From Laetmonice hystrix (Eukaryota): a stretch of DNA of 64,000 nt. Positions 1 to 64,000 of the stretch are shown here, one piece after another. A program made the position numbers and the translations under genes. The first letter of the stretch is position 1. The number at the start of each line of letters is the position of its first letter. Under the pieces are notes generated by a model. The model saw only the letters and a program-made list of their open reading frames with translations, was not told where the DNA came from and searched no databases. The DNA is taken from positions 14,322,001 through 14,386,000 of the forward strand of contig OZ249437.1 in NCBI GenBank assembly GCA_965235115.1, given 5' to 3'.

Positions 1-6
1 TCTCAG

Positions 7-3000
7 GCTGACAACTATGGGGCCATGTCATCGGCAACCATTGAAACCAAAGAATGTGGAAAATCCAAGGGATGTTATCGCGACCCTGCTGGATGTGAGG
101 AACAGGGGTGTTCAGTCCTGGCTACATGGGTCGCAACCGAGGACACCGTACAGTTTGAACTGAGTGCTGACACAGATGGATGGGTCGCTATTGGTTTCTC
201 AGATGACAAGAAAATGGTGAGTTTTTGGATTGATCTTTGACCACAAGATGACCTGGTAGAGATTATGTGGAAACCACTTCTGTTCCTGTTGCTTGTGTTG
301 TTTCACACAATCCAGTGATAATATCATTCCTGGTATTCATGAATTAAGACGGTCCTCTGTGTTCCAGAAAAGACTTGTTAGTCTGCTTCTAAAAAAAGCC
401 TCGGCCCTGTTTGGCTGGTCTGGGGAGGTCGAAAATGTCTAAGGGTTCTTTCCAGATACATGTGTATTTGATCATAAAAGCAGTGATTTTAATCAGATGA
501 TTTAAATCATCCAATCCTGCTGACACAATGCCTTAAATCTGAATGCTAACCTGGCAAAAGAGGCTGAAACCTCGGCACTGTTTAGCTGGTCTTGGGAGGT
601 TATAAAAGGTCTAATCTAACTCTCCAGATAAATATCATAGTCCCAACGACTGTTTTTAAAAATACCCGTAGTCAAATTTGAGAGGAGTTCTTCAGGAATT
701 TTAGTAGGAATCCTGGTTTCATTGATTTAAAAAAATGCAGCACTTGAGGTGGAATAGTTTGGAATGTTTGTGGTCAGGGGCCTGATGGTAGTTGTTTATA
801 GACTGGAAATTGTTTAGGCTGGTCATGTCACTATTGTCAGCATCTCATATTTTCGGTAAAGAGGATCAAGGTCATTTCTTGGTTTTATGTACAGCTCTGA
901 GTCCTGACATTTATGGAGAAAAAAAATCTTAGCATGGATGGAGCGTTGACTGATTGTGTGTCATGTTGCGAGGTCACAAGGGAATTCAGTATTCTAGTCC
1001 GGTGCACACAGTTGACTTTCTGTATCCGTTCATCCCATACATGATGGCAAAATATTCTAAGGGTTGTCATTTTAGGTAGTGGACATACATTGGGCTTGGA
1101 ACTTTTTTTTCTTTCACAGCTAGGAAACTTCACTGAGCATTACATACTCTGAATATTATGGCTGTTTGGGTTGGGAATTGTTAAATGGTTTGTGAACATT
1201 TTATTTGGTATGGCTTCACAGAGCGTTCCAACTTCCAAGATGCAGTTTGATCTTGATGTGTATGTAGAAGTCAGTTTCTCTGTCCAGGAATGTCAATGGT
1301 GATCTCAGGTTGTACGAATGTGTACCATGTGTACCGTTAGCCGGCCTGGAAACTTTGCTGAGAATGGCTGTGAGTCAGAAGGGCTATGAGGTTTAAAATA
1401 ATTGTGTAATGGAGTGGTGTGGGTTATATGGTGAGTGTGTGGAGGTGGCGGTGATTCAGTCAGTGACTGTGGGGGAAGTTGGAGGTGAGGGGTGCAAGGC
1501 TTGGATTCTGGCGAGGAGAACCGCAATGAGTGCTCCCAGAGCCAGTGCTGGGGGGGTATGGCTGCAGCTACCGCCGGGACAGTGGCAGGTTTGTTCTCTG
1601 GACGTGACCTACATACAGCCCCCTGCTCTGGTCGCCATGGTATACATACAGATATATACAAGTGACCTGACTGACTCATTAGGTGGCAGATCACGCAGTG
1701 GGAGGATGGGGGGGGGGGGGGGGGCCTTGTTTGTATGTAAGCCCAAATGTAACCCATGCCAGGAGCAGCGTGGGTTGAGGACTCCCCCCCCCCCCCTCAC
1801 ACCGACTTGAGTGGAGTCAAGGTCAGGTGTGGAGGATGGAGGTTGAGCAACCCGCGGCACCAGGAAACTCTCAGAACCTCAGCACTGCCTACCCCCACCT
1901 CCTCCAGCAGGCTGCGTGGGTGGAGGGTGGGGAGTGCCAGTTCTGGAGGAGGCAGCCCTTCCAGTTCCTCCAGCCCCCCCCCCCCCCCCACTGCCTGGAG
2001 TCGGTGCTCTTTGTCCTTGCCTCCTGTCGCAGGCCGGTGCCTGTTGGTCTCCTCCATAACCACGCAGTGTTTGTATGTTAGTGGGGGTGGCTGGTACAGT
2101 CAGCTAGATCAGATTCACTATCCTAACAAACTCACCAGAGAGATGACAAACGTGGTCTGAGGCCTGTACTGGCCTGATCCTAGGGACTACTGAGAATTGG
2201 GTCCCCTGACACTCAGAACATAATTATAGCTGTGCTGACTGGTTGACTGGTTCCAATGTCATACTAACCCAGCACAGCCACCCAGAACACATGTGTCAAA
2301 AATAAACTGACAAATACTGTTTAATTTTAACTTTTGCATATATTCTTAAATTTCGCTGTTTGAAAAATATAAAATAACTTGAGTTGTGCCCTACAGCTTC
2401 CTATTGATAAAAATTTGACACAAATATGTTTTCACTTAAGATAATTTTAAGGTGAATTCTGATTATTGGAGGGCCACAAGTTTAATGACCGCCAGCAGAT
2501 GGGAGCCAGAGTATGGTAGGAATGTTGTGCCAGTTATAATAACCTATTTAGTGTGGTATTGAGGTCACAGCTTTGATCCGTCCACAGTGGTGAAGCAAGC
2601 TGGTTGCTGATTGGTTGATTAAAATGCTGAAATTGTCAGAGCAGGTACAACCTCTCCCCCCTCCACCTCCCCATGCCTGGAGGGGAGTGTGACCTCTGAC
2701 CTGGAGCATGCTGGGTTCCACATGTCAACTGAATGTTACCCAGAGATACACACAGTTTCCCTGGCGGCAAAATGAAACATTTAATGCTCTAAAGGAACAC
2801 TTTCCAGCATGCCACAGATGCTTTGGGTTGGGTTGTCATAGACAAATCGTTTTGGTTTACAAGGGTTTCCTGTGGGCCTGGTTTGCATGGGTATATCCCC
2901 CCCCCCCTAAAAAGAATACATCTGCCAATAATATTTATTTTTTACTCCTAGTCCCGCCCCCCTCCCCCAAGGAAAACCCAAAATCTTCCAGGTCACCCTG

Positions 3001-6000
3001 TGTACTAAACTCTTACATAGATCATTACAAAACCTGGATCTGTAACATCTGTAACACTGTGAATCCTATTGATTCTGGCCAGGTGATGAGAATAAAAAGA
3101 CAACATTTGTTTAATTGTTATTATTTTGTTGTGTCTGTATCCCTCAGGGTGACGACAGTGTGGTGGAGTGTGTGTGGAACAAGAAACGGTCAATGGTTGA
3201 GGTGCGTCAGTCCTTCAACGTTGGTGGTGAGAAACACAATATCATTGTTGAAAAGGTAAGTAGAAAAATTGGTTTAGTTGATAATTTAGCATTTTAGGCC
3301 GACGTTGTGTCCCCTTTGGAGGATAGGGTAGCCTCCATGTGACCCGAGGGATGGAATAAAGTCTTATTACCCAGTAGTCTAAAAATTATCGGCTGTCTAA
3401 AAGTTGAATATAGAGAATATAAAAAATAAAACTAGTTTAACTGGAACACATCACAGTTAAAGCCCACCGAAGCAGCAGTATCTCATACAGGACTTCGTCT
3501 CTGAATCTTACTAGCAGTTCGTTGATATTACATTGTGTACCTTTTTTACAGCCAGAACTCGGGCTGAGTAACATAGAAGGATATTACAATGATGGCCGGG
3601 TGAAGTGCCGCTTTGAGAGGGTCAAGGTGATGTCAGGGGAGGAGAAGATTTTTGATCTCAACATGGCGTACCACCTGCTGGTGGCCAAGGGCAAGGCCTC
3701 GGACGATGGCAAGAAGGAGAGGCACGTCCTTGAACCCCAGAAGGACCCATGGGTGTCACCCAGCATGGTCTACCTCTCCAACAACATCGACATGAGTGGC
3801 CGGGCTCGCTACCCTCTAGTCAAAGCTCATGGTAGGGAATCCATTATTACAGGCTTGGCGTGGGTCTTAAAAATACTGAAAAATTTTCTTTTAAATAATT
3901 GCTCTTTAAAATACGCATTAATTCGAGGAAAAGATAAGAAAATTTAGGGATTAGAAGGATTGGTGCCAGGTACAAGAATAGTCTGAGTTGAAAACAAGTT
4001 CTGCCACAAAGATCAGGAACCGAAGCTAACCAGGTCCCTCGCTCACAGCCATCGGTGATATTATCTCGCAGATTGTTTTGTGGCGACGTGTTGGAGTTTG
4101 GATTGTTGTGTTTGTAGGATGTCTGATGATCATTGCGTGGATGATGTCTGCTTCGACTGGGATCATCTTGGCTCGCTACTACAAATTGATGTGGCCAAAT
4201 GATAGGGTCTGTGGTGAACGAGTCTGGTTCGCTGTGAGTACAAATCCTTTATCAGGTCATACCGAGTATTACCTGCACAGGCGGAAATAGTGCAGTAACT
4301 TTGAGGACAATGGAGAACACTCTGTGTATATGGTTATTCTTCTCAAATATAGAAGTGTAGAAAACTAAAATTAGTAAATTACTCCCCAAGAATTGTAGAC
4401 ATTGTGTTGCCCAAGGAAGATGTGTTGAAGGTTGTGTACAATGCTTGCTGAGTACTGTGTTGTCATGGTGTATATACAGAACGGATTCTGTTAAGGTTTC
4501 TCTTGTCGTATTTCTAGATGCACCGTATGCTCCAGCTTATCACCCTCTTCTGTACAGCTCTGGGCTTCATCCTCATCTTCATCCATGCCTCAGGTTACAG
4601 CAAGGTGTGTGTAGTAAATAGGAGTTGTGATGGAGTAAACATAGCTTGTCCTTTTAATATTGTGTTTCGAATAGGCCTTGGAATTTGAAAAGTCTAGGCA
4701 TGCAAATAAGACTCTGTGCATTTTTGTCTGATACATGTGTCGAAAAACTGTATAATATATCTGATGTTGAAGTTATCCTCCCAGGTTTCTATTGGGGAAA
4801 GGTGCAATGCTGTGGTCAGTGAATGTGCTGTGATGACCAGTATATTTGTTGTTTCAGATGCCTGAACTACCTGCGAGTGCTCATCCTCCTATAGGAATAA
4901 CTGTCATGATACTCACCATCCTTAATGTAAGTGATCATTATAATATTCTCGTTTCAGGTTTCATTAGGGTTAGACTTCAATACTGTAGGGTGCATTCAAG
5001 TTGCGTGGTCTGCTCCCCGTCGTAGTCAGATTCCTTTGAAGTTTAATCTTTTCTTTGCAAAATTATAGATTTTCCTTTGATCTGGATAAGTGTATGATGG
5101 ACCTTTCCATTTCACAAGAAGATTCCGTTAGCAACTAACTCGTTAACATTTACTTGTTTAATTTAAGAAGCCATTCTCCCGAAGGCAGATTCGTTTTATT
5201 TTTTTTATTTTTAAAAGACTGACAGACTGTTGACATGGTGATCATTCATTGTGAGCAAGTCAAGGCCCTTGACATGATTAGTTCTGTGGGTATAATACTA
5301 AAAGTCTTACCTAGGAGATTTTTGTGGACCGACATTAACAGCAGACAGATCGACTTTTAACAGATGTATTGTGGGGTCTACAATCGTTTACCAGTTACAG
5401 TTTGCAGGGGCTAAGGGGAAAAGAGGCTCTCCTTGCTGCCCACACTGATCGTCTATGTAGCTTATTTTCCCTATCACAGGAATCAAAATTTACAAGAAAA
5501 TAAGAAAATAGACTTGAACCAGCACCACGTTCACAACAGTCAGTTATACTTGCCTACCAAATATCATTAGAAAAACCTTCAGGTGATATAGTACTTCCTA
5601 TGTTATCTATTAGTGTGGGGGTGTTATGGTAATCAGGTAATGTAGGACGAATCAAGTGTGATGGAAAAGCTAGTTGCAGGATTGGCAGAGACAGTAAAAT
5701 AGGTGACAAGTGGCGGTTGTCGTACATTTCATGCTGGCAGCCCCTGATCGCTAGGTATCGCTGTGCACCCAATGACTTCTTCCGACCATGCTTCAACTGG
5801 CTGCACTGGCTCATCGGGACAGTGGCTTTTGTTCTCCAGAGTAGGTGACAGATTCAACCAGAGCTTTGCCCCCTCTCCCTCCGACGTCTTTCCCGCACTT
5901 CATCGTGTTTGAAATGATGGCAGCACGGTGAATTAACCTCCCCCCCCCCCCCCGACTCGAGAACTGAGGACTTACGTGACAAACCCATCCCAAACCTGAC

Positions 6001-8872
6001 ATTAATTGTGGCGCTCCCTGTCCTAGATCTTCCTAAACACTAGAAAATATTTAACATAAAAAACTGTGGGCTTAGGAATGTAGCATGCAGTCTGGTATTG
6101 TTTTCATTGCACTGCAAGGACAGATGACGTAACGGTAAGATTTGTTTTAAAAGTGTCCACCAGTGTACATACAGTTGTTTTATTTCAGTCACTTGTCAGA
6201 GGGAGCTTTGTGAGGTGTTGTCTTACGTTCTCAGTTTTTAAATGTTTTTTAAAAATCCAATTTATATAGTTTAGTAAGCAACAGAAAAGGAATGAAGTGA
6301 TTGGGAGAAATGACCAGCTTGTAAAAGTCCAGAATGAAATGGATACATGGATTTCATGTTTATAAATTTATATTTTATATACAATATGATTATGATGTTG
6401 CATCTAGACTGATCTAGATTTTTTCTTCATCATCTTTCAACTACACTTTAGCCACGTCTTCATCATAGATCTAGTAATAATATTATAATGTGCCATAAGT
6501 TTATACACCTTTTGAAGTAGATGTACATGTAGTTACATAAGTTTATACACTTTTTGAAGTAGATGTAGTTACATAAGTTTATACACCTTTTGAAATAGAT
6601 GTGGTTACATAAGTTTATACACCTTTTGAAGTAGATGTAGTTACATGACATTTTTGGGGGACTACCATAGTTTAATAAATGTGCAGTATCGACCTAGTTT
6701 TATTTTGTAACGTTGATTTTGACCTGGTTTATAATGTGTTTTTGGGTGTTGTCATAGTGTTATAATGTGATAATATGTTCAAATTCAGTGTGACATTGAA
6801 TGTTCATGTGGTGACCTAGTTTTACAAGGCGGTGTTGGGTGCCGACTTGTTGGGTTTTAGGAGCTTACGTTGGTTTTTGACATAGTGTTACCATTTGCTG
6901 TTTGGTGTGGACAAAGTGTACTGATGTGGCATTGGATGGTGACCTAGTTTTACGATGTGCCATTGGGTGTGAACAGAGTTTACTGAAGTGGCGGTGTATG
7001 TAGACCTAGTTTTACGATGTGCCATTGGTTGTGGACAGAGTTTACTGAAGTGGCGTTGTGTGTAGACCTAGTTTTACGATGTGCCATTGGGTGTGGACAG
7101 AGTTTACTGAAGTGGCATTGTGTGTAGACCTAGTTTTACGATGTGCCATTGGGTGTGGACAGAGTTTACTGAAGTGGCGGTGTATGTAGACCTAGTTTTA
7201 CGATGTGCCATTGGGTGTGAACAGAGTTTACTGAAGTGGCGGTGTATGTAGACCTAGTTTTACGATGTGCCATTGGGTGTGGACAGAGTTTACTGAAGTG
7301 GCGTTGGGTGTAGACCTAGTTTTACGATGTGCCATTGGGTGTGGACAGAGTTTACTGAAGTGGCGTTGGGTGTAGACCTAGTTTTACGATGTGCCATTGG
7401 GTGTGGACAGAGTTTACTGAAGTGGCGTTGTGTGTAGACCTAGTTTTACCATGTGCCATTGGGTGTGGACAGAGTTTACTGAAGTGGCGTTGGGTGTAGA
7501 CCTAGTTTTATGTTGTGATGTTGAATGATGACGTACTGTCCTGCTGCATGGTGTGTCTCCTGTTGCAGCCCCTGCTCGCTGCCTGTCGCTGTAACCCCAA
7601 GTCGACCCGTCGACCCATCTTCAACTGGTTCCACTGGTTCTTTGGTACCTGCGCCATGGTCCTCGCAAGTATGTGGAGTACCCTCTACCCTAACTGCGGC
7701 ACATAGATGTGTCTCATCTCGGTACAGAAGCTAGGTTTTCAGAAACACTCACAGAAATTTACAGATATTCAACTGAAGTATAGGTGATACTGGTCGCTTT
7801 GAAGTGTGTCTGATAACCTTTTACGCAATCATTGGCTACAATGATGCAATTTACAAACTATTTTGCCACCTTTTGCTGGCTTCCACCACAGAATTTAATG
7901 TTTTCACTCAAGTTCCGCTCAAGGACAGTCAAAGTCAAAATCTCACTGGCTTTCAAAGCTAACTGCAGCATTTGTCATATTTTATGGTTCTGTAAAAGTT
8001 ATAAATAAACAGTAAAATGTTAAGACTAAACTGAAGTGTTTTAGAGTAACAAGTTTGGACTATGATCTTATTGTAATAGTTCTGTGTGTGTGCTGCCATG
8101 TATCTTCATCTTGTACAGCCCCCAACATGTTCATCGGTCTGTCCCTGCCCAAGTCGCACGTTCCGTGGTGGGCTACGTGGATTCTGGTAGCTTTTATGCT
8201 CTTCCACCTCATCTGTGAACTGCTGCTGGAAATCCACGGCTGTATCAACTCACCCAAGCAGAAACGTATGTTCTCACCGATGCTAAGAGTGTCTGTTTAT
8301 ATATTATAACAAAGAAATTTAAACTGTTTTAATCATTGCAAGGTCTGTTATCATGAAACCATGAAGTATGAACTTACTGAAACCCTAGTTACCTCCTGTT
8401 GTTTACTGCAGAGCGCAGCATGGAGTATGAACTGGTGAAGAAGAACGATCCTGCGCGAGAACAAGGCTATGAGCCAGAGCCTGTGGTGAGTTTGTTATGC
8501 CTACTCATTTAATGCATAGAACTACCAAAAGTAAATCACACATTACTGCAGTAGTGAATACAATATCTTTCAGGCAGGCAAAATCTGGTCAAACGTTAGG
8601 GAATGGGTAAATTTACCAACATGTGATGGGACAAAAAGATAAACGTCCTGAAAAGGTCCGTAAGAAGGTGTGGAATATTTTATCAGGGTATTTTCAGGTT
8701 TGAGAATCGTAAGAAAGGCAGTTTCCCGTGTCCACATTCTTGGTTGGAAACTTGAGGATTCTATGGTGTCTGTTTTCAGGGGACTCGGTTCAAGACGATC
8801 ATTCTCACCATGTACGTCCTGGTGATGATCATCCTCGGACTCGTCATGGTCATCACAATCGCTGTCAGTTAG
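7..8872 (+). CDS. FRRS1: Ferric-chelate reductase 1-like protein (DOMON + cytochrome b561); 5' part lies upstream of the window
   Basis: Exons 7-216, 3148-3255, 3552-3831, 4118-4233, 4518-4604, 4858-4926, [5741-5840 or 7569-7668], 8119-8265, 8412-8485, 8780-8872. All internal junctions are GT-AG and in frame (1284 nt with one alternative exon). DOMON motif DGWVAIGFSDDKKMGDD. Four b561 heme-ligand His: KAHG, MHR, SAHP, (L/F)HW. The acceptor at position 6 is tentative. Confidence 0.93.
5741..5840 (+). CDS. FRRS1: FRRS1-like alternative exon A (PLIARYRCAPNDFFRPCFNWLHWLIGTVAFVLQ)
   Basis: ggcag| acceptor, |gtaggt donor, 100 nt, phase 0 to phase 1, paralogous to 7569-7668. Confidence 0.8.
6494..6648. 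repeat. 36-bp tandem repeat, about 4 copies (first copy 42 bp)
   Basis: Unit cataagtttatacaccttttgaagtagatgtagtta starts at 6494, 6536, 6572 and 6608. Confidence 0.9.
6941..7511. repeat. 62-bp minisatellite, 9 copies plus degenerate upstream copies
   Basis: gacctagttttacgatgtgccattgggtgtgg... recurs every 62 nt from 6941 to 7499. Degenerate gacctagtttt units occur from about 6691. Confidence 0.95.
7569..7668 (+). CDS. FRRS1: FRRS1-like alternative exon B (PLLAACRCNPKSTRRPIFNWFHWFFGTCAMVLA)
   Basis: tgttgcag| acceptor, |gtatgt donor, 100 nt, phase 0 to phase 1. Carries the RPxFNWxHW motif of this b561 family. Confidence 0.9.
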
Positions 8873-11800
8873 GTGGAGCCACTGTCGCCGACGGCGTCCC
8901 GCGAGGGGGCGCTACGGAACTAACATGCTGGGAGAGTGGAGTGGGCGAGGCCATGACTCCGAGAACACGGCGAGGAATCACGTGACCGTTATGAAGACTG
9001 GACAAGACACTGTTGTCCAAAACGGGTGCTAAGACCAACTCATTTGTTCTAAGATAACTTGTATAGCTTTGACAATTACTATTGTATTAATTACTATTGT
9101 ATTTTCTGTTAGATAGAAATTGTTTTACCTTGAAGAAATTACCGAAAGAAGAATTAGAAGGTTACAAATTTGTTTGTATACGAGACATTACCTATTTTCC
9201 ATAAAGGTCCCAAGTTCTTGGAGAATCTAAAGGCCTACATTACTAAGACCATGTGCATAAGCATCCTGCATTTCGGTCAAGGCGTCCTGTTGGATCCTTA
9301 ATATGAATAAATTTAATTATTCTATTACAGCAGTATCTGCAGAAGTTTTCACAATTAAATGGCAGTGGGATTAAGGCATCTTAAGCAGCTCCTAGATGTA
9401 ATCGTAGTTTTTATGCGCAGCTGTGTTTATAACATATTGGTTTTGATATATAAAGAAGGCCACAGTGCGTTGCCTGGCATTATTTTTGCTTGGTATAGAT
9501 ATGGCTTTGATGAATTAATTGTCCATTGTATGAGGGTCTGGTATTCAGGTATAATTCAAATTTGAGAGATTTCTCTACAGTTCACACCAAATGTTTCCAG
9601 AAAAAATGTTTGGCAAGAGTAGGTCTAGATGTTGAAAAGTTGAACCTTATACTGTAACGTCAGTGTGCGCACATTTCTTGAAACCGGAGACTAGAGTTTT
9701 TACTCGCTTGTGAAAAGAAACTCATATAATCAGAATTGACGTTTTCCTTGTTGTGTTGTGCATAATGATACAAGTATAAGACTATTCAGTAAGGTGCTAA
9801 TATCTGTTGGTCTGTGCAGTGTATGCTGGGCATTGGCGTTCCACAGAATTTCTTGCAGTATGTATATAGAAATGTAGATGTTTATCAAATAAAACCAATA
9901 GGTTTTTATTTAAAAGCAAAAGAGTAAAAACTTTAGAAAATCCAGAATTGTTTTGACGAATAGGAAAAAAAGAAGTGGCTTTCCCGATAATAGTTCATCT
10001 ATGCTTCCATGGCATCTTGGCACCAATTCTCTTTCTGATAGAGACGGTTATAACTGCTAGAATCTCGGTTGTTGAGCAGAGGTATGTGACCTTGTAAGGC
10101 AGACAGGTACCGTCCCCGTCTTAGCAATTTTTGTATCTCATACAATTGATACACTGTTAATGCTTGTTGAGTAAAGTCGTATGATTGTTTTTCCCTTGTT
10201 AATGTAGGAGTATGAATGGCTTGTAACCTTTTGGCGGCTTTGAGACATATTTGCTGATGTTTAAAAAGCGAGGGAGTAATTTTGAGAAATGATGCTGACG
10301 TTAAAAGTTCAGTGACTGAGTGTGTCAACAGTGATTCAGAGACTGAGAAAGGATCAGGAGGTCAGTGTTGGAATGCTCTTACCAAGTTACCTTAGTAACA
10401 AAACCAAAACACTGCTTAAAAAATAAGTGCGTGCTGAGTGGTCTGGCATTCCTTGCTGTATACACGGTCAATTCAAGATGAACTTGGTAAGGTTTGTTGA
10501 AGATGTTGAGAATGGATGAAAATAACAAATCCAGTATAAGGTAGCAGCTCTTCCAAGTCCTAACATTGCTTCACTGACCATGTTAATGAACACTAACACA
10601 TGCAAACCCACCTACAGATGGAATAATTACAACATAATTTTTTATCAGTGTGGACATAATGTTTCCGTATTTATTGAATGATTAAGAGATGTGACTGCAA
10701 TCTCCAGATTGGATTGGATGTCTAGAAATTATGTGGGTACAGTCACTAACGAATGTTTCTAAGTTGGCAGTGATTTTAACTGTGACAGTGATTCAAACTG
10801 ACTTTTTGGACCGCCCTGTGTGCTGGACAAGTATTAAGATTATTGTTAAAAGTAACGATTTTGAAAGGCAATATTATAGTTAGGACATAATTACCGGTAT
10901 TCGTTTTGTAGTCTACGGCAGGATAGAAGTAACATTGCTTCATCAACCCACTTATCTTGACAGTAATATTTTAAAGGCTTAAATGAAAGCGACGTGTCAG
11001 TTGTTCAGTATATATTTTATATATAAATGGGCTTAATTTATTATTAGTGAAAGCTAGGATATAAGTTCAGATTGTAGGTAGGAATGAATGAATTATTAGT
11101 ATTCTGCGGATTGGCTTCCCTGGTACAGTACAAAGACATTCTGTGACTATGGCGTAGCTTGCAATGTAGCCGGCATTGAATCCAGATGTGGCATAAGCTG
11201 GGTCAACTAATGAGAGCCAAAGGCAACAAAAACTGTATTTGGGATGTTTGGACGTCAGTCGTCAGCAGCATCAGGGTTGCCATGGTAACCAGCTGCTCTC
11301 CCATAACTTGCAATAATAACTCTCGTTGGTTGATCCAAGGTGATGTACACTGCTTGATGTTAGTTGGAGTAATGTCTGAAAGTGACACTAGGGGGCACTA
11401 GTAAGAAGGTGCTTCGATTTATACCCGTAGTTCTTTCAGGTTTTGCATTGAAAATACACAGATCTGCATTTCTCTTCATTAAGAACATGATGAAAAGAAA
11501 TAGTGACGCAGCGACCGTTATTTTCAAGTGTTTTTGTTGTGTTAACAGCAATCTTAGCTTTAACGTATCTGTTATCATTAGGCGTTTTCTTTTATAAATA
11601 TTATCATATCATATAATATAATAGGTTTGAGATGACCAGATATGTTAATGTCCCATAGCATTTCAGAACAATGGCCTTTTGGTTCTCTTATAGAAACTGT
11701 GATTTACTATTAACATGTCTAAAAAGGAGAAGTTCCCCCAATTTTATATTGTTTTACTATTGTGCTATTCATTTAGATATTATTGTAAAAGTCGCACTGG

Positions 11801-12300
11801 CCCATTCTTTCAAGTACTGAAAAGTCTCCAGCAGGTTTCCAGCTATATTAAACGAGATAGTGGATCGTGAATCAGATTTATAATGCACTCGCTGGCATGC
11901 TTTACCTTGGACTGTTTTCCCCTTTTTGTATTTGTGCTTTTATCTTCCTTAAATAGGTATTTCAAGTGATATATATGGGCATGTATGTGAACTATTTTAT
12001 ATTTATACGAAATAAAGCTTGTAATAGAAAATACGATGCGTTAATTTGTATGTGAGATGTAGAGATGTACGTTCTTGAGTGTATTATGCCATCAGTGTCA
12101 AAAATAGAATTCTTCCATCTCGTAAAGAGTGAAACATCCGTCTCATGACGAAGGGGACGTGTGATTGACACATTAATCTGTCGTGTGGTTAGCTCGGGGT
12201 GTGGACGGAATCTAAGTCCGCCCGAATAGAGGTCCTAGGTCATCAATTATTTTTTTCGTGGTATAAGACAATATAATTCAGAAAATACAATTGGATTAGG

Positions 12301-12606
12301 CAGGGTTCCCACGGTCATGAAAAGTTATGGAAAATGAAATTTGGTTTTCCAGGCTTGGAAAAGTCATGGAAAATAGAAAAACGAGGGAGTCATGGAATTT
12401 AATATTTCTTTTAAACAATATTTCAGTTTCTGCATGCTAAGTCTAAAATGAAGAGTTCGACGACGTAGTATATAGGGGATAATTCTCGGATTTTAGTGTA
12501 TTTTGTTAATTATATCCGGAATTGGTCATGAAATTTGGGAGTTTTGGTCTGGAAAAATCATGGAGAAGTCATGAAATTTCAGCATAGCCAACCTGTGGGA
12601 ACCCTG
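12301..12606. mobile_element. MITE with CAG...CTG termini (hAT-like)
   Basis: TIR cagggttcccac / gtgggaaccctg. Flanks ttagg / tttgg are a possible 5-bp TSD with one mismatch. Internal gtcatggaaa subrepeats. Confidence 0.7.
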
Positions 12607-13074
12607 TTTGGGGTAAGGTTAGGATTAGTGATAGGATTATGAAGAAATATTAAATAATACAACATCACGGACTTCAAGTCCTAGTAATGTAGGTCACGAT
12701 AAAATTAACCCACGTGCATTCAACTGTTCAAGCTGCTCTCAGGTAGACAGTTGAAGCCTGTTATCCGGTCGGCTGTATGAGCACTTCACGTCTCAGAGTT
12801 GGGCTAAATTCCTTCAAGCATAGTGGATTTCTCAAGAGGCATTGGAGACTTCAAGGGAGTAGGGCTATGACTACGTTTTCACTCAGACAGCATCTTTTGG
12901 ACAGATGCCAGTGAAGTTTTCCTCTAGGCGTTGCGCGGGAAACGGCTTCGTTTACGGCTGGTTCCCTGCCCCATCTCCGAGAGGAGTGAGGCAGGGAACC
13001 AGCCAGCATGCCTCGAATATGAACGAATCAAAGGACGTTTAGACCTGCCCGTGCGGTCCTGGTTTGTTGACATC

Positions 13075-16000
13075 ATGGCGACCGCCGAGGCAACATGTCG
13101 ACAATTCCCAGTCAGTTTTTCCTCTCAAACAACATCAAAAACGACTGAAATTTTGATAAAGGAAACCATAGACAATGCCAAAGGTGACAGAGACACCCCT
13201 CCAGGTGCGCAGCTGTCAGAGAGAGCAGCGTTTAGGGCACGGGGAGGTAGGGAAGTCACCGTCTCGCCCGTCGTTGTTGAGTTCCGTCGTCTGTTGCAGA
13301 GCAAGAATTCGGCGGAGGTCGTGCCTGGAGTACGTATTTTAAACTAGGCCTAAAGGACTTTTTTCTCCGTTACATTCGTTATATTTATTCTACGGCTCTC
13401 TATCCGACTATTTAAAAAAATAATTGTTCATTTAAAGTGTCCTTAGACTGAATCTTTTACCCCCAAAAAACCTGGGAACCCAGGCTGCCCCTGGGCTAGT
13501 CCAGGAACCTAGACCCTGTTTCTGCTAGTTTGTTGTCAACAGGGTCTAGCCTAGGAGTTAAGCTTTCAAATCCAGTGGCACCTTGCCACGCCTACCCCCG
13601 TGGCAAACTTCACCGGCTTCACTCACTCACTACGACTGACTCATTACACAAACTGACTCTACCGGTGACAGCAGACACCTTTTTCTCTCTCTTCACACCA
13701 TTATTGGGGTATGTTGATTAATAATACTGAGTTCGTGTGCGGCTGTCGTTTGCAACCCTCTCTGAAATCGTCGATGAATCTGTCGCCATCTTGATTCGAA
13801 TTTGGCTAGCGGTGACGTCATGGGCATGTTTCTGGTAAAAGTGGAATCGCAATGGGAAGTGGACAGCACCACGCTGGCTGGGAATCTCTGTGGTTCGTTC
13901 CGCCTGGCGGCCACATAACAATTCATATGTTCATGACCAATCGGTCAATCCAACATGGCTATACTTCCGTTCGACGGTTGTGTGTGCAAAAAGAACAGGC
14001 AAAACCGTGCACAAAAGTATGCTTTATAAAGACCACAACGCAACACATCACCGTGAATCATACATTAATATCTTTTGTATCTACTTGGCAAGTTTTACCA
14101 CCCAGAGTGATCCCAAAAGGAAGTTATCAGTCGCCGAACGACGCGAACCCCGGTCACTCGAACGTTCAATGTGGTTGCCACGCGCTTTTTCGATTCAACT
14201 GCCAGAGTCTGATACAGACTACATATCAGATATCAGGCTCTGGCTTGTTGGAGTACCCCTGGGCCACTGGCCTGGGCCCCACGCAGACCCCCAAAGTCCA
14301 AACCCCCAGCTTACCGCCGGTGTACATTTCATCCTGTGGAGAACACTGTATTGTTAAACCACTTAACAATTTTGCATCCTGTAGTTGTATAGAGCAGCTA
14401 CTCATGCCCAAGTGTATGTACAAGTAAATAATGAAATCTCTGTCTGTGACATGGAGATACGGCCTACAGGTTATTCTGTACCGTACCTGCCGTGGAAGTT
14501 AGAGAATTCTCGGCATGGAGCCACCAAGTGGTGTAGGTCAGAACTAACTTTGGGCTAACTTTAATCATGCGGTCAGGAAATCACTCTCTGTCTGTGTGAC
14601 CAGAAAACTTTAATTTCTTTATCAGACATGACCTCTACTTTAAATCTATACCTTTAGAATCTGTCAAATATATTTACTTGTGGACGTTTTAATGTCTTTC
14701 TTGTGATGCTGATTTATCTTTTAGATTGCAAACTGTGATCTTCTCCATGCGGTTGTTGGTTTGTATGATGTGTCACTCAGTGATATGACCCCAGAGGTTC
14801 TCTACGCCACAGTCTGCGAAAACTGGGCTCGAACAATCCTGCTGGTCAAGGACATCAAAGGTAAAACCTGAGTCTACCATGGTTTTATAAAACAGATTAC
14901 TATGCCTGGCCATAGTTAGGGGTTGTAATTATATTTCTTCCAGCAGGGAGACCACATTTGGGGTTGTGACACCAATGCTTGTCCCTTTGCAAGATTCTAT
15001 TTTTTCCACAGTACTTAGGGAAACCAAATTTTCATCTTGAGTAGTGATTTTGTGGTGATTTATTTTGCATTGTATACAGAAAGTTTAGAAGGTAGGTTTT
15101 GGCTATTTGTAAAATGGCTACCCTTGACCATTTCAACATTTTGGTGGCAAACCATACTTTGTCTACAATTTTAACTCTTCTTTTTGTTGTACTGTACTTT
15201 TGTATATGTTTGATAGAATATTGCAAAATCACAGAGCTCTAGATTTAGAAATGCAGGATGAGTCTTCTATGATGGTTGTCATGTCAGGATATTATCAGCA
15301 ATGAATAAAGATAAGATTGAATTTTCCACACAGTATACTGCATCACAGAAACTTCTGTACATGTTGACACTCACTCAAGGTACCTGTGCTCGTACCTTTT
15401 TGTTTTTTGATTAGCATAACTTTGCTCCAGTATAAAGGGACTCGAATAAGGTATCCGGTCTTCCATCCCTTCTGCTCTGGACTCAACTGAAATATTTCAG
15501 TTCCTTACAATAAATAGTTTTTATACATTACATGAGGTAGAGTGGGGAAGGTGTGGTAGACAAGGCTTGTGTAGTGCCTGTGCCTTATCTGAGCCATGAC
15601 AATATTGAATCATGTCAGGAATGTTAAGTCTTACGAGGTATAAAATAAATGACATAATTTTAGTGATAAATTATATTCATATAAAATAAAGTTTCTAATG
15701 TGCTATCACTGACCAAGAATCCTAAAAACCTTGACATAACATAATTTGAAATGATATAACATTTTTCAGACACCCTAGAAGAAACAGAACTTCGAAAAAA
15801 GGCAAAGCTAGCAAAACATGGTGAGGGCAGCAGTCAGAAGGAAGAGGTGAAGGGGTGCACTACGTCCAAGGACGAGGACACAAGTCATTCAGTGCCTAAT
15901 TCTGACGTTACGGCAGGTGAAGGGGCTCATAGTGATAAGAAGGGTGAGGACACAAGTCATTCAGAGCCTAATTCTGACATCACGGCAGGTGAAGGGGCTC

Positions 16001-19000
16001 ATAGTGATAAGAAGGGTGAGGACACAAGTCATTCAGAGCCTAATTCTGACATCACGGCAGGTGAAGGGGCTCATAGTGATAAGAAGGGCGAGGACACAAG
16101 TCATTCAGAGCCTAATTCTGACGTTACGGCAGGTGAAGGGGCTGATAGTGATAGGAAGGGCGAGGACACAAGTCATTCAGAGCCTAATTCTAACGTCACG
16201 GCAGGTGAAGGGGCTGATAGTGATAAGAAAGACGTGGATATCCTGGAACCCGAGGAGGAAAAACCAGGGAGGTTCGACGATGTTTTTAGTGACACCGACG
16301 AGGAGCTGGAGGATGGGTAGGTCAGAGGTTGATCTACATACAAGGCAACCTGTAATTAGTTGTAAAATCATTGATCATCCATCTTAATTAAAAGCTTTTG
16401 GGGTCCTGAAGATAAATTTGAAGCAGTCCACCAGCTTATTGTACCACCAGTTAAACAATATCGCAGCATCCTTTTTGTATCATAGTTTCATAATCTAGTT
16501 CTAATCTTGAAATATTTTGATGAAGAAACTGTCTTTTTACTTTCAGTGATGATGACAGTGAAGAGGATTTTTCAACAGGTATAAAAACATTTTTAGCCTC
16601 AGTTGTGGCTCGGCGAGAAGCTCGTGAGAAACACAAGGGACCCTTACAGCCAGATCACATTGGAGTTGAGAACAGGCTGGTGGCTGCCACCACATTTAAG
16701 AAAGTATATTGGTAAGTTTGGTGATAGTATTTCAATATGTGTGAAATTGTAACTGCCATTGGGATTTGCCACCAGTGCTGACTGTTCTGGGAATTTTTTT
16801 CTGGATATTGGATAGTACGTGTCAAATTTGACTGTCGTTGTAAAGGTTTACATGCTGTCAGTTTATAAAAACAAGGCCCTAACCACTGCTTCTACTCTTA
16901 TTTCAGTCCTGTAAAAATATTTATGCATTTGTTAAGACCATATGAAGTTTCGTTCCTGTGAGATCACAGTTTGTATTTCTACAGCAGTAAACCAAGTGAA
17001 AAAGTGATTCACTTAACATTACTTGCTGTGCGGTTGAGGTTTCGCAAGTGGGGCATTGGAAAATATCTACTGCAGGTAAAGTTATTTTAGATTTAAGTCA
17101 TCTTGTAGGTAAATCTCTGAGCAAAGTTTACATACAGTGATGTTTTAGTCATCACTTGTCGTTTTTCCTTGATTTGCTTATAAATTTCCCTTACAAATAA
17201 AAACCTCCTCTACAAGGCCCATAACACTCCATTAAGAGTCATCTTCTATTATGCTTTCACAACCTGGTGGAGAAAATCTTTTATCCGACAGCAAGTAAAG
17301 GATATTTTCTTTTTGTCCAACAGGAAGTGAAGGAAATTTATTTTCATGTGAAGGAAATTTTCTTTTATTCGACAGCAAGTCAAAGACCCACAAGTGGCTG
17401 GTCAGTATGATGCAGTCGTCGTACATGCCGACAATGAAGCCGTTGACTTCTTCCAGCGATATGGATTTACAGATGATACAGTGCTCAATAACAAGTGGAG
17501 GTAGGAACGTTGGCAAGGGGGAGTGGGGTCTGAACTATGCATTAATGAATGCCAAGAGGTCCAGGTAAACAAAGTCTTACGACTAACTTAGTGCATCTTT
17601 TTCAACACAGGTTTGTCGGTTTGCTTGTTTCAGTGAGCTTGCAGAACAGTTCACAAACTGCACCCTCATGTGTTATTTACCGCCGTTTACAGGTAAACTT
17701 TGTTGCCACAGAACTATGTTAGTATGTTGTAGAGTACAAGCTTCGTCAAAACTTCTCATATTCCATTTGTAATTTCCTTCTGTAAGCTGTATGTATATTC
17801 CTAAATGCATACTGGTACATACCCCGGTACCTAAAGTATTGTAATAATTTGACCTGACAAATATTTTTTAATTTAGTGTCCATTCACCGTTGAGAAAAAA
17901 AAATTGTGTCCATTTGTTTCCTAGGTCAAACTATTTTGAGTGAATCATTGCCAGAGTTAGATATCATTGCAATGGAAAGAGAGATAAAAAAGTGGTAAGT
18001 AAGACATTAATTTGTTTTAATATTATTATATAACTTAAAGGAGTGACTGGACCAGATTTTTATATCACCATTAAGGGCTTATAAAAGTCTTCAGAAACAA
18101 TTTCCAACCCCTTTACCATAATTTCTTCATTTCTCCTTGTAAATACGGAATTCTTGACATGTTATTAATTATAAAAGACTTAAAAGGTAAAAAAACATCC
18201 TTAAAAAGCAGTCTGCATATTTTCTAAACTCCAATAACGAATTATTGGTTGGGTGTGTAATCAGGCGGCTGAAAGCACAGGAGGCTTACGTATCTGAGGT
18301 GAGCTGTATGAACAGGATGCGTCATGAAATCATACATCTACGTGCCCTGGTCAGCTCACAACAGGATCTCATCACAAAGCTTGTGTCTGACAACGAGAGC
18401 CTGCGCAAGGAGAAATTTCTCATTGGTATAATTCCTCTTCACCTTTTATGCAGGAAGAATTTGGTTGGTGAATGTGGTTTGAGACAGTTTTTGAATTAGC
18501 TAAATGTTAAAGTTGATCTAAAAGCAATTTATCTGTAGCAGTTTTATTTTGTGTATGTTGAAAGCATTCCATTCTTTTGTTGGCAGAACGAGAATTCCTT
18601 GAATATCGACTTAATGCAGTAAAGTTACCTTTCAGTCAAAGTGATGAAATGGGTGAGTATAAAAATATCACATGGTGAAAGAAAGCTTATCACATGTCAT
18701 TTAAACATTAAAACTTATGCTCTGAACATCCCTACTCTGCTGTTATATGTAAACCGTTTTGTACTGTCATTTTTAGTTAAATTTCCCTCTAACAATCGTA
18801 CAGTGGTAGTCTCAGAACAGAGGTAGTGTTTGAATTTTCCTGTGGCAGTCATACAGTTGCTTTGTCAGACTAGGAGAATTCGTTCTGATTTCAGATGAGG
18901 ACGAGGAGCTGAACACAGAGCGTTTAATGAAGGACTTAGAAGAGGAGGTAGCTCGGACTGCGCGCCGTAAGGATATGTATACTAGTGCAAGGGTTGCAGG

Positions 19001-21704
19001 AGGTAGAACATGTTCTTCTCCTACTCTCACACAACTTATATTGGATAAACAACTTATAAAGTGTACATTCTGACCCTATATTTGACCTCGTGCCAAGATT
19101 CTGTGTCACACTAGCTGTGAGACTATAACTCTATACTTGTGTCCTGTACATGGGACCATCAGAGCGGAGTCGATTCCTCGTCTCCCACGGTCCGTCTAAC
19201 GAGCCCTATTGCCACGGCCGAGACACAGAGGGTTTCTACCTCATCCAGCAGGAGTTCACAGACAGCATGAAGAGAGACGTGACCATCGTCAACCAGCACC
19301 AAGTGAAGATGGTCACCAAGGTAAGGTCGCTTTAATGTAGGACTGGTGTCGAGTGTCTGAGGTGTCTGGGTTTGAGGATTCATAGAACAGGGATGATTCA
19401 CAGAATATATGTACGCCGTACAGTACGGGATCCCTTCTATAGGGGTTCAGTGGTGTGGGATCAAGGATCCAAATCCAGATTTTGAAAAAGGGGGTTCAAC
19501 CAAGTAAATTCTAGAAAAAGGGGTCAGTTGGCCAGTGTTCCTCGAGTCCAAATGATCACCTCATGCTACATGTAATCTCCACATCCACAGAAATTTTGGA
19601 AAGAAAATCAGATACAATATTTCAAAGCTTACCCTTTGGTAGATTTCGTAAGTCTTTCCTTAATCATAAGAGGGGAAGATATCATAGTACTCTATGATTG
19701 CAGTAAGTGTTACTCACCCCCAGGCGATGCTGCCCCCTAGTGTGGAGGAACAATATACCACATGTATTGGATTGCTGAAAGAGCCCTCTATGGTGACAAG
19801 GCTGTACTACTGCGGTGGGCTGGAACAACCAAACAACATTAGTAACATACTTCGGAATGGATTCACAGAAAATGGTCAGTTGTTGTCATCACCATCCTCA
19901 TCATCTACAAGAAGAAGATATTGAGTAGAGCCACAATAGAACATGGATATGTTATACTCTATAATTAATTATGAAACTTGTCTTCTCTTATTCTGAATCA
20001 GATAACATGTGAAAAGTAGTATTTTCATCTTACAGACTTTTCTTTTGGTGAATATGGTCGTGGATTATATTTTTCCAAGTTTCCATCGAAGGCAGCACAG
20101 TTTTCAGCAGTAAGTATTTATATAACACCAGGACCCGGTTTTTTTGTTTATTTTTCCACCGTGAGCAAGGGTGAGCTGAGCTGAGCAAGGGTGAGCATAA
20201 GCTCATTCTCACCGTTTTCTTATTTTTTTAGGTTACTTTTTTCCATGAGGCGTGCTCATGGTGAGCAAGCTCGCGGAAAAACACCACAAAAAACGAAAAC
20301 AGTGAGCAAAACGGTGAGCATGAGCTTCTGCTCACCCTTGCTCAGCTCAGGGCCCGGTTTTTTTGTTTATTTTTCCACCGTGAGCAAGGGTGAGCTGAGC
20401 TGAGCAAGGGTGAGCATAAGCTCATTCTCACCGTTTTCTTATTTTTTTAGGTTACTTTTTCCATGAGGCGTGCTCATGGTGAGCAAGCTCGCGGAAAAAC
20501 ACCACAAAAAACGAAAACAGTGAGCAAAACGGTGAGCATGAGCTTCTGCTCACCCTTGCTCAGCTCAGCTCACCCTTGCTCACGGTAGAAAAGTAAACAA
20601 AAAAACCGGGCCCAGCTCACCCTTGCTCACGGTAGAAAAGTAAACAAAAAAACCGGGCCCTGGTTTCCAGTACTACAACTTATATACACTAATTAAATAA
20701 CCTACTGGTATTGTAGAATTTAACGGTAATCAACACTGAGTTTTAGAAATGTAGACTTAATTCAAAGGTTTATCTGTACTACAAAGATACAAGCAAAATT
20801 AATTAATGTATGAACCCTTCAAGACATTTGAGTTCATTCCCTTAGTATGTCATTAGAAGATCATTTATCTAGGTTGCACTATACAGGGTGACATAAACCA
20901 TAAAAATCGCAAGCGATACCTAGCAAAGCAAATGATGGCCAAATATTAGGGGGTCCAGAGCCGTGTCCCCCCCCTCAGAATTTGCCCATGACCAGAGGTG
21001 GTTTACGTCTGCCAGCTCCATCTTAGACTGGCTGCAGCCATACCCTGTGGATAATAACTATGGTGTGGTTTTCTTACCTTAGTTTGGTAGGTTGATTGTT
21101 GCTGAGGTCGGCCTGGGTCAAACCCAAACGGTGATGAAAAAAGATCGGACCAGAAGCATGGCAGACAGCGGGAATGATTCCATCATTGTGAGTGTGTTCT
21201 CTTCTTTAAAAAAAAACTATACATGTAAGATATGATATGAGAATGGAACAATTTACCTGGTGTTGAGTTTAGACTCATATTGTAACTTTTAATCTCTCCA
21301 AAAATGCTGGTTAAAATCTATGGTGCCCTTTAGTGAAGAGTGAAAAAAATAATAAATGGTCGCCAGGCCTATATTTTTCCTCATTAGAACTGGTCATAGG
21401 TCGTATTTCAAAGAGGTTTTTTGTGCTTCTCAAATTGTCCAAATTGTTCTGCGAATTTGAAAGTCCATTTTGAGACAAATCAACATAAGAAATTCTGCAT
21501 ACAGGCTTTTAGAGATGCTGAGCTTATCGAGAGCACAGGACTGAGAGACTTAACGGCATACATACATTGTTACAGACCCCAGGCCGTCTCGTTAGCTCCG
21601 AGAAGGGTGACAGTGACAGTATGTTGTGTCAGGAGTACATCATCTTCAACGTTCACCAGGCTAAGCCTCTCTACCTCATCGAGTATGCCACTAAGTCTAC
21701 CTAG
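13075..21704 (+). CDS. GCN5-like N-acetyltransferase + coiled coil + PARP-type ADP-ribosyltransferase domain protein, 799 aa
   Basis: Exons 13075-13329, 14725-14860, 15770-16316, 16547-16711, 16985-17075, 17376-17500, 17634-17692, 17925-17994, 18265-18425, 18587-18652, 18895-19002, 19163-19320, 19724-19874, 20036-20109, 21083-21187, 21576-21704. Total 2400 nt, all phases compatible. GNAT motifs LLAVRLRFRKWGIGKYLL and HADNEAVDFFQRYGF. PARP motifs RLYYCGG...ILRNGF, YGRGLYFS, LIVAEVGLG, QEYIIFNVHQAKPLYLIEY. The exon 1 donor (gtacgt) is the least certain junction. Confidence 0.88.
15874..16230 (+). repeat. Coding 72-bp (24-aa) tandem repeat, 5 copies
   Basis: EDTSHSEPNSD(I/V)TAGEGA(H/D)SDKKG units start 72 nt apart (15874, 15946, ...) inside exon 3 of the GNAT-PARP gene. 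Confidence 0.95.
20132..20659. mobile_element. Harbinger-type MITE (about 262 bp) with a second copy of the same family nested inside at 20351-20612
   Basis: TIR g(g/a)cccggtttttt...aaaaaccgggcc. Inner copy flanked by cag/cag, outer copy by cag/ctg. The two bodies are near-identical. Confidence 0.8.
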
Positions 21705-21825
21705 ATCTGGGTCAAGAGGTTGGAGATCTGGGTCAAGTCTGCATAGAACTGGGTCAAGTGGACGTGGATCTGTGTCAAGTCTGCCAAGAACTGGGTCAAG
21801 ATGACATGGATCTGTGTCAGAGTGG
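21702..21825. repeat. Degenerate 21-bp tandem repeat, about 6 copies, starting at the GNAT-PARP stop codon
   Basis: tagatctgggtcaagaggttg / gagatctgggtcaagtctgca / tagaactgggtcaagtggacg ... Confidence 0.8.
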
Positions 21826-23034
21826 GGTCGTTTCGACGGTTGGACGTTCTCAAGAAGCAAAAGTTTGAGTTGCAAAGATTCAAAGAAAGGAAACCATATA
21901 GCAAATGGCAGCACACATAATTCTTGATTGATTGTTGAAACATTTATGCTATGTGAGGTATAAACTCCGTCCATGCATGCAGTCTGTGATATTATACTGG
22001 AGTACGTGATATTTTTTTTTAAACTGCTGAGACATGGAATCTTGGATTGAGACTAGTGAGAAAAGCATTACCGGTAGTTCAGCATTATTTAATTATTTTT
22101 CAATGTTATGATTACGAAGTTAAGTTATTTTGTAATTTCAAAAAATATATTTTATGACTAAAAGTCATTTTATCATTTTTAGAGTAACAATTCTTCAATA
22201 TGACGCAACTGTAAATCTGTTTGGGAGGGGGGGGGGGGGTGGCCAAGGGTTCTATAACTCCTCTGCAAAGTCACTTTTTCAGTTTCCAGTGCCATTGGGT
22301 ATAAGGTAACCCACTTGAATACATATGGACTCTGCAGCTGCAAAAGAGTTGTTCCAAGACAATAATTATTATTGGATACCGATAGATGAGAAATAGATAA
22401 TAGAACTTAATTTTCTAGAAAAGCATCGAACGCCTTGACGTATAGTGTAAACAGTGGTTCTCTGCTTGGTCTGTAATCAGATGTCATGGGCTGATTTTAC
22501 TTACTTACGGATGGCGATACTGAAAATTCTGTAGTGGTACATGATTGTAGGCCTATTACTCACAATTATTGTCAAATCTGCAGAAAACTATACCGATAGT
22601 CAAACACAATACACCTGGATAAACTATGGACCTGTCATACCCTAACTCTGTTGGACCTGAATGTTCAATGTACGTTATGATGAGAGCTACATTAAAGTTG
22701 ATGTAGTTCTGAACGGTGGAAACGTGTTGCTTTCCTCGATTCATGTAGATGACTTGTTTAGAAAAGCAGATGCGATGATGTCCCCCCCCCCCCCCCCCAA
22801 AAAAAAAAATGAGGACTGGGCATTTTGGTCACAGCATGGCAACATTTTATTAAGCTTCTGAATTAGTGACCAATTGATTAAAAGTTCGGGAAATTTTAAT
22901 TTTTAACATGTATAGGCACTAGTTTTCCTGACGAAATTTTACCCTTCACCGTGCACCCTAAAATAACATCACTGTAAACGAATCGTAAGACGAATCGTCG
23001 CTAGGTGGCGCCAGACACGGCTTGATTATTCCAG

Positions 23035-25007
23035 TAGAGGGTCTCAAGGTTGGGGTCAATATATCGTCATATCCGGCATAAACACGGGCGAAACCAAGGA
23101 CGCTTTGATCGTTGCTAAGGAGATTACTGAATGGAAAGGCATTCTTTTCGATCTGATAGTGAATGATGGGGACTGGAGCGAGCACGGTGCCTGAGACGGG
23201 CGTCAGCGTGAACCCACGCGTGGAGTACGCTGGGGAGCTGGCCAAACGGGACGGAGTGACGGTAGGCCTATATTTTGGGGGCGGATCGAGCCGTAGTTGT
23301 TGCACGGTCAGCAAGCAAGTGTGTCTGGTCCAGGCCCTGACCCACCGGGCCCAGGCTGGGTGGATGCGTGCTCAGACTGGTCGATCAAATCAATGGCACG
23401 TGGTCATGGGCAGGCATCGCGCACTCTGGTCACGTGATCATTTGGCTCAAGATTAAGCATATACGATGGCCCGCAAGGGGCATATCCCTATAGAAGGCTA
23501 GAGTAGATAGGCTATCTGTTCAGTTAGGCCTATCTATTTCCAAGATTCTTATATTAGGATTACCCGATTCTTAATTGTAAACTATGCATGTTTTGTTGTT
23601 TTATCAGCCATGTTGCAGCATTCCTTTGCGTCATACAAAGGGTAGCGAATCTAGATAGGACTGATGACATTTGAAAAAAAAACATAAAAGGTGCTTATAT
23701 ATGACGCCCCCCCCCCTTATGAGGGAGGGGAAGGGGCGTCATTCATGGTTAGGCCTATGTCGGTTTCTGATACACTGAGATCTAGGTATAGAGATGATAG
23801 AGGAGCCATACATGTCGCTCAGTTTGCCTCGGGGCCTATTATATACTGAACAGGGAGTTTGGTGAAGAAGAACCGTCCCTTTTTCCAGGACAAAAAGATC
23901 GACGCGCCCATCCTTGTGAAGATGGAACACGGCACGGTGCGCTACCGCTACCAAAACGAGGCGGCGCAGCACAAGGTGAAGGCAGGCCGAGTGGAGCGCC
24001 CTCACGAGGGACCTGAGAGAAATAGAAAACACGGATACTTTTTCCACTCTACTCTCAACGACTTCAGCGAAGGTCGGGGTTTCATGGCCGTACCGGCGTC
24101 TTTTATATAAATCTATGCATGCACACAATCCGTGGTCTCTCGATCTATTTCAAATAATTTGGGAACATTGTTTTAAAGTTCAATGTAGGCCTACACAGGG
24201 GCCTAATTATACCAAAGGGTCTTAGAAAGAAAAGCTTTAGTAGAGGGTAGGGACAGCATCCTCATTTTTAGGCTATAGCTCTGTAGCATAAACGAGTCTG
24301 TTCCAGAGATCAAGATTTATCAATTTTACGACAAGGCCCCATTATGTTGCACAGATGCTGCATATTCCAAGGAGCAGGACTGGAAGTTCCGGTACGTGTA
24401 TAAAGGCCCAAACAAGACCCGCCAAAAGAAACTTTTCTACGTGTTTGGGAAAGGGTTGAACTTGAACAAGAGTGACGAGCCAGGTATTGTGCGACCTGGG
24501 CCGGCTGAAGTGAACAGACCCACTGGGGTGGGGTACAGTTGGTCCCCACCAGTATACAAGATCCACGGTCACATATACTTCAACCTGACGTTCGTCAAGC
24601 AAGGTAAGACGTGCCAATGGTGGGGCCCTCGTGGTGCCGCCACTCTTGATGAGGTCCTCCAAATGCCAGGATGTGGCAGGGACAGATGGCGACTGCTGCG
24701 CCACCTACCCTATAGTTCTGCTATACTGTTTTTACCATAGATGTTTTACTAACCAGGCAGAGAACAAAGACTGTTTGTAAGCATTGCTATCGCAACGAAC
24801 GCAGATACTTGAACGAATTACTTCTGAGCAGACTTCGTCAAGTTTAACGAGTAGATTAGGCAAGAAATAATTAAGCAACCTTCCATAAGCCGAGGCCTAT
24901 AATTACTTGGTCGTTTTGCAGACGCTGAGCTTGTGGAGGCTGACGACGAGGAGGCAGATATTACCGATGCTGCAGACGTCAGTGGTGAACCCAGGGAAAC
25001 AGAGTAA
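23035..25007 (+). pseudogene. Unidentified compact multi-exon coding-like region with short introns; probably a disabled gene or transposon cargo
   Basis: Candidate exons about 23035-23262 (frameshift needed), 23786-24089 (in-frame TGA at 23847), 24279-24603, then 24741-24847 or 24922-25007. Phases fit at 24089/24279 and at 24603/24741 (or 24922). No family recognised. Confidence 0.45.
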
Positions 25008-25039
25008 GAATTAAGGGATCAAGTTTTTATTATACCTGG

Positions 25040-25160
25040 GTCTGAAAGTTCGAATCTCCCTCAAGCCAGATGTGGGAAAGTTTAATTGTAAGTTGCCCTA
25101 ATTGATATGACCCTGGCTGTTGCGAAGGCGTAACCTCCTAATCCAAAATCTAAACTAAAA
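25040..25160 (+). mobile_element. Fragment of a tRNA-derived SINE, same family as 50582-50783
   Basis: B-box-like gttcgaatc. 3' motif gatatgaccctggctgttgcgaaggcgtaa matches the reverse complement of about 50607-50637. Confidence 0.55.
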
Positions 25161-25254
25161 TCCGGAGAGAGAACCTCTGACGCTCACTATCACATCTGCA
25201 GGGGGAGGGTGTAAAGACTGACCTGAGGTTGACAAGTTTCGATCTAACTTTAGG

Positions 25255-25786
25255 ATGCAGCTAGACTCCACCGACCGCCTGGAACGGGTGTGCCGTCGTC
25301 TGTCTGTTCGTCTTCTCAAACCCCCCTCCCACATCCACGTCTTCCCCGCCGGCGGGGGTAACGAGATCAGGTAGGCATAGGCCTATTACATTGTCCACTT
25401 CATGAAGTTTGACAGCATATCTGTTATGTATCACGCCCTCCTCTAGGGGTTGGGGGCATGCATGCTTCCCTGGAAAATTGTGAATGTGTTCATTATTTTG
25501 TGTCAACCATGTCTTTCCTTTTGTTTTCCAAGTGGTAGGCCTAGTTACAATACGTAGAGCCTATAATTTTTGTGGCACTCCGGGGGGTTCCAGAGGCACA
25601 TGCACTCCGCATGGTACGGCCCTCCGTTATAGACCTATCCTTTATAAAAAGAAAACTGCAGGCCCTAATAATAATATTATCATATATATTTTCTCGACTT
25701 ACAGGGCTGATCAGGTGGTTGGCGAGTTGCGGACAGACGGGGCCGCACAGTGGAAACGATTTAAGGTCCTTCTCCGGCCCAGATAG
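25255..25786 (+). CDS. Possible two-exon 65-aa orphan ORF, or internal exons of a larger gene
   Basis: 25255-25370 (MQLDSTDRLERVCRRLSVRLLKPPSHIHVFPAGGGNEI, cag|gtaggc) joins in phase 2 to 25705-25786 (ttacag|g ADQVVGELRTDGAAQWKRFKVLLRPR*). ctaactttag just before the ATG looks like a branch point plus acceptor. Confidence 0.35.
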
Positions 25787-26429
25787 GCCTATAGGTGGAC
25801 GGAATAGGCCTAACCATTTCAGGCAGAGGCTAGATCATCAATTAACTGGGACAGTACCCTTTCAATCGCGACATAAACTTTAACCATGTAGGCCGATCTA
25901 CGGATAGGCCTATGGCAGCGCCAAAAAATAGCACAGCGAATTAAGGCCCCCAATATACCTGGGATTGAATGCAGTATTTTTTTCTATAAAAAGACGTAGG
26001 CCTACTATTCTTACAAGTATAGAAAGTCTTGACGACGTAGCTGGATCTACTCGTTTCAACCTATCCATGGAGAATTACTGCAGCAATCAATAAATAGATT
26101 ATGTGCTGTACGAATTTAATTCCGAGTTTGTCCTTTTTAAATATACAACATTGTGTATAGGTCTATTTAGGGTGCCCTATTTTATAGAGTCTAGCCCTAA
26201 CCGGTTTTCCATACCGGTATATTATAGGAACAACCTTTTCTGTTCGTGTATGTGTCGGGCTGTCGGCCACTTTTCAAGCACATGGTAGATATTGGCCGAT
26301 GAGCCCTAAAGCTGTGCTGGTATTCGGGCGACAACCGATCAGAGACACAAGGTCTCTCTGGGACTAGCCTATTGCATAGGCTACAGCAGTGGGTTGTTGG
26401 TGGTATAGGCCTACGGGGGTAGGGCCTAC

Positions 26430-26560
26430 ATCCCCGTAGTAATTTAACTTAAACCCCACGAAATTTAGTCTGAAGTAAAGATCCATAGCCCTGACCTTAT
26501 CCCTAATCCCTAACCCCGGTCCACCATACACCTCCCAAAAACATATCCCGGTCCTATACC
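26430..26560 (-). repeat. Dispersed repeat family with an ...ggggttagggataaggtcagggc... core, copy 1
   Basis: Reverse-complement match to 46180-46375 and to 54905-55054 + 55440-55495. Confidence 0.75.
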
Positions 26561-27098
26561 TATCCGACCCGAACCACTGCCAAAAGATTTTGTGGGGAAG
26601 TCACCATGGGGGAATAACCCATACGGGACCTATGTCTCGGCCTAGCGATAGTAAATGTAAAGACAAGTTTAAACTTTGGGCCCGTTTTACTAAAGAGTCG
26701 ATAATAACGACGTCGATAATTTAACATAGAAGTGAATGGGTTGCTCGGTCGAAAACAATACCGGACCATGCGGGGGTTATTACACACTTGTTAGAGATCC
26801 TTCACCCCTTCAACAACTCTCTCGTCACACATAGTCCGAGAGACTCTGACTCTTCGTTCCACTTAGAAAACATATTATCCTCCCCCAAAGAACCCCAATG
26901 ACAATGTCAGGCCTGTTGCCATATAATATTGTTATTGTGTATTATAAACCTGTCAACCCTCAGAGCGCAGGGCATTCCCAACTCGTCACTCGAGGAGATT
27001 CCCAAGCCTCGCTTCGAATGACCTATTAAAGTACGTCACAATTTTGCCTCGCGATCGAATCGCCGGTTTAGGCTGCAGTTGTTGACAGTGAACTGAAA

Positions 27099-30000
27099 AT
27101 GAAGATGAAAACTCATTTCTTTTATACGTGTTTAGCTATCCTAGCTTCCAATATTGTCGGAGAAATAGCTCGGCCAAGAGGAATACCCATCTCCAGTAAG
27201 TATACGGCCTAACAAAGCACAGTTTACCACGAGGCTGCAGAGTTTTGACAAGGCGGCGTGTGCACATCCGTCCCTTCCTCCACCGGGCCGGTGCTTGAGG
27301 GCTGCTTGAGTTGGGGCGGTCCGTTTGTACTCCCACAAGATAGCCCGGCCACATACTCCGCCGCGCAGTCTGTGGATGGTCAAAACAAGCTGGTGTCAAA
27401 CTGACCATAAGTGGCTTACACCCTTTTCCGTATCTTGAATCGATTTATCTTGCAGAAATTCCGCACTAGTCTTTGTGACATGAATGCGGACATTATCGCC
27501 CAGACTACCAACGTGGCAGCATTCACTGATTCGGTATCTGCCCGGCTAGGAGCTGTCACAGAGCGGGACTTGCACGCGCCGATAGCCGATACTAGCGATA
27601 GGTCTCTCTGGCCGTCACTTGTCGTGCGCCGAGCAGTCGTACTTCAAACGATTGTGTACCTATTTAAATTGTACCGGTATTTTATAAAACCCAACCTAAA
27701 CATTGGTGTAGGCCAAACACGCAAAGTCTTGTTATATATTACTAGTTATGCCTTATGCCAGTTATGACTTATGAGTTATGGCCTTATGCGGGATTTCCAC
27801 CAGACGCGAGCGAGGAATTTTATCTTTCACACTCGCGTGCCTGGTCAGCACAACGCGAGCGCATCATCTTTGACCATTTCCACCAAGTGCGAGCGCAAAC
27901 CCCAATATTTCGCGTCGCGAAGATTTCCGAGTACACAATCTTGTTACGTCGAGATTGACCAACTTTAAAAAATCGCGCGCGCGACAGATGGCATGATAAG
28001 CGCGCGCGAGCGTCTGGTGGAAATTACTGCAATCACTTCAACTATTTCCTGCATTAGTATGTACATATGTTTTCTGTGTCCAAAATTGAAAACGGGGTCA
28101 AACTGGATGGATTTGTGCCAGTTAAAGAAGCCTTGTTCAGTGCGTAGCTATATCGCGGCGGGACAACGACAGGTCAACTGCTTCCTGGCAGGACTTGCTG
28201 CGTCCAAGTTCCGGGTAGATGGCTGAGCAGAATGACAGTACGGTGTGAAGATGTGCAAACATGCATAGGGGTCTAGGGGTCCTCCACTAGAAAATTTTTA
28301 ATTATAGAAGGCAACTCCCCTGCTATTTCCCGGCATCTGGAGATCTAAATTGCGAAGTTTCTCAAAGCATTGCGGGCCTATAGCTAGATCAGTAATGTGC
28401 AGTGAGAGCCCAGAAAATTTTTGAATTCTATTCAAAAGGCAAAAAAAAACCTATTTCCTGGCATCTGGAGATAGAATTTCTGAAGTTCCTCAAAGCATTT
28501 AGAGGTCTAAGCTTAGCCTACCAATAACATGGGGGGGGGGTTCTGTCAGGGGGGACCGGATCCCCCTGTCAGGGGGGACCATCAGTCCAGGGGGTTGTTC
28601 GTTCGAACACCCCAAACCCTTCCTGGCTATGGGCCTGTAGCATGTGTCATGCAATTCACAGATTATATATACAAAGAATATAAATTCAACAAAATTCATT
28701 TCAAAGTTTGCCTGCTTTAAATAGACTTAAAGGATGACCTAACACTAGCCCCCTGCATCTGCTATTTTGGAATTCTGGACCATTCGATATTTTGAGCCTA
28801 GATCTGTTGGTTCCAGTCATTAAATTCCCCAGTTGTCACATTGATCTTTAATGTCTTCCCATGCTTCCACTGCCCTGCTTCAATACCAACATAATACCAA
28901 ACCCCTTAAAATAATACACACATGGTTGTGGTGTCTGCTGCAGAGAGCTCATTATATCTGTCGACGTCTGGAGGGGATTTCACCTGCCTCGATGGATCAG
29001 CTGTGATCCCTTTTGATAGGATCAATGACGACTACTGTGATTGTAAAGATGCTTCGGATGAACCAGGTACATAACTACTTTTACATTTGAGTTTCTAATT
29101 TACATAGTTTTGAATTGAGATCATGTGTTTAAGTTATGGTGAATGCTTACTCTTAATAAGTTTCTTCTAAAGGTTGTTTTGAACCAGGAATCCCAGGTAC
29201 TCCTGATTGGTTTGTAATATTTGCCTCTCCAGGAACATCAGCATGTCCTAATGGATCATTCCACTGTACCAATGCTGGCTACAGGCCAAAGAATCTCCCG
29301 TCTGTATGGGTCAATGATGGCATTTGTGGTAAGCTCATGAGTTTTGTTTATTTCTAAAAGCAGAAAGTCTCCCAGTATTGTACATAACTGCCCAAGATTG
29401 AAGTTCCATCATCTTTGCCGTAATCTGCTGTTGACTAAAGGTTGTCTTGAGGGAAATGTAGTGTTCTTTATTAGCAGAATTTCTTGTTGTTTTTTTTTAA
29501 ATAGTACCCCGGTAGTCGGGTGTGCATATAGATCTTTTCTTTTTACATCAATACTTGACCAGCTTCTTTCATTAGTTTCTGAAAATGAAATATGTTTCAA
29601 TGAAATCTGAAAGTATATATCCATCACTTCCCTTGTTATGCAGATTGCTGTGATGGAACAGATGAGTATGAGAGTGACAAGTGCCCTAACACCTGCAGGT
29701 ATGTACAAACTTGGGCCAGTTATACATGTTTGAACTTTGGAGTTTTTCTCGTTTCACCTTTAAGTATTGTCAACACATGTCTCTTGTCCCTTCAGTCTTA
29801 TGCTCTGACTTATCTCTCCTTTATTAACTGACATTACCATTGCAAATCTTTTGTTCAGAAAAAAACGTCAGTGTCTCATAGCCGTTATGATGCTGAACAT
29901 TTTGATGTTGTTTTGAATGGCTCCACTTAGATAATAGGTAAGTCCCATCATTGAAGATGATGTGTAATAATGTTTACTTTGCTGACAGGGAGCTTGGAAG

Positions 30001-33000
30001 ACAAATGCGAGAGGAGGAGGAGCGAATGGCTGTTCTTATTCAGGAAGGTCATCAGGTTTATCTAGAATATGTTGAACAAGGACGTCTGGCCAAGATTGAG
30101 AAGGAGGTCAGGATACCAGCGATCAGTTACCAACCTACTCCTGGTCTTAGTCATTTCAGTTATTGAACTAACACATTTTAAGTTAAAAATCACCTTGAGT
30201 CTGAAAGCTTATTGTCAGGGTAAAAATAAAAATCTTATTTTTTATCATCCCCTGGGGCCCGTTGCATAAAAACATCCCCGCCCGCTCCGTTAAAATGTCC
30301 CGTTATAATAGCGGGGACCTTTTAGGTGCCCGTTAAAAAACAACAGTTACCGGGAACATTAGCGGGTGGGAATTTATTATGCAACGCAACGTCCCGTTAA
30401 CTGACCGTTAGCAGCGGATTTAACGGGCGGGGTTTTTTATGCAACGCACCCCTGTCTGGTTAAGCCAAGAGGCAATGCACTGGAGCATACATTTTCTATT
30501 CTTGAACTTGTATCAAAATATTTTCAACATACATGTACATCGATGGCCCAGGGAATTTGATGGTTGCATCATGCCATCTAGCATTGCTTGCCAGAATGCT
30601 AATATGTGGTCTCCTGGAATTGAAATTGGCACCTTCCAACCTGAGGCTAATTTTAGCCCCTGGGTATAAAAGAAAAGCGTTGGACCAGGGACTATTCTCC
30701 AGGAACATGGGCCACATGGGTCAAATAATAATGTGCAGTTTCTTGTGGTAAGAATTGAGTTGAAACAGGAATGGACCTAGACACTAGCTGAAAATAAAGG
30801 GGCCAGGTTTTTTTTTACTGGGAACCAGGTGCTAATAGTGTCAAGGTGCCGGGTTATTTCGATTCCTGAGTCTCTGTGACAGTGCTAGGAAAGTAGAAGG
30901 CTAAGCCTGTTACAACATGATAATTTTGAAGTTGTGATGTAAATAAGTTCCTCTGTGAGGACTTCCTCATCCCTACTAAACTATGTACAAGCATACTTGG
31001 AAATAAAACACCATTTCAATTCAAAAATTCAAATAAAAGAACATAAATGTTGGGTTTTGTAATATTTTTTTGTGATTGACAGGAGAGGCGTGGCCAGCTG
31101 GAGAAGACCAAAGAAGAAGCTGCAGCTTACCGGAGTGAACTAGAGGGTGAGATCTGACAGTCCACAATAATTTAATCGTGAATTTAAAGTTCTGTCTTAG
31201 TTTACAGTGGAACATCGATGTTGAATCAAATGTTGACTAATTCTTTATCTCATTAAACTGTATTAAACATAATGTGATCTTGCAGTTGTGAAAGAAGAAG
31301 CTGAGAAACCAGAGACAGAGGCAAAGGATCAACATAAAAAGGCCTGGGACGGTCAGTGCTGCTCTTCCTCTTCTTCCTGTTCCTTTTGTTTCTACTGCTG
31401 TGTGTGATTGTTGCACATTGTGATTGTATCTGACTATACCAGGAATAACTATGTAGTGTTTGTGCAGTTTGTGCTGCAGATATTCCTATGAAGGTATAGG
31501 TTGCATAAGAGTTGTCGTAAAATTGCAGGTCTTGAAGCTAAACATTAAAACCTTTAGAAACCTTTATTTTGGGTGAGCAACCTTTAAACCCTTTAACCCT
31601 TTCGAGATGGGCCCCTTGCAGTCGAGACGTGCACTAGTGACGACGTAACAACTGAGTGCATGTGCCATAAGGACGGGGCGTTCTGGCAGGCCACATGTGA
31701 TAATGGATTGCCTGGAATACTCCCAATCACTGTCATCTCCAGAAAAATTATCCATGTTTTAGATAAAAGTAGGGATTTGAGTCTCGAGTTGGTCTAGGTC
31801 AAACGCAGCTAGCACTCAATTGTGACGTTATATCACGGTGCTGCACTGTCGCTCTATACACAATGGGCTCTGCCGTAAGTCAAATGATACCACAAGGCAT
31901 CATCCGGCCCCCGCCTGGGAATGCCTCAGGGCATCATCTGGCCCCCGCCCGGAAATGCCTTAAAGCATCACACGTCCTTAATGGGTTAAATTGCTGTTTT
32001 AACCTTTAAACGCCTTTATTTCTCTTATGAAACCTTAAATTTTGTGATATTCTCTTTCTTCACTGTGCAATGATTTATGTGTTATACTGAAGTTTGATTG
32101 TGTCACAATGTCATTGTGCCACATTGTGTCTCCGTCTGGTTGTACTACAATTTGATTGTGGCACAATGTGATTGTGTCTCTGTCTGGTTGTACTAAAGTT
32201 TGATTGTGCCACAATGTGATTGCGTCTCCGTCTGGTTGTACTACAGTCTGATTGTGCCACAATGTGATTGTGTCTCCGTCTGGTTGTACTACAGTTTGAT
32301 TGTGCCACAATGTGATTGTGTCTCCGTCTGGTTGTACTACAGTTTGATTGTGCCACAATGTGATTGTGTCTCCGTCTGGTTGTACTACAATTTGATTGTG
32401 GCACAATGTGATTGTGTCTCTGTCTGGTTGTACTAAAGTTTGATTGTGCCACAATGTGATTGCGTCTCCGTCTGGTTGTACTACAGTCTGATTGTGCCAC
32501 AATGTGATTGTGTCTCCGTCTGGTTGTACTACAGTTTGATTGTGCCACAATGTGATTGTGTCTCCGTCTGGTTGTACTACAGTTTGATTGTGCCACAATG
32601 TGATTGTGTCTCAGTCTGGTTGTACTACAGTTTGATTGTGCCACGATGTGATTGCGTCTCCATCTGGTTGTACTAAAGTTTGATTGTGCCACAATGTGAT
32701 TGTGTCTCAGTCTGGTTGTACTTGTACGACAGTTTGATTGTGCCACAATGTGATTGCGTCTCCGTCTGGTTGTACTAAAGTTTGATTGTGCCACAATGTG
32801 ATTGTGTCTCAGTCTGGTTGTACTTGTACTACAGTTTGATTGTGTCACAATGTGATTGTGTCCCTGTCTGGATGTACTTATACTAAAGTTTGATTGTGCC
32901 ACAATGTGATTGTGTCTCAGTCTGGTTGTACTTGTACTACAGTTTGATTGTGTCACAATGTGATTGTGTCCCTGTCTGGATGTACTTATACTAAAGTTTG

Positions 33001-36000
33001 ATTGTGCCACAATGTGATTGTGTCTCAGTCTGGTTGTACTTGTACTACAGTTTGATTGTGCCACAATGTGATTGTGTCTCTGTCTGGTTGTACTACAGTT
33101 TGATTGTGCCACAATGTGATTGTGTCTCAGTCTGGTTGTACTTGTACTACAGTTTGATTGTGCCACAATGTGATTGTGTCTCCGTCTGGTTGTACTACAG
33201 TTTGATTGTGCCACAATGTGATTGTGTCCCTGTCTGGATGTACTTATACTAAAGTTTGATTGTGCCACAATGTGATTGTGTCCGCCCATGTTACAGAGGT
33301 GAAGGAGAAGCAGCAGACTGAGCGTGAAGAGAAAAGAAAGGTGGACGTGTTTATCGCCCTAGATGTGAACCAGGACGGACTGTAAGCACACTAAACTCTA
33401 GAAACCTATCATTTTCATTGTTATGTACATTCATTGACACCTTCATTTATTCAGTGGTTTTGCAATCTAAATGTTTTTGTATAGGAATGGGCAGGGGCTA
33501 AAATTCCGGAAATAGACTGTAATTGATATGAAGGCATACATTTCATTATGAGTGCAGATCTCTCATGACATGGCGTTTAAACTCTTATTGGCTGTGCTGA
33601 TTGATTTGAATGAAAATTTTTTTTAAATCTCCCAATTACATTTTCTTAGTGTAACAGTAGATGAAATGCAGCGCCATCTGGAGTTTGACATCGATTCCAA
33701 TGGTGAGGTGTCATATGAGGAGGCCAAGGTGAGAGCATTTGATCAGAAAAAGACAACATCCTAAGGATTTATTTAGTAGTTAACGATTCATCATGTTGTG
33801 TTTGTGGTAGACTTTGAAATGACTGTGCAATATATATATTTTTTTAAAATATAATTACTAAGTGACATTTCCACCGAAGCCATTTTTTTTGCTCAGGCAG
33901 ACGACAGTTCATGTAAAATGTGAACTTTATTGAATGAATTTTATAAGTTGAAGAATTTTTTGTTTAACAGGAATATTTGGAAGATAATGACCAGATGGAC
34001 ATGTCGTTATTTGCTGAGAAAGTTTGGCCTAACATCAAGGAGATTTATCGTGATGAAACAACTATCACTGAGCCAGAAAAGACCGAGGAAGATTCAACTG
34101 TAAGTACTTGTGTTCTTGAAGCATCCCTAGACAACGTTTTTAGTTATAATAATCAATCTATTCTAGCTCCAATTAAGTTCCCTAATTAGTGTCAGTTGGT
34201 TGGTCAGTATCTGTTGGTTTGAACACATAAATGTAAGACAGATTTTGTTTCTGAGATGCACTCGTTGAGTTCCGCCCCAGCAAGTTGGCCGTTGATTGCA
34301 ATGATCTTCAGTACTGTTTAAGGTGTTAGTTTGATTTTTATATTACCTGTTAACCTTTGTTTTAAACCTTCCAAATTCCACTGACTCTGAGACCTTTCAG
34401 GTGTTTTAGAGCTAAATAGGAACTATACCCTCGTCCAGCATAGAATTACTCCAGGTTTCTGTTGATAAGATTTATTCTGCGCTCTTACGAGCATTGATCA
34501 CTCCCCGGCAAGGCAGGTCGGTTCCTGTTTTGTTGTCTTTGTGATTGATGATTGTCGCCATGGTAACAGGATCCCACAGAGGAGCCTCCTGAGCTTCCTG
34601 AGCTACATGAAGGAGCTGACGAAGAGGATGATCGTGCTGAGGAGGAGGAGGACGAGGATGAGGGAGAGGTGGGCTGCATGATCTTACACTGTCCAATCAG
34701 CTGTGCCGTGAAACTGTCCAGTCTGCTCATATCTCACGTGGCACTGTCCTGTCAGCTCCAAGTTGACACTGCTGCACAATGTTTAATAATTTACAGGGGC
34801 TTGTTTTTTAATATCTTCAGTAAGACATGACATAAGTCTGGTTTCCTCTTTTTAAGTGACCCCTTCCCATAGTACTTAAAGGGACGATGAATAGATCGGC
34901 CAAAATGTGAGCTTGTGTTGTACTTGGGGATTGGTACATATTGCAGGGTGTTAGAACAATCTCAGATTCCAAGAAAACTGGGAAAAGGGGTTAGCAGATG
35001 CTAAATGCATATAGCCAGGATTGGTAAAATGTAAATAAGCTTATTGCCATATTTTAAAAAAGAACTCGTCTGTAAAATACCAATGGAAACCAAAAAATGA
35101 GGACATGTAAATAATAATGGATCAAGGGGAATTCTTTGCCTCATCGAGACAAGGAAACACTGCGTACCATCAGAAGGGCGAGAATTTTTGTCATTTTGAG
35201 ATAAACAAAAGAAAATGACTCCATCTTTAACCACTTGCCGGCGGGATTAATGTTTAATTATCTGACCCCCTGGTTGGGTTAATTCTGTTAATTACATGTA
35301 TTTTAATGCAAATTTTTGCGTATATATACGTCATCCGTTAGAATGGAAGGTTCTATGCATGCGTATATACACGTCATCCGCCGGGAAGTGGTTAAAAAGA
35401 TGACATTGATGAAGTGGGTGTGATGTCCATTAACAGGAGGAGGAGATAGAGGAGGCCGGGGAGGGTAATTCTCACCGGTCCTCTCGCCGCGCTAATGGAG
35501 ACATGGAGGACAGTGACAGTTCCTTACATATGGTACTCGAGTTTACATCTCACACCCTGCTTCTGGTTATGTGTGCCTCAGTTTTAATGCATGCTTTGGG
35601 TGTGGCATGTAATGGGCATGGCATTATGGGGATGGGCTATGCAATGGGCATGGTGTGCAGGGGGCATGTTATTCAAGGGGCGTGGCATGCAATGGGCGTG
35701 GCATGTAGGGGGCGTGGCATGCAATGGGCGTGGCATGTAGGGGGCATGGCATGCAGGGGGCGTGGCGTGCAGGGATGTTCTGTGCTGTTTGAGTGGGTAT
35801 CCAGGGTGTTCATAAGAAAAAGAAAAAGACCCTGAGTATAATGTTCATTGGGGCCTACATGTCGTCATACTGTGGTTATTTGTGTTGTGTTCAGGGATGA
35901 AAGTTTTCAGGAAATTTCCTGAAATCAGGAAATTTGAAAAAATCCCCCCCCCCCACAAGAAATAACACCCAAAAAAGGAAATAGGCCTAGATCTAGAATA

Positions 36001-39000
36001 TAGGCAAAAGAGGTAGGCCTAAGCCAAGGCTAAGTATTACCCTGGACTGTGTGGTGGGCAATTTTATTTGTTAATATCAAATGAAACAATATCCCCTTCC
36101 AGGACGTTTTTTAACACCATGCAGCTCAATATATCTCTACCTGCCAAAGTTCGTTTATAGATGGGGATATTAGAGTGTCTCAAACCCGTCCAGTGTCACG
36201 GGTGCCGCCGTGCATAGGCCGGTCTGCCGGGGGTGCTGGTGACAGTGGTGTACCGCCCACGGTCCCTGTAGCTGTGGTCACATCGCTCACATAGACCGGC
36301 CCGCGTGGGCTGACTTCTACCGGCACGCGGTGGCGTCTGTCCCGTCTGGCAGGCACGGCCCCGTGTCGCTGTGGTGAGAGCGACTCACCTCAGGTAATGA
36401 CTTCAGGCAAAACTGATGGTCAGGCAGCTGCGAAGCCCGTTGATTCAGGCTTGCCATTATGCCATATCCATGCACAAGTTTTGCCTGAGCGCCCACTTAG
36501 TGATAGCAACGAGACTATAGACAGACCGGTCTGTCTAGTCCCGGTGATAGTGATTAGGCTGACGAACTACGCACCATCACAATGTCACTCCTCACAGGAA
36601 ACTGGGTCAATTTAGTTCTATGAATCTGCCTAGTATATATGTCAGTAAGTTCTCATAATGTTTTCTTGCATATAAATTTGAGGATAATGGCATTACGTAA
36701 GTGGTTTTCACTGAAGTTTTGGGGTTTTCAGGACTTTTCATTACATTTGTCGATCAGTGCAGGTGTCCTGATAAGACCGGAAGTGACAATATTCATTCAC
36801 AACAACATGAGTGGCACATGGACACACGGGCTGAACCACTCGACTCAGCGACTGTGTTGCTTGGCTGAGAGCCGCTGAGGGTCGTGACTGCTGAGGGTCA
36901 AGACTGATGGACAGCCTGTGTGGTCAGTCTAACACATGGAAGCTGTTTGACAACGTAATCGGGTGCATTTTGGACGCTAAAAGCCGACTGGATTCCAATG
37001 TTGGAGAGAGACGGCAGAGCCAGGCAGAGGTTGACACTGAGTCTGACAGGCAAGCAACAGCCTTGGACAGGGGCATGGACTGATGAGTGATGGAGTCTAT
37101 CCAGCAAATTTGCAGGGGTGGGGGGTTGGGGGTGGGTGGGGGGTGGGGGGGTGGGTGGCGACTAAATACTGAGGGCTAGGCCCTATAATATATAATAGCT
37201 AGGAGGCCTTATCGGATCATGATTGTCTGCTGTTCCTAGCCTGACTTTTTTTAAGGGGGGGGGGGGGGTAAGCCTTGGATGTGCGCATGAACAAATATTA
37301 ATTATGGACATTGGCCCCCGCCGCTCCCCCCCCCCCCCCCCCCCCCCGGGTCAGGATTTCAGGAAATTTTACAGCTGGCCACTTTCATCCCTGTGTGTTA
37401 CCGTGGCTTGTATCCAAACAGCATGTGATCGCATTGCTAAATCCCTTGTTGGCATGCTAGCATAGATGTCGTGAATGATTGGAAGATTTGATTCAGAAAG
37501 ATAATATCAGTCTGCTGGCGTTCACGTTAACACAATTTTCCTGCGTATTTACGCATAATATGGAAAGGGGACGCAAAATTCAAATGTATTTTGCGCCAGT
37601 TGTAGATGGTACTGGGGTCCCAGGGGTCCATGGGACCCTAATTTCAAAATTGCTGATGCAAACACTGGTCTGCTTTATCTGAAACCATAAAATAAAGGAA
37701 CTAAAGTAACATGATGCTGACATTGATACATGTAGCAGCTGGTTGGGAAATTAGGGCAGTAAATGATTATGTCAGTAAAGAGAAAAAAGAGAAGAAAGGG
37801 CCACGTGAGGGCTTACATTACCCCCCCATGTCTCCACCAAATCACCCCAGTAACGGTTAAGGACCCATTTTTTAAGGCTTTGTCTCCAGAGCCTTGGCTG
37901 ACGTATGGAACCAGTAACTGCATGTAACCGATTGAAGGATAAGCCTGGTATAGTCGTTTTATTACCAGTGACTGTACCCTAAACTAATGTTTGGTATAGT
38001 CGTTTTATTACCAGTGACTGTACGGTGTACCCTAAACTGATGTTTGGTATAGTCGTTTTATTACCAGTGACTGTACCCTAAACTGATGTTTGGTATAGTC
38101 GTTTTATTACCAGTGACTGTACCCTAAACTGATGTTTGGTATAGTCGTTTTATTACCAGTGACTGTACCCTAAACTGATGTTTGGTATAGTCGTTTTATT
38201 ACCAGTGACTGTACCCTAAACGGATGTTTGGTATAGTCGTTTTATTACCAGTGACTGTACCCTAAACGGATGTTTGGTATAGTCGTTTTATTACCAGTGA
38301 CTGTACCCTAAACTGATGTTTGGTATAGTCGTTTTATTACCAGTGACTGTACCCTAAACTGATGTTTGGTATAGTCGTTTTATTACCAGTGACTGTACCC
38401 TAAACTAATGTTTGGTATAGCCGTTTTATTACCAGTGAATGTACCCTAAACTGATGTTTGGTATAGTCGTTTTATTACCAGTGAATGTACCCTAAACTGA
38501 TGTTTGGTATAGTCGTTTTATTACCAGTGACTGTACCCTAAACTGATGTTTGGTATAGTCGTTTTATTACCAGTGACTGTACCCTAAACTAATGTTTGGT
38601 ATACATGTAGTCGTTTTATTACCAGTGACTGTACCCTAAACTAATGTTTGGTATAGTCGTTTTATTACCAGTGACTGTACCCTAAACTAATGTTTGGTAT
38701 ACATGTAGTCGTTTTATTACCAGTGACTGTACCCTAAACTAATGTTTGGTATACATGTAGTCGTTTTATTACCAGTGACTGTACCCTAAACTAATGTTTG
38801 GTATAGTCGTTTTATTACCAGTGACTGTACCCTAAACTGATGTTTGGTATAGTCGTTTTATTACCAGTGACTGTACCCTAAACTGATGTTTGGTATACAT
38901 GTAGTCGTTTTATTACCAGTGACTGTACCCTAAACTGATGTTAGATTGCAGACTTCCACAGGCCTGTATGAACTGAATGTGGTAGTAAGGAGCTGCCGTA

Positions 39001-42000
39001 AACTTATTCTATTTGAGAAGAATTTATCCAGACTGATGTCTGAGTGTAATTTCAGGGGGAGGACAAGGAGAAGACAGACGACGATCAGATGCCGGAATAT
39101 GATGACGTCACGAAGGAACTGATCGCAGGTGGGTAGATAGACACAGGGAAATGGAAGAAATTGTAGTTTGTACACATCGTAAACATCATGGTCCGTAGCC
39201 AGGCGAGAAATATGAAGTGTTGATACTTTTATTTTGTCTGTTGATGTTATATTACTTGGATACAGTGGACAAGGTCTGTATCCTGGTCTACACAGGCAAA
39301 CTACCAAGGCCAGCAGATGTAATAAGTTATTTTACACCTGCATTCTGAAGATAGTACATAACAAGATAAGATAAACCCCCAAAAAAACAGAATGGATTAT
39401 CTGTTTGTGATTAACAATAGGAGTGCATAGATTGTTCGGTGGTTTTTCATTTAATGTATTTATGGTGTGTTTATGGACAAAATACTAAAAACAACCGTTG
39501 AATCCTTGAGATACATTTGTATCTTTACAGTGGCAGACAAGGCTCGTGCTGAGTTTGATGAGGCAGACAAGAAATTTAAGTCTTTAGAATCGGAACTTGA
39601 GTAAGAAATATTCCCCTTATCAAAATTAGAATGTTGATAGGAAGCTGAGCTTCTTTTCTTTATCTTCTTATGCGTAAAAATGATATTTAGGGAAAAAGGA
39701 AACACAGGTTGACTTTACAAATCCTACTGGCACCAAATTACTCTGGCGGTTAACTAATTGATTGAAAAAAGTGTCCAGAATTTTCGCAATTAAGGACAAA
39801 AGAAGTTTTCTGGTGGCAGTTTATAAAGTCCTTCACCCAATTGTAAAACTACACAGCACTGGAATGAGCTATCTTTAATAATAATTGTGGTTGATTATCA
39901 TTATTACAATCTCTTGCTTCAGTGAAATTAATAAGTTCCTAGCGTTGGACCTTGGGCCGAACTTGGAGTACTATCCATTGAAAGGCCAGTGTTTTGAGTA
40001 CACGGACAGCCAGTATACATACAAGATGTGTCCATTTGAACGAGCCACCCAGCGTGGGAAACATGGAGGCATGGAGACAAGTCTTGGGTAAGTATCAGTA
40101 ATAGGGAAAGACAGAATTTTTTCACCGATAGATGTCGCGCAAGTGCGAAAAGTCTAGGCCTGGTGCATTATGGGATATCATGGCGCGAACGTATGACGGT
40201 TTAATGGCGGCCAGTCAGTGCACTTACGAGTGCTGGACGGTTGGAAGACTGAAGGCAGAGCTGTTAACTCGTCGGGCGAGCACAAAAGGAAGGAAGCATG
40301 TCCTCATTGAAAGGTTAGTGTTCATTTTTCTACACCTTATTATTTTGATGAATGCGGTAAAGTATGTGAAATCAGTAGGTAAATGGACGTCACTCGGTCA
40401 CCACTGGTCCACCCGCAGACTCGACCGAGGCGGCAGCCGCCCACGTGTTCGGCAGTCAGAGCCCCTGTTTTGACAAGGCTGCAATCCTTTTCTGCCTCTT
40501 TGACTTTGTAAATCATTAATCTACCCATCCTCATCCTGGTAAACCGTAAAGCCTAGTATTTATGCCAAATTGAAAAGCCGTTAAAAAGAGTTAGTGAGGA
40601 CGGCCCGTGAGTGTGACTGTCACAGTGTCAGTGTCAGTGCTGTGTGGTCGCAGAACTTCACGACCACGTTGACTGTTGAGTGTTGTGTTGACGTTGTTGC
40701 CATGTTGGTTTGGGGGAGGGGTGGGGCGAAATTGTGGTCACCGGTTATAAGCAAGGGTGGGCCAGGCGTAGGCCTAGCTTAAACAGGCGCGGATCCTAAC
40801 ACTAACACAGTAACTCTAGTCTCTAGCCTATGCCGGAGTCTAGTCAAAGATGGTCTAGTCGTAGAACTGACTATGTTAGTATGTACAGGCTACAGGCTAC
40901 AGCTGTTATTTTGTAATCTGCCATTCAAAGGAGGGGGCATTTTAGAATGGGTAAATTCTTCCTCATCTATTAGAACTGTTTCAAAACTTATTACATTGGG
41001 TAACCCCCTCCCCCTGAGCATACGCTTGTGAAAATGTTGAGAATGTTGGACCACCCCTCAGATAGAACTCTAATTTTTTTTCACAGGCTTGAAATCGTAT
41101 GATGCCCATGACAACTTCCGACAACCGGCACTTGAAGACCTCATTGAACCAGTGCCCTTTGAAGATTGGCCAACCACCAATATCAAACGTTTGACTAGTG
41201 ACCACAGGAGTCTGTTACCTCCAGTGACGAAAGAACTTATACAGGCATACTTCACAATGCGCCTAGCAACTGACAATATTTGTGCTAATGACATGCAGGC
41301 CCTAAAGAAAGGCAAAATTCTTTTGGATGGACAGAAAATAATGGCATGCAGTGCAAATTTTGATGAGAGTAACTATGTGTATTTCACAGGATTTACAAGT
41401 GCTGCAATGAAAAAGAAGGTATAGCATTTTAGCCTGTATTGATTTTAAGAGCATCTATTAAAAACTGTAGTATTGCAGTTAACAATTTTACAGGCATGAA
41501 TAACTATATGTTGTATTATATTAAGACTCTTAACAGATCGTTTCTTGATGGGCATTTTTTGTGAGGATACAGCAGTTGGACGTAGCCGTCTACTGGTTCC
41601 TGGAATTTTTGACTTTGTTGTCAGTCGAAATCGAATTTAGGAGAAATGATTATCACTATAATATCAGAGTATTAAAGTCCTTTATGAAATTTCTTGTGTT
41701 ATTGCAATTTATGTTTATTAAAAGATGACTGATAAATCTCTATATCCAGGGATTGATATTAACGGGGTCCTCAGAATCTAGATCCTTAAGGCCCTAGATT
41801 TGAAATTTCTATCAATGGGACTTGCATTCTCTCTGTAAACCTTGAATGATTTCATAAAAAATATAACACTAGAATTTTTAAAACAGTTCATAATTAAAAA
41901 AAAAAAAAAAGAGTAAACATAACCAACTTTCAGAAAGACCGTCTCTAAAGATTTATAAACTCCTAAATGGCGGATCTAGATATGGGGGGGGGGGGGGGGG

Positions 42001-44231
42001 GCATGGCCCCCTGTTCAGACACCTCTCTGTATGGGTAACTTCTTGTATAAGTTGTAATGAAATGCAGATTGCAGTCCGCCATTTGGTGAAAGTTATACTA
42101 ATTTATGTTTCACGAGCGAGTATCCTAGTTCTGTTTGACATTGATGAAGTGTGTCATGCTTTTGGAGAGCAATGAAAACGGAATCATATCTTGACTTCAC
42201 TCTGTATCAGAAAAGAATAATTCTGTTCCACCTGTTTCTAGCCAAGAACGTATCCTATCCTAGTTTAATTTGAGGGGTGGGGGTGCAGCAGAGGTGTAGG
42301 CAGAACTAAGCTAAGGGGGGGGGGGGGGGAGGGTTCCAACCACAATTTTAGTCAGACTCCATTTATTTAGCTATTTCATTATCTATTAATTGGGGGAGGG
42401 GCAGGCTGGGAGGGGGGGCAATTTTTTACTTTTGCCCCGGGTGCCAGGAACCCTCGCTACGGCTACGCCACTGCCCTGGGAGTGGGAGATAGATCTAGTG
42501 TCAACGAAAAGTCCAGGTAAGTATGAACAAATAACATGGTTACTGGAAATTCCATTGACTATGGGGGGGTAGTTTTGATGACAACGAACGGCGTTGCCGT
42601 TGGTTGCAGGCCCGTACCCAGGGGGGTTCCGGACCCCCCCCCCCCCCCCGGGAGGGAGAGGCCTCGCACCTGAGGGTACCCAGGCCCCACGAACTGAATA
42701 CAAAAGATGGAACCCCCCCCCCCCCCAAGGGCTAAGGAAAGGAGTATCTACGGGCCTGTGTTGGGAAATACCACCCCAAAATCCCCAAGGCGGCCGTACG
42801 TCAGTCTACAAACGCGAACAGTATCACAGGCCACGGCCACTCTAGACGAGTCGTGGTTGTGTAGGCTTCACCGTCTTGACCTTCAAGCTAGGTGCCCAAA
42901 GTGTTTTTTAATAAGAATATCTATGGGCCCTAATAGGCCTAGTCTATTCTGGTTTCATAACTACAGTCACGTAGGGCGGCCGCCTAAATAAAATAGGTAT
43001 AGCCTAACTATAACTTGTTATGGCTGCTGCACGCCGGGTTGTCGTGTCGGAACTCCCACTGCCCTAGGCTAGGGCGGCCTACACTACAGTTGTCTACAGC
43101 CTCGCAAAAAGAATGCGTAGATCTAACGTTATACTAGCCTAGATAGGCTACGGTCTTTCTGTGTTTCTCAAAATGTTTCTCAAACACCAAAAACACTTAT
43201 TACATGAGAGTACACACCCTGAGAAGGAGTTAGATAGTCATCTGTTTTAAAATGGTCGTAGCAGACATCACTTGGCTGAGGCCGCCAAGGCCCAAGCCAA
43301 GGTCTGGTCGGTTTACTACTAATACTAGGCTACTGCCTCTTCTCACAGTCACAGCGACGCTCATTGGGGAATTTATGTCCACCAATTTTGTTAGAACAAC
43401 CAGGTACCCAACAATATCCCGGCATTTTTCTTTGGGTGATGACTGATCGCGTTTTTTCGACAGTGACACACTGACAGATCTTTGTTTACACTAGACCCTA
43501 GATCTTCTTGCCTATATACGGCCTTGCGCACAGTGACCGTCACAATGCCTACGCTAGACTTTTCGCACTTGCGCGCCACCTACCGTTTCAAATTCTGTCT
43601 TCCCCTATTAAAAATAACATGTATTAGGAGAGAAATGAAAATATTGTTATGTTTTGTCCGTGTGTTATAAAACAGGACCCAGTATATTCATTCATTCATT
43701 CATTCATTCATTCATTCATTCATTCATTCAGTCATTCAGTCATTCAGTCATTCATTCATTCATTGTCTGAACATGTTCAGTAGTTATTTTGTAAGAGTCT
43801 GACATACGTGATGTGTTGTTCTCTGCAGACAATGGGGAAGCTGGGACGGGCCAGATAATAATCTTTACTCAGTGATGAAGTTTGACCGGGGCCAGAATTG
43901 TTGGAATGGACCAGACCGTTCTGTTAGGGTGAGTTCCATGCCACAACTCAGTTTAATTATAAACATGCAAATTCTTCTCGACTAAAGTAATTGTACATGT
44001 AATATTAACTATATCAGTTGTAAGAAGTAATATATTACTGCTTTGGGAATATTGTTGGACATTTTAAAAAAATTTGGTTCCTTTTTGCAGGTTTTGATAT
44101 CGTGTGGGAAAACGAACGAGGTTTTTGCAGCGTCTGAGCCGAACCGGTGTGAATACGAGTTTAAGTTCTCATCACCAGCTGCATGTTCAAAACCACCTAA
44201 GAAATCAGACGATAGCCATGATGAACTTTGA
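27099..44231 (+). CDS. PRKCSH: Glucosidase II subunit beta, 551 aa
   Basis: Exons 27099-27195, 28944-29066, 29233-29328, 29644-29698, 29989-30106, 31083-31146, 31286-31351, 33297-33381, 33650-33728, 33971-34099, 34570-34668, 35437-35532, 39056-39128, 39531-39600, 39923-40087, 43829-43928, 44091-44231 (1656 nt, in frame). Signal peptide, RPRG, FTCLDG...[19 protein letters not shown]-hand-like LDVNQDG and FDIDSNGE, acidic tract, MRH domain (CWNGPDRS...EPNRCEY), C-terminal HDEL. Confidence 0.96.
30255..30451. mobile_element. Harbinger-type MITE, 197 bp
   Basis: TIR gggcccgttgcataaaa / ttttatgcaacgcaccc; 3-bp TSD ctg/ctg. Confidence 0.75.
31597..31985 (-). mobile_element. Internally deleted piggyBac-like element
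   Basis: TTAA at 31593-31596 and 31986-31989, CCC...GGG termini, imperfect TIRs. Minus-strand ORF from 31755 begins [14 protein letters not shown], resembling the acidic N-terminus of piggyBac transposases. Confidence 0.55.
32091..33282. repeat. 48/54-bp minisatellite, about 24 copies, in PRKCSH intron 7
   Basis: Unit agtttgattgtgccacaatgtgattgtgtctccgtctggttgtactac. The array ends about 14 nt before the exon 8 acceptor. Confidence 0.97.
35231..35391. mobile_element. piggyBac-type MITE, 161 bp
   Basis: TTAA TSD on both sides; TIR ccacttgccggcgg / ccgccgggaagtgg. Confidence 0.8.
37947..38940. repeat. 46/52-bp minisatellite, about 21 copies, in PRKCSH intron 12
   Basis: Unit tttggtatagtcgttttattaccagtgactgtaccctaaactgatg. 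Four units carry a 6-bp ACATGT insertion. Confidence 0.97.
40204..41418 (+). pseudogene. SAP-domain N-terminus of a probable SWIM/YqaJ-type transposon ORF, frameshifted and truncated
   Basis: Exon 40204-40313 reads [37 protein letters not shown] (SAP). Exon 41087-41418 reads ...YDAHDNF...[10 protein letters not shown], with a 1-nt excess just after the acceptor. No downstream exons found. Confidence 0.65.
42607..42758. mobile_element. MITE with CAG...CTG termini and poly-C tracts
   Basis: TIR caggcccgta / tacgggcctg; flanks ggttg / tgttg (5 bp, one mismatch). Confidence 0.7.
43235..43372 (-). pseudogene. Degenerate THAP domain of the transposase ORF
   Basis: Minus strand, across a stop and frameshifts: FPNE...KRQ*...VNRPD...[18 protein letters not shown]. 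Matches the THAP pattern P...W...R...W.P....C..HF. Confidence 0.55.
43686..43764. repeat. (ATTC)n microsatellite with AGTC interruptions
   Basis: Directly visible. Confidence 0.97.
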
Positions 44232-45197
44232 CCCCAAACACCATAATCTCTTATGTAGAACAGAAGGGGGGAACACTTAAGAAATTCCAGTTTTTGTTAG
44301 GAGTAGTGTAGCATTGGATAAGAACTAAGGTTTTCTTTTTCAATATCCGTGATAAAAACAGAGCAGGGTTAAATTAGGTTCACTTTTTGTAGTAAGATTG
44401 CAGAAGACGGTTGGATTCTTCAGCTGATCAGTTGGTTGATTCCGTCAGTTATAACCGTCAATATGAAAATATATGGAGCAAAAGTCCCTTATATTTAAAA
44501 AATATAAATCAACATTGACTTACAGATATGTTGTGAAGGTTAATTGTGTTCAGTTATTCCTACCAAACCCCCTGGTGGACGGTATTGAAACTAGTCGGTC
44601 CTTGCCCTTCACGTGGAGTATTTTTAGGTAACGCTATGGTGAATATTTCTACCAAGGGAAGAAGGAATGAGGATAATTTCTCAATGATCCGAGGTTTAGG
44701 AGGTGTTCTGGCAATTTTTCCTTACAATTTACCATTTTGGAAATAAACTTCATAATTGAGGAGGTTGACGTTCACCATATGAATCGGCAGAATGGCTGAA
44801 GTAGTCGTGTGGCGCAGTTACTAATCCTTGACGAGAGAGTGGAATAAATGTGATTGTAGGATTCTGAGTTCAAATATATGTTTATCAGGCTTACTGTAGG
44901 AAGTTGGGTATGTGCTGACCTGAGCCTAACAAGAAAATGGTACCTCCTAAGACACCTCCTATTCCTCCCATCTTTCCCTTCATATTTCTTCTTTAATTTC
45001 CTTTTTCTTTTGGGTGTGGATGTGTGTGAAATCTCGAGCTTTCCTTGAGAATGCTATAGGAGAAATGATACAGTATTTGTAGGGATGTTGGTCATTAAAA
45101 GTAACATTTAAAAAATCAGACAATAATTATTGTCCAAAATCTGATGGACCTTACCATATCTTGTCATTTCTTTATTGGAATATGTGTCCGGCCTTAA

Positions 45198-45352
45198 AGC
45201 GACAGTCTCGTCCTTCAGCATTGTGCGACATGGGGGCCATCCTGACGGTCGATGCGCTATTTATAGACGTTAGTTCCTATGCTACAGCATAGGATGGTCG
45301 TAGCTATCAAATAGGCCACTAGGTGGCTGCGAGCATGGACGAGACTGTCGCT
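45198..45352. mobile_element. TTAA-flanked MITE with AG...CT termini (Kolobok-like), 155 bp
   Basis: ttaa|agcgacagtctcgtcc ... ggacgagactgtcgct|ttaa. Confidence 0.75.
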
Positions 45353-46179
45353 TTAATAGGACCAAAGTGGTATATTCTGAAACATGAAAACCGAATTGAT
45401 TAATTGTACAGAGCTGTGTAACTCATTCCGTGGGTTTACATATCGTTTGTGTTATTAGATGTGTTCGTTGAGCTTCAAGAATTATGTAAATTCAGCATTA
45501 CAGGACAATAAATATATTGTGTGGACGAAACAAAATAGATCACAACTCGAGGTTTGTTGAGCTATTCTTGCAGAATGCCAGGCTTTGAGTTTGACTAACA
45601 GTTCTCAGGGATTCCATCAGGTGGCGCCGTCTAGTATACCAGTCTATTCCATCAGGGGCCATGCGACCCGATGCGGGAAAATATCGACACTGGGTCTGGG
45701 CCTGGCAATAGCTCCCGTGATTTCATAAATAGGCCTAGAGTCAGATTGATGAAGTATGATAAAAGACTATAATTACCCCCCCCCCCTCCCCTAACAAAAT
45801 GAAAACCTTATGAAAAGTTGAGAATCGTGTGAAAACATCTCATGTTGTTTGATCGATAGACATTAAAGCTGGATAAGTGCACGCACGCCGAGAATCACAA
45901 ACTGGTTCTGTCCAACCCAAACGATATCATTTGAACTTATTTAACAAGGAACTTACCTGATACCCAGCGAATGACTCGTAATAGTGGAGACTTTTGAGTG
46001 GCAACTTGGGACTCGCGAATTACGGTGGCTCGCCGAAAGTCAACCTGTTTAGTACAACCCGACCGTGACGTCGGCACTTCTTATAGTGTGCATTTTCGCT
46101 CTCGCCCAACGTGGAAGGGGGGGGGGGGGGATTCCCCCAACAGGTGCTTGTAATGTAAACAGACATTCGTCCGCATTAA

Positions 46180-46375
46180 GGGTTCTTCCCCCATGGTAAC
46201 TTTCCACGAAATGTTTGGGCAGGGGTTAAGGTTAAGGTCAGGGATAGGGATAGGGATAGGATAGGGATATGTTTTTGGGAGGTGTAGGGACTGGGGTTAG
46301 GGGTTAGGGATAAGGTCAGGGCCATGGATCTTTACTTTCCACCAAATTTCGTGGGGTTTATGTTATCATGGGCGA
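46180..46375 (+). repeat. Dispersed repeat family (gggttagggataaggtcagggc core), copy 2
   Basis: Aligns with 54905-55054 + 55440-55495 and with the reverse complement of 26430-26560. Confidence 0.75.
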
Positions 46376-46387
46376 TATACCGCATTA

Positions 46388-46677
46388 AGCTGTGAACACA
46401 TGTAGCGTTTTTGCGGCAACGGCAACGATAATGCGGCAATGCGGCAGCGGCCAAAAAAATCGCCAAATTGGAATCCAGTGAACGTGTACACATGCGTACA
46501 GTAACGGCAATACGACTATCCGACTATTTGCCTGGCAGATAGTCGGATAGTCGTATCGCCGTTACCGTACGCATGTGTACACATTCACTGGATTTCATTT
46601 TGGCGATTTTTTGGCCGCCGCCGCATTGCCGCATTATCGTTGCCGCTGCCGCAAAAACGCTACATGTGTTCACAGCT
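46388..46677. mobile_element. Palindromic Harbinger/Tourist-type MITE, 290 bp
   Basis: Near-perfect foldback over its whole length; TIR agctgtgaacacatgtagcgtttttgcggc; TTA TSD on both sides. Confidence 0.88.
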
Positions 46678-47349
46678 TTAAGGTGCTTTCGTGCACACGG
46701 CGTGCGGCATGCGGCGTGCGTTTTTGCAAATATGGAACAACTGAAAATGGAATAATATAACAAATAGATCTATCGGCAATCCATATGAGGGCGCATTTAC
46801 GGTAGTTGTTGGGATCGGCTGAGAACCTCAACTGACACCAGGGAATGCCCCCGTCCGTTCCTAGTCCCAGTTCAAATGGCGTCTCAATCCGCAAGAACGG
46901 ATTTACGGTGCACGACTGACGAATTCGTGTTAATATGTTCAGATTATCGTTCTTTTCTAATCTAAAAGGCAGGTAGGCCTACTACCTATGACAGAAGCAT
47001 TTGGGGGAAATATAGGAAAATTGTCAACATTGCATGTCATAGGTTTAATACTGATGCTAGGCGTATCGGGTGGGCCCCAAAAAGTTGAACTCTTTTTCTT
47101 GCCTGTAACTTCTGTACTTTTGATCTCAGTGTCATATTTGGCTCCTGATATCATTGGTTAAGTGGGGCATGTGGTACAAATTATTGATAAATAGGCCAAA
47201 ACGTCTATATAGATGTTCCCGAAGCCAGCGGTAGCGTAACGTGATCGTTAGGCTCTGGTTGGTCCCTCGTTACGAACAATGGGCTGTTCCCGAAGCACTC
47301 GTTAGCATTAACGACGTTAAAAGAAAAGAAAATCTCCAGTTTGTACAGG

Positions 47350-48166
47350 CCAGGCGCAGAGGCCGTGAAATGTTATCACCTTGCCACACTGACTGATTAA
47401 AGTCACGGATGGATCGAGGTGGCATCTGTGTCGAGAACTTCAGGACTTAGCACGGCCAACAAGACATTGGAATGCCCTCCCTGTGAGTGTACAAGTGTTG
47501 GCTGCCCTCAGGTACAGGAAGTTTTCAAGCAGCCACTCCCGATTCTCCGTTTCACGAAATGTGCATAACGTAGCTAATGCTGTGGTGGACAGACTTTTGC
47601 AGAGGCATACAAGCTTTCCCAGGGACAACTACGTGCAGAGGAGAACAAAGGAGGCATTTTATGAACTTGCCCATTTCCCCAACAGAGGAGAAGAGGCATA
47701 GGGGGCTACAACAGGGCGCACCGTAGTATACTCGCTCAGTATGGAATGCAGTCTCGATCATCCAGACCCTCAGCGACTGTATGGAATGTGGAAGTTGCGT
47801 TTCCGGTGCCTACACAAGACTGGCGGCTGTCTAATATTCTCTGTTGAGCGTTGCCTGAAGATTATAGTAACGACTGCCATCTTGCACAATATATGTATTC
47901 AGCGCAACATCCCGCTTCCAGATGACGCCGATGAAGACATTGGCGATGATGACGACAATGACGAGGACCAGGATGAAGTGAACGTTTCAGAAGACGACGA
48001 CGTACAACATGTCGCCTCGACCTTGGATAAAGTGTACATCATAATAAACTATTCAAACCTAAATATTACGACAAAAATGTTCCGTGTTATTTGTCCGAAC
48101 ATCTTGGGCTACAACATCAGTAATAAAAAAATGGTATCTGAATCAACCGACAAACGAACCGAATGA
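47350..48166 (+). pseudogene. HARBI1-like transposase with the catalytic core deleted
   Basis: N-terminal part LARPTRHWNALPVSVQVLAALRY...FYELAHFPN runs almost directly into YNRAH...YGMWKLRFRCL...GGCL...AILHNICI. No IDGTH- or GDSGY-like motifs seen; frameshifts present. Confidence 0.85.
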
Positions 48167-48249
48167 GAAAAAATAAGAAATAAGAAATAAAGTAAAATAA
48201 GATTTTAAAAAATAATAAGAAAAAAAAGAAACAAAATAAGCTAGGTCCT

Positions 48250-49143
48250 TTACGGGTTAAAGAGACAGTACCTGTCATCAGTTTCATAATTCGTGCGGTT
48301 TTCACACAGTTTCTCTAGCAGTGCCAGTTTCTTTTTCTCAACCTCTAACCGTTCTTTTTCCACATTTAGGCGGTCCTTTTCGATAGTTAAACGGTCCTTT
48401 TCTATTTCAATAAGCTCTAGTGTTGGATCGTTTGTCGACTTCCCGACGGCTGCACTCACTTTAGTACGGTCCTTCTTTGAGGGGGTAGGGGTGGGGAATG
48501 TGGTGGAAGGTATCGTACGTTGTACCAACATTGATTTCGGCTTTGTTGATGGGAACGCCACTGGAGACATCGTCATGGAGCTCTCATCAGTTTTAACAGA
48601 CATTTCGTCAGTCAACCCGTTACCTTCACTTGTACCTGGACGTGGATTCATCATCATGGACTTGTTGTCCATGGTCACAGCAATGCCGTCACTTGTTTGG
48701 GTTGGTGTACTCGGAACACTTGGGGGAATAACTGGACTTAACTCAGATGTCACATCAATGGAGTCTATCCTACGGTGTATCCCTTCCGTCGCTGTCTTTC
48801 CCAAAATAGCCAATACCTTTTCTTCTTGTTCACTGACTGGGATGTTCTCAGCTTTACCGCCACCAGTTTTCTGCTTCTCTTTTTTCCGCTGCATTTCCTT
48901 GCCTTTCGTGCAGCTGGCCCAATCCTGCCATTTCCGTCGCACCTCATCCATAGTACGTGATACTGTAGATACTGCATTGACCTTTTTGGTGACATCGTTC
49001 CACGCAGCCCTTTTCTTTTCGTTTGTAATAACATCCGTGAACTTGTTGAAGATTACACTCTTCCTAGCTCCGACAGCTTCAACGAGAACATTAAGTTCAG
49101 CGTGAGCAAACCTTGGTCTCCTCTTCTTGGTTTCTTTGGGCAT
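48250..49143 (-). CDS. Harbinger Myb/SANT-like DNA-binding protein, 297 aa, intact ORF
   Basis: MPKETKKRRPRFAHAELNVLVEAV...KRAAWNDVTKKVNAVSTVSRTMDEVRRKWQDW (Myb/SANT-like). C-terminal heptads EKDRLTIEKDRLNVEKERLEVEK. Confidence 0.88.
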   Translation of the reverse strand: MPKETKKRRPRFAHAELNVLVEAVGARKSVIFNKFTDVITNEKKRAAWNDVTKKVNAVSTVSRTMDEVRRKWQDWASCTKGKEMQRKKEKQKTGGGKAENIPVSEQEEKVLAILGKTATEGIHRRIDSIDVTSELSPVIPPSVPSTPTQTSDGIAVTMDNKSMMMNPRPGTSEGNGLTDEMSVKTDESSMTMSPVAFPSTKPKSMLVQRTIPSTTFPTPTPSKKDRTKVSAAVGKSTNDPTLELIEIEKDRLTIEKDRLNVEKERLEVEKKKLALLEKLCENRTNYETDDRYCLFNP

Positions 49144-49431
49144 GATTATAAGGAATGCAGAGAGCATGGACTGGCACTGGCTATCTCCCTGCCTGTATGA
49201 GAACACACCCACCCAACAAGCAAGAATGGCCGCCGCCCCCCAGTTCCCGAAGCCATCGTTATGCAGGTAATTGACGACATCGTTAGGGCCAAGAACGAGA
49301 GACTACCGAGAACGTTCACGAGGGTTAGCCGAAGCCATCGTTAGCTGATCGTTTGCGTTTCGTCAATAACGAGCACGTTAAGCACCGTCTTCCATCGTTC
49401 AGCGTCAATGCAGGTCATTCCTGCAGGTGAC

Positions 49432-49589
49432 CAGTGGCGGATTTAGAGGGGGACACAGGGGCCCCCCCAATGTCTCCAAAGCAGGGTCCTTCCAATACTG
49501 AAAATGAACAGACGTGACCACGCGTAGCCCCAGACATAACACCCACACATTCTATGCCCTTCCGAAAAAAAATCCTGGATTCACCACCG
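49432..49589. mobile_element. MITE (cagtggcggat family) nested in the Harbinger element
   Basis: Termini cagtggcggattt / ggattcaccaccg; flanked by gtgac/gtgac (5 bp). Confidence 0.7.
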
Positions 49590-50581
49590 GTGACCGATTA
49601 GGCCACTTGCATTAAGGGCGAATAAAGTATTATAAAGTATTCTTAAAACTTTAGGAAGGCTGCTGTTCCTATGTGTAGGGTGTTTACGCCATCGTTAAAT
49701 ATCATGCCTACCGATTTTTACTATTACCAGTGTGTAGAGGACATATTTTTTTAAATGAAGTCTCTGCGACCATCTTAATGGACGTACTGGCCATTTTAGT
49801 GGTCAGAAATGAGGACTGTTTTTGAGACATCCTGGTTTTGGAGACATCCTGACAATAAGCATGAAAAGTATGTATAATTACTACAAACAATCGGAAAACA
49901 TGATAATACACATGCACTCACGAAACAAGCACAACTTGCACACCAGAAATAGCCATCTCCCATTGTGCACCACCTAGCGTCAGAATGTGTCGAACGTCAA
50001 AATAGAATTCCAGGGACCGAATGCTTCGAAGATGCCATTTGCCATTTTCAGTATGAAACGAAAAATACACTTACCTTTACTATTATGTGATATCTTACTT
50101 CATTTTACCATATTCGCTTTCAACCACATGAATACTAAATAACGTTCCATCGGTAATTCTCAAATTTCAAATATCTGCTAGATTGAATTAAACTTCCCTT
50201 GTAATTCACCTTCACCTTCAGAGCTGCTGCTCATTATGAGGTGCGTACTGCGGAGATTCCAAATTTTACTGTCATCGCGAGTCCCAAACACCTAATAGTT
50301 TCTACGTTATGGATCGTTGAATGCAGAGAGATCGATCTGCTGTTGTACACGAGCCAATAACGAGGGCCTAACAAGAACTCTGCCCCTGTCGTTCAGTTAA
50401 CGAACTCGTTAGTGCTAACGACTGCTTCGGGAACAGCCCATTGTTCGTAACGAGGGACCAACCAGAGCCTAACGATCACGTTACGCTACCGATGGTTTCG
50501 GGAACATGGGCAGGGTAGTTAACATGGTACCGCACGTCATGGGCAGGGATGGTGCTACTGTGTCTGAATGACATGACATCT

Positions 50582-50783
50582 GGTGGGTGGGGGGTGGGTG
50601 TTTGGGGTTTTACGCCTTGTAACAGCCGGGGTCATATCACGGCGGTGAAGATGATGATGATGATGAAAGTCAGTTTTTCTTGGTGGAGGAAACCGAAGGA
50701 CCCGGAGGAAACCACCGACCTTCGGGAAGGAACTGACTGACAAACCTTTCACACATGCAGCCCAGGCCGGGGATCGCACCCGG
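50582..50783 (-). mobile_element. 5'-truncated tRNA-derived SINE
   Basis: Minus strand: B-box-like ggtgcgatccc, central ggtttcctccgggtccttcggtttcctccacca domain (type common in invertebrate V/Meta-like SINEs), tail gatatgaccccggctgttacaaggcgtaaaacccc plus simple repeat. Confidence 0.65.
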
Positions 50784-51153
50784 ACCATAACAATCACGTT
50801 ACGCTACCGATGGTTTCAGGAACATGGGCAGGGTAGTTAACATGGTACCGCACGTCATGGGCGGGGATGGTGCTACTGTGTCTGAATGATATGACATTTG
50901 GTGGGTGGGTGGGGGGGGGGGTGTTTGGGGTTTTACGCCTTGTAACAGCCGGGGACATGCTGGTGTGGTGTGAGGCGATGGTTCTAGGTGTCATGAGCCA
51001 ACACCTTAGAGAACTCGGCCCATGCCAAAAACAGGTGATCGGTCAGATTCTGGTTTGACACACTTCATTCAGTTACATTATAGTGAGAATGGTGACGAAC
51101 TTTGCTATTAATTACTCCAAAATTGGTCCTTATATAAGGAGAACTGCCGAGGG

Positions 51154-51400
51154 CTAAAGTAGAGCCTTCAATGATCGATGGCCTAGTTGATTGCTAAAGG
51201 ATAATATTTGCTCTTCAATGAACTGTGCAACTTCAAGAAGATCAGTGTTAGAACTCCTTCTGAAAAGTCTGTGTGATCGCAGATCACGATTAAGAGTTCG
51301 AATGCTCATCACCACACCATGCACTGCCACAAGAAAGTGCAGAATATCGGCATGAATTCGTCCCAAATGAAAATAAAAGCGACACAACTTTGAACGATCA
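51154..51400 (-). pseudogene. N-terminal helix-turn-helix fragment of an integrase-core (IS3EU-like) transposase
   Basis: CRFYFHLGRIHADILHFLVAVHGVVMSIRTLNRDLRSHRLFRR...LGHRSL fits the YFxxG...I..FL...HG...SxRTLxR pattern. No start codon, and it breaks off before any DDE core. Confidence 0.55.
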
Positions 51401-52315
51401 GTGCCATGATTACAAGATGATCTAGCCTGAGCTGTTCGACCTCTAGGAAAGCCAAGTCGTTGTAATTGGCTTCCGGAGTAGCTACGTGACGTTACGTCGT
51501 GACGTTTGTGAATTATGTAAACAGGAGCGGACTAGCATGACTTTATGCAACCATAGGCCATATGTAGACCCATGCAGGTCGTGCAGCAAAAATCGCTCCC
51601 CAATGCGATTTTTGCGACGTGCTGTGAGGGTTTCGGCCAATAGGATAGCAGCTTCTCTTCTTGGGTCCATAAGCTATAGTTGTTCAAGAACAGGGTTCAT
51701 ACACCTTTAGACTATTAGAATTCCAGGAAATTTTCAGGACATTTGATACATTTTCCAGGACCTTAATTTAATAAGAAAACTTCTTTATTTGCCGGTAAAT
51801 CTGATTTTATTAGATTCCGTCAGAAACATACCAGCATGAATGTCTAATGTCTGCGGCATTTTGGGGGCATTTTTAATTTTTTCATATTCCCCCTGCCCTT
51901 AGAACCCAATGCTTTTGAGATTATTTGAGAAATATTAGCAAGATGGCATCATTATAGTTATAACCTGGGATTATGGGATAAGGGATGTCATGTTTTGAAA
52001 CAAGAAGGCGGGTTCACTGAATCACTGTAGATCTTTACAAATTTACTTTGTCAGCTGGGAATATCCTGTGCTTGTGCTGCGTCTGTGAGCATGATCATAC
52101 AATGGTAATTTTACTGTAACGCGCTGTGTGTGCACAGGCCTTTATCGCAAACATAACCCATCTACATGGATCCAGGTCATGCTCATAGCTTTTTTAACAC
52201 TGTACACCCACTGCAGAATTCACATTTTAGAGGCTGTGACACACCTTTTAAACACTTCCTCTTTTGAGATTGGTACCATCGGTCGTGCCGATAGTTCAGT
52301 CAGACTGAGGCCATC

Positions 52316-53917
52316 ATGATGCTGCTAGGACGTAGTCTATGGTTCCTGGGTGTGCTCACTCTGGGGGTGTCCGCCGAGAAATGTCCGATATCGGCTCCAC
52401 CCGGATTCACGGAGGCAACGCTCATGCCTGACAGGGCGTACTTGTTCTATAAACGGGAAGGGGACACGATCAACATGATCCCGTGCTGTAAGACGACCGG
52501 TTGGTGTGGCATCGGCGTCTCTCCCGTCACCCATGACATGCGCAACTCGGACGGAGCAATAGCATGGCAGATTGGCGAGCGAGGCGAGGCCAAGGTATGG
52601 AGGCTACACCTGTCCGAGCAAACCTTTTCCCTCATGAGCAAACCTGGATCCGCCCCTGAAAGGCTCCAAGCTCCAAAGCTTTAGCCCACTTTCGGCAAAT
52701 GTAACTAAAAGGGCTGATAGGCCTGCGTGGGCCCAAATTCATAAAAGCTTGCCAAACATATAGTTTGTTGGTAAACACGCTTCCGAGTCCAGTTGATTGT
52801 TTGATGGTATTCGCGAAATAACTGTGGCAAGGTTCTAAGTCGCTTATTAAATTTAGAGTGGATCAGGGGTATCTCTAAGATACTGATTCTTAGATCTTTT
52901 AAGAACCGTTAAATTGACGGAAATGAGAATGCCATCACACAGCGCGTGACGAGGCTAGTGACCAGCATGAGGTGGTGCCAGGCTGTTGTGGCTGTTTATG
53001 GTTCCTCCACCCGGTATACTGAAGCTCCAGGCTGTTGCTTTTTTTCAGTGAATCAAGTGTTCAATTAAAAAAGCAGGAAATTGAGATCGAGACCGTTTCT
53101 TTTCCCCCTTTTCAGAGTGTGTACGTAGAAGATACCCGTGTGAAGCCCCAGTTATCATCGGACACTGTATGGAATCTTCACCAGTTTGACGCCAAGGACG
53201 GCTGGGTCCGACCCTGGTATAAAAGACCCATGGAAGCACCGGCTTCAGTCTCCACTGCCAAGTCTTTCAAGGTGCGTAACATTGTCATTTAATTACTTAT
53301 CACGAGGGTCACAATGTGAGATTAATTAGCTAATATTCTTAAACAGAGTGAATGATACAAGTAGAAGTCTATAGTGGCGGCACCAGGATTTCCAAACTGG
53401 GGGCAAATATGGAGGGCGAACAAACGGGGCAGAAACATTTTGCAAGTGCACAAAAGCGTTTTTTTACTGAAGCCGACCGAGGGAGACGTGGAGCAAGCGT
53501 AATGACTAGGGGAGGGGGTATGCCCCCATGCATGCCACCCCCGTGGTGCAGCCACTTTTAGGCATAGGCCTAATCAAAATACATGTATATCGTAGCCTAT
53601 CTCCCGCAAGTCAGTACATGGCGCCCTTGCCACTTCACCAAGAGACTACAGTGGCCCCCCTCATAAGCGACCACCCCTGCTGCAGAGAGAAAGTGGTCGC
53701 TAGTGGCGGGTGGTCGCCTAAACGAGGGGTCGTTAAGTACACATGGTTACCACCAGGTGGCTACATGTCAGATAACTACACACAGTTAACACTAGGTGGC
53801 GACTTCCCAGTTAGAGGGAGGGGACAAAGAGGGAGGCACGTGTGGAGTTATTCTTGCCAAATAACCCCAGATGACAAAATGACACAGTTTCAGTTCAGAG
53901 AGACAAAAAATATTTAA
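52316..53917 (+). CDS. Small secreted stand-alone DOMON-domain protein (exons 1-2 solid, exon 3 tentative)
   Basis: Exon 52316-52594: signal peptide MMLLGRSLWFLGVLTLGVSA, TGWCGIGVSP..HDMRNSDGAIAW, aag|gtatgg. Exon 53116-53271: VYVEDT...DTVWNLHQFDAKDGWVRPWYKRPM, aag|gtgcgt. Possible last exon 53786-53917 in phase 0 with a weak acceptor. Confidence 0.7.
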
Positions 53918-54556
53918 TTTTATTTAAGGAAAGACTCTAGTCTTGTCTGTTTCATTTCATTTACGGCTTTTCTAGACTCTTTTTTTAGCAAGTCTTGCAG
54001 TTTGTAAACGCAGTCCAGCATCTGTGTAGGTCTGCTGTTTCAGAGCAAAGTCTACAATTTGCACTGCATTCTGCCACGCTTTTTTAGGGGTTTCAATAGG
54101 CATGGTAGTAGGAGGGGGGCAAAACTGTTAGCTTAATGTGTGATGGAAGCCTGGCGGGGAAGGTGAGAGACTGGGCCTAGCAGCCGTGGTGGGGCCGGGC
54201 AGGCAAGGTGGTCGGGCCGGGCAGGCAATGTGAGACACGTGGCCATTGTGGGATGGAAGTGGCTGGGTGGGTGGGGGTTTGGGGTGTTGGTGTTGGGTCG
54301 GCAGGATGCCAGGCAGGCCGGCATGGGGAGACAACAGTGTTATGACTAGCCACGGCTGGCTGATTCTCAAAGGCTGGTCGCTGATAAGGGGTGACCAGTG
54401 GAGTTGGTGCAGGGATATGCCGGTCGCTGGTCGTTAGTGCCGGGTGGTCGCTTATAAGGGTGGAATTATAGTGTGAAGTGGTTAATGCAATGAAAATGCG
54501 GTCGCTAGAGGCGGGTGGTCGCTTATAAGGGGTGGTCTTTAACAGGGGGACCACTG
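53649..54556. mobile_element. TA-flanked cagtgg(c/t)cccc termini (Tc1/mariner-type MITE ends); one element or two fragments
   Basis: ta|cagtggcccccc...aagcgaccaccc at 53649 and its inverse ggtggtcgctt...ggggaccactg|ta ending at 54556. Confidence 0.55.
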
Positions 54557-54904
54557 TATATGGCTCTATAGGTTTCATGACAAGCGAAGGTATAGCATAT
54601 ATTCTGTCTGACAGGTCGGATCCAACACGATAATCTGGTCTTTTAAAAATGGGCCTCTCATGACGTACGCCAACGTCATAATGCACGACGTTCAGGGTAT
54701 AACAAGCATACGGATACACACAGACACGGGCAGTGTAAGTTACATCTCTTGTCGTTTTCGCAAAGGAATTCCATAGTCTAATCCAGGCGCGGGTGCAGCA
54801 TTTCTTCGCGGGGGGTGGGGGTGGGGGTGGGGGTGGGGGGGGGGGGGTCAACGGTCTACGGGAACGCGCCAATATCAACCTATAAAAAATTGGGGGATCT
54901 TGAG

Positions 54905-55495
54905 CAGGTTATTTCTCCATGACAACTTCGCCCCAAAATTTTTGGGCAGGGGTTCAAGTTAAGGTCAGAGATAGGGGTAGGGATAGGATAAGGATAATGT
55001 TTTTTGGGAGGTGTAGGGACCGGAGTTAGGGGTTAGGGATAAGGTCAGGGCTATGCAGGGGTGGAAATTGGGGGAAATCACCTACTAGCCAGCAGGGCTA
55101 GATAAGTAGAAATTCAACTAGCCCTGCTGTAAATGAACTAGCCAGCAGGGCGAGTTCAGGTGAAGGGTTACTCGCCCTCCACGTGACCACTGCCCAGCCA
55201 TTCAACCCACAGAAATCTGTACAGTCGAAGGTGCTGCCTTGTGGCTCTAGAAGGTCTGGAATTGGGCAACTGGAGAACTTAACATTCTAAGTTCTCTGCC
55301 CGGTAGTATCATGACGACTGCCATTGGGGGGGGGGGGCAGACAAATCGCCAGCAGGGCGACATGAATGGTCAGACAAGGTCGCCCAACAGAGGTTTGACT
55401 CGCCACGGGCGAGCGGGCGAGCGTTAATTTCCACCCCTGCTATGTATCTGTACTTTCGACCAAATTTGGTAGGGTTTAAGTGATCACGGGCGATG
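54905..55495 (+). repeat. Dispersed repeat family copy 3, interrupted by the MITE at 55055-55439
   Basis: Alignment to copy 2 stops at ctatg (55054) and resumes at 55440. Confidence 0.75.
55055..55439. mobile_element. MITE with CAG...CTG termini and a perfect 5-bp TSD
   Basis: ctatg|caggggtggaaatt ... aatttccacccctg|ctatg. The uninterrupted state is visible in copy 2 of the host repeat. Confidence 0.88.
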
Positions 55496-56144
55496 TAGAC
55501 TAGGCCTACCCTTGAGCAGTGGGGGGGGGGGGGGGGGGGGGTCCGACCCCCGAACCCTGCAATCATCACCGTAATGAACGAGTTGTGTCGTCTAATATTT
55601 TTGCTCTGTGGTATTCGTTGTCGTTTGTTGAGGCAATTTTTTCTCTCGTTTTTTAGGTTGGCGTGGCGTGGCTAAGCAATACCGCAATGCTCGTCTTCGC
55701 GCTAATGGTGTCAAGTGTAGTGACGTCATATTGTCTGTAGTCAGTAAGCCTATTGAACTACACGTCGACACGGTGAATAAAGTTTGAATACATTTTGTAA
55801 CTCACTAGCGTTCTGTTTTATTGGTAGAGTTTCTAACAGTTCATGATCCTTTTTATTTCCTACAATGTGAATGAACCCATAAAGACATAGGTAACTCACA
55901 AAAAGTCCGTAAATTTGTCGCACTTCAAGTTGTCAGATAGACCTACTCCAAGAAACTCGGAGAGGTAGAGCGCTACGAGTAGCCTAAAGTAGAGTAAAAC
56001 TCGGTATGGGCCTATCATGGCGACCTTGAATTGGATATGCCGGTTCACTCACTGCCTCGCTACACAGGTGTGGCCTGGTCCCCAGCTCTATATTGACTTC
56101 GTATATAGAGCATGGTGAAGGCCAATCGAAGCAAGCGTTTTGTA

Positions 56145-56430
56145 CGGTGGCCCAGAAGTACAAAATCGTCTACTCGTCGACCAGATTCCTCCACTCGTCG
56201 ACTAGATTCCTCCACTCGTCGGCCTCAATCCTCTACTCGTCGACCACTCAATCGTCTACTCGTCGACCAGATTCCTTCACTCGTCAACCTCATTCCTCTA
56301 CTCGTCGACCAGATTCCTCCACTCGACGGTCGCACATTCCTTCACTCGTCGGCCTCAATCCTTCACTCGTCGGCCAGATTCCTCGACTCGACGGTCGCAA
56401 ATTTCTTGACTTCACGGCCAGATTCTTCTA
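56145..56430 (+). repeat. ta|cggtggcc terminus followed by a degenerate array of about 23-bp units
   Basis: actcgtcg(a/g)ccagattcct units. Same terminal octamer as 61224 and 61411; no clear opposite end. Confidence 0.7.
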
Positions 56431-56865
56431 CTCCACTCATCTATGGGTTCAGGAAGTAGCTGCTGACATCTGACGGTCAACTACAGGTGGCGCTGCGATC
56501 GGGAGTGGAACTCCCATTGAATTGTAAAAAGATCGTCTTGCCACCGGGTTGTGTTTGTTTTTTTCATTAACCACAGGAGAACAATGGCCTTTGACCTAAT
56601 TTAGGTTTCTAAGAAGAATATACACCAAACGACCATAGGAGGTAGAAGTATTTTCCATTAGGCCTACTTTCTGCAGATTATCGTGTTTAACCATCCCTTG
56701 AACAACAGCGTTACTAAACTGGGGGTCCGTAGATAGAAACTGCTAGCATGCAATCGGTATAACTAGTTTTGGCATAAGCGTCTCGGAATCTATGCATGAC
56801 ACCTTGTTCAAAGTGTTGTCTCGCTGCGCATAGTTTGGAGTTGTACGCTTCTATCATTGGTGACC

Positions 56866-58149
56866 ATGGCTTGGTCGTGTCAAAGTCTACTTTCGCTCTG
56901 CTTGGTCGTGCTGACTGGATGTACCATAATCTTCAATTTAAAGAGCCTTCAGTTTTCACGTCTAAATGAAAAGTTTTGGATGAAACCTGTGAACAGGTCG
57001 ATGGACTTTGAATACAAGCGTCAGCTAGAAGGCAGGTGGTATCCGTCCAATAACCGAAGATTTGTATTTTTCACGGCGTATTATGACGAAAGAATACAGT
57101 CAGTGCGTCCCTTTATACGGGTTCTTGGGATAGGAACAAGAGAGAACACCACGTTTCACTGCTTACTGCAGTGGGGAAACACTAGGATGTGTACAGGAGA
57201 AGCTACGAAACAAGCCATAGACCTATATGATGCAGGCACCAAACCATTGATAGCACTTTTCTTCTTGTGTAATGTCCCAATGGACGCGGTCCCAGAATAC
57301 GTTCATTTGGCACATTCCAGCGCTCAATGTCATCAGATGGCGGAGAACCTGACAACACCACTTACTTCGATCAGAGTTATAACGGTAGAAATGATGCGCC
57401 ATTGGCCAGGTCGGTCTGAATTTACAGTTTGTGTGTCACCTGTGCGTATCTCCAATCCAATCCCTGTGATAAGAATGATTGAATCCAACATTTTCTTTGG
57501 GGCGGACCGATTTACTTTATACAATCACAGCATTTCTGCTCGTCTGGACCGTCTGTTAGCCATGTACGTAGCAGAGGGAAAGATAGAAGTTGTTCAGTGG
57601 AAGAGTAAGAAATATATAACCGAGCACCATGTCCATTATTATGGACAAACATTGGCAATAAACGATTGTATTTACCGCCACCTTGGAAGGTCGGCTTATG
57701 TCGTCATCACCGACCTGGACGAAGTCATTGTACCACGGAGTCGAGCAACTTGGCAGGAAATGATGGCTTCACTCAGAACGCCTGTTGCTGGAAGTTACTC
57801 GTTTAGGCACGTGCGCTTCAAACACAACTCTAAAAAGGAAAATAGTCTGGATTATTTCGATGCAGATGTTCGTACTAAGAATACTCTCCGGTGGTCAGTT
57901 AGGTCGAAATTGATTATAGATCCAGAAAGGATCCAATCAGTCGGAGTTCATATTGCTTTCCTTATGGTGCCTGGATACAAACCCTTCCTCGTTCAGCCAG
58001 AGGACGGTCTGCTACACCATTACCGCAATGGGATCGGCGGTAACAAAGGTTATGTTCGGGAGATTTATCTTAAACAATTTAGACCGGATTTTAAAAAGCA
58101 GTTAGCCAACCGCATGAGAAAACTACATAATGCTGCAATAAACATTTAA
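56866..58149 (+). CDS. Glycosyltransferase family 92 (galt-1-like) type II membrane protein, intronless, 427 aa
   Basis: N-terminal TM anchor, FTAYYD, FTVCVSP, GADRFTLY, HYYGQTLAINDCIYR, DLDEVIVP (DxD) and LLHHYR motifs in one uninterrupted ORF. Confidence 0.92.
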   Translation: MAWSCQSLLSLCLVVLTGCTIIFNLKSLQFSRLNEKFWMKPVNRSMDFEYKRQLEGRWYPSNNRRFVFFTAYYDERIQSVRPFIRVLGIGTRENTTFHCLLQWGNTRMCTGEATKQAIDLYDAGTKPLIALFFLCNVPMDAVPEYVHLAHSSAQCHQMAENLTTPLTSIRVITVEMMRHWPGRSEFTVCVSPVRISNPIPVIRMIESNIFFGADRFTLYNHSISARLDRLLAMYVAEGKIEVVQWKSKKYITEHHVHYYGQTLAINDCIYRHLGRSAYVVITDLDEVIVPRSRATWQEMMASLRTPVAGSYSFRHVRFKHNSKKENSLDYFDADVRTKNTLRWSVRSKLIIDPERIQSVGVHIAFLMVPGYKPFLVQPEDGLLHHYRNGIGGNKGYVREIYLKQFRPDFKKQLANRMRKLHNAAINI

Positions 58150-58405
58150 TATATGTATACACTCTATACAGTGTACGGTTAAAATAACCCAACTCTTAAT
58201 AACATAATGTACACTCTATACAGTGTACGGTTAAAATAACCCAACTCTTAATAATATATGTACACTCTATACAGTGTACGGTTAAAATAACCCAACTCTT
58301 AATAATATATGTACACTCTATACAGTGTAGTTAAAATAACCCAACTCTTAATAATATATGTACACTCTATACAGTGTAGTTAAAATAACCCAACTCTTAA
58401 TAATA
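58147..58405. repeat. 49-51-bp tandem repeat, about 5 copies, starting at the GT92 stop codon
   Basis: Unit tacactctatacagtgtacggttaaaataacccaactcttaataatatatg. Inverted gttgggtt motifs follow at about 58430-58500. Confidence 0.92.
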
Positions 58406-60066
58406 TAATCCAACAATGTCGTAACCGAGAAGTTGGGTTAAAGGCATATAGTCGAATGTTGGGTTGACTTTAACCAAACCAACATGATGGGTTAACTGGG
58501 TGTTCGCTTCGCTTGCAGTTTACACACTATTTCTATATTATATCTGCATTTTTGTCTTTACCCAGGGGGGGGGGGGACTGAGACAAGGGGGGGGGGGATC
58601 TAACCATAATATTAATCCTTCATTTATTCAGTTATTTAATTATCTATTAATTTGAGGGGGGGGGGGGGAGGTTCCAGGCAACCCCTGTTTACCCCTGCGT
58701 CAACCTCTGGCTACAAACCTTAAATACAAAATGAACGCTAGGATGGGAGATGGGTCGAACATCGTGCAGCCCAATGGATATTCCATAGAGACCACAACAT
58801 TCTTCAAAACGGCCCATCTATAATCAATGACCTTGCTTGAATTAAAATTAGGAGCAGGTTAATCGGGATGAATCATCTGATGGAATAGTATTAGTATGCT
58901 AATCTTGATCCCAACTTGGAAAAGTTTATGCCCAGGCACATACAGTTTGTAGGCTTACGCGTATCCGGTAGGGGCGGAGCCTACTTAAAGGAGTCATGTC
59001 AACCTGCTTGGTTTAATATACGTATGTATTGTAAACAGACAGCGGCGAAATGCATTGTCACTTTCACATTCCAGGGGTGCGTTTCTGTAAGGAAAGATGT
59101 CTTTGCGCAAAGAGTCTTTCAAAAGAGTCTTTTCGTAACCATGTATTAAAGAATAGAGTGTTATAATTCGTCCCTGTTACATTAGGGTAACATTTAAGGC
59201 TAGCCAAGCTGGTTAGCCACGTTGAGCATATGCCATACAACTTCTATGAAGCTGTACTAAGCATATCCCGTAACCAACCAACCTGGATCCTTCATTAAAT
59301 AAATATATTGGGCGCCACCTGGGGTAACGGCCCCAGGTCCGTAATTTAGAGAGAAAAGATGAAGTCCAACTCAGCTGTGAAGTTGAAGGAAGCTTGCTGT
59401 GCTAGGCATCAGTCAAGTACCACAGGGGATTTCAGTTTTATTGCAGAAATCATGGCACTTATATATGAAATGGCCGAACAATGTTGTTGTTGAAGCACAC
59501 AATTGTTGGCGTTTGCTAAAATTCCAATGCAGTTTAACTGTACACTAATGTTGGGGTGAACCCGGTTCATATTGTCAGTTATAGCTAAACAGTTGATACT
59601 TCTCTCCAAACATTACACGCTATCTATCAACTATCTGCTCTTATCTATCCACACTGCCCGCTATCTAACAACATGTCTTGTTCTTCCATCCTGATCATCT
59701 CGCTATCTAACAACATCTATTGTTCTTCCATCCTGATCATCTCACTATCTAACAACATCTATTGTTCTTCCATGTTATCATCTAAACATCCAGCTTGTTC
59801 AGGGATGTCCTACATTATATTCAACATTTATTTAACATGTTCCTTTATTATAACTTATATAATATATGAATGCTGAGAGCATTTTACTGAATATAAATTC
59901 ATTCTTTATTACATTATTAATTCTTTGTATTATCCCTGTCTGTTATGTCATTACCTGCTGATATTAATTATATCACTATTATACTACGTTATATACTTTA
60001 TTGCTGATACTGCGTCATGTCTATATTTAGTTACACGCATCAACTCGGTAGTGCCTCATGCCTGGC

Positions 60067-60935
60067 ACATTCCTTCTCCACATTCCTTCGGATACGTCTA
60101 CTACGTAGTTTCTATTAATCATACGCAGTTATTATATTTGAATGCTTACTCATCATGCTGATTCATCATGTGGTACAGTTATGCTACCACGCAGTTAGAT
60201 AACATATTTGATAATATATGACATAGTTACTGTATGGGTAATGTATTATATGACCATAATCACGGTACATAAAGAATATATAGACTAAACATAATATAGA
60301 ATTTCATGCACATTATACTCAGATCCTAACAAAAGGTACAATGCGGTGCATCAAACAGGAGTCAAATTGGACACCTGGCAGCTGCATGATATTTGACCTA
60401 ATTCCGGCATTGCGCTTTTAGACAATGATTTTTCTTTTTAGAGCCACGGGAATAATATCAAAGCTATTGAGCTGAAACTTTAACATACAAGGGATAATAC
60501 CATGAAGTTATAATAAGAGAAATTTTATTGAATTATAAAGCATAGTTCTTGAAATATTAAAATTTGAAGTTCGGGGCGTTTTTTTTATCCAACAATGTTG
60601 TTCTTGAAGCACATAATTGTTGGCGTTTGCTAAAAAATCATCTCTATATTTAATTACACCCACCAACTGGCTAGTGCCCCAAGCCTGGTACTACATTCCT
60701 TCTGTCACGTCCACTACGTAGTTTCTATTAATCGTTCTTGCTCATCAGTGTCAACCCAATACGCAGTTATTATACATGTATTTCAATGCTTACTCATCAT
60801 GCTGATTCATCATGTGGTACAGTTATACAACCATGCAGTTAGATAATATATTTGATAATATATGACATAGTCACTGTATGGGTAATGTATTATATGGCCA
60901 AAATCACGGTATATAGACTAAACATTATGCACATT
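60067..60935. repeat. Diverged direct duplication (about 60067-60310 and 60695-60935; also about 59479-59520 and 60592-60634)
   Basis: Shared blocks ctacgtagtttctattaatc, tgcttactcatcatgctgattcatcatgtggtacagttat, atatttgataatatatgacatag. Confidence 0.85.
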
Positions 60936-60941
60936 ATGTTT

Positions 60942-61031
60942 TTGATAGCTACCTGGTCAGCTCAGGGCCTGGAGCGCTATATTCAGTCGAGCGAAGCCCT
61001 GCAGGCCCTGAGCTGACCAGGTAGCTATCAA
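60942..61031. mobile_element. 90-bp hairpin element with 30-bp perfect arms
   Basis: ttgatagctacctggtcagctcagggcctg ... caggccctgagctgaccaggtagctatcaa. Confidence 0.7.
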
Positions 61032-61410
61032 GCATACATGCCAAGGGTCCCCAACTGATAAATGCGCAGTTGATATATATGGGTTGATATATGATGTATA
61101 GGGCAGTGGTGGTCAGTCCTGGTGGCCAGTTTGTGGTGGTGCTGCGTCGACCGCTTTTAGTGAACCATGACGATCAGTCGATCATGTGATTCTGTCGGTC
61201 CATGCTCTGCCTATGACTGTACGGTGGCCCAGAACTAGGGGGTCTGGGGCCCTCCCCAGAATTTTTTTCAGGAACGTCAAAAACATGTTTTCTGAACCTC
61301 TTACCGCTTAGGCCTACGGCACACGATCATACGATTATGTGATTCGGTCTATTCTACGACGTTTGGTATAAATTGACCTTAACGGACACATCCACAGTGG
61401 CCCTATCATA

Positions 61411-63055
61411 CGGTGGCCGGTTAGTGCCAACGACGATTACAAAAGAGGAAACACGTGTACAAATTAAAAACGACGAATGCAAAAGAGAAAACACGTTTAC
61501 AAATTAAAAACGACGAATGCAAAAGAGAAAACACAAACGCAAAAGTTAGAACGGCGATTACAAAACAGAAACCACGACCACAAATTCAAAAACGCAAAAA
61601 CAAAAGAGAAAACACAAACGCAAACGCCAAAACGGCAATTACAAAACAAAAACCGCGAAAACAAATTCAAACACGCAAATGCAATAGAGAGATCACAAAC
61701 GCGAACAACAAGTTGGTGTGTAGCACGCTTACAAGAATGGTATCCATGTTCGGGGCCCAGGGACGACCAGGGCGAGTCTAAGTGGACAGGGGTGTTTGCA
61801 CTCTGACTAGTTCTGGCGATACTGAGACGCTGCGGTAGGAGATTGGCATAAGGGAGCCAAAGTCTCGGACATGCGCAACTCGTTCCAATTCCTACTAGGG
61901 CGGAAACTGTCCACGGGTGTGACTAATTACCGAAATCTACCGGAATATACCGAAATCTACCGGAATCTACCGAAATCCAGAAACCCCATGACTAATTACC
62001 GAAATCGACCCCCCAAATTACCGAAATCGACCTCTAGTGTTGTTTGGGAGCCCCCAAACTTACCGAAATCGACCTCTAGTTGTGTTTGGGAGCCCTCAGA
62101 TTTCGGTAAGTTTGGGGGCTCCCAAACCCAATTAGAGGTCGATTTCGGTAAGTTTGGGGGCTCCCAAACCCAATTAGAGTGAGTCGATTTCCGTAAGTTT
62201 GGGGACTCCCAAACACAACTAGAGGTCGATTTCGGAAGTTTGGGGGGTCCCAAACACAACTAGAGGTCCATTTCGGGAAGTTTAGGGGCTCCCAAACACA
62301 ACTAGAGGTCCATTTCGGTAAGTTTGGGGGTCGATTTCGGTAATTAGTCATGGGGTTTCTGAATTCCGGTAGATTCCGGTAGATTTCGGTAATTAGTCAC
62401 ACCGGTGCGGGGGTCGGTGCCCCCGCCCGGTGCCCCCGCCCCGCCCCGGCAACGCCCCCCCCCCGACAATGACCCCCCTAAATCTGCGCCTGGCCCGTTG
62501 GATCCGCCACTGCATGGACGGAGGAGCCACGCCAAAGCCCAAACACGCTAAAAAGGTTGCCTTTGGAACGAGTTTGAGAATGTGCCTCCCAACTCGAAGT
62601 TTACGTCGAAGTCGAAGTCGAAGTTATGGTCGGTGTCTCAGTAAATGTATGTACGTCGAGCTGGAAGTCGAAGAATTTCCCTTCAGGTATTCCATAGCAG
62701 GCCTCGGTAGATGTCACCTCGGCTCACCCCTGTCCCACATTTACACTTAGACTCGTCCTGGTCGACTCTCGGCCCGGAACATGGATATCCTTTTTGTAAA
62801 CGTGCTTCACGCCAAGTTGTTGTTTGTGGTGTGAGAGGGATTTGTATTCATCGTTTTTGCTTTTGTATTTGTCGTTTTGAATTTGTATTCTTCGTTTTGA
62901 ATTTGTATTTGTCGTTTTTGCTTTTGTATTTGTCGTTTTGCTTTTGTATTCGTCGTTTCGAATTTGTATTTGTCGTTTTGCTTTTGTATTTGTCGTTTTG
63001 CTTTTGTATTCGTCGTTTTGAATTTGTATTCGTCGTTGGCACTAATCGGCCACCG
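61411..63055. mobile_element. TA-flanked non-autonomous element with long diverged inverted arms of about 350-390 bp
   Basis: ta|cggtggccggttagtgccaacgacga ... tcgtcgttggcactaatcggccaccg|ta. Arms are built of acgacgaat(a/g)caaaa subrepeats and share an inner unique block. Confidence 0.85.
61916..62403. mobile_element. Foldback element with internal tandem units of about 40 bp, nested in 61411-63055
   Basis: ggtgtgactaattaccgaaatctaccgg... is mirrored by ...ccggtagatttcggtaattagtcacacc. Internal units ttaccgaaatcgacctctagttgtgtttgggagcc occur in both orientations. Confidence 0.85.
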
Positions 63056-64000
63056 TACTATCAGGAACTGTATATCAACACTGCACCTTACATTACTGTC
63101 GAGGCTGGCTGCCACACCTAATTGCTAGAGTTGGCAAAATAAATGATTAACTTATTCTCGTTTTACTGTTTGTTCCATGGGCACAAGAAAAGCAATTCGA
63201 TCATGATTGTTTGCATTACTAATTAAAGCTCATGCTCTTGAATGAGAGTTTTAGAGGTATAGGCCTACATAATAGCTCGGGGTTTCCCTGAGACACACCG
63301 TCAGTGTTAAAATTAATTAAAAATGGGTAGGCTATAGCCGTGTAGGCCTATCATAGGCCTACTTCGTGAAGCTAAAGGGGGGGCACGTGCCCCCTGTGCG
63401 CCCCTTTGGATCCGCCTTTGCGTGGTATGTATACTTAGATCCTAACAGAATGGCCACCTGACAGTCCATTTGCAGGTACCATCCAGCTGTATGTGGGCTC
63501 ATTGCCGCTAGATGGCAACTTCACTCTATAGAGGGCGCCTTGAGAGGTCGTATGGTCGTCTCCACACTCGCTCTCCCTCGGATTTCCCCGTCTTTAAATC
63601 CTCATTCGTATACCGCGCAAAGCGTCATGGGATAAAAATAGTTCAAAATGGCGGCCGCCATCGGGGGAAAATAAAAGTTTCGACTGAAAGCTAATGTAGT
63701 AATAACTCTTTAATCATTAAGGGGGATTCTAGAATTAATATTGACCGATGTCAGCTTACAAAGGCGTTTACTGCTAATCCCATGCAGTCTCCTGTCAGGT
63801 GTCGACTGGCCGCAATGTTGTTGTTGACAGTGCTGCGAGTGGGGGAGGAGTTGCAAACAGTACGAGTTTTGAACTCTCTTTGATTAAACGTTTCTGTAAC
63901 CAAATTGTATTTATTTCAACAACTAGATTAAGCCACGAAGATCATTCGTAGAAATACCCACCACAATTAATCTTTTCCATCACCTAAGTTGTCCTAGTTA

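What the first reader, a model, noticed from the sequence alone, without database searches (positions are those of the whole stretch)
6524..60780. Recurrent TA to TACATGTA 6-bp gain in three unrelated repeat alignments
Seen: (a) 36-bp array, gatgTAgtt in other copies but gatgTACATGTAgtt at 6524-6531. (b) 46-bp array, ggtaTAgtc in most units but ggtaTACATGTAgtc at 38602, 38700, 38752 and 38896 (probably one event, later amplified). (c) 60-kb duplication, ttaTAtttg at about 60135 but ttaTACATGTAtttc at 60773-60780. Cases b and c are not copies of adjacent sequence, so simple slippage does not explain them; case a could be slippage with one mismatch. Isolated TACATGTA also recurs in introns (for example near 21220, 30530, 35293, 37727, 43996). 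Inference: a sequence-specific mutational process adds CATG plus a second TA at TA sites. This resembles the excision footprint of a TA-targeting transposon with CA...TG ends, or an unknown micro-insertion mechanism.
Basis: partly seen in the sequence, partly recalled or inferred. Interest (0 to 1): 0.8.

Follow-up and report, generated by a model that had tools for sequence, protein, structure and literature searches.

The report
Transposon excision scars TACATGTA at TA sites
The repeated change of TA into TACATGTA is real and is best explained as the scar left when TA-inserting "cut-and-paste" transposons with CA...TG ends jump out; the mechanism is textbook, but here the scars are so common that they rank among the most frequent 8-letter words of this 627-Mb animal genome.

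Summary
TACATGTA occurs 13 times in the window against 1.35 expected. All three repeat alignments show TA against TACATGTA, and the longer form is the derived one in every case I could polarise: 1 of 4 units, 4 of 21 units, 1 of 5 genomic paralogues, and a new case in 1 of 4 copies of a young Tc1-like element.

Genome-wide there are 79,253 copies. Composition-matched palindromes have 9,000-29,000. In an independent 150-kb sample the count is 12 against a mean of 2.3.

The inserted CA+TG equals the first and last two bases of resident TA-flanked elements:
- an intact Sleeping-Beauty-like Tc1 element;
- a second DDE_3 element;
- two non-autonomous families, one with a copy in the window at 53647-54558.

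The same geometry holds for TAGGCCTA (168,757 copies). It also arises as TA to TAGGCCTA and matches a TA|GGCC...GGCC|TA family. An earlier first-reader note of this scan (s1-306583, other DNA of this genome) had flagged TAGGCCT(A).

Verdict: these are canonical excision footprints with two bases kept from each end. The mechanism is known. The two-sided +6 form and its abundance are the unusual parts.

Caveats:
- No locus showed empty, filled and scar states together.
- The 2-nt cut is inferred.
- One window site (35293) is inherited inside a MITE family.

The parts
6524..6531 (.). TACATGTA scar in unit 1 of the 36-bp array (6494-6646); the other three units have a single TA or TG here
38602..38903 (.). 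Four scar-bearing units (38602-38609, 38700-38707, 38752-38759, 38896-38903) of the 46-bp array 37946-38942; 17 other units read GGTATAGTC. Probably one event spread by unequal exchange
60773..60780 (.). TACATGTA scar in one paralogue; derived, since 4 of 5 genomic paralogues have plain TA
60135..60136 (.). Unscarred TA of the neighbouring paralogue (GCAGTTATTA-TA-TTTG)
19567..19574 (.). Isolated TACATGTA, unique context, polarity unknown
21220..21227 (.). Isolated TACATGTA, unique context, polarity unknown
30530..30537 (.). Isolated TACATGTA, unique context, polarity unknown
37727..37734 (.). Isolated TACATGTA at single-copy depth; also present in the sequenced sample S2, so not private to the reference
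43994..44001 (.). Isolated TACATGTA, unique context, polarity unknown
53580..53587 (.). Isolated TACATGTA, single copy in the genome, 59 bp upstream of a resident TA|CAGTGG element and 7 bp downstream of a TAGGCCTA
35293..35300 (.). TACATGTA inherited inside a 165-bp TTAA-flanked MITE (35227-35391); part of the family consensus, not a local event
53647..54558 (.). Resident donor-type element: 912 bp, TA on both sides, ends CAGTGG[C/T]CCCCCT...; the family has at least 152 matching ends genome-wide

Best explanation
TACATGTA sites are excision footprints of cut-and-paste DNA transposons that insert at TA and have 5'-CA...TG-3' ends (the Tc1/mariner kind). Insertion duplicates the TA. On excision the transposase cuts the 5' strand two bases inside each end, so each flank keeps TA plus a 2-base 3' overhang (CA on the left; CA on the bottom strand on the right, which reads TG on top). 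The two overhangs cannot pair. End joining fills in and ligates them without trimming, giving TA-CA-TG-TA, a net gain of 6 bp. Scars drift to fixation like any neutral mutation and are also copied when they lie in tandem arrays or in other mobile elements. Shown here: TA specificity, polarity (gain), the genome-wide excess, and the match between scar bases and the ends of resident elements. Inferred: the 2-base stagger, the fill-in joining, and which families made which scar.
For: 1) Excess. 13 in the window against 1.35 expected. 79,253 genome-wide. Controls: TAGTACTA 8,978, TACTAGTA 10,313, ATCATGAT 18,997, ATGTACAT 28,579. After collapsing tandem copies it is the 12th commonest of about 31,500 octamers in 214 kb and the first of the 61 composition-matched palindromes seen there (22 against a median of about 3). 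In the independent sample the count is 12 against a mean of 2.26.
2) TA on both sides is specific. For the cores CATG, GGCC and GATC the flank pair TA..TA is first or second; for TGCA, GTAC, CTAG and AGCT it is rare.
3) Polarity. 1 of 4 units, 4 of 21 units, 1 of 5 genomic paralogues, and copy L018 of a 98.4%-identical Tc1-like family reads GATAATA[CATGTA]ATTAT where L016, L017 and L019 read GATAATAATTAT.
4) Indel spectrum. Among 6-bp gaps in all self-alignments of 250 kb, the ones that are not tandem duplications are mainly CATGTA at TA (three loci) and GGCCTA at TA.
5) Donors. An intact 340-aa HTH_SB + HTH_Tnp_Tc3_2 + DDE_3 transposase sits in a 1.68-kb element bounded TA|CAGTTGTGCCC...|TA. 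There is also a second DDE_3 element (CAGTCTG...), a MITE with at least 77 ends, and the window's own element family with at least 152 ends.
6) Parallel case. TAGGCCTA (168,757 copies against 13,415 for ATGGCCAT) also arises as TA to TAGGCCTA. It matches a TA|GGCCCATTCG... family in which 54 of 60 exact ends are preceded by TA.
7) Only the 2+2 form is enriched. The 3+3 palindrome TACAGCTGTA occurs 0 times, and TACAGTA/TACTGTA show only a mild excess.
8) The general mechanism is established: overhang-derived footprints for Sleeping Beauty (PMC7827188) and Tc1 scars TATGTA/TACATA at TA in C. elegans (PMC12632400).
Against: No locus was found with empty, transposon-filled and scarred states together (the single read-laying run showed no polymorphism at the covered sites). 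The best-characterised resident element is Sleeping-Beauty-like, and that family is known to cut 3 bases in and leave TAC(A/T)GTA, not TACATGTA. The one autonomous family checked has only about 7 copies, and only 57 DDE_3 matches were listed (a lower bound), so tens of thousands of scars need long or intense past activity. Part of the total rides in tandem arrays and in at least one MITE family. C. elegans Tc1 mostly leaves +4, not +6. No paper in the searched library gives TACATGTA as a footprint.
Confidence: 0.8

Rival explanations
1. The scars come from TA-inserting elements whose ends are the palindromes CATG, GGCC and GATC, cut four bases in (as reported for Minos). The two 4-base overhangs would then be self-complementary and re-ligate directly to TA-CATG-TA. 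This is a variant of the footprint reading with different cut geometry and different donors.
For: All enriched cores are 4-base palindromes. The GGCC donor family does begin GGCC. Direct ligation of compatible ends would explain why a single scar form dominates.
Against: Every CA-type TA-flanked element found begins CAGT, not CATG. No TA|CATG...CATG|TA element was seen in 250 kb. Any inverted-repeat element gives a palindromic 2+2 scar, so palindromy does not discriminate.
Confidence: 0.08
2. TACATGTA is common for reasons unrelated to transposon excision, such as amplification inside repeats, a protein-binding motif or compositional bias. The few TA/TACATGTA differences would then be slippage or coincidence.
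For: About 70 of the first 100 genomic hits lie in regularly spaced arrays. The 35293 site is carried by a MITE consensus in at least 50 copies. Case (a) could be slippage with one mismatch. TACATGTA is a known promoter motif in oomycetes.
Against: The excess survives tandem collapsing and holds in an independent sample of unique contexts. Flank-swapped and core-swapped controls are 3-9 times rarer. Four polarised gains share one exact 6-bp sequence at a TA. A binding motif would not explain the parallel TA to TAGGCCTA gains.
Confidence: 0.07
3. An unknown sequence-specific micro-insertion process acts at TA sites without any transposon. For example, a nuclease makes a staggered break and a fixed filler is added.
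For: No filled allele was seen at any scar. No donor with GA...TC ends was found for the third enriched word, TAGATCTA.
Against: The inserted bases equal the ends of resident TA-flanked elements for the two strongest classes. No known repair process adds a constant tetranucleotide. Hairpin-derived additions would copy the flank, not CATG (inference from the established chemistry).
Confidence: 0.04

Closest known systems
Tc1 (and Tc3) excision footprints in Caenorhabditis elegans
   Same: TA target, CA...TG element ends, and a scar made of TA plus terminal transposon bases plus TA. A 2-base staggered cut is known for Tc1/Tc3 (my recollection of van Luenen 1994 and Vos 1996; not read here).
   Different: In C. 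elegans about 78% of somatic scars are +4 (TATGTA or TACATA, one overhang kept; PMC12632400). Here the recurrent fixed scar is +6 with both overhangs kept. No +4 case appeared among 61 four-base gaps, and TACATA/TATGTA show only a weak excess.
Sleeping Beauty canonical footprint TAC(A/T)GTA
   Same: Same superfamily and same logic: 3' overhangs from the transposon ends are kept by end joining (PMC7827188). The intact resident transposase carries the HTH_SB domain.
   Different: Sleeping Beauty cuts 3 bases in and gives a +5 scar. In this genome TACAGTA/TACTGTA show only a mild excess (32 against about 18 for comparable words), and the 3+3 word is absent.
Minos 6-bp footprint in Drosophila (my recollection of Arca et al. 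1997; not read here)
   Same: A net +6 scar at a TA left by a Tc1-family element.
   Different: The Minos scar holds four bases of one end, resolved from a heteroduplex of 4-base overhangs. Here the scar holds two bases of each end.
Mariner/Stowaway and Harbinger excision sites in rice (PMC4423477)
   Same: A genome-scale reading of fixed excision sites as a mutational force.
   Different: In rice only 8 of 94 excisions were clean, and most carried deletions or filler. Here one exact scar dominates strongly enough to distort octamer frequencies.

Membership tests
Tc1/mariner-type excision footprint | The scar sits at a TA and is bounded by TA on both sides (the duplicated target) | tested here: met
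   All polarised cases are TA to TA-CATG-TA. TA..TA is the first or second flank pair of CATG, and rare for the control cores.
Tc1/mariner-type excision footprint | The internal bases equal the terminal bases of resident TA-inserting elements | tested here: met
   Four families are bounded TA|CAGT...ACTG|TA.
Tc1/mariner-type excision footprint | A Tc1-type DDE transposase is present and potentially active | tested here: met
   57 DDE_3 matches, several with open frames. A 340-aa ORF has HTH_SB, HTH_Tnp_Tc3_2 and DDE_3. The copies are 98.4% alike.
Tc1/mariner-type excision footprint | The scar is the derived state | tested here: met
   1 of 4 units, 4 of 21 units, 1 of 5 paralogues and 1 of 4 transposon copies.
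Tc1/mariner-type excision footprint | The same locus is seen empty, transposon-filled and scarred | tested here: inconclusive
   No filled unit of array (b) exists in the genome. No polymorphism was seen at the covered sites in one other sample. Too few loci could be examined.
Tc1/mariner-type excision footprint | The 5' strand is cut 2 bases inside the element | not testable with these tools
   Inferred only, from the exclusive enrichment of 2+2 words.
Sleeping Beauty-type canonical footprint (3-base overhang) | The scar reads TACAGTA or TACTGTA | tested here: not met
   Only a mild excess. None of the observed gains has this form.
C. elegans Tc1 +4 footprint | The scar reads TACATA or TATGTA | tested here: inconclusive
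   176 observed against 140 expected on both strands (z 3.1). No such event among the 4-bp gaps. The hexamer background is too high to decide.
Replication slippage / tandem duplication | The inserted bases copy the adjacent sequence | tested here: not met
   CATG is absent from the flanks in (b), (c) and L018. Case (a) would need a G to C mismatch.

The most novel reading that the evidence does not exclude
This genome carries roughly 250,000-300,000 uniform 'two bases from each end' scars from at least three TA-targeting transposon classes: GG..CC about 169,000, CA..TG about 79,000, GA..TC about 38,000, and perhaps CC..GG. That is about one per 2-3 kb, far more than the surviving donor copies. 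If so, three things would follow. Germline end joining here keeps both non-complementary 2-base overhangs with unusual fidelity. DDE_Tnp_4 (PIF/Harbinger-ISL2EU-like) elements with a TA target excise with Tc1-like geometry. Excision scars are a leading source of 6-bp gains and of new TA targets.
Probability: 0.45. Interest if true: 0.6.

Novelty: new member of a known kind. Interest (0 to 1): 0.45.

Why it matters
The mechanism itself is textbook, so the window finding needs no new biology. What matters is scale and uniformity. If these words are scars, they form a countable fossil record of past excisions. From it one could estimate historical excision rates per family, see how the germline repairs non-complementary 3' overhangs, and measure how much cut-and-paste elements contribute to small indels even when few copies survive. 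Annotation and motif-discovery pipelines should also expect TA-flanked palindromes such as TACATGTA and TAGGCCTA to appear as false 'regulatory motifs' in such genomes.

Tried and rejected
Later searches could not return loci, so paralogue states had to be read from pattern matches only.
- A first anchor pattern for the MITE at 35293 matched only the window copy, because the anchors were not conserved. A mismatch-tolerant pattern then showed that the octamer is in the family consensus.
The shortened, unbiased '+6' probe of one 9-bp interval of the high-copy hAT-like family gave only 3 hits: one TA to TAGGCCTA and two triplet slippage. This is too few for a spectrum.
- A search for a transposon-filled unit of array (b) found nothing.
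- Paralogue probes for two isolated sites (window 53580 and L004:6994) showed both to be single copy, so they are uninformative.
- Read laying (one call allowed) used contigs of a single other sample. It showed no 6-bp polymorphism at the covered scars, and the array was poorly covered.
- No TA-flanked element with GA...TC ends was found in the held sequence, so TAGATCTA has no identified donor.
- Searches for inverted repeats around the DDE_Tnp_4 hit in L009 did not delimit an element.
- Literature searches found no paper that gives TACATGTA or TAGGCCTA as a footprint.
- The organism's name is coded. Only 'marine animal, nearest GT92 clusters chordate' could be inferred.
Full report
**The observation**

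TACATGTA occurs 13 times in the 64-kb window, against 1.35 expected from dinucleotide-preserving shuffles (maximum 4).
- In the 36-bp array at 6494-6646, one of four units has GATGTA[CATGTA]GTT.
- In the 46-bp array at 37946-38942, four of 21 units have GGTATA[CATGTA]GTC.
- Near 60 kb, two diverged copies about 640 bp apart read TTATTATATTTG and TTATTATACATGTATTTC.

Small corrections: (c) is not a 60-kb duplication; the site given as 43996 is at 43994; two more isolated sites lie at 19567 and 53580.

**Is it more than chance, and is it more than this window?**

The window is C2:14322001-14386000 of a 627-Mb assembly in 35 contigs. Genome-wide counts, with the TA-flanked word against the same core with AT flanks, are:

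| Core | TA-flanked | AT-flanked |
|---|---|---|
| CATG | 79,253 | 18,997 |
| GGCC | 168,757 | 13,415 |
| GATC | 37,955 | 14,261 |
| CCGG | 16,600 | 3,469 |
| GTAC | 8,978 | 28,579 |
| CTAG | 10,313 | 9,864 |

. So there is no general liking for TA flanks; particular cores are favoured.

In that independent sample TACATGTA occurs 12 times, all in unique contexts. The mean for 54 composition-matched non-CpG palindromes is 2.26 (Poisson 5e-6). In the 214 kb of sample plus window, after collapsing tandem copies, TACATGTA is the 12th commonest of all octamers. The three leading TA-xy-y'x'-TA palindromes are TAGGCCTA (58), TACATGTA (22) and TAGATCTA (17), against a median of about 3. For these cores TA..TA is the first or second commonest flank pair; for the control cores it is rare.

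**Polarity**

The longer form is the minority in both arrays. For (c), a gapped pattern found five paralogues in the genome. Four read GCAGTTATTATATTTGAATGCTTAC, and only the window copy at 60763-60793 carries TACATGTA.

A fourth, new case came from a young Tc1-like family whose copies are 98.4% alike. Copy L018 reads GATAATA[CATGTA]ATTAT, where L016, L017 and L019 read GATAATAATTAT. All four cases are gains at a TA.

In an all-against-all self-alignment of the held sequence, most 6-bp gaps are plain tandem duplications. The ones that are not are mainly CATGTA at TA (three loci) and GGCCTA at TA.

One window site is not independent. 35293 lies in a 165-bp TTAA-flanked MITE that is absent from some contigs of another sample. 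The family consensus holds TACATGTA in at least 50 copies. Many of the first genomic hits also lie in arrays, so part of the total is amplification.

**Donors**

A DDE_3 search found 57 matches. Five loci hold a 1.68-kb element bounded TA|CAGTTGTGCCCAAAAG...|TA. It has a 340-aa ORF with HTH_SB, HTH_Tnp_Tc3_2 and DDE_3 domains. The genome has only about seven copies.

Other TA-flanked CAGT-ended elements are:
- a second DDE_3 element (L023);
- a 187-bp MITE family with at least 77 ends;
- a 912-bp element in the window itself at 53647-54558, whose family has at least 152 ends. It lies 59 bp from the TACATGTA at 53580.

So the bases added to TA (CA and TG) are the first two and last two bases of resident TA-inserting elements.

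**The parallel case**

TAGGCCTA is even more enriched: 26 sites in unique contexts in the window. It arises the same way.
- In a 32-bp minisatellite in L005, CCATTATGTATGG becomes CCATTA[GGCCTA]TGTATGG.
- One copy of a hAT-like family reads TAG-TA[GGCCTA]TATA.

A matching family exists. A 734-bp element is bounded TA|GGCCCATTCGACTGGCC...|TA. It has about 100 ends genome-wide, most with identical repeats, and 54 of 60 exact ends are preceded by TA. That proportion does not fit a 3-bp TWA duplication. A DDE_Tnp_4 hit lies inside one 7.4-kb copy bounded by these repeats, and DDE_Tnp_4 genes are very abundant (720 candidates). An earlier first-reader note of this scan (s1-306583, another piece of this genome) had flagged TAGGCCT(A) as footprint-like.

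**Geometry**

Only the 'two plus two' form is enriched. The 3+3 word TACAGCTGTA is absent, and no 10-base TA-flanked palindrome stands out. The Sleeping-Beauty-type words TACAGTA/TACTGTA show only a mild excess, part of which is element ends. No +4 Tc1-type event appeared among the 4-bp gaps, though TACATA/TATGTA show a weak excess.

Fill-in and ligation of the two non-pairing overhangs would follow. This step is inferred.

**Comparison with what is known**
- Sleeping Beauty leaves scars identical to its 3-base overhangs (PMC7827188).
- C. elegans Tc1 leaves TATGTA or TACATA in about 78% of somatic excisions (PMC12632400).
- In rice, clean excision sites are rare (8 of 94; PMC4423477).

No paper in the searched library gives TACATGTA or TAGGCCTA as a footprint. 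The mechanism is therefore known. The two-sided +6 scar as the dominant fixed form, and its sheer number, are the unusual parts.

**Weak points**
- I found no locus with empty, filled and scarred states together.
- The best-characterised donor is Sleeping-Beauty-like, which would be expected to cut at +3.
- Known donors are few compared with tens of thousands of scars, so long past activity must be assumed.
- TAGATCTA has no identified donor.
- Sampling outside the window was limited to 150 kb.

**Verdict**

The kind of thing is known. Interest is moderate because of the abundance, the uniformity and the multi-family pattern.

Noticed in passing
window: 26 sites, e.g. 13345, 22548, 23263-26406 (11 sites in 3.1 kb), 35982, 36014, 53565, 63260-63354; genome-wide: TAGGCCTA is the commonest palindromic octamer: 168,757 copies against 13,415 for ATGGCCAT and 3,469 for ATCCGGAT, almost all in unique contexts. 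It arises as TA to TAGGCCTA (L005:2145-2460; G000:C1:40207444). It matches a TA|GGCCCATTCGACTGGCC family with about 100 ends, one long copy of which holds a DDE_Tnp_4 gene.
   Followed up: partly
window 6466, 35988, 42490, 43118, 46765; 10892, 22069, 26212, 27672; genome-wide: TAGATCTA (37,955 against 14,261 for ATGATCAT) and TACCGGTA (16,600 against 3,469 for ATCCGGAT) are also enriched TA-flanked palindromes. No donor element with GA..TC ends was found. Composite strings such as TAGGCCTAGATCTA (35982-35995) look like adjoining scars that share a TA.
   Followed up: partly
window 35886-37393: A 1.5-kb non-autonomous element with Ac-like ends (CAGGGATGAAA...) is absent from some contigs of another sample, so the insertion is polymorphic. 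Its read depth is thousands of times the single-copy level. A 95% copy lies in L003:1382-2704. Its parts also occur in a 2016 marine metagenome run.
   Followed up: partly
window 35227-35391: A 165-bp MITE flanked by TTAA with ends CCACTTGCCGGCGGG... is a polymorphic insertion. At least 40 copies at 86-98% identity exist genome-wide.
   Followed up: partly
window 47249-50471 (ORF 48250-49212, minus strand): A long inverted repeat starting GGCTCTGGTTGGTCCC encloses a 320-aa ORF with a Myb/SANT-like DNA-binding domain (PF13873, E 8e-21). This looks like the accessory gene of a Harbinger-type transposon. The true ends lie further out than the TA I first took as the boundary.
   Followed up: no
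G000:C12:27558645-27930799 and G000:C1:26032355-26081760: DDE_Tnp_4 genes with open frames of 363-399 aa recur at about 13-kb spacing (at least 25 copies on C12). On C1, frames of 154-365 aa recur at about 7-kb spacing (8 copies). These are tandem arrays of transposase-bearing units rather than dispersed insertions.
   Followed up: no
L009:8378-8393; G000:C1:109046-109059: Double scars TACATGTATACATGTA and TACATGTACATGTA occur. This is what repeated insertion and excision at adjacent TAs, or at the TA created by a first scar, would give. Slippage is not excluded.
   Followed up: no
window 56857-58149 (+): An uninterrupted 430-aa ORF has a glycosyltransferase family 92 domain (E 2e-45). The nearest protein clusters are galt-1-like and mostly chordate.
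   Followed up: no
window, e.g. 37116-37158, 37300-37345, 55530-55545: Long G or C runs are very frequent. GGGGGGGG and CCCCCCCC are the commonest octamers (96 and 82 overlapping hits), often inside or at the edges of repeats.
   Followed up: no

Follow-up and report, generated by a model that had tools for sequence, protein, structure and literature searches.

The 64,000-nucleotide window of Laetmonice hystrix DNA that we analyzed contains, at positions 13075–21704 (+), one intact, single-copy gene of 16 exons, an orthologue of an uncharacterized protein family that extends from cnidarians to amphioxus. The gene model (2400 nt, 799 codons plus stop) was built by linking open segments in a continuous frame across canonical GT/AG sites: All introns are GT-AG, and the phases agree at 15/15 junctions. 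The 16-exon, 799-aa model of a preliminary description made from the sequence was thereby rebuilt identically, and all motifs quoted there are found in the translation. The encoded protein has three parts, namely a HAT domain with an acidic insert, a linker of ~100 aa that is helical and conserved, and a domain with the PARP catalytic fold (Table 1). Taken singly, exon pieces yield sub-threshold but collinear Pfam matches, at GNAT profile positions 53–74 and then 86–110 as well as at PARP profile positions 81–102 and then 160–198 (the last from exon 16, E 2e-4); this collinearity is far beyond chance. Within the 627-Mb genome, the family PARP profile matches this locus only, with E 8e-13 for exon 13, which also served as the query for retrieving the family.

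Table 1. Exons and catalytic or cofactor-binding positions of the L. hystrix gene (coordinates refer to the window).
Feature	Position	Strand	Content
Exon 1	13075..13329	+	aa 1-85; start codon, weakly conserved N-terminus, first HAT strand (VVVEF)
Exon 2	14725..14860	+	aa 86-131; HAT helices alpha1/alpha2, strand beta2 (LLHAVVGLYDVSLS..., TILLVKD)
Exon 3	15770..16316	+	aa 131-313; acidic Ser/Thr-rich disordered insert between HAT beta2 and beta3
Exon 4	16547..16711	+	aa 313-368; end of acidic insert, helix, HAT strand beta3 (VENRLVAATTF)
Exon 5	16985..17075	+	aa 368-398; HAT strand beta4 and acetyl-CoA motif A
His377 codon	17010-17012	+	exon 5; GCN5 general-base position
RKWGIG, acetyl-CoA motif A	17043-17060	+	exon 5, aa 388-393; Pfam GNAT piece matches
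Exon 6	17376..17500	+	aa 399-440; GCN5-type HAT motif B (HADNEAVDFFQRYGF)
Exon 7	17634..17692	+	aa 440-460; GCN5-type C-terminal segment (FTNCTLMCYLPPF)
Exon 8	17925..17994	+	aa 460-483; start of helical linker
Exon 9	18265..18425	+	aa 483-537; conserved helical segment without Pro/Gly
Exon 10	18587..18652	+	aa 537-559; helical linker, continued
Exon 11	18895..19002	+	aa 559-595; acidic/charged linker
Exon 12	19163..19320	+	aa 595-647; N-terminal helix and first strand of PARP fold
Exon 13	19724..19874	+	aa 648-698; PARP strand LYYCG
Cys677 codon	19811-19813	+	exon 13; triad His position
Exon 14	20036..20109	+	aa 698-722; GxGxYFS motif, triad Tyr709, Ser715; Pfam PARP positions 81-102
Tyr709 codon	20068-20070	+	exon 14; PARP triad Tyr
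Exon 15	21083..21187	+	aa 723-757; central PARP strands (LIVAEVGLG ... NDSII)
Exon 16	21576..21704	+	aa 758-799 and stop; QEYIIF, last strand
Glu777 codon	21633-21635	+	exon 16; PARP triad Glu

The 799-aa model aligns end to end with uncharacterized proteins of 600–800 aa from more than 60 invertebrate species; the domain order is the same, and the end-to-end collinear alignments compared show 45–52% identity. Against the Lingula orthologue (662 summed bits, 52% identity), residues 1–143 and 276–796 correspond to residues 1–145 and 193–719 of 721; exon 1, which ends at a gtacgt donor, aligns with the Lingula protein P0060 from residue 1. The orthologue of the annelid Paralvinella shares 51% identity over aa 276–796, in addition to the N-terminal block. 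Orthologues with the GNAT-linker-PARP order occur in cnidarians (corals included), molluscs, annelids, brachiopods, nemerteans, bryozoans, echinoderms, hemichordates, and amphioxus, with Lingula LOC106172764, Lottia LOTGIDRAFT_233022, and Nematostella LOC116620093 as examples, and no vertebrate, insect, or nematode is among the database homologues retrieved. In the Pfam scan, orthologue P0021 reaches 45.5 bits for PARP, while P0014 and P0028 lie above both domain cut-offs. The L. hystrix protein moreover carries the substitutions specific to the family, Cys677 at the PARP His position and His377 at the GCN5 Glu position. Literature searches returned no paper on the HAT-PARP architecture. The preliminary description recognized no such arrangement among characterized animal PARPs or KATs; its surmise that uncharacterized homologues might already be in databases proved correct, since they are present there as unnamed proteins. 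The family appears unstudied, probably because vertebrate, fly, and worm models lack it.

A frame-continuous model could falsely join two neighboring genes, one encoding the GNAT domain and linker and the following one the PARP domain, and the preliminary description had itself named transcripts of two separate genes as an outcome that would overturn it. Proteins comprising the HAT and helical parts without the PARP domain do exist, in the sponge Dysidea avara (397 aa) and in a partial tick sequence, and a predicted nemertean isoform stops within the PARP domain. However, the intron between the last linker exon and the first PARP exon (exons 11 and 12) measures just 160 bp and matches Lingula in position, and the phases fit at every junction. 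When the Lingula exons are delimited by tblastn, 14/15 of the L. hystrix boundaries recur at matching protein positions, between as well as inside both domains, with one extra Lingula intron located within L. hystrix exon 9. Both domains lie in one ORF in more than 50 independent annotations from nine phyla and in intron-free contigs, among them a cDNA-like contig of 2513 bp from a relative with an uninterrupted 703-aa ORF carrying both domains. Shared intron positions, one-ORF annotations, and intron-free contigs thus contradict a division into two genes, which we regard as extremely improbable; architecture, intron positions, and the cDNA-like contig all indicate a single gene. For L. hystrix itself, we infer the transcript from the open frame and from the relatives.

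The assignment of the N-terminal half to GCN5/PCAF-like HATs is supported by both profile and fold searches. In profile searches against the PDB, Tetrahymena GCN5 (9e-8) is followed by KAT2A (1e-5) and PCAF (8e-5), with other GNATs behind; the Lingula HAT half, as modeled by AF2, superimposes on GCN5/PCAF across the insert (TM by target 0.74–0.80), and GCN5/PCAF entries make up almost all of the top 40 Foldseek matches. Orthologues score up to 48 bits against PF13673. Exon 2 has columns with almost no variation across the family and aligns in the correct order with Tetrahymena GCN5, in the N-terminal part of the latter, exon 6 covers positions 86–110 of Acetyltransf_10 (E 0.0023) and aligns to tGCN5 'YADNFAIGYFKKQGF', and a segment of exon 7 is paired with tGCN5 'GGTLMeCYIhP' in the HMM alignment. 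Catalytic residues were assigned from HMM alignments in both domains, and residues were counted in a family alignment of up to 78 sequences, fewer at the PARP columns (67–72). Motif A (Q/R-x-x-G-x-G/A) is present, with Arg in 73/78, the first Gly in 62/78, and the second Gly in 78/78 sequences, and the Asp of the ADN motif is found in 76/78. The general-base Glu of strand beta4 (E122 in tGCN5, E173 in yGcn5) is replaced throughout: The HMM alignment sets family 'ervihltll' against tGCN5 'QRFAEVAFL', and the position holds His in 53 sequences (His377 in L. hystrix), Gln in 23, and Glu in none. Gln is the residue of deuterostomes and cnidarians, and some corals combine it with Asn and have no nearby acidic residue.

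In L. hystrix, the HAT fold is split between beta2 and beta3 by a disordered acidic insert of about 215 aa, in which 60/215 residues are Asp or Glu. Its exon 3 part contains a 72-bp tandem repeat in five copies (15868–16229; Tandem Repeats Finder, 95% matches) that encodes 24-aa units, and the corresponding Lingula segment is modeled with pLDDT <50. The middle segment, described earlier as helical and heptad-like, is indeed free of Pro and Gly over 60 residues, and in the register that fits best 12/17 a/d positions carry hydrophobic residues, but its 3.5-residue periodicity is not significant against shuffles (0.09).

For the C-terminal half, the PARP-type assignment is likewise borne out by profile and fold searches: PARP4 (4e-9) and tankyrase-1 (4e-8) lead a range of PDB profile matches extending to 3e-7, and the AF2 model (pLDDT 89.8) gives a Foldseek TM of ~0.70 to tankyrase. 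Orthologues pass the PF00644 cut-off of 26.7 bits with 26.9–45.5 bits, whereas the L. hystrix exon pieces stay below it (14.6 and 21.2 bits) because the domain is split over five exons. In PARPs, the triad His anchors NAD+, and the triad Glu is needed for polymer elongation and is absent from most mono-transferase PARPs. The family site is a Cys-Tyr-Glu rather than a His-Tyr-Glu triad: In the HMM alignment, family 'elYycGs' faces tankyrase-1 'RMLFHGS', and the His position (n=72) is occupied by Cys in 66 sequences (Cys677 in L. hystrix), by Ala in 3, by Ser, Val, and Met in 1 each, and by His in none. The Tyr of GxGxYF (Tyr709) is retained in 66/70 sequences and the Glu of QEYIIF (Glu777) in 66/67.

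Among known systems, the HAT domain of GCN5/PCAF (KAT2A/KAT2B, Tetrahymena, yeast Gcn5) is the best profile and structural match of the N-terminal half, with which it shares secondary-structure order, motif A RxxGxG, 'ADN-A--F/YF---GF', and the C-terminal 'TLM-C-L-P'. The family differs from it in the change of the general-base Glu to His or Gln, in the disordered acidic insert of 100–215 aa, and in the fusion to a PARP fold. Pfam scans of full-length orthologues reported GNAT and PARP families only, without the PCAF-N region or C-terminal bromodomain of the KAT2 architecture, and precomputed Pfam lists likewise contain these families alone; the protein is not a KAT2 orthologue. With the H-Y-E clade (tankyrase-1/2, PARP4, PARP3), the C-terminal half has in common GxGxYF, 'SK-A--FS', and the catalytic Glu in 'QEY', but its Cys is followed by a 3–4 residue insertion, and ankyrin, SAM, WGR, BRCT, vWA, and helical regulatory domains are lacking; it is equally close to different PARP clades, none being nearer. 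PARP13/ZAP (Y-Y-V) and PARP9 (Q-Y-T) are also without the NAD+-anchoring His, a loss that goes along with inactivity in both, and PARP13 also scores well as a structural match; in contrast to the family, which keeps Tyr and Glu nearly invariant, they have lost the Glu as well. No activity was found for either PARP13 or PARP9 (PMC6479469). Land-plant PARP3 (clade 1D, Citarelli et al. 2010) resembles the family in having Cys for the triad His and a retained Glu (PMC2964712). It differs in that its Tyr is replaced too (C-V-E) and in its PARP1-like architecture of WGR and regulatory domains, and its activity is unknown (PMC6479469).

Family identity and mechanism together are, in our view, probably best explained as follows. 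The HAT half would still bind acetyl-CoA, which we propose in view of the conservation of motif A (RxxGxG) and of ADNxAxxFFxxxGF, a motif of GCN5 type, and would probably acetylate basic proteins similar to histones, with the acidic insert helping to hold them; His377 would replace the missing general-base Glu, as would the Asp at i+2 in Gln-bearing lineages. We hold this combination of acetyl-CoA binding, basic-protein acetylation, and His377 or the i+2 Asp as base with moderate confidence, while composition alone suggests nuclear localization, histone substrates, and the role of the insert. The PARP half is under strong constraint at the nicotinamide-pocket Tyr and Ser and at the catalytic Glu and is devoid of the NAD+-anchoring His; most likely, it would either be a mono-ADP-ribosyltransferase of weak activity or bind NAD+/ADP-ribose and thereby regulate the HAT in cis. 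Some transferase activity can be entertained tentatively, ligand binding or regulation only is a possibility that we would not presume either, and a polymerase is unlikely.

Alternatively, both halves could be efficient enzymes that place acetyl and ADP-ribose groups on the same or neighboring targets and gate one another. Such a dual role would suit the fusion of the two domains since before the cnidarian-bilaterian split and the strong constraint on the cofactor-pocket motifs of both, including the catalytic Glu that PARP-family mono-ADP-ribosyltransferases usually lack; the near-invariance of the Cys at the PARP His position itself suggests function, not decay. Nevertheless, the His that canonically anchors NAD+ and the general base of GCN5 are absent from every member, and literature searches found no biochemical work on any member, so that we consider two efficient activities rather doubtful. 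The family-wide changes of PARP His to Cys and of GCN5 Glu to His/Gln also weaken the earlier proposal that acetyl-CoA-dependent and NAD+-dependent modification are coupled, and nothing found here speaks for the roles in stress or innate immunity that were suggested with it. At the other extreme, neither half would be catalytic and the folds would be retained as binding modules for CoA/NAD+ metabolites or partner proteins, as exemplified by the non-catalytic folds of PARP13/ZAP, TASOR, and plant RCD1/SRO. Each domain departs from the canonical set at one catalytic residue, and the inactive PARP13 and RCD1/SRO1 are among the good Foldseek matches; however, known pseudo-PARPs have usually lost several catalytic or pocket residues, whereas here the remaining catalytic Glu, the YF motif, the nicotinamide-pocket Ser, motif A, and the ADN motif show almost no variation across very long divergence, which renders a wholly non-catalytic protein improbable.

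Acetylation and ADP-ribosylation draw on the central metabolites acetyl-CoA and NAD+ and cross-talk on chromatin via separate enzymes. Fusing a GCN5-type HAT to a PARP fold from cnidarians to amphioxus, the family would constitute a natural 'Rosetta stone' for this cross-talk; it also presents a PARP active site that has Cys at the place of the supposedly indispensable His and retains the polymerase-type Glu. It might, at a stretch, represent an unrecognized class of animal chromatin or signaling enzyme that performs both modifications from one polypeptide, with Cys-Tyr-Glu chemistry or regulation (e.g., redox, thiol-linked) unlike that of characterized PARPs, arisen by the cnidarian-bilaterian ancestor and lost towards vertebrates; if both halves were inactive, it would still be a clean case of paired pseudoenzyme evolution. 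The family is a real and worthwhile experimental target, with members in several tractable animals, e.g., Nematostella, oysters, sea urchins, sea stars, and amphioxus. Several members are wrongly named 'glucosamine-phosphate N-acetyltransferase' in databases.

The gene at the centre of this analysis and its domain architecture, a HAT domain followed by a helical linker and a PARP fold, are real, and the architecture is ancient. The window is animal DNA with zero N runs and a base composition of ~37-50% GC. Joining the open segments found within 13000-21800 at frame-keeping canonical AG/GT sites reproduced exactly the 16-exon model of the preliminary description: 2400 nt comprising 799 codons plus stop, with GT-AG borders at all introns and a good polypyrimidine tract at most acceptors. 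All motifs quoted there are found in the translation. Isolated exons give weak but collinear Pfam matches, to GNAT for exon 5 (profile 53-74) and exon 6 (86-110) and to PARP for exon 14 (profile 81-102) and exon 16 (160-198, E 2e-4); searched individually against the PDB they yielded no significant match, and only family profiles produced significant ones.

A homologue search was initiated with exon 13 alone (50 aa) against a library of 1.84 billion proteins and retrieved full-length proteins of 441-695 aa, matched near their C-terminus. Pfam assigns GNAT and PARP domains jointly to these proteins, and in two of them (P0014 and P0028) each domain exceeds its curated cut-off. Two wider searches listed over 60 proteins, 600-800 aa long, that carry the precomputed pair PF13673 and PF00644; the uncharacterised homologues anticipated from the sequence thus exist under automatic names or none ('uncharacterized', 'hypothetical' or a domain label). 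Members occur in molluscs (gastropods, bivalves, one chiton), a brachiopod (Lingula), nemerteans (Tubulanus, Lineus), annelids (Paralvinella, Lamellibrachia, Owenia, Dimorphilus), one bryozoan, echinoderms (sea stars, urchins, one brittle star, one sea cucumber, one crinoid), hemichordates, amphioxus (four Branchiostoma taxa) and anthozoans (Nematostella, Actinia, Acropora, Orbicella and others). The matches listed by these word-seeded protein searches contain no vertebrate, tunicate, insect or nematode member, which is suggestive of absence from those groups. The best end-to-end alignments of the model are with Lingula (52% identity) and Paralvinella (51%); its residues 1-143 and 276-796 align to residues 1-145 and 193-719 of the 721-residue Lingula protein. 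The model clearly belongs to a metazoan orthogroup without a name of its own, whose proteins are already public under automatic domain labels. Several members (Lingula, Lottia, Potamilus) carry the automatic UniRef name 'glucosamine-phosphate N-acetyltransferase', which is probably wrong because the profile search ranks GCN5/PCAF over GNA1. Two further proteins, one from the sponge Dysidea avara (P0104, 397 aa) and one from the tick Ixodes hexagonus (P0103, 444 aa, partial), match the model across the HAT domain and the helical linker (aa 48-550 for the sponge, 87-532 for the tick) but stop short of a PARP domain: this fold was either acquired after the sponges had branched off, or lost or mis-annotated in these proteins.

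The preliminary description had named two separate genes as the reading that would undo the fusion. We rejected this alternative because several lines of evidence contradict it. In the 12.3 kb Lingula gene, which has one additional intron, exon boundaries coincide in protein position with 14 of the 15 boundaries of the model, including junctions within both domains and between the HAT and PARP parts. A 2513-bp assembled contig from a run of another species holds an unbroken 703-aa ORF with both domains and untranslated flanks; since the gene carries ~15 introns in genomes, this contig is most simply read as a transcript. The family-specific PARP profile, searched against the species' own 627-Mb assembly, matches the model exons and no other locus, and the gene is therefore single-copy. 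Finally, the intron dividing the linker from the PARP part measures only 160 bp. We infer a transcript of the model in Laetmonice hystrix itself. A pseudogene reading of the locus was also rejected. The Lingula gene lies head to head with DHX29, and a tblastx search of the window found no DHX29. In Tubulanus polymorphus, one predicted isoform (X2, P0008) stops inside the PARP domain just past the YF motif, whereas the domain is complete in the other (X1, P0082), a hint of alternative 3' ends, which would yield a HAT-only product.

To the N-terminal half, the preliminary description had assigned a GCN5-like identity, which is upheld by profile and structure comparison. A HAT profile built from 32 family members and searched against all PDB sequences matches Tetrahymena GCN5 (9e-8), human KAT2A (1.3e-5), PCAF (8e-5) and yeast Gcn5 (3e-4), with GNA1, serotonin N-acetyltransferase and NAA enzymes ranking below. 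An AlphaFold2 model of the Lingula HAT segment is confident in its core and disordered over one stretch (pLDDT <50); its top Foldseek matches are nearly all GCN5/PCAF HAT domains (TM by target 0.74-0.80), in alignments of ~315 columns that run across this stretch. The N-terminal half is therefore a single GCN5-type HAT domain, which an acidic, Ser/Thr-rich insert splits between β2 (TILLVKD) and β3 (VENRLVAATTF). In the Laetmonice model this insert measures ~215 aa, of which 60 are Asp or Glu, and contains a tandem repeat particular to this species, five 72-bp units that each encode 24 aa. Motif A (RKWGIG) is conserved, its second Gly in 78/78 sequences, as are a GCN5-like ADN-A--FF---GF motif and a 'TLMCYLP' tail. 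At the position of the GCN5 general base (tGCN5 E122), Glu occurs in no family member: lophotrochozoans have His (His377 in the window), deuterostomes and cnidarians Gln, usually with an Asp two residues on and with Asn there in some corals.

Model residues ~470-560 are conserved and lack Pro and Gly across 60 residues, which is consistent with long helices. Of the helical, heptad-like segment described initially, the helical part stands and the heptad part is the weak point: the periodicity test is not significant (0.09-0.2), and we therefore speak only of a helical linker, not of a proven coiled coil. Homodimer prediction with two copies of Lingula residues 392-475 scored 0.53, the best control 0.35, a difference that speaks neither for nor against pairing of the linker.

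The PARP-type identity of the C-terminal half likewise withstood comparison. Against the PDB, the full-family profile matches PARP4 (4e-9), tankyrase-1/2 (4e-8 to 3e-7) and PARP3 (3.5e-7), with PARP1, 2 and 10 ranking next, and a confident AF2 model of the Lingula domain (pLDDT 89.8, pTM 0.85) superimposes on tankyrase catalytic domains with a TM of ~0.70. Because PARP1/2/3, tankyrase, PARP10 and ZAP are about equally close to it among Swiss-Prot models, the domain looks like a PARP-fold lineage of its own and not like a recent branch of any single clade. HMM alignment to tankyrase-1 sets the family Y-y-C-G-s on L-F-H-G-S with high posterior probability, so that the Cys takes the place of the His and the triad reads Cys-Tyr-Glu; a Y-Y-E triad, assigned by eye by equating the His with the second Tyr in LYYCG, was overturned by this alignment. 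Over 78 family sequences, with totals differing by column, the triad His column contains Cys (66), Ala (3), Ser, Val and Met (1 each) and no His; the triad Tyr is kept in 66/70, the triad Glu in 66/67 and the pocket Ser in 63/70. Citarelli et al. (PMC2964712) report land-plant PARP3 as the sole case of Cys for His with Glu kept.

By sequence and fold, GCN5/PCAF and the PARPs are related to the family protein and probably alike in working; it departs from each in one defining catalytic residue, and it lacks both the KAT2 accessory domains and those of every named PARP. Both active sites are atypical. Architecture, ancestry and residue conservation are established, and the readings of mechanism given here are inferred. 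For the N-terminal half, acetyl transfer to proteins is the likeliest activity, and one we hold to be reasonably probable, because it retains intact the elements that bind acetyl-CoA and has protein lysine acetyltransferases as its nearest relatives; His377 or the nearby Asp would act as substitute base. Acidic tracts occur in histone-binding proteins, and since the long HAT insert resembles such tracts, it would favour basic, histone-like substrates. The PARP fold has kept nearly everything except the His, and here two tentative readings are about equally likely, both ahead of a merely structural role: the C-terminal half may be a weak mono-ADP-ribosyltransferase, or it may be a regulatory module that senses NAD+ or ADP-ribose. 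Full dual catalysis, the original proposal in which both halves are active, draws on the same retained elements and would have to accommodate a substituted residue in each site; we consider it unlikely. A double pseudoenzyme, in which neither half is catalytic, would fit these substitutions; we consider it more improbable still.

Searches of open-access full text, with member locus names included, gave no mention of a GNAT/acetyltransferase-PARP fusion, and targeted look-ups in two PARP family surveys (PMC2964712, PMC4245714) and a 2026 preprint on ART-domain coupling met no description of the architecture. Further features of the window are collected in the table.

Features of the window, by window position
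Position	Strand	Feature	Reading
13075-21704	+	GNAT-linker-PARP gene	
20129-20660		Intron 14: 218-bp x2 tandem duplication (99% matches), then 47-bp x2 repeat; inverted GC-rich segments inside	Resembles a small repetitive element that inserted recently
21693-21819		42/21-bp tandem repeat, starting a few bases 5' of the stop codon and running into the 3' flank	
32035-33289	-	Overlapping long ORFs, wholly short tandem repeats (HNHIVAQSN... and a second string of 12 letters)	Minisatellite-like array; coding not obvious
47741-49212	-/+	320-aa ORF (-) with Myb/SANT-like DNA-binding domain (PF13873, E 8e-21); adjoining 141-aa ORF (+) with acidic tail and no Pfam match	May be remains of a transposon-derived gene pair
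56857-58149	+	Single-exon 430-aa ORF with N-terminal hydrophobic stretch	Strong match to glycosyltransferase family 92 (PF01697, E 1.9e-45)
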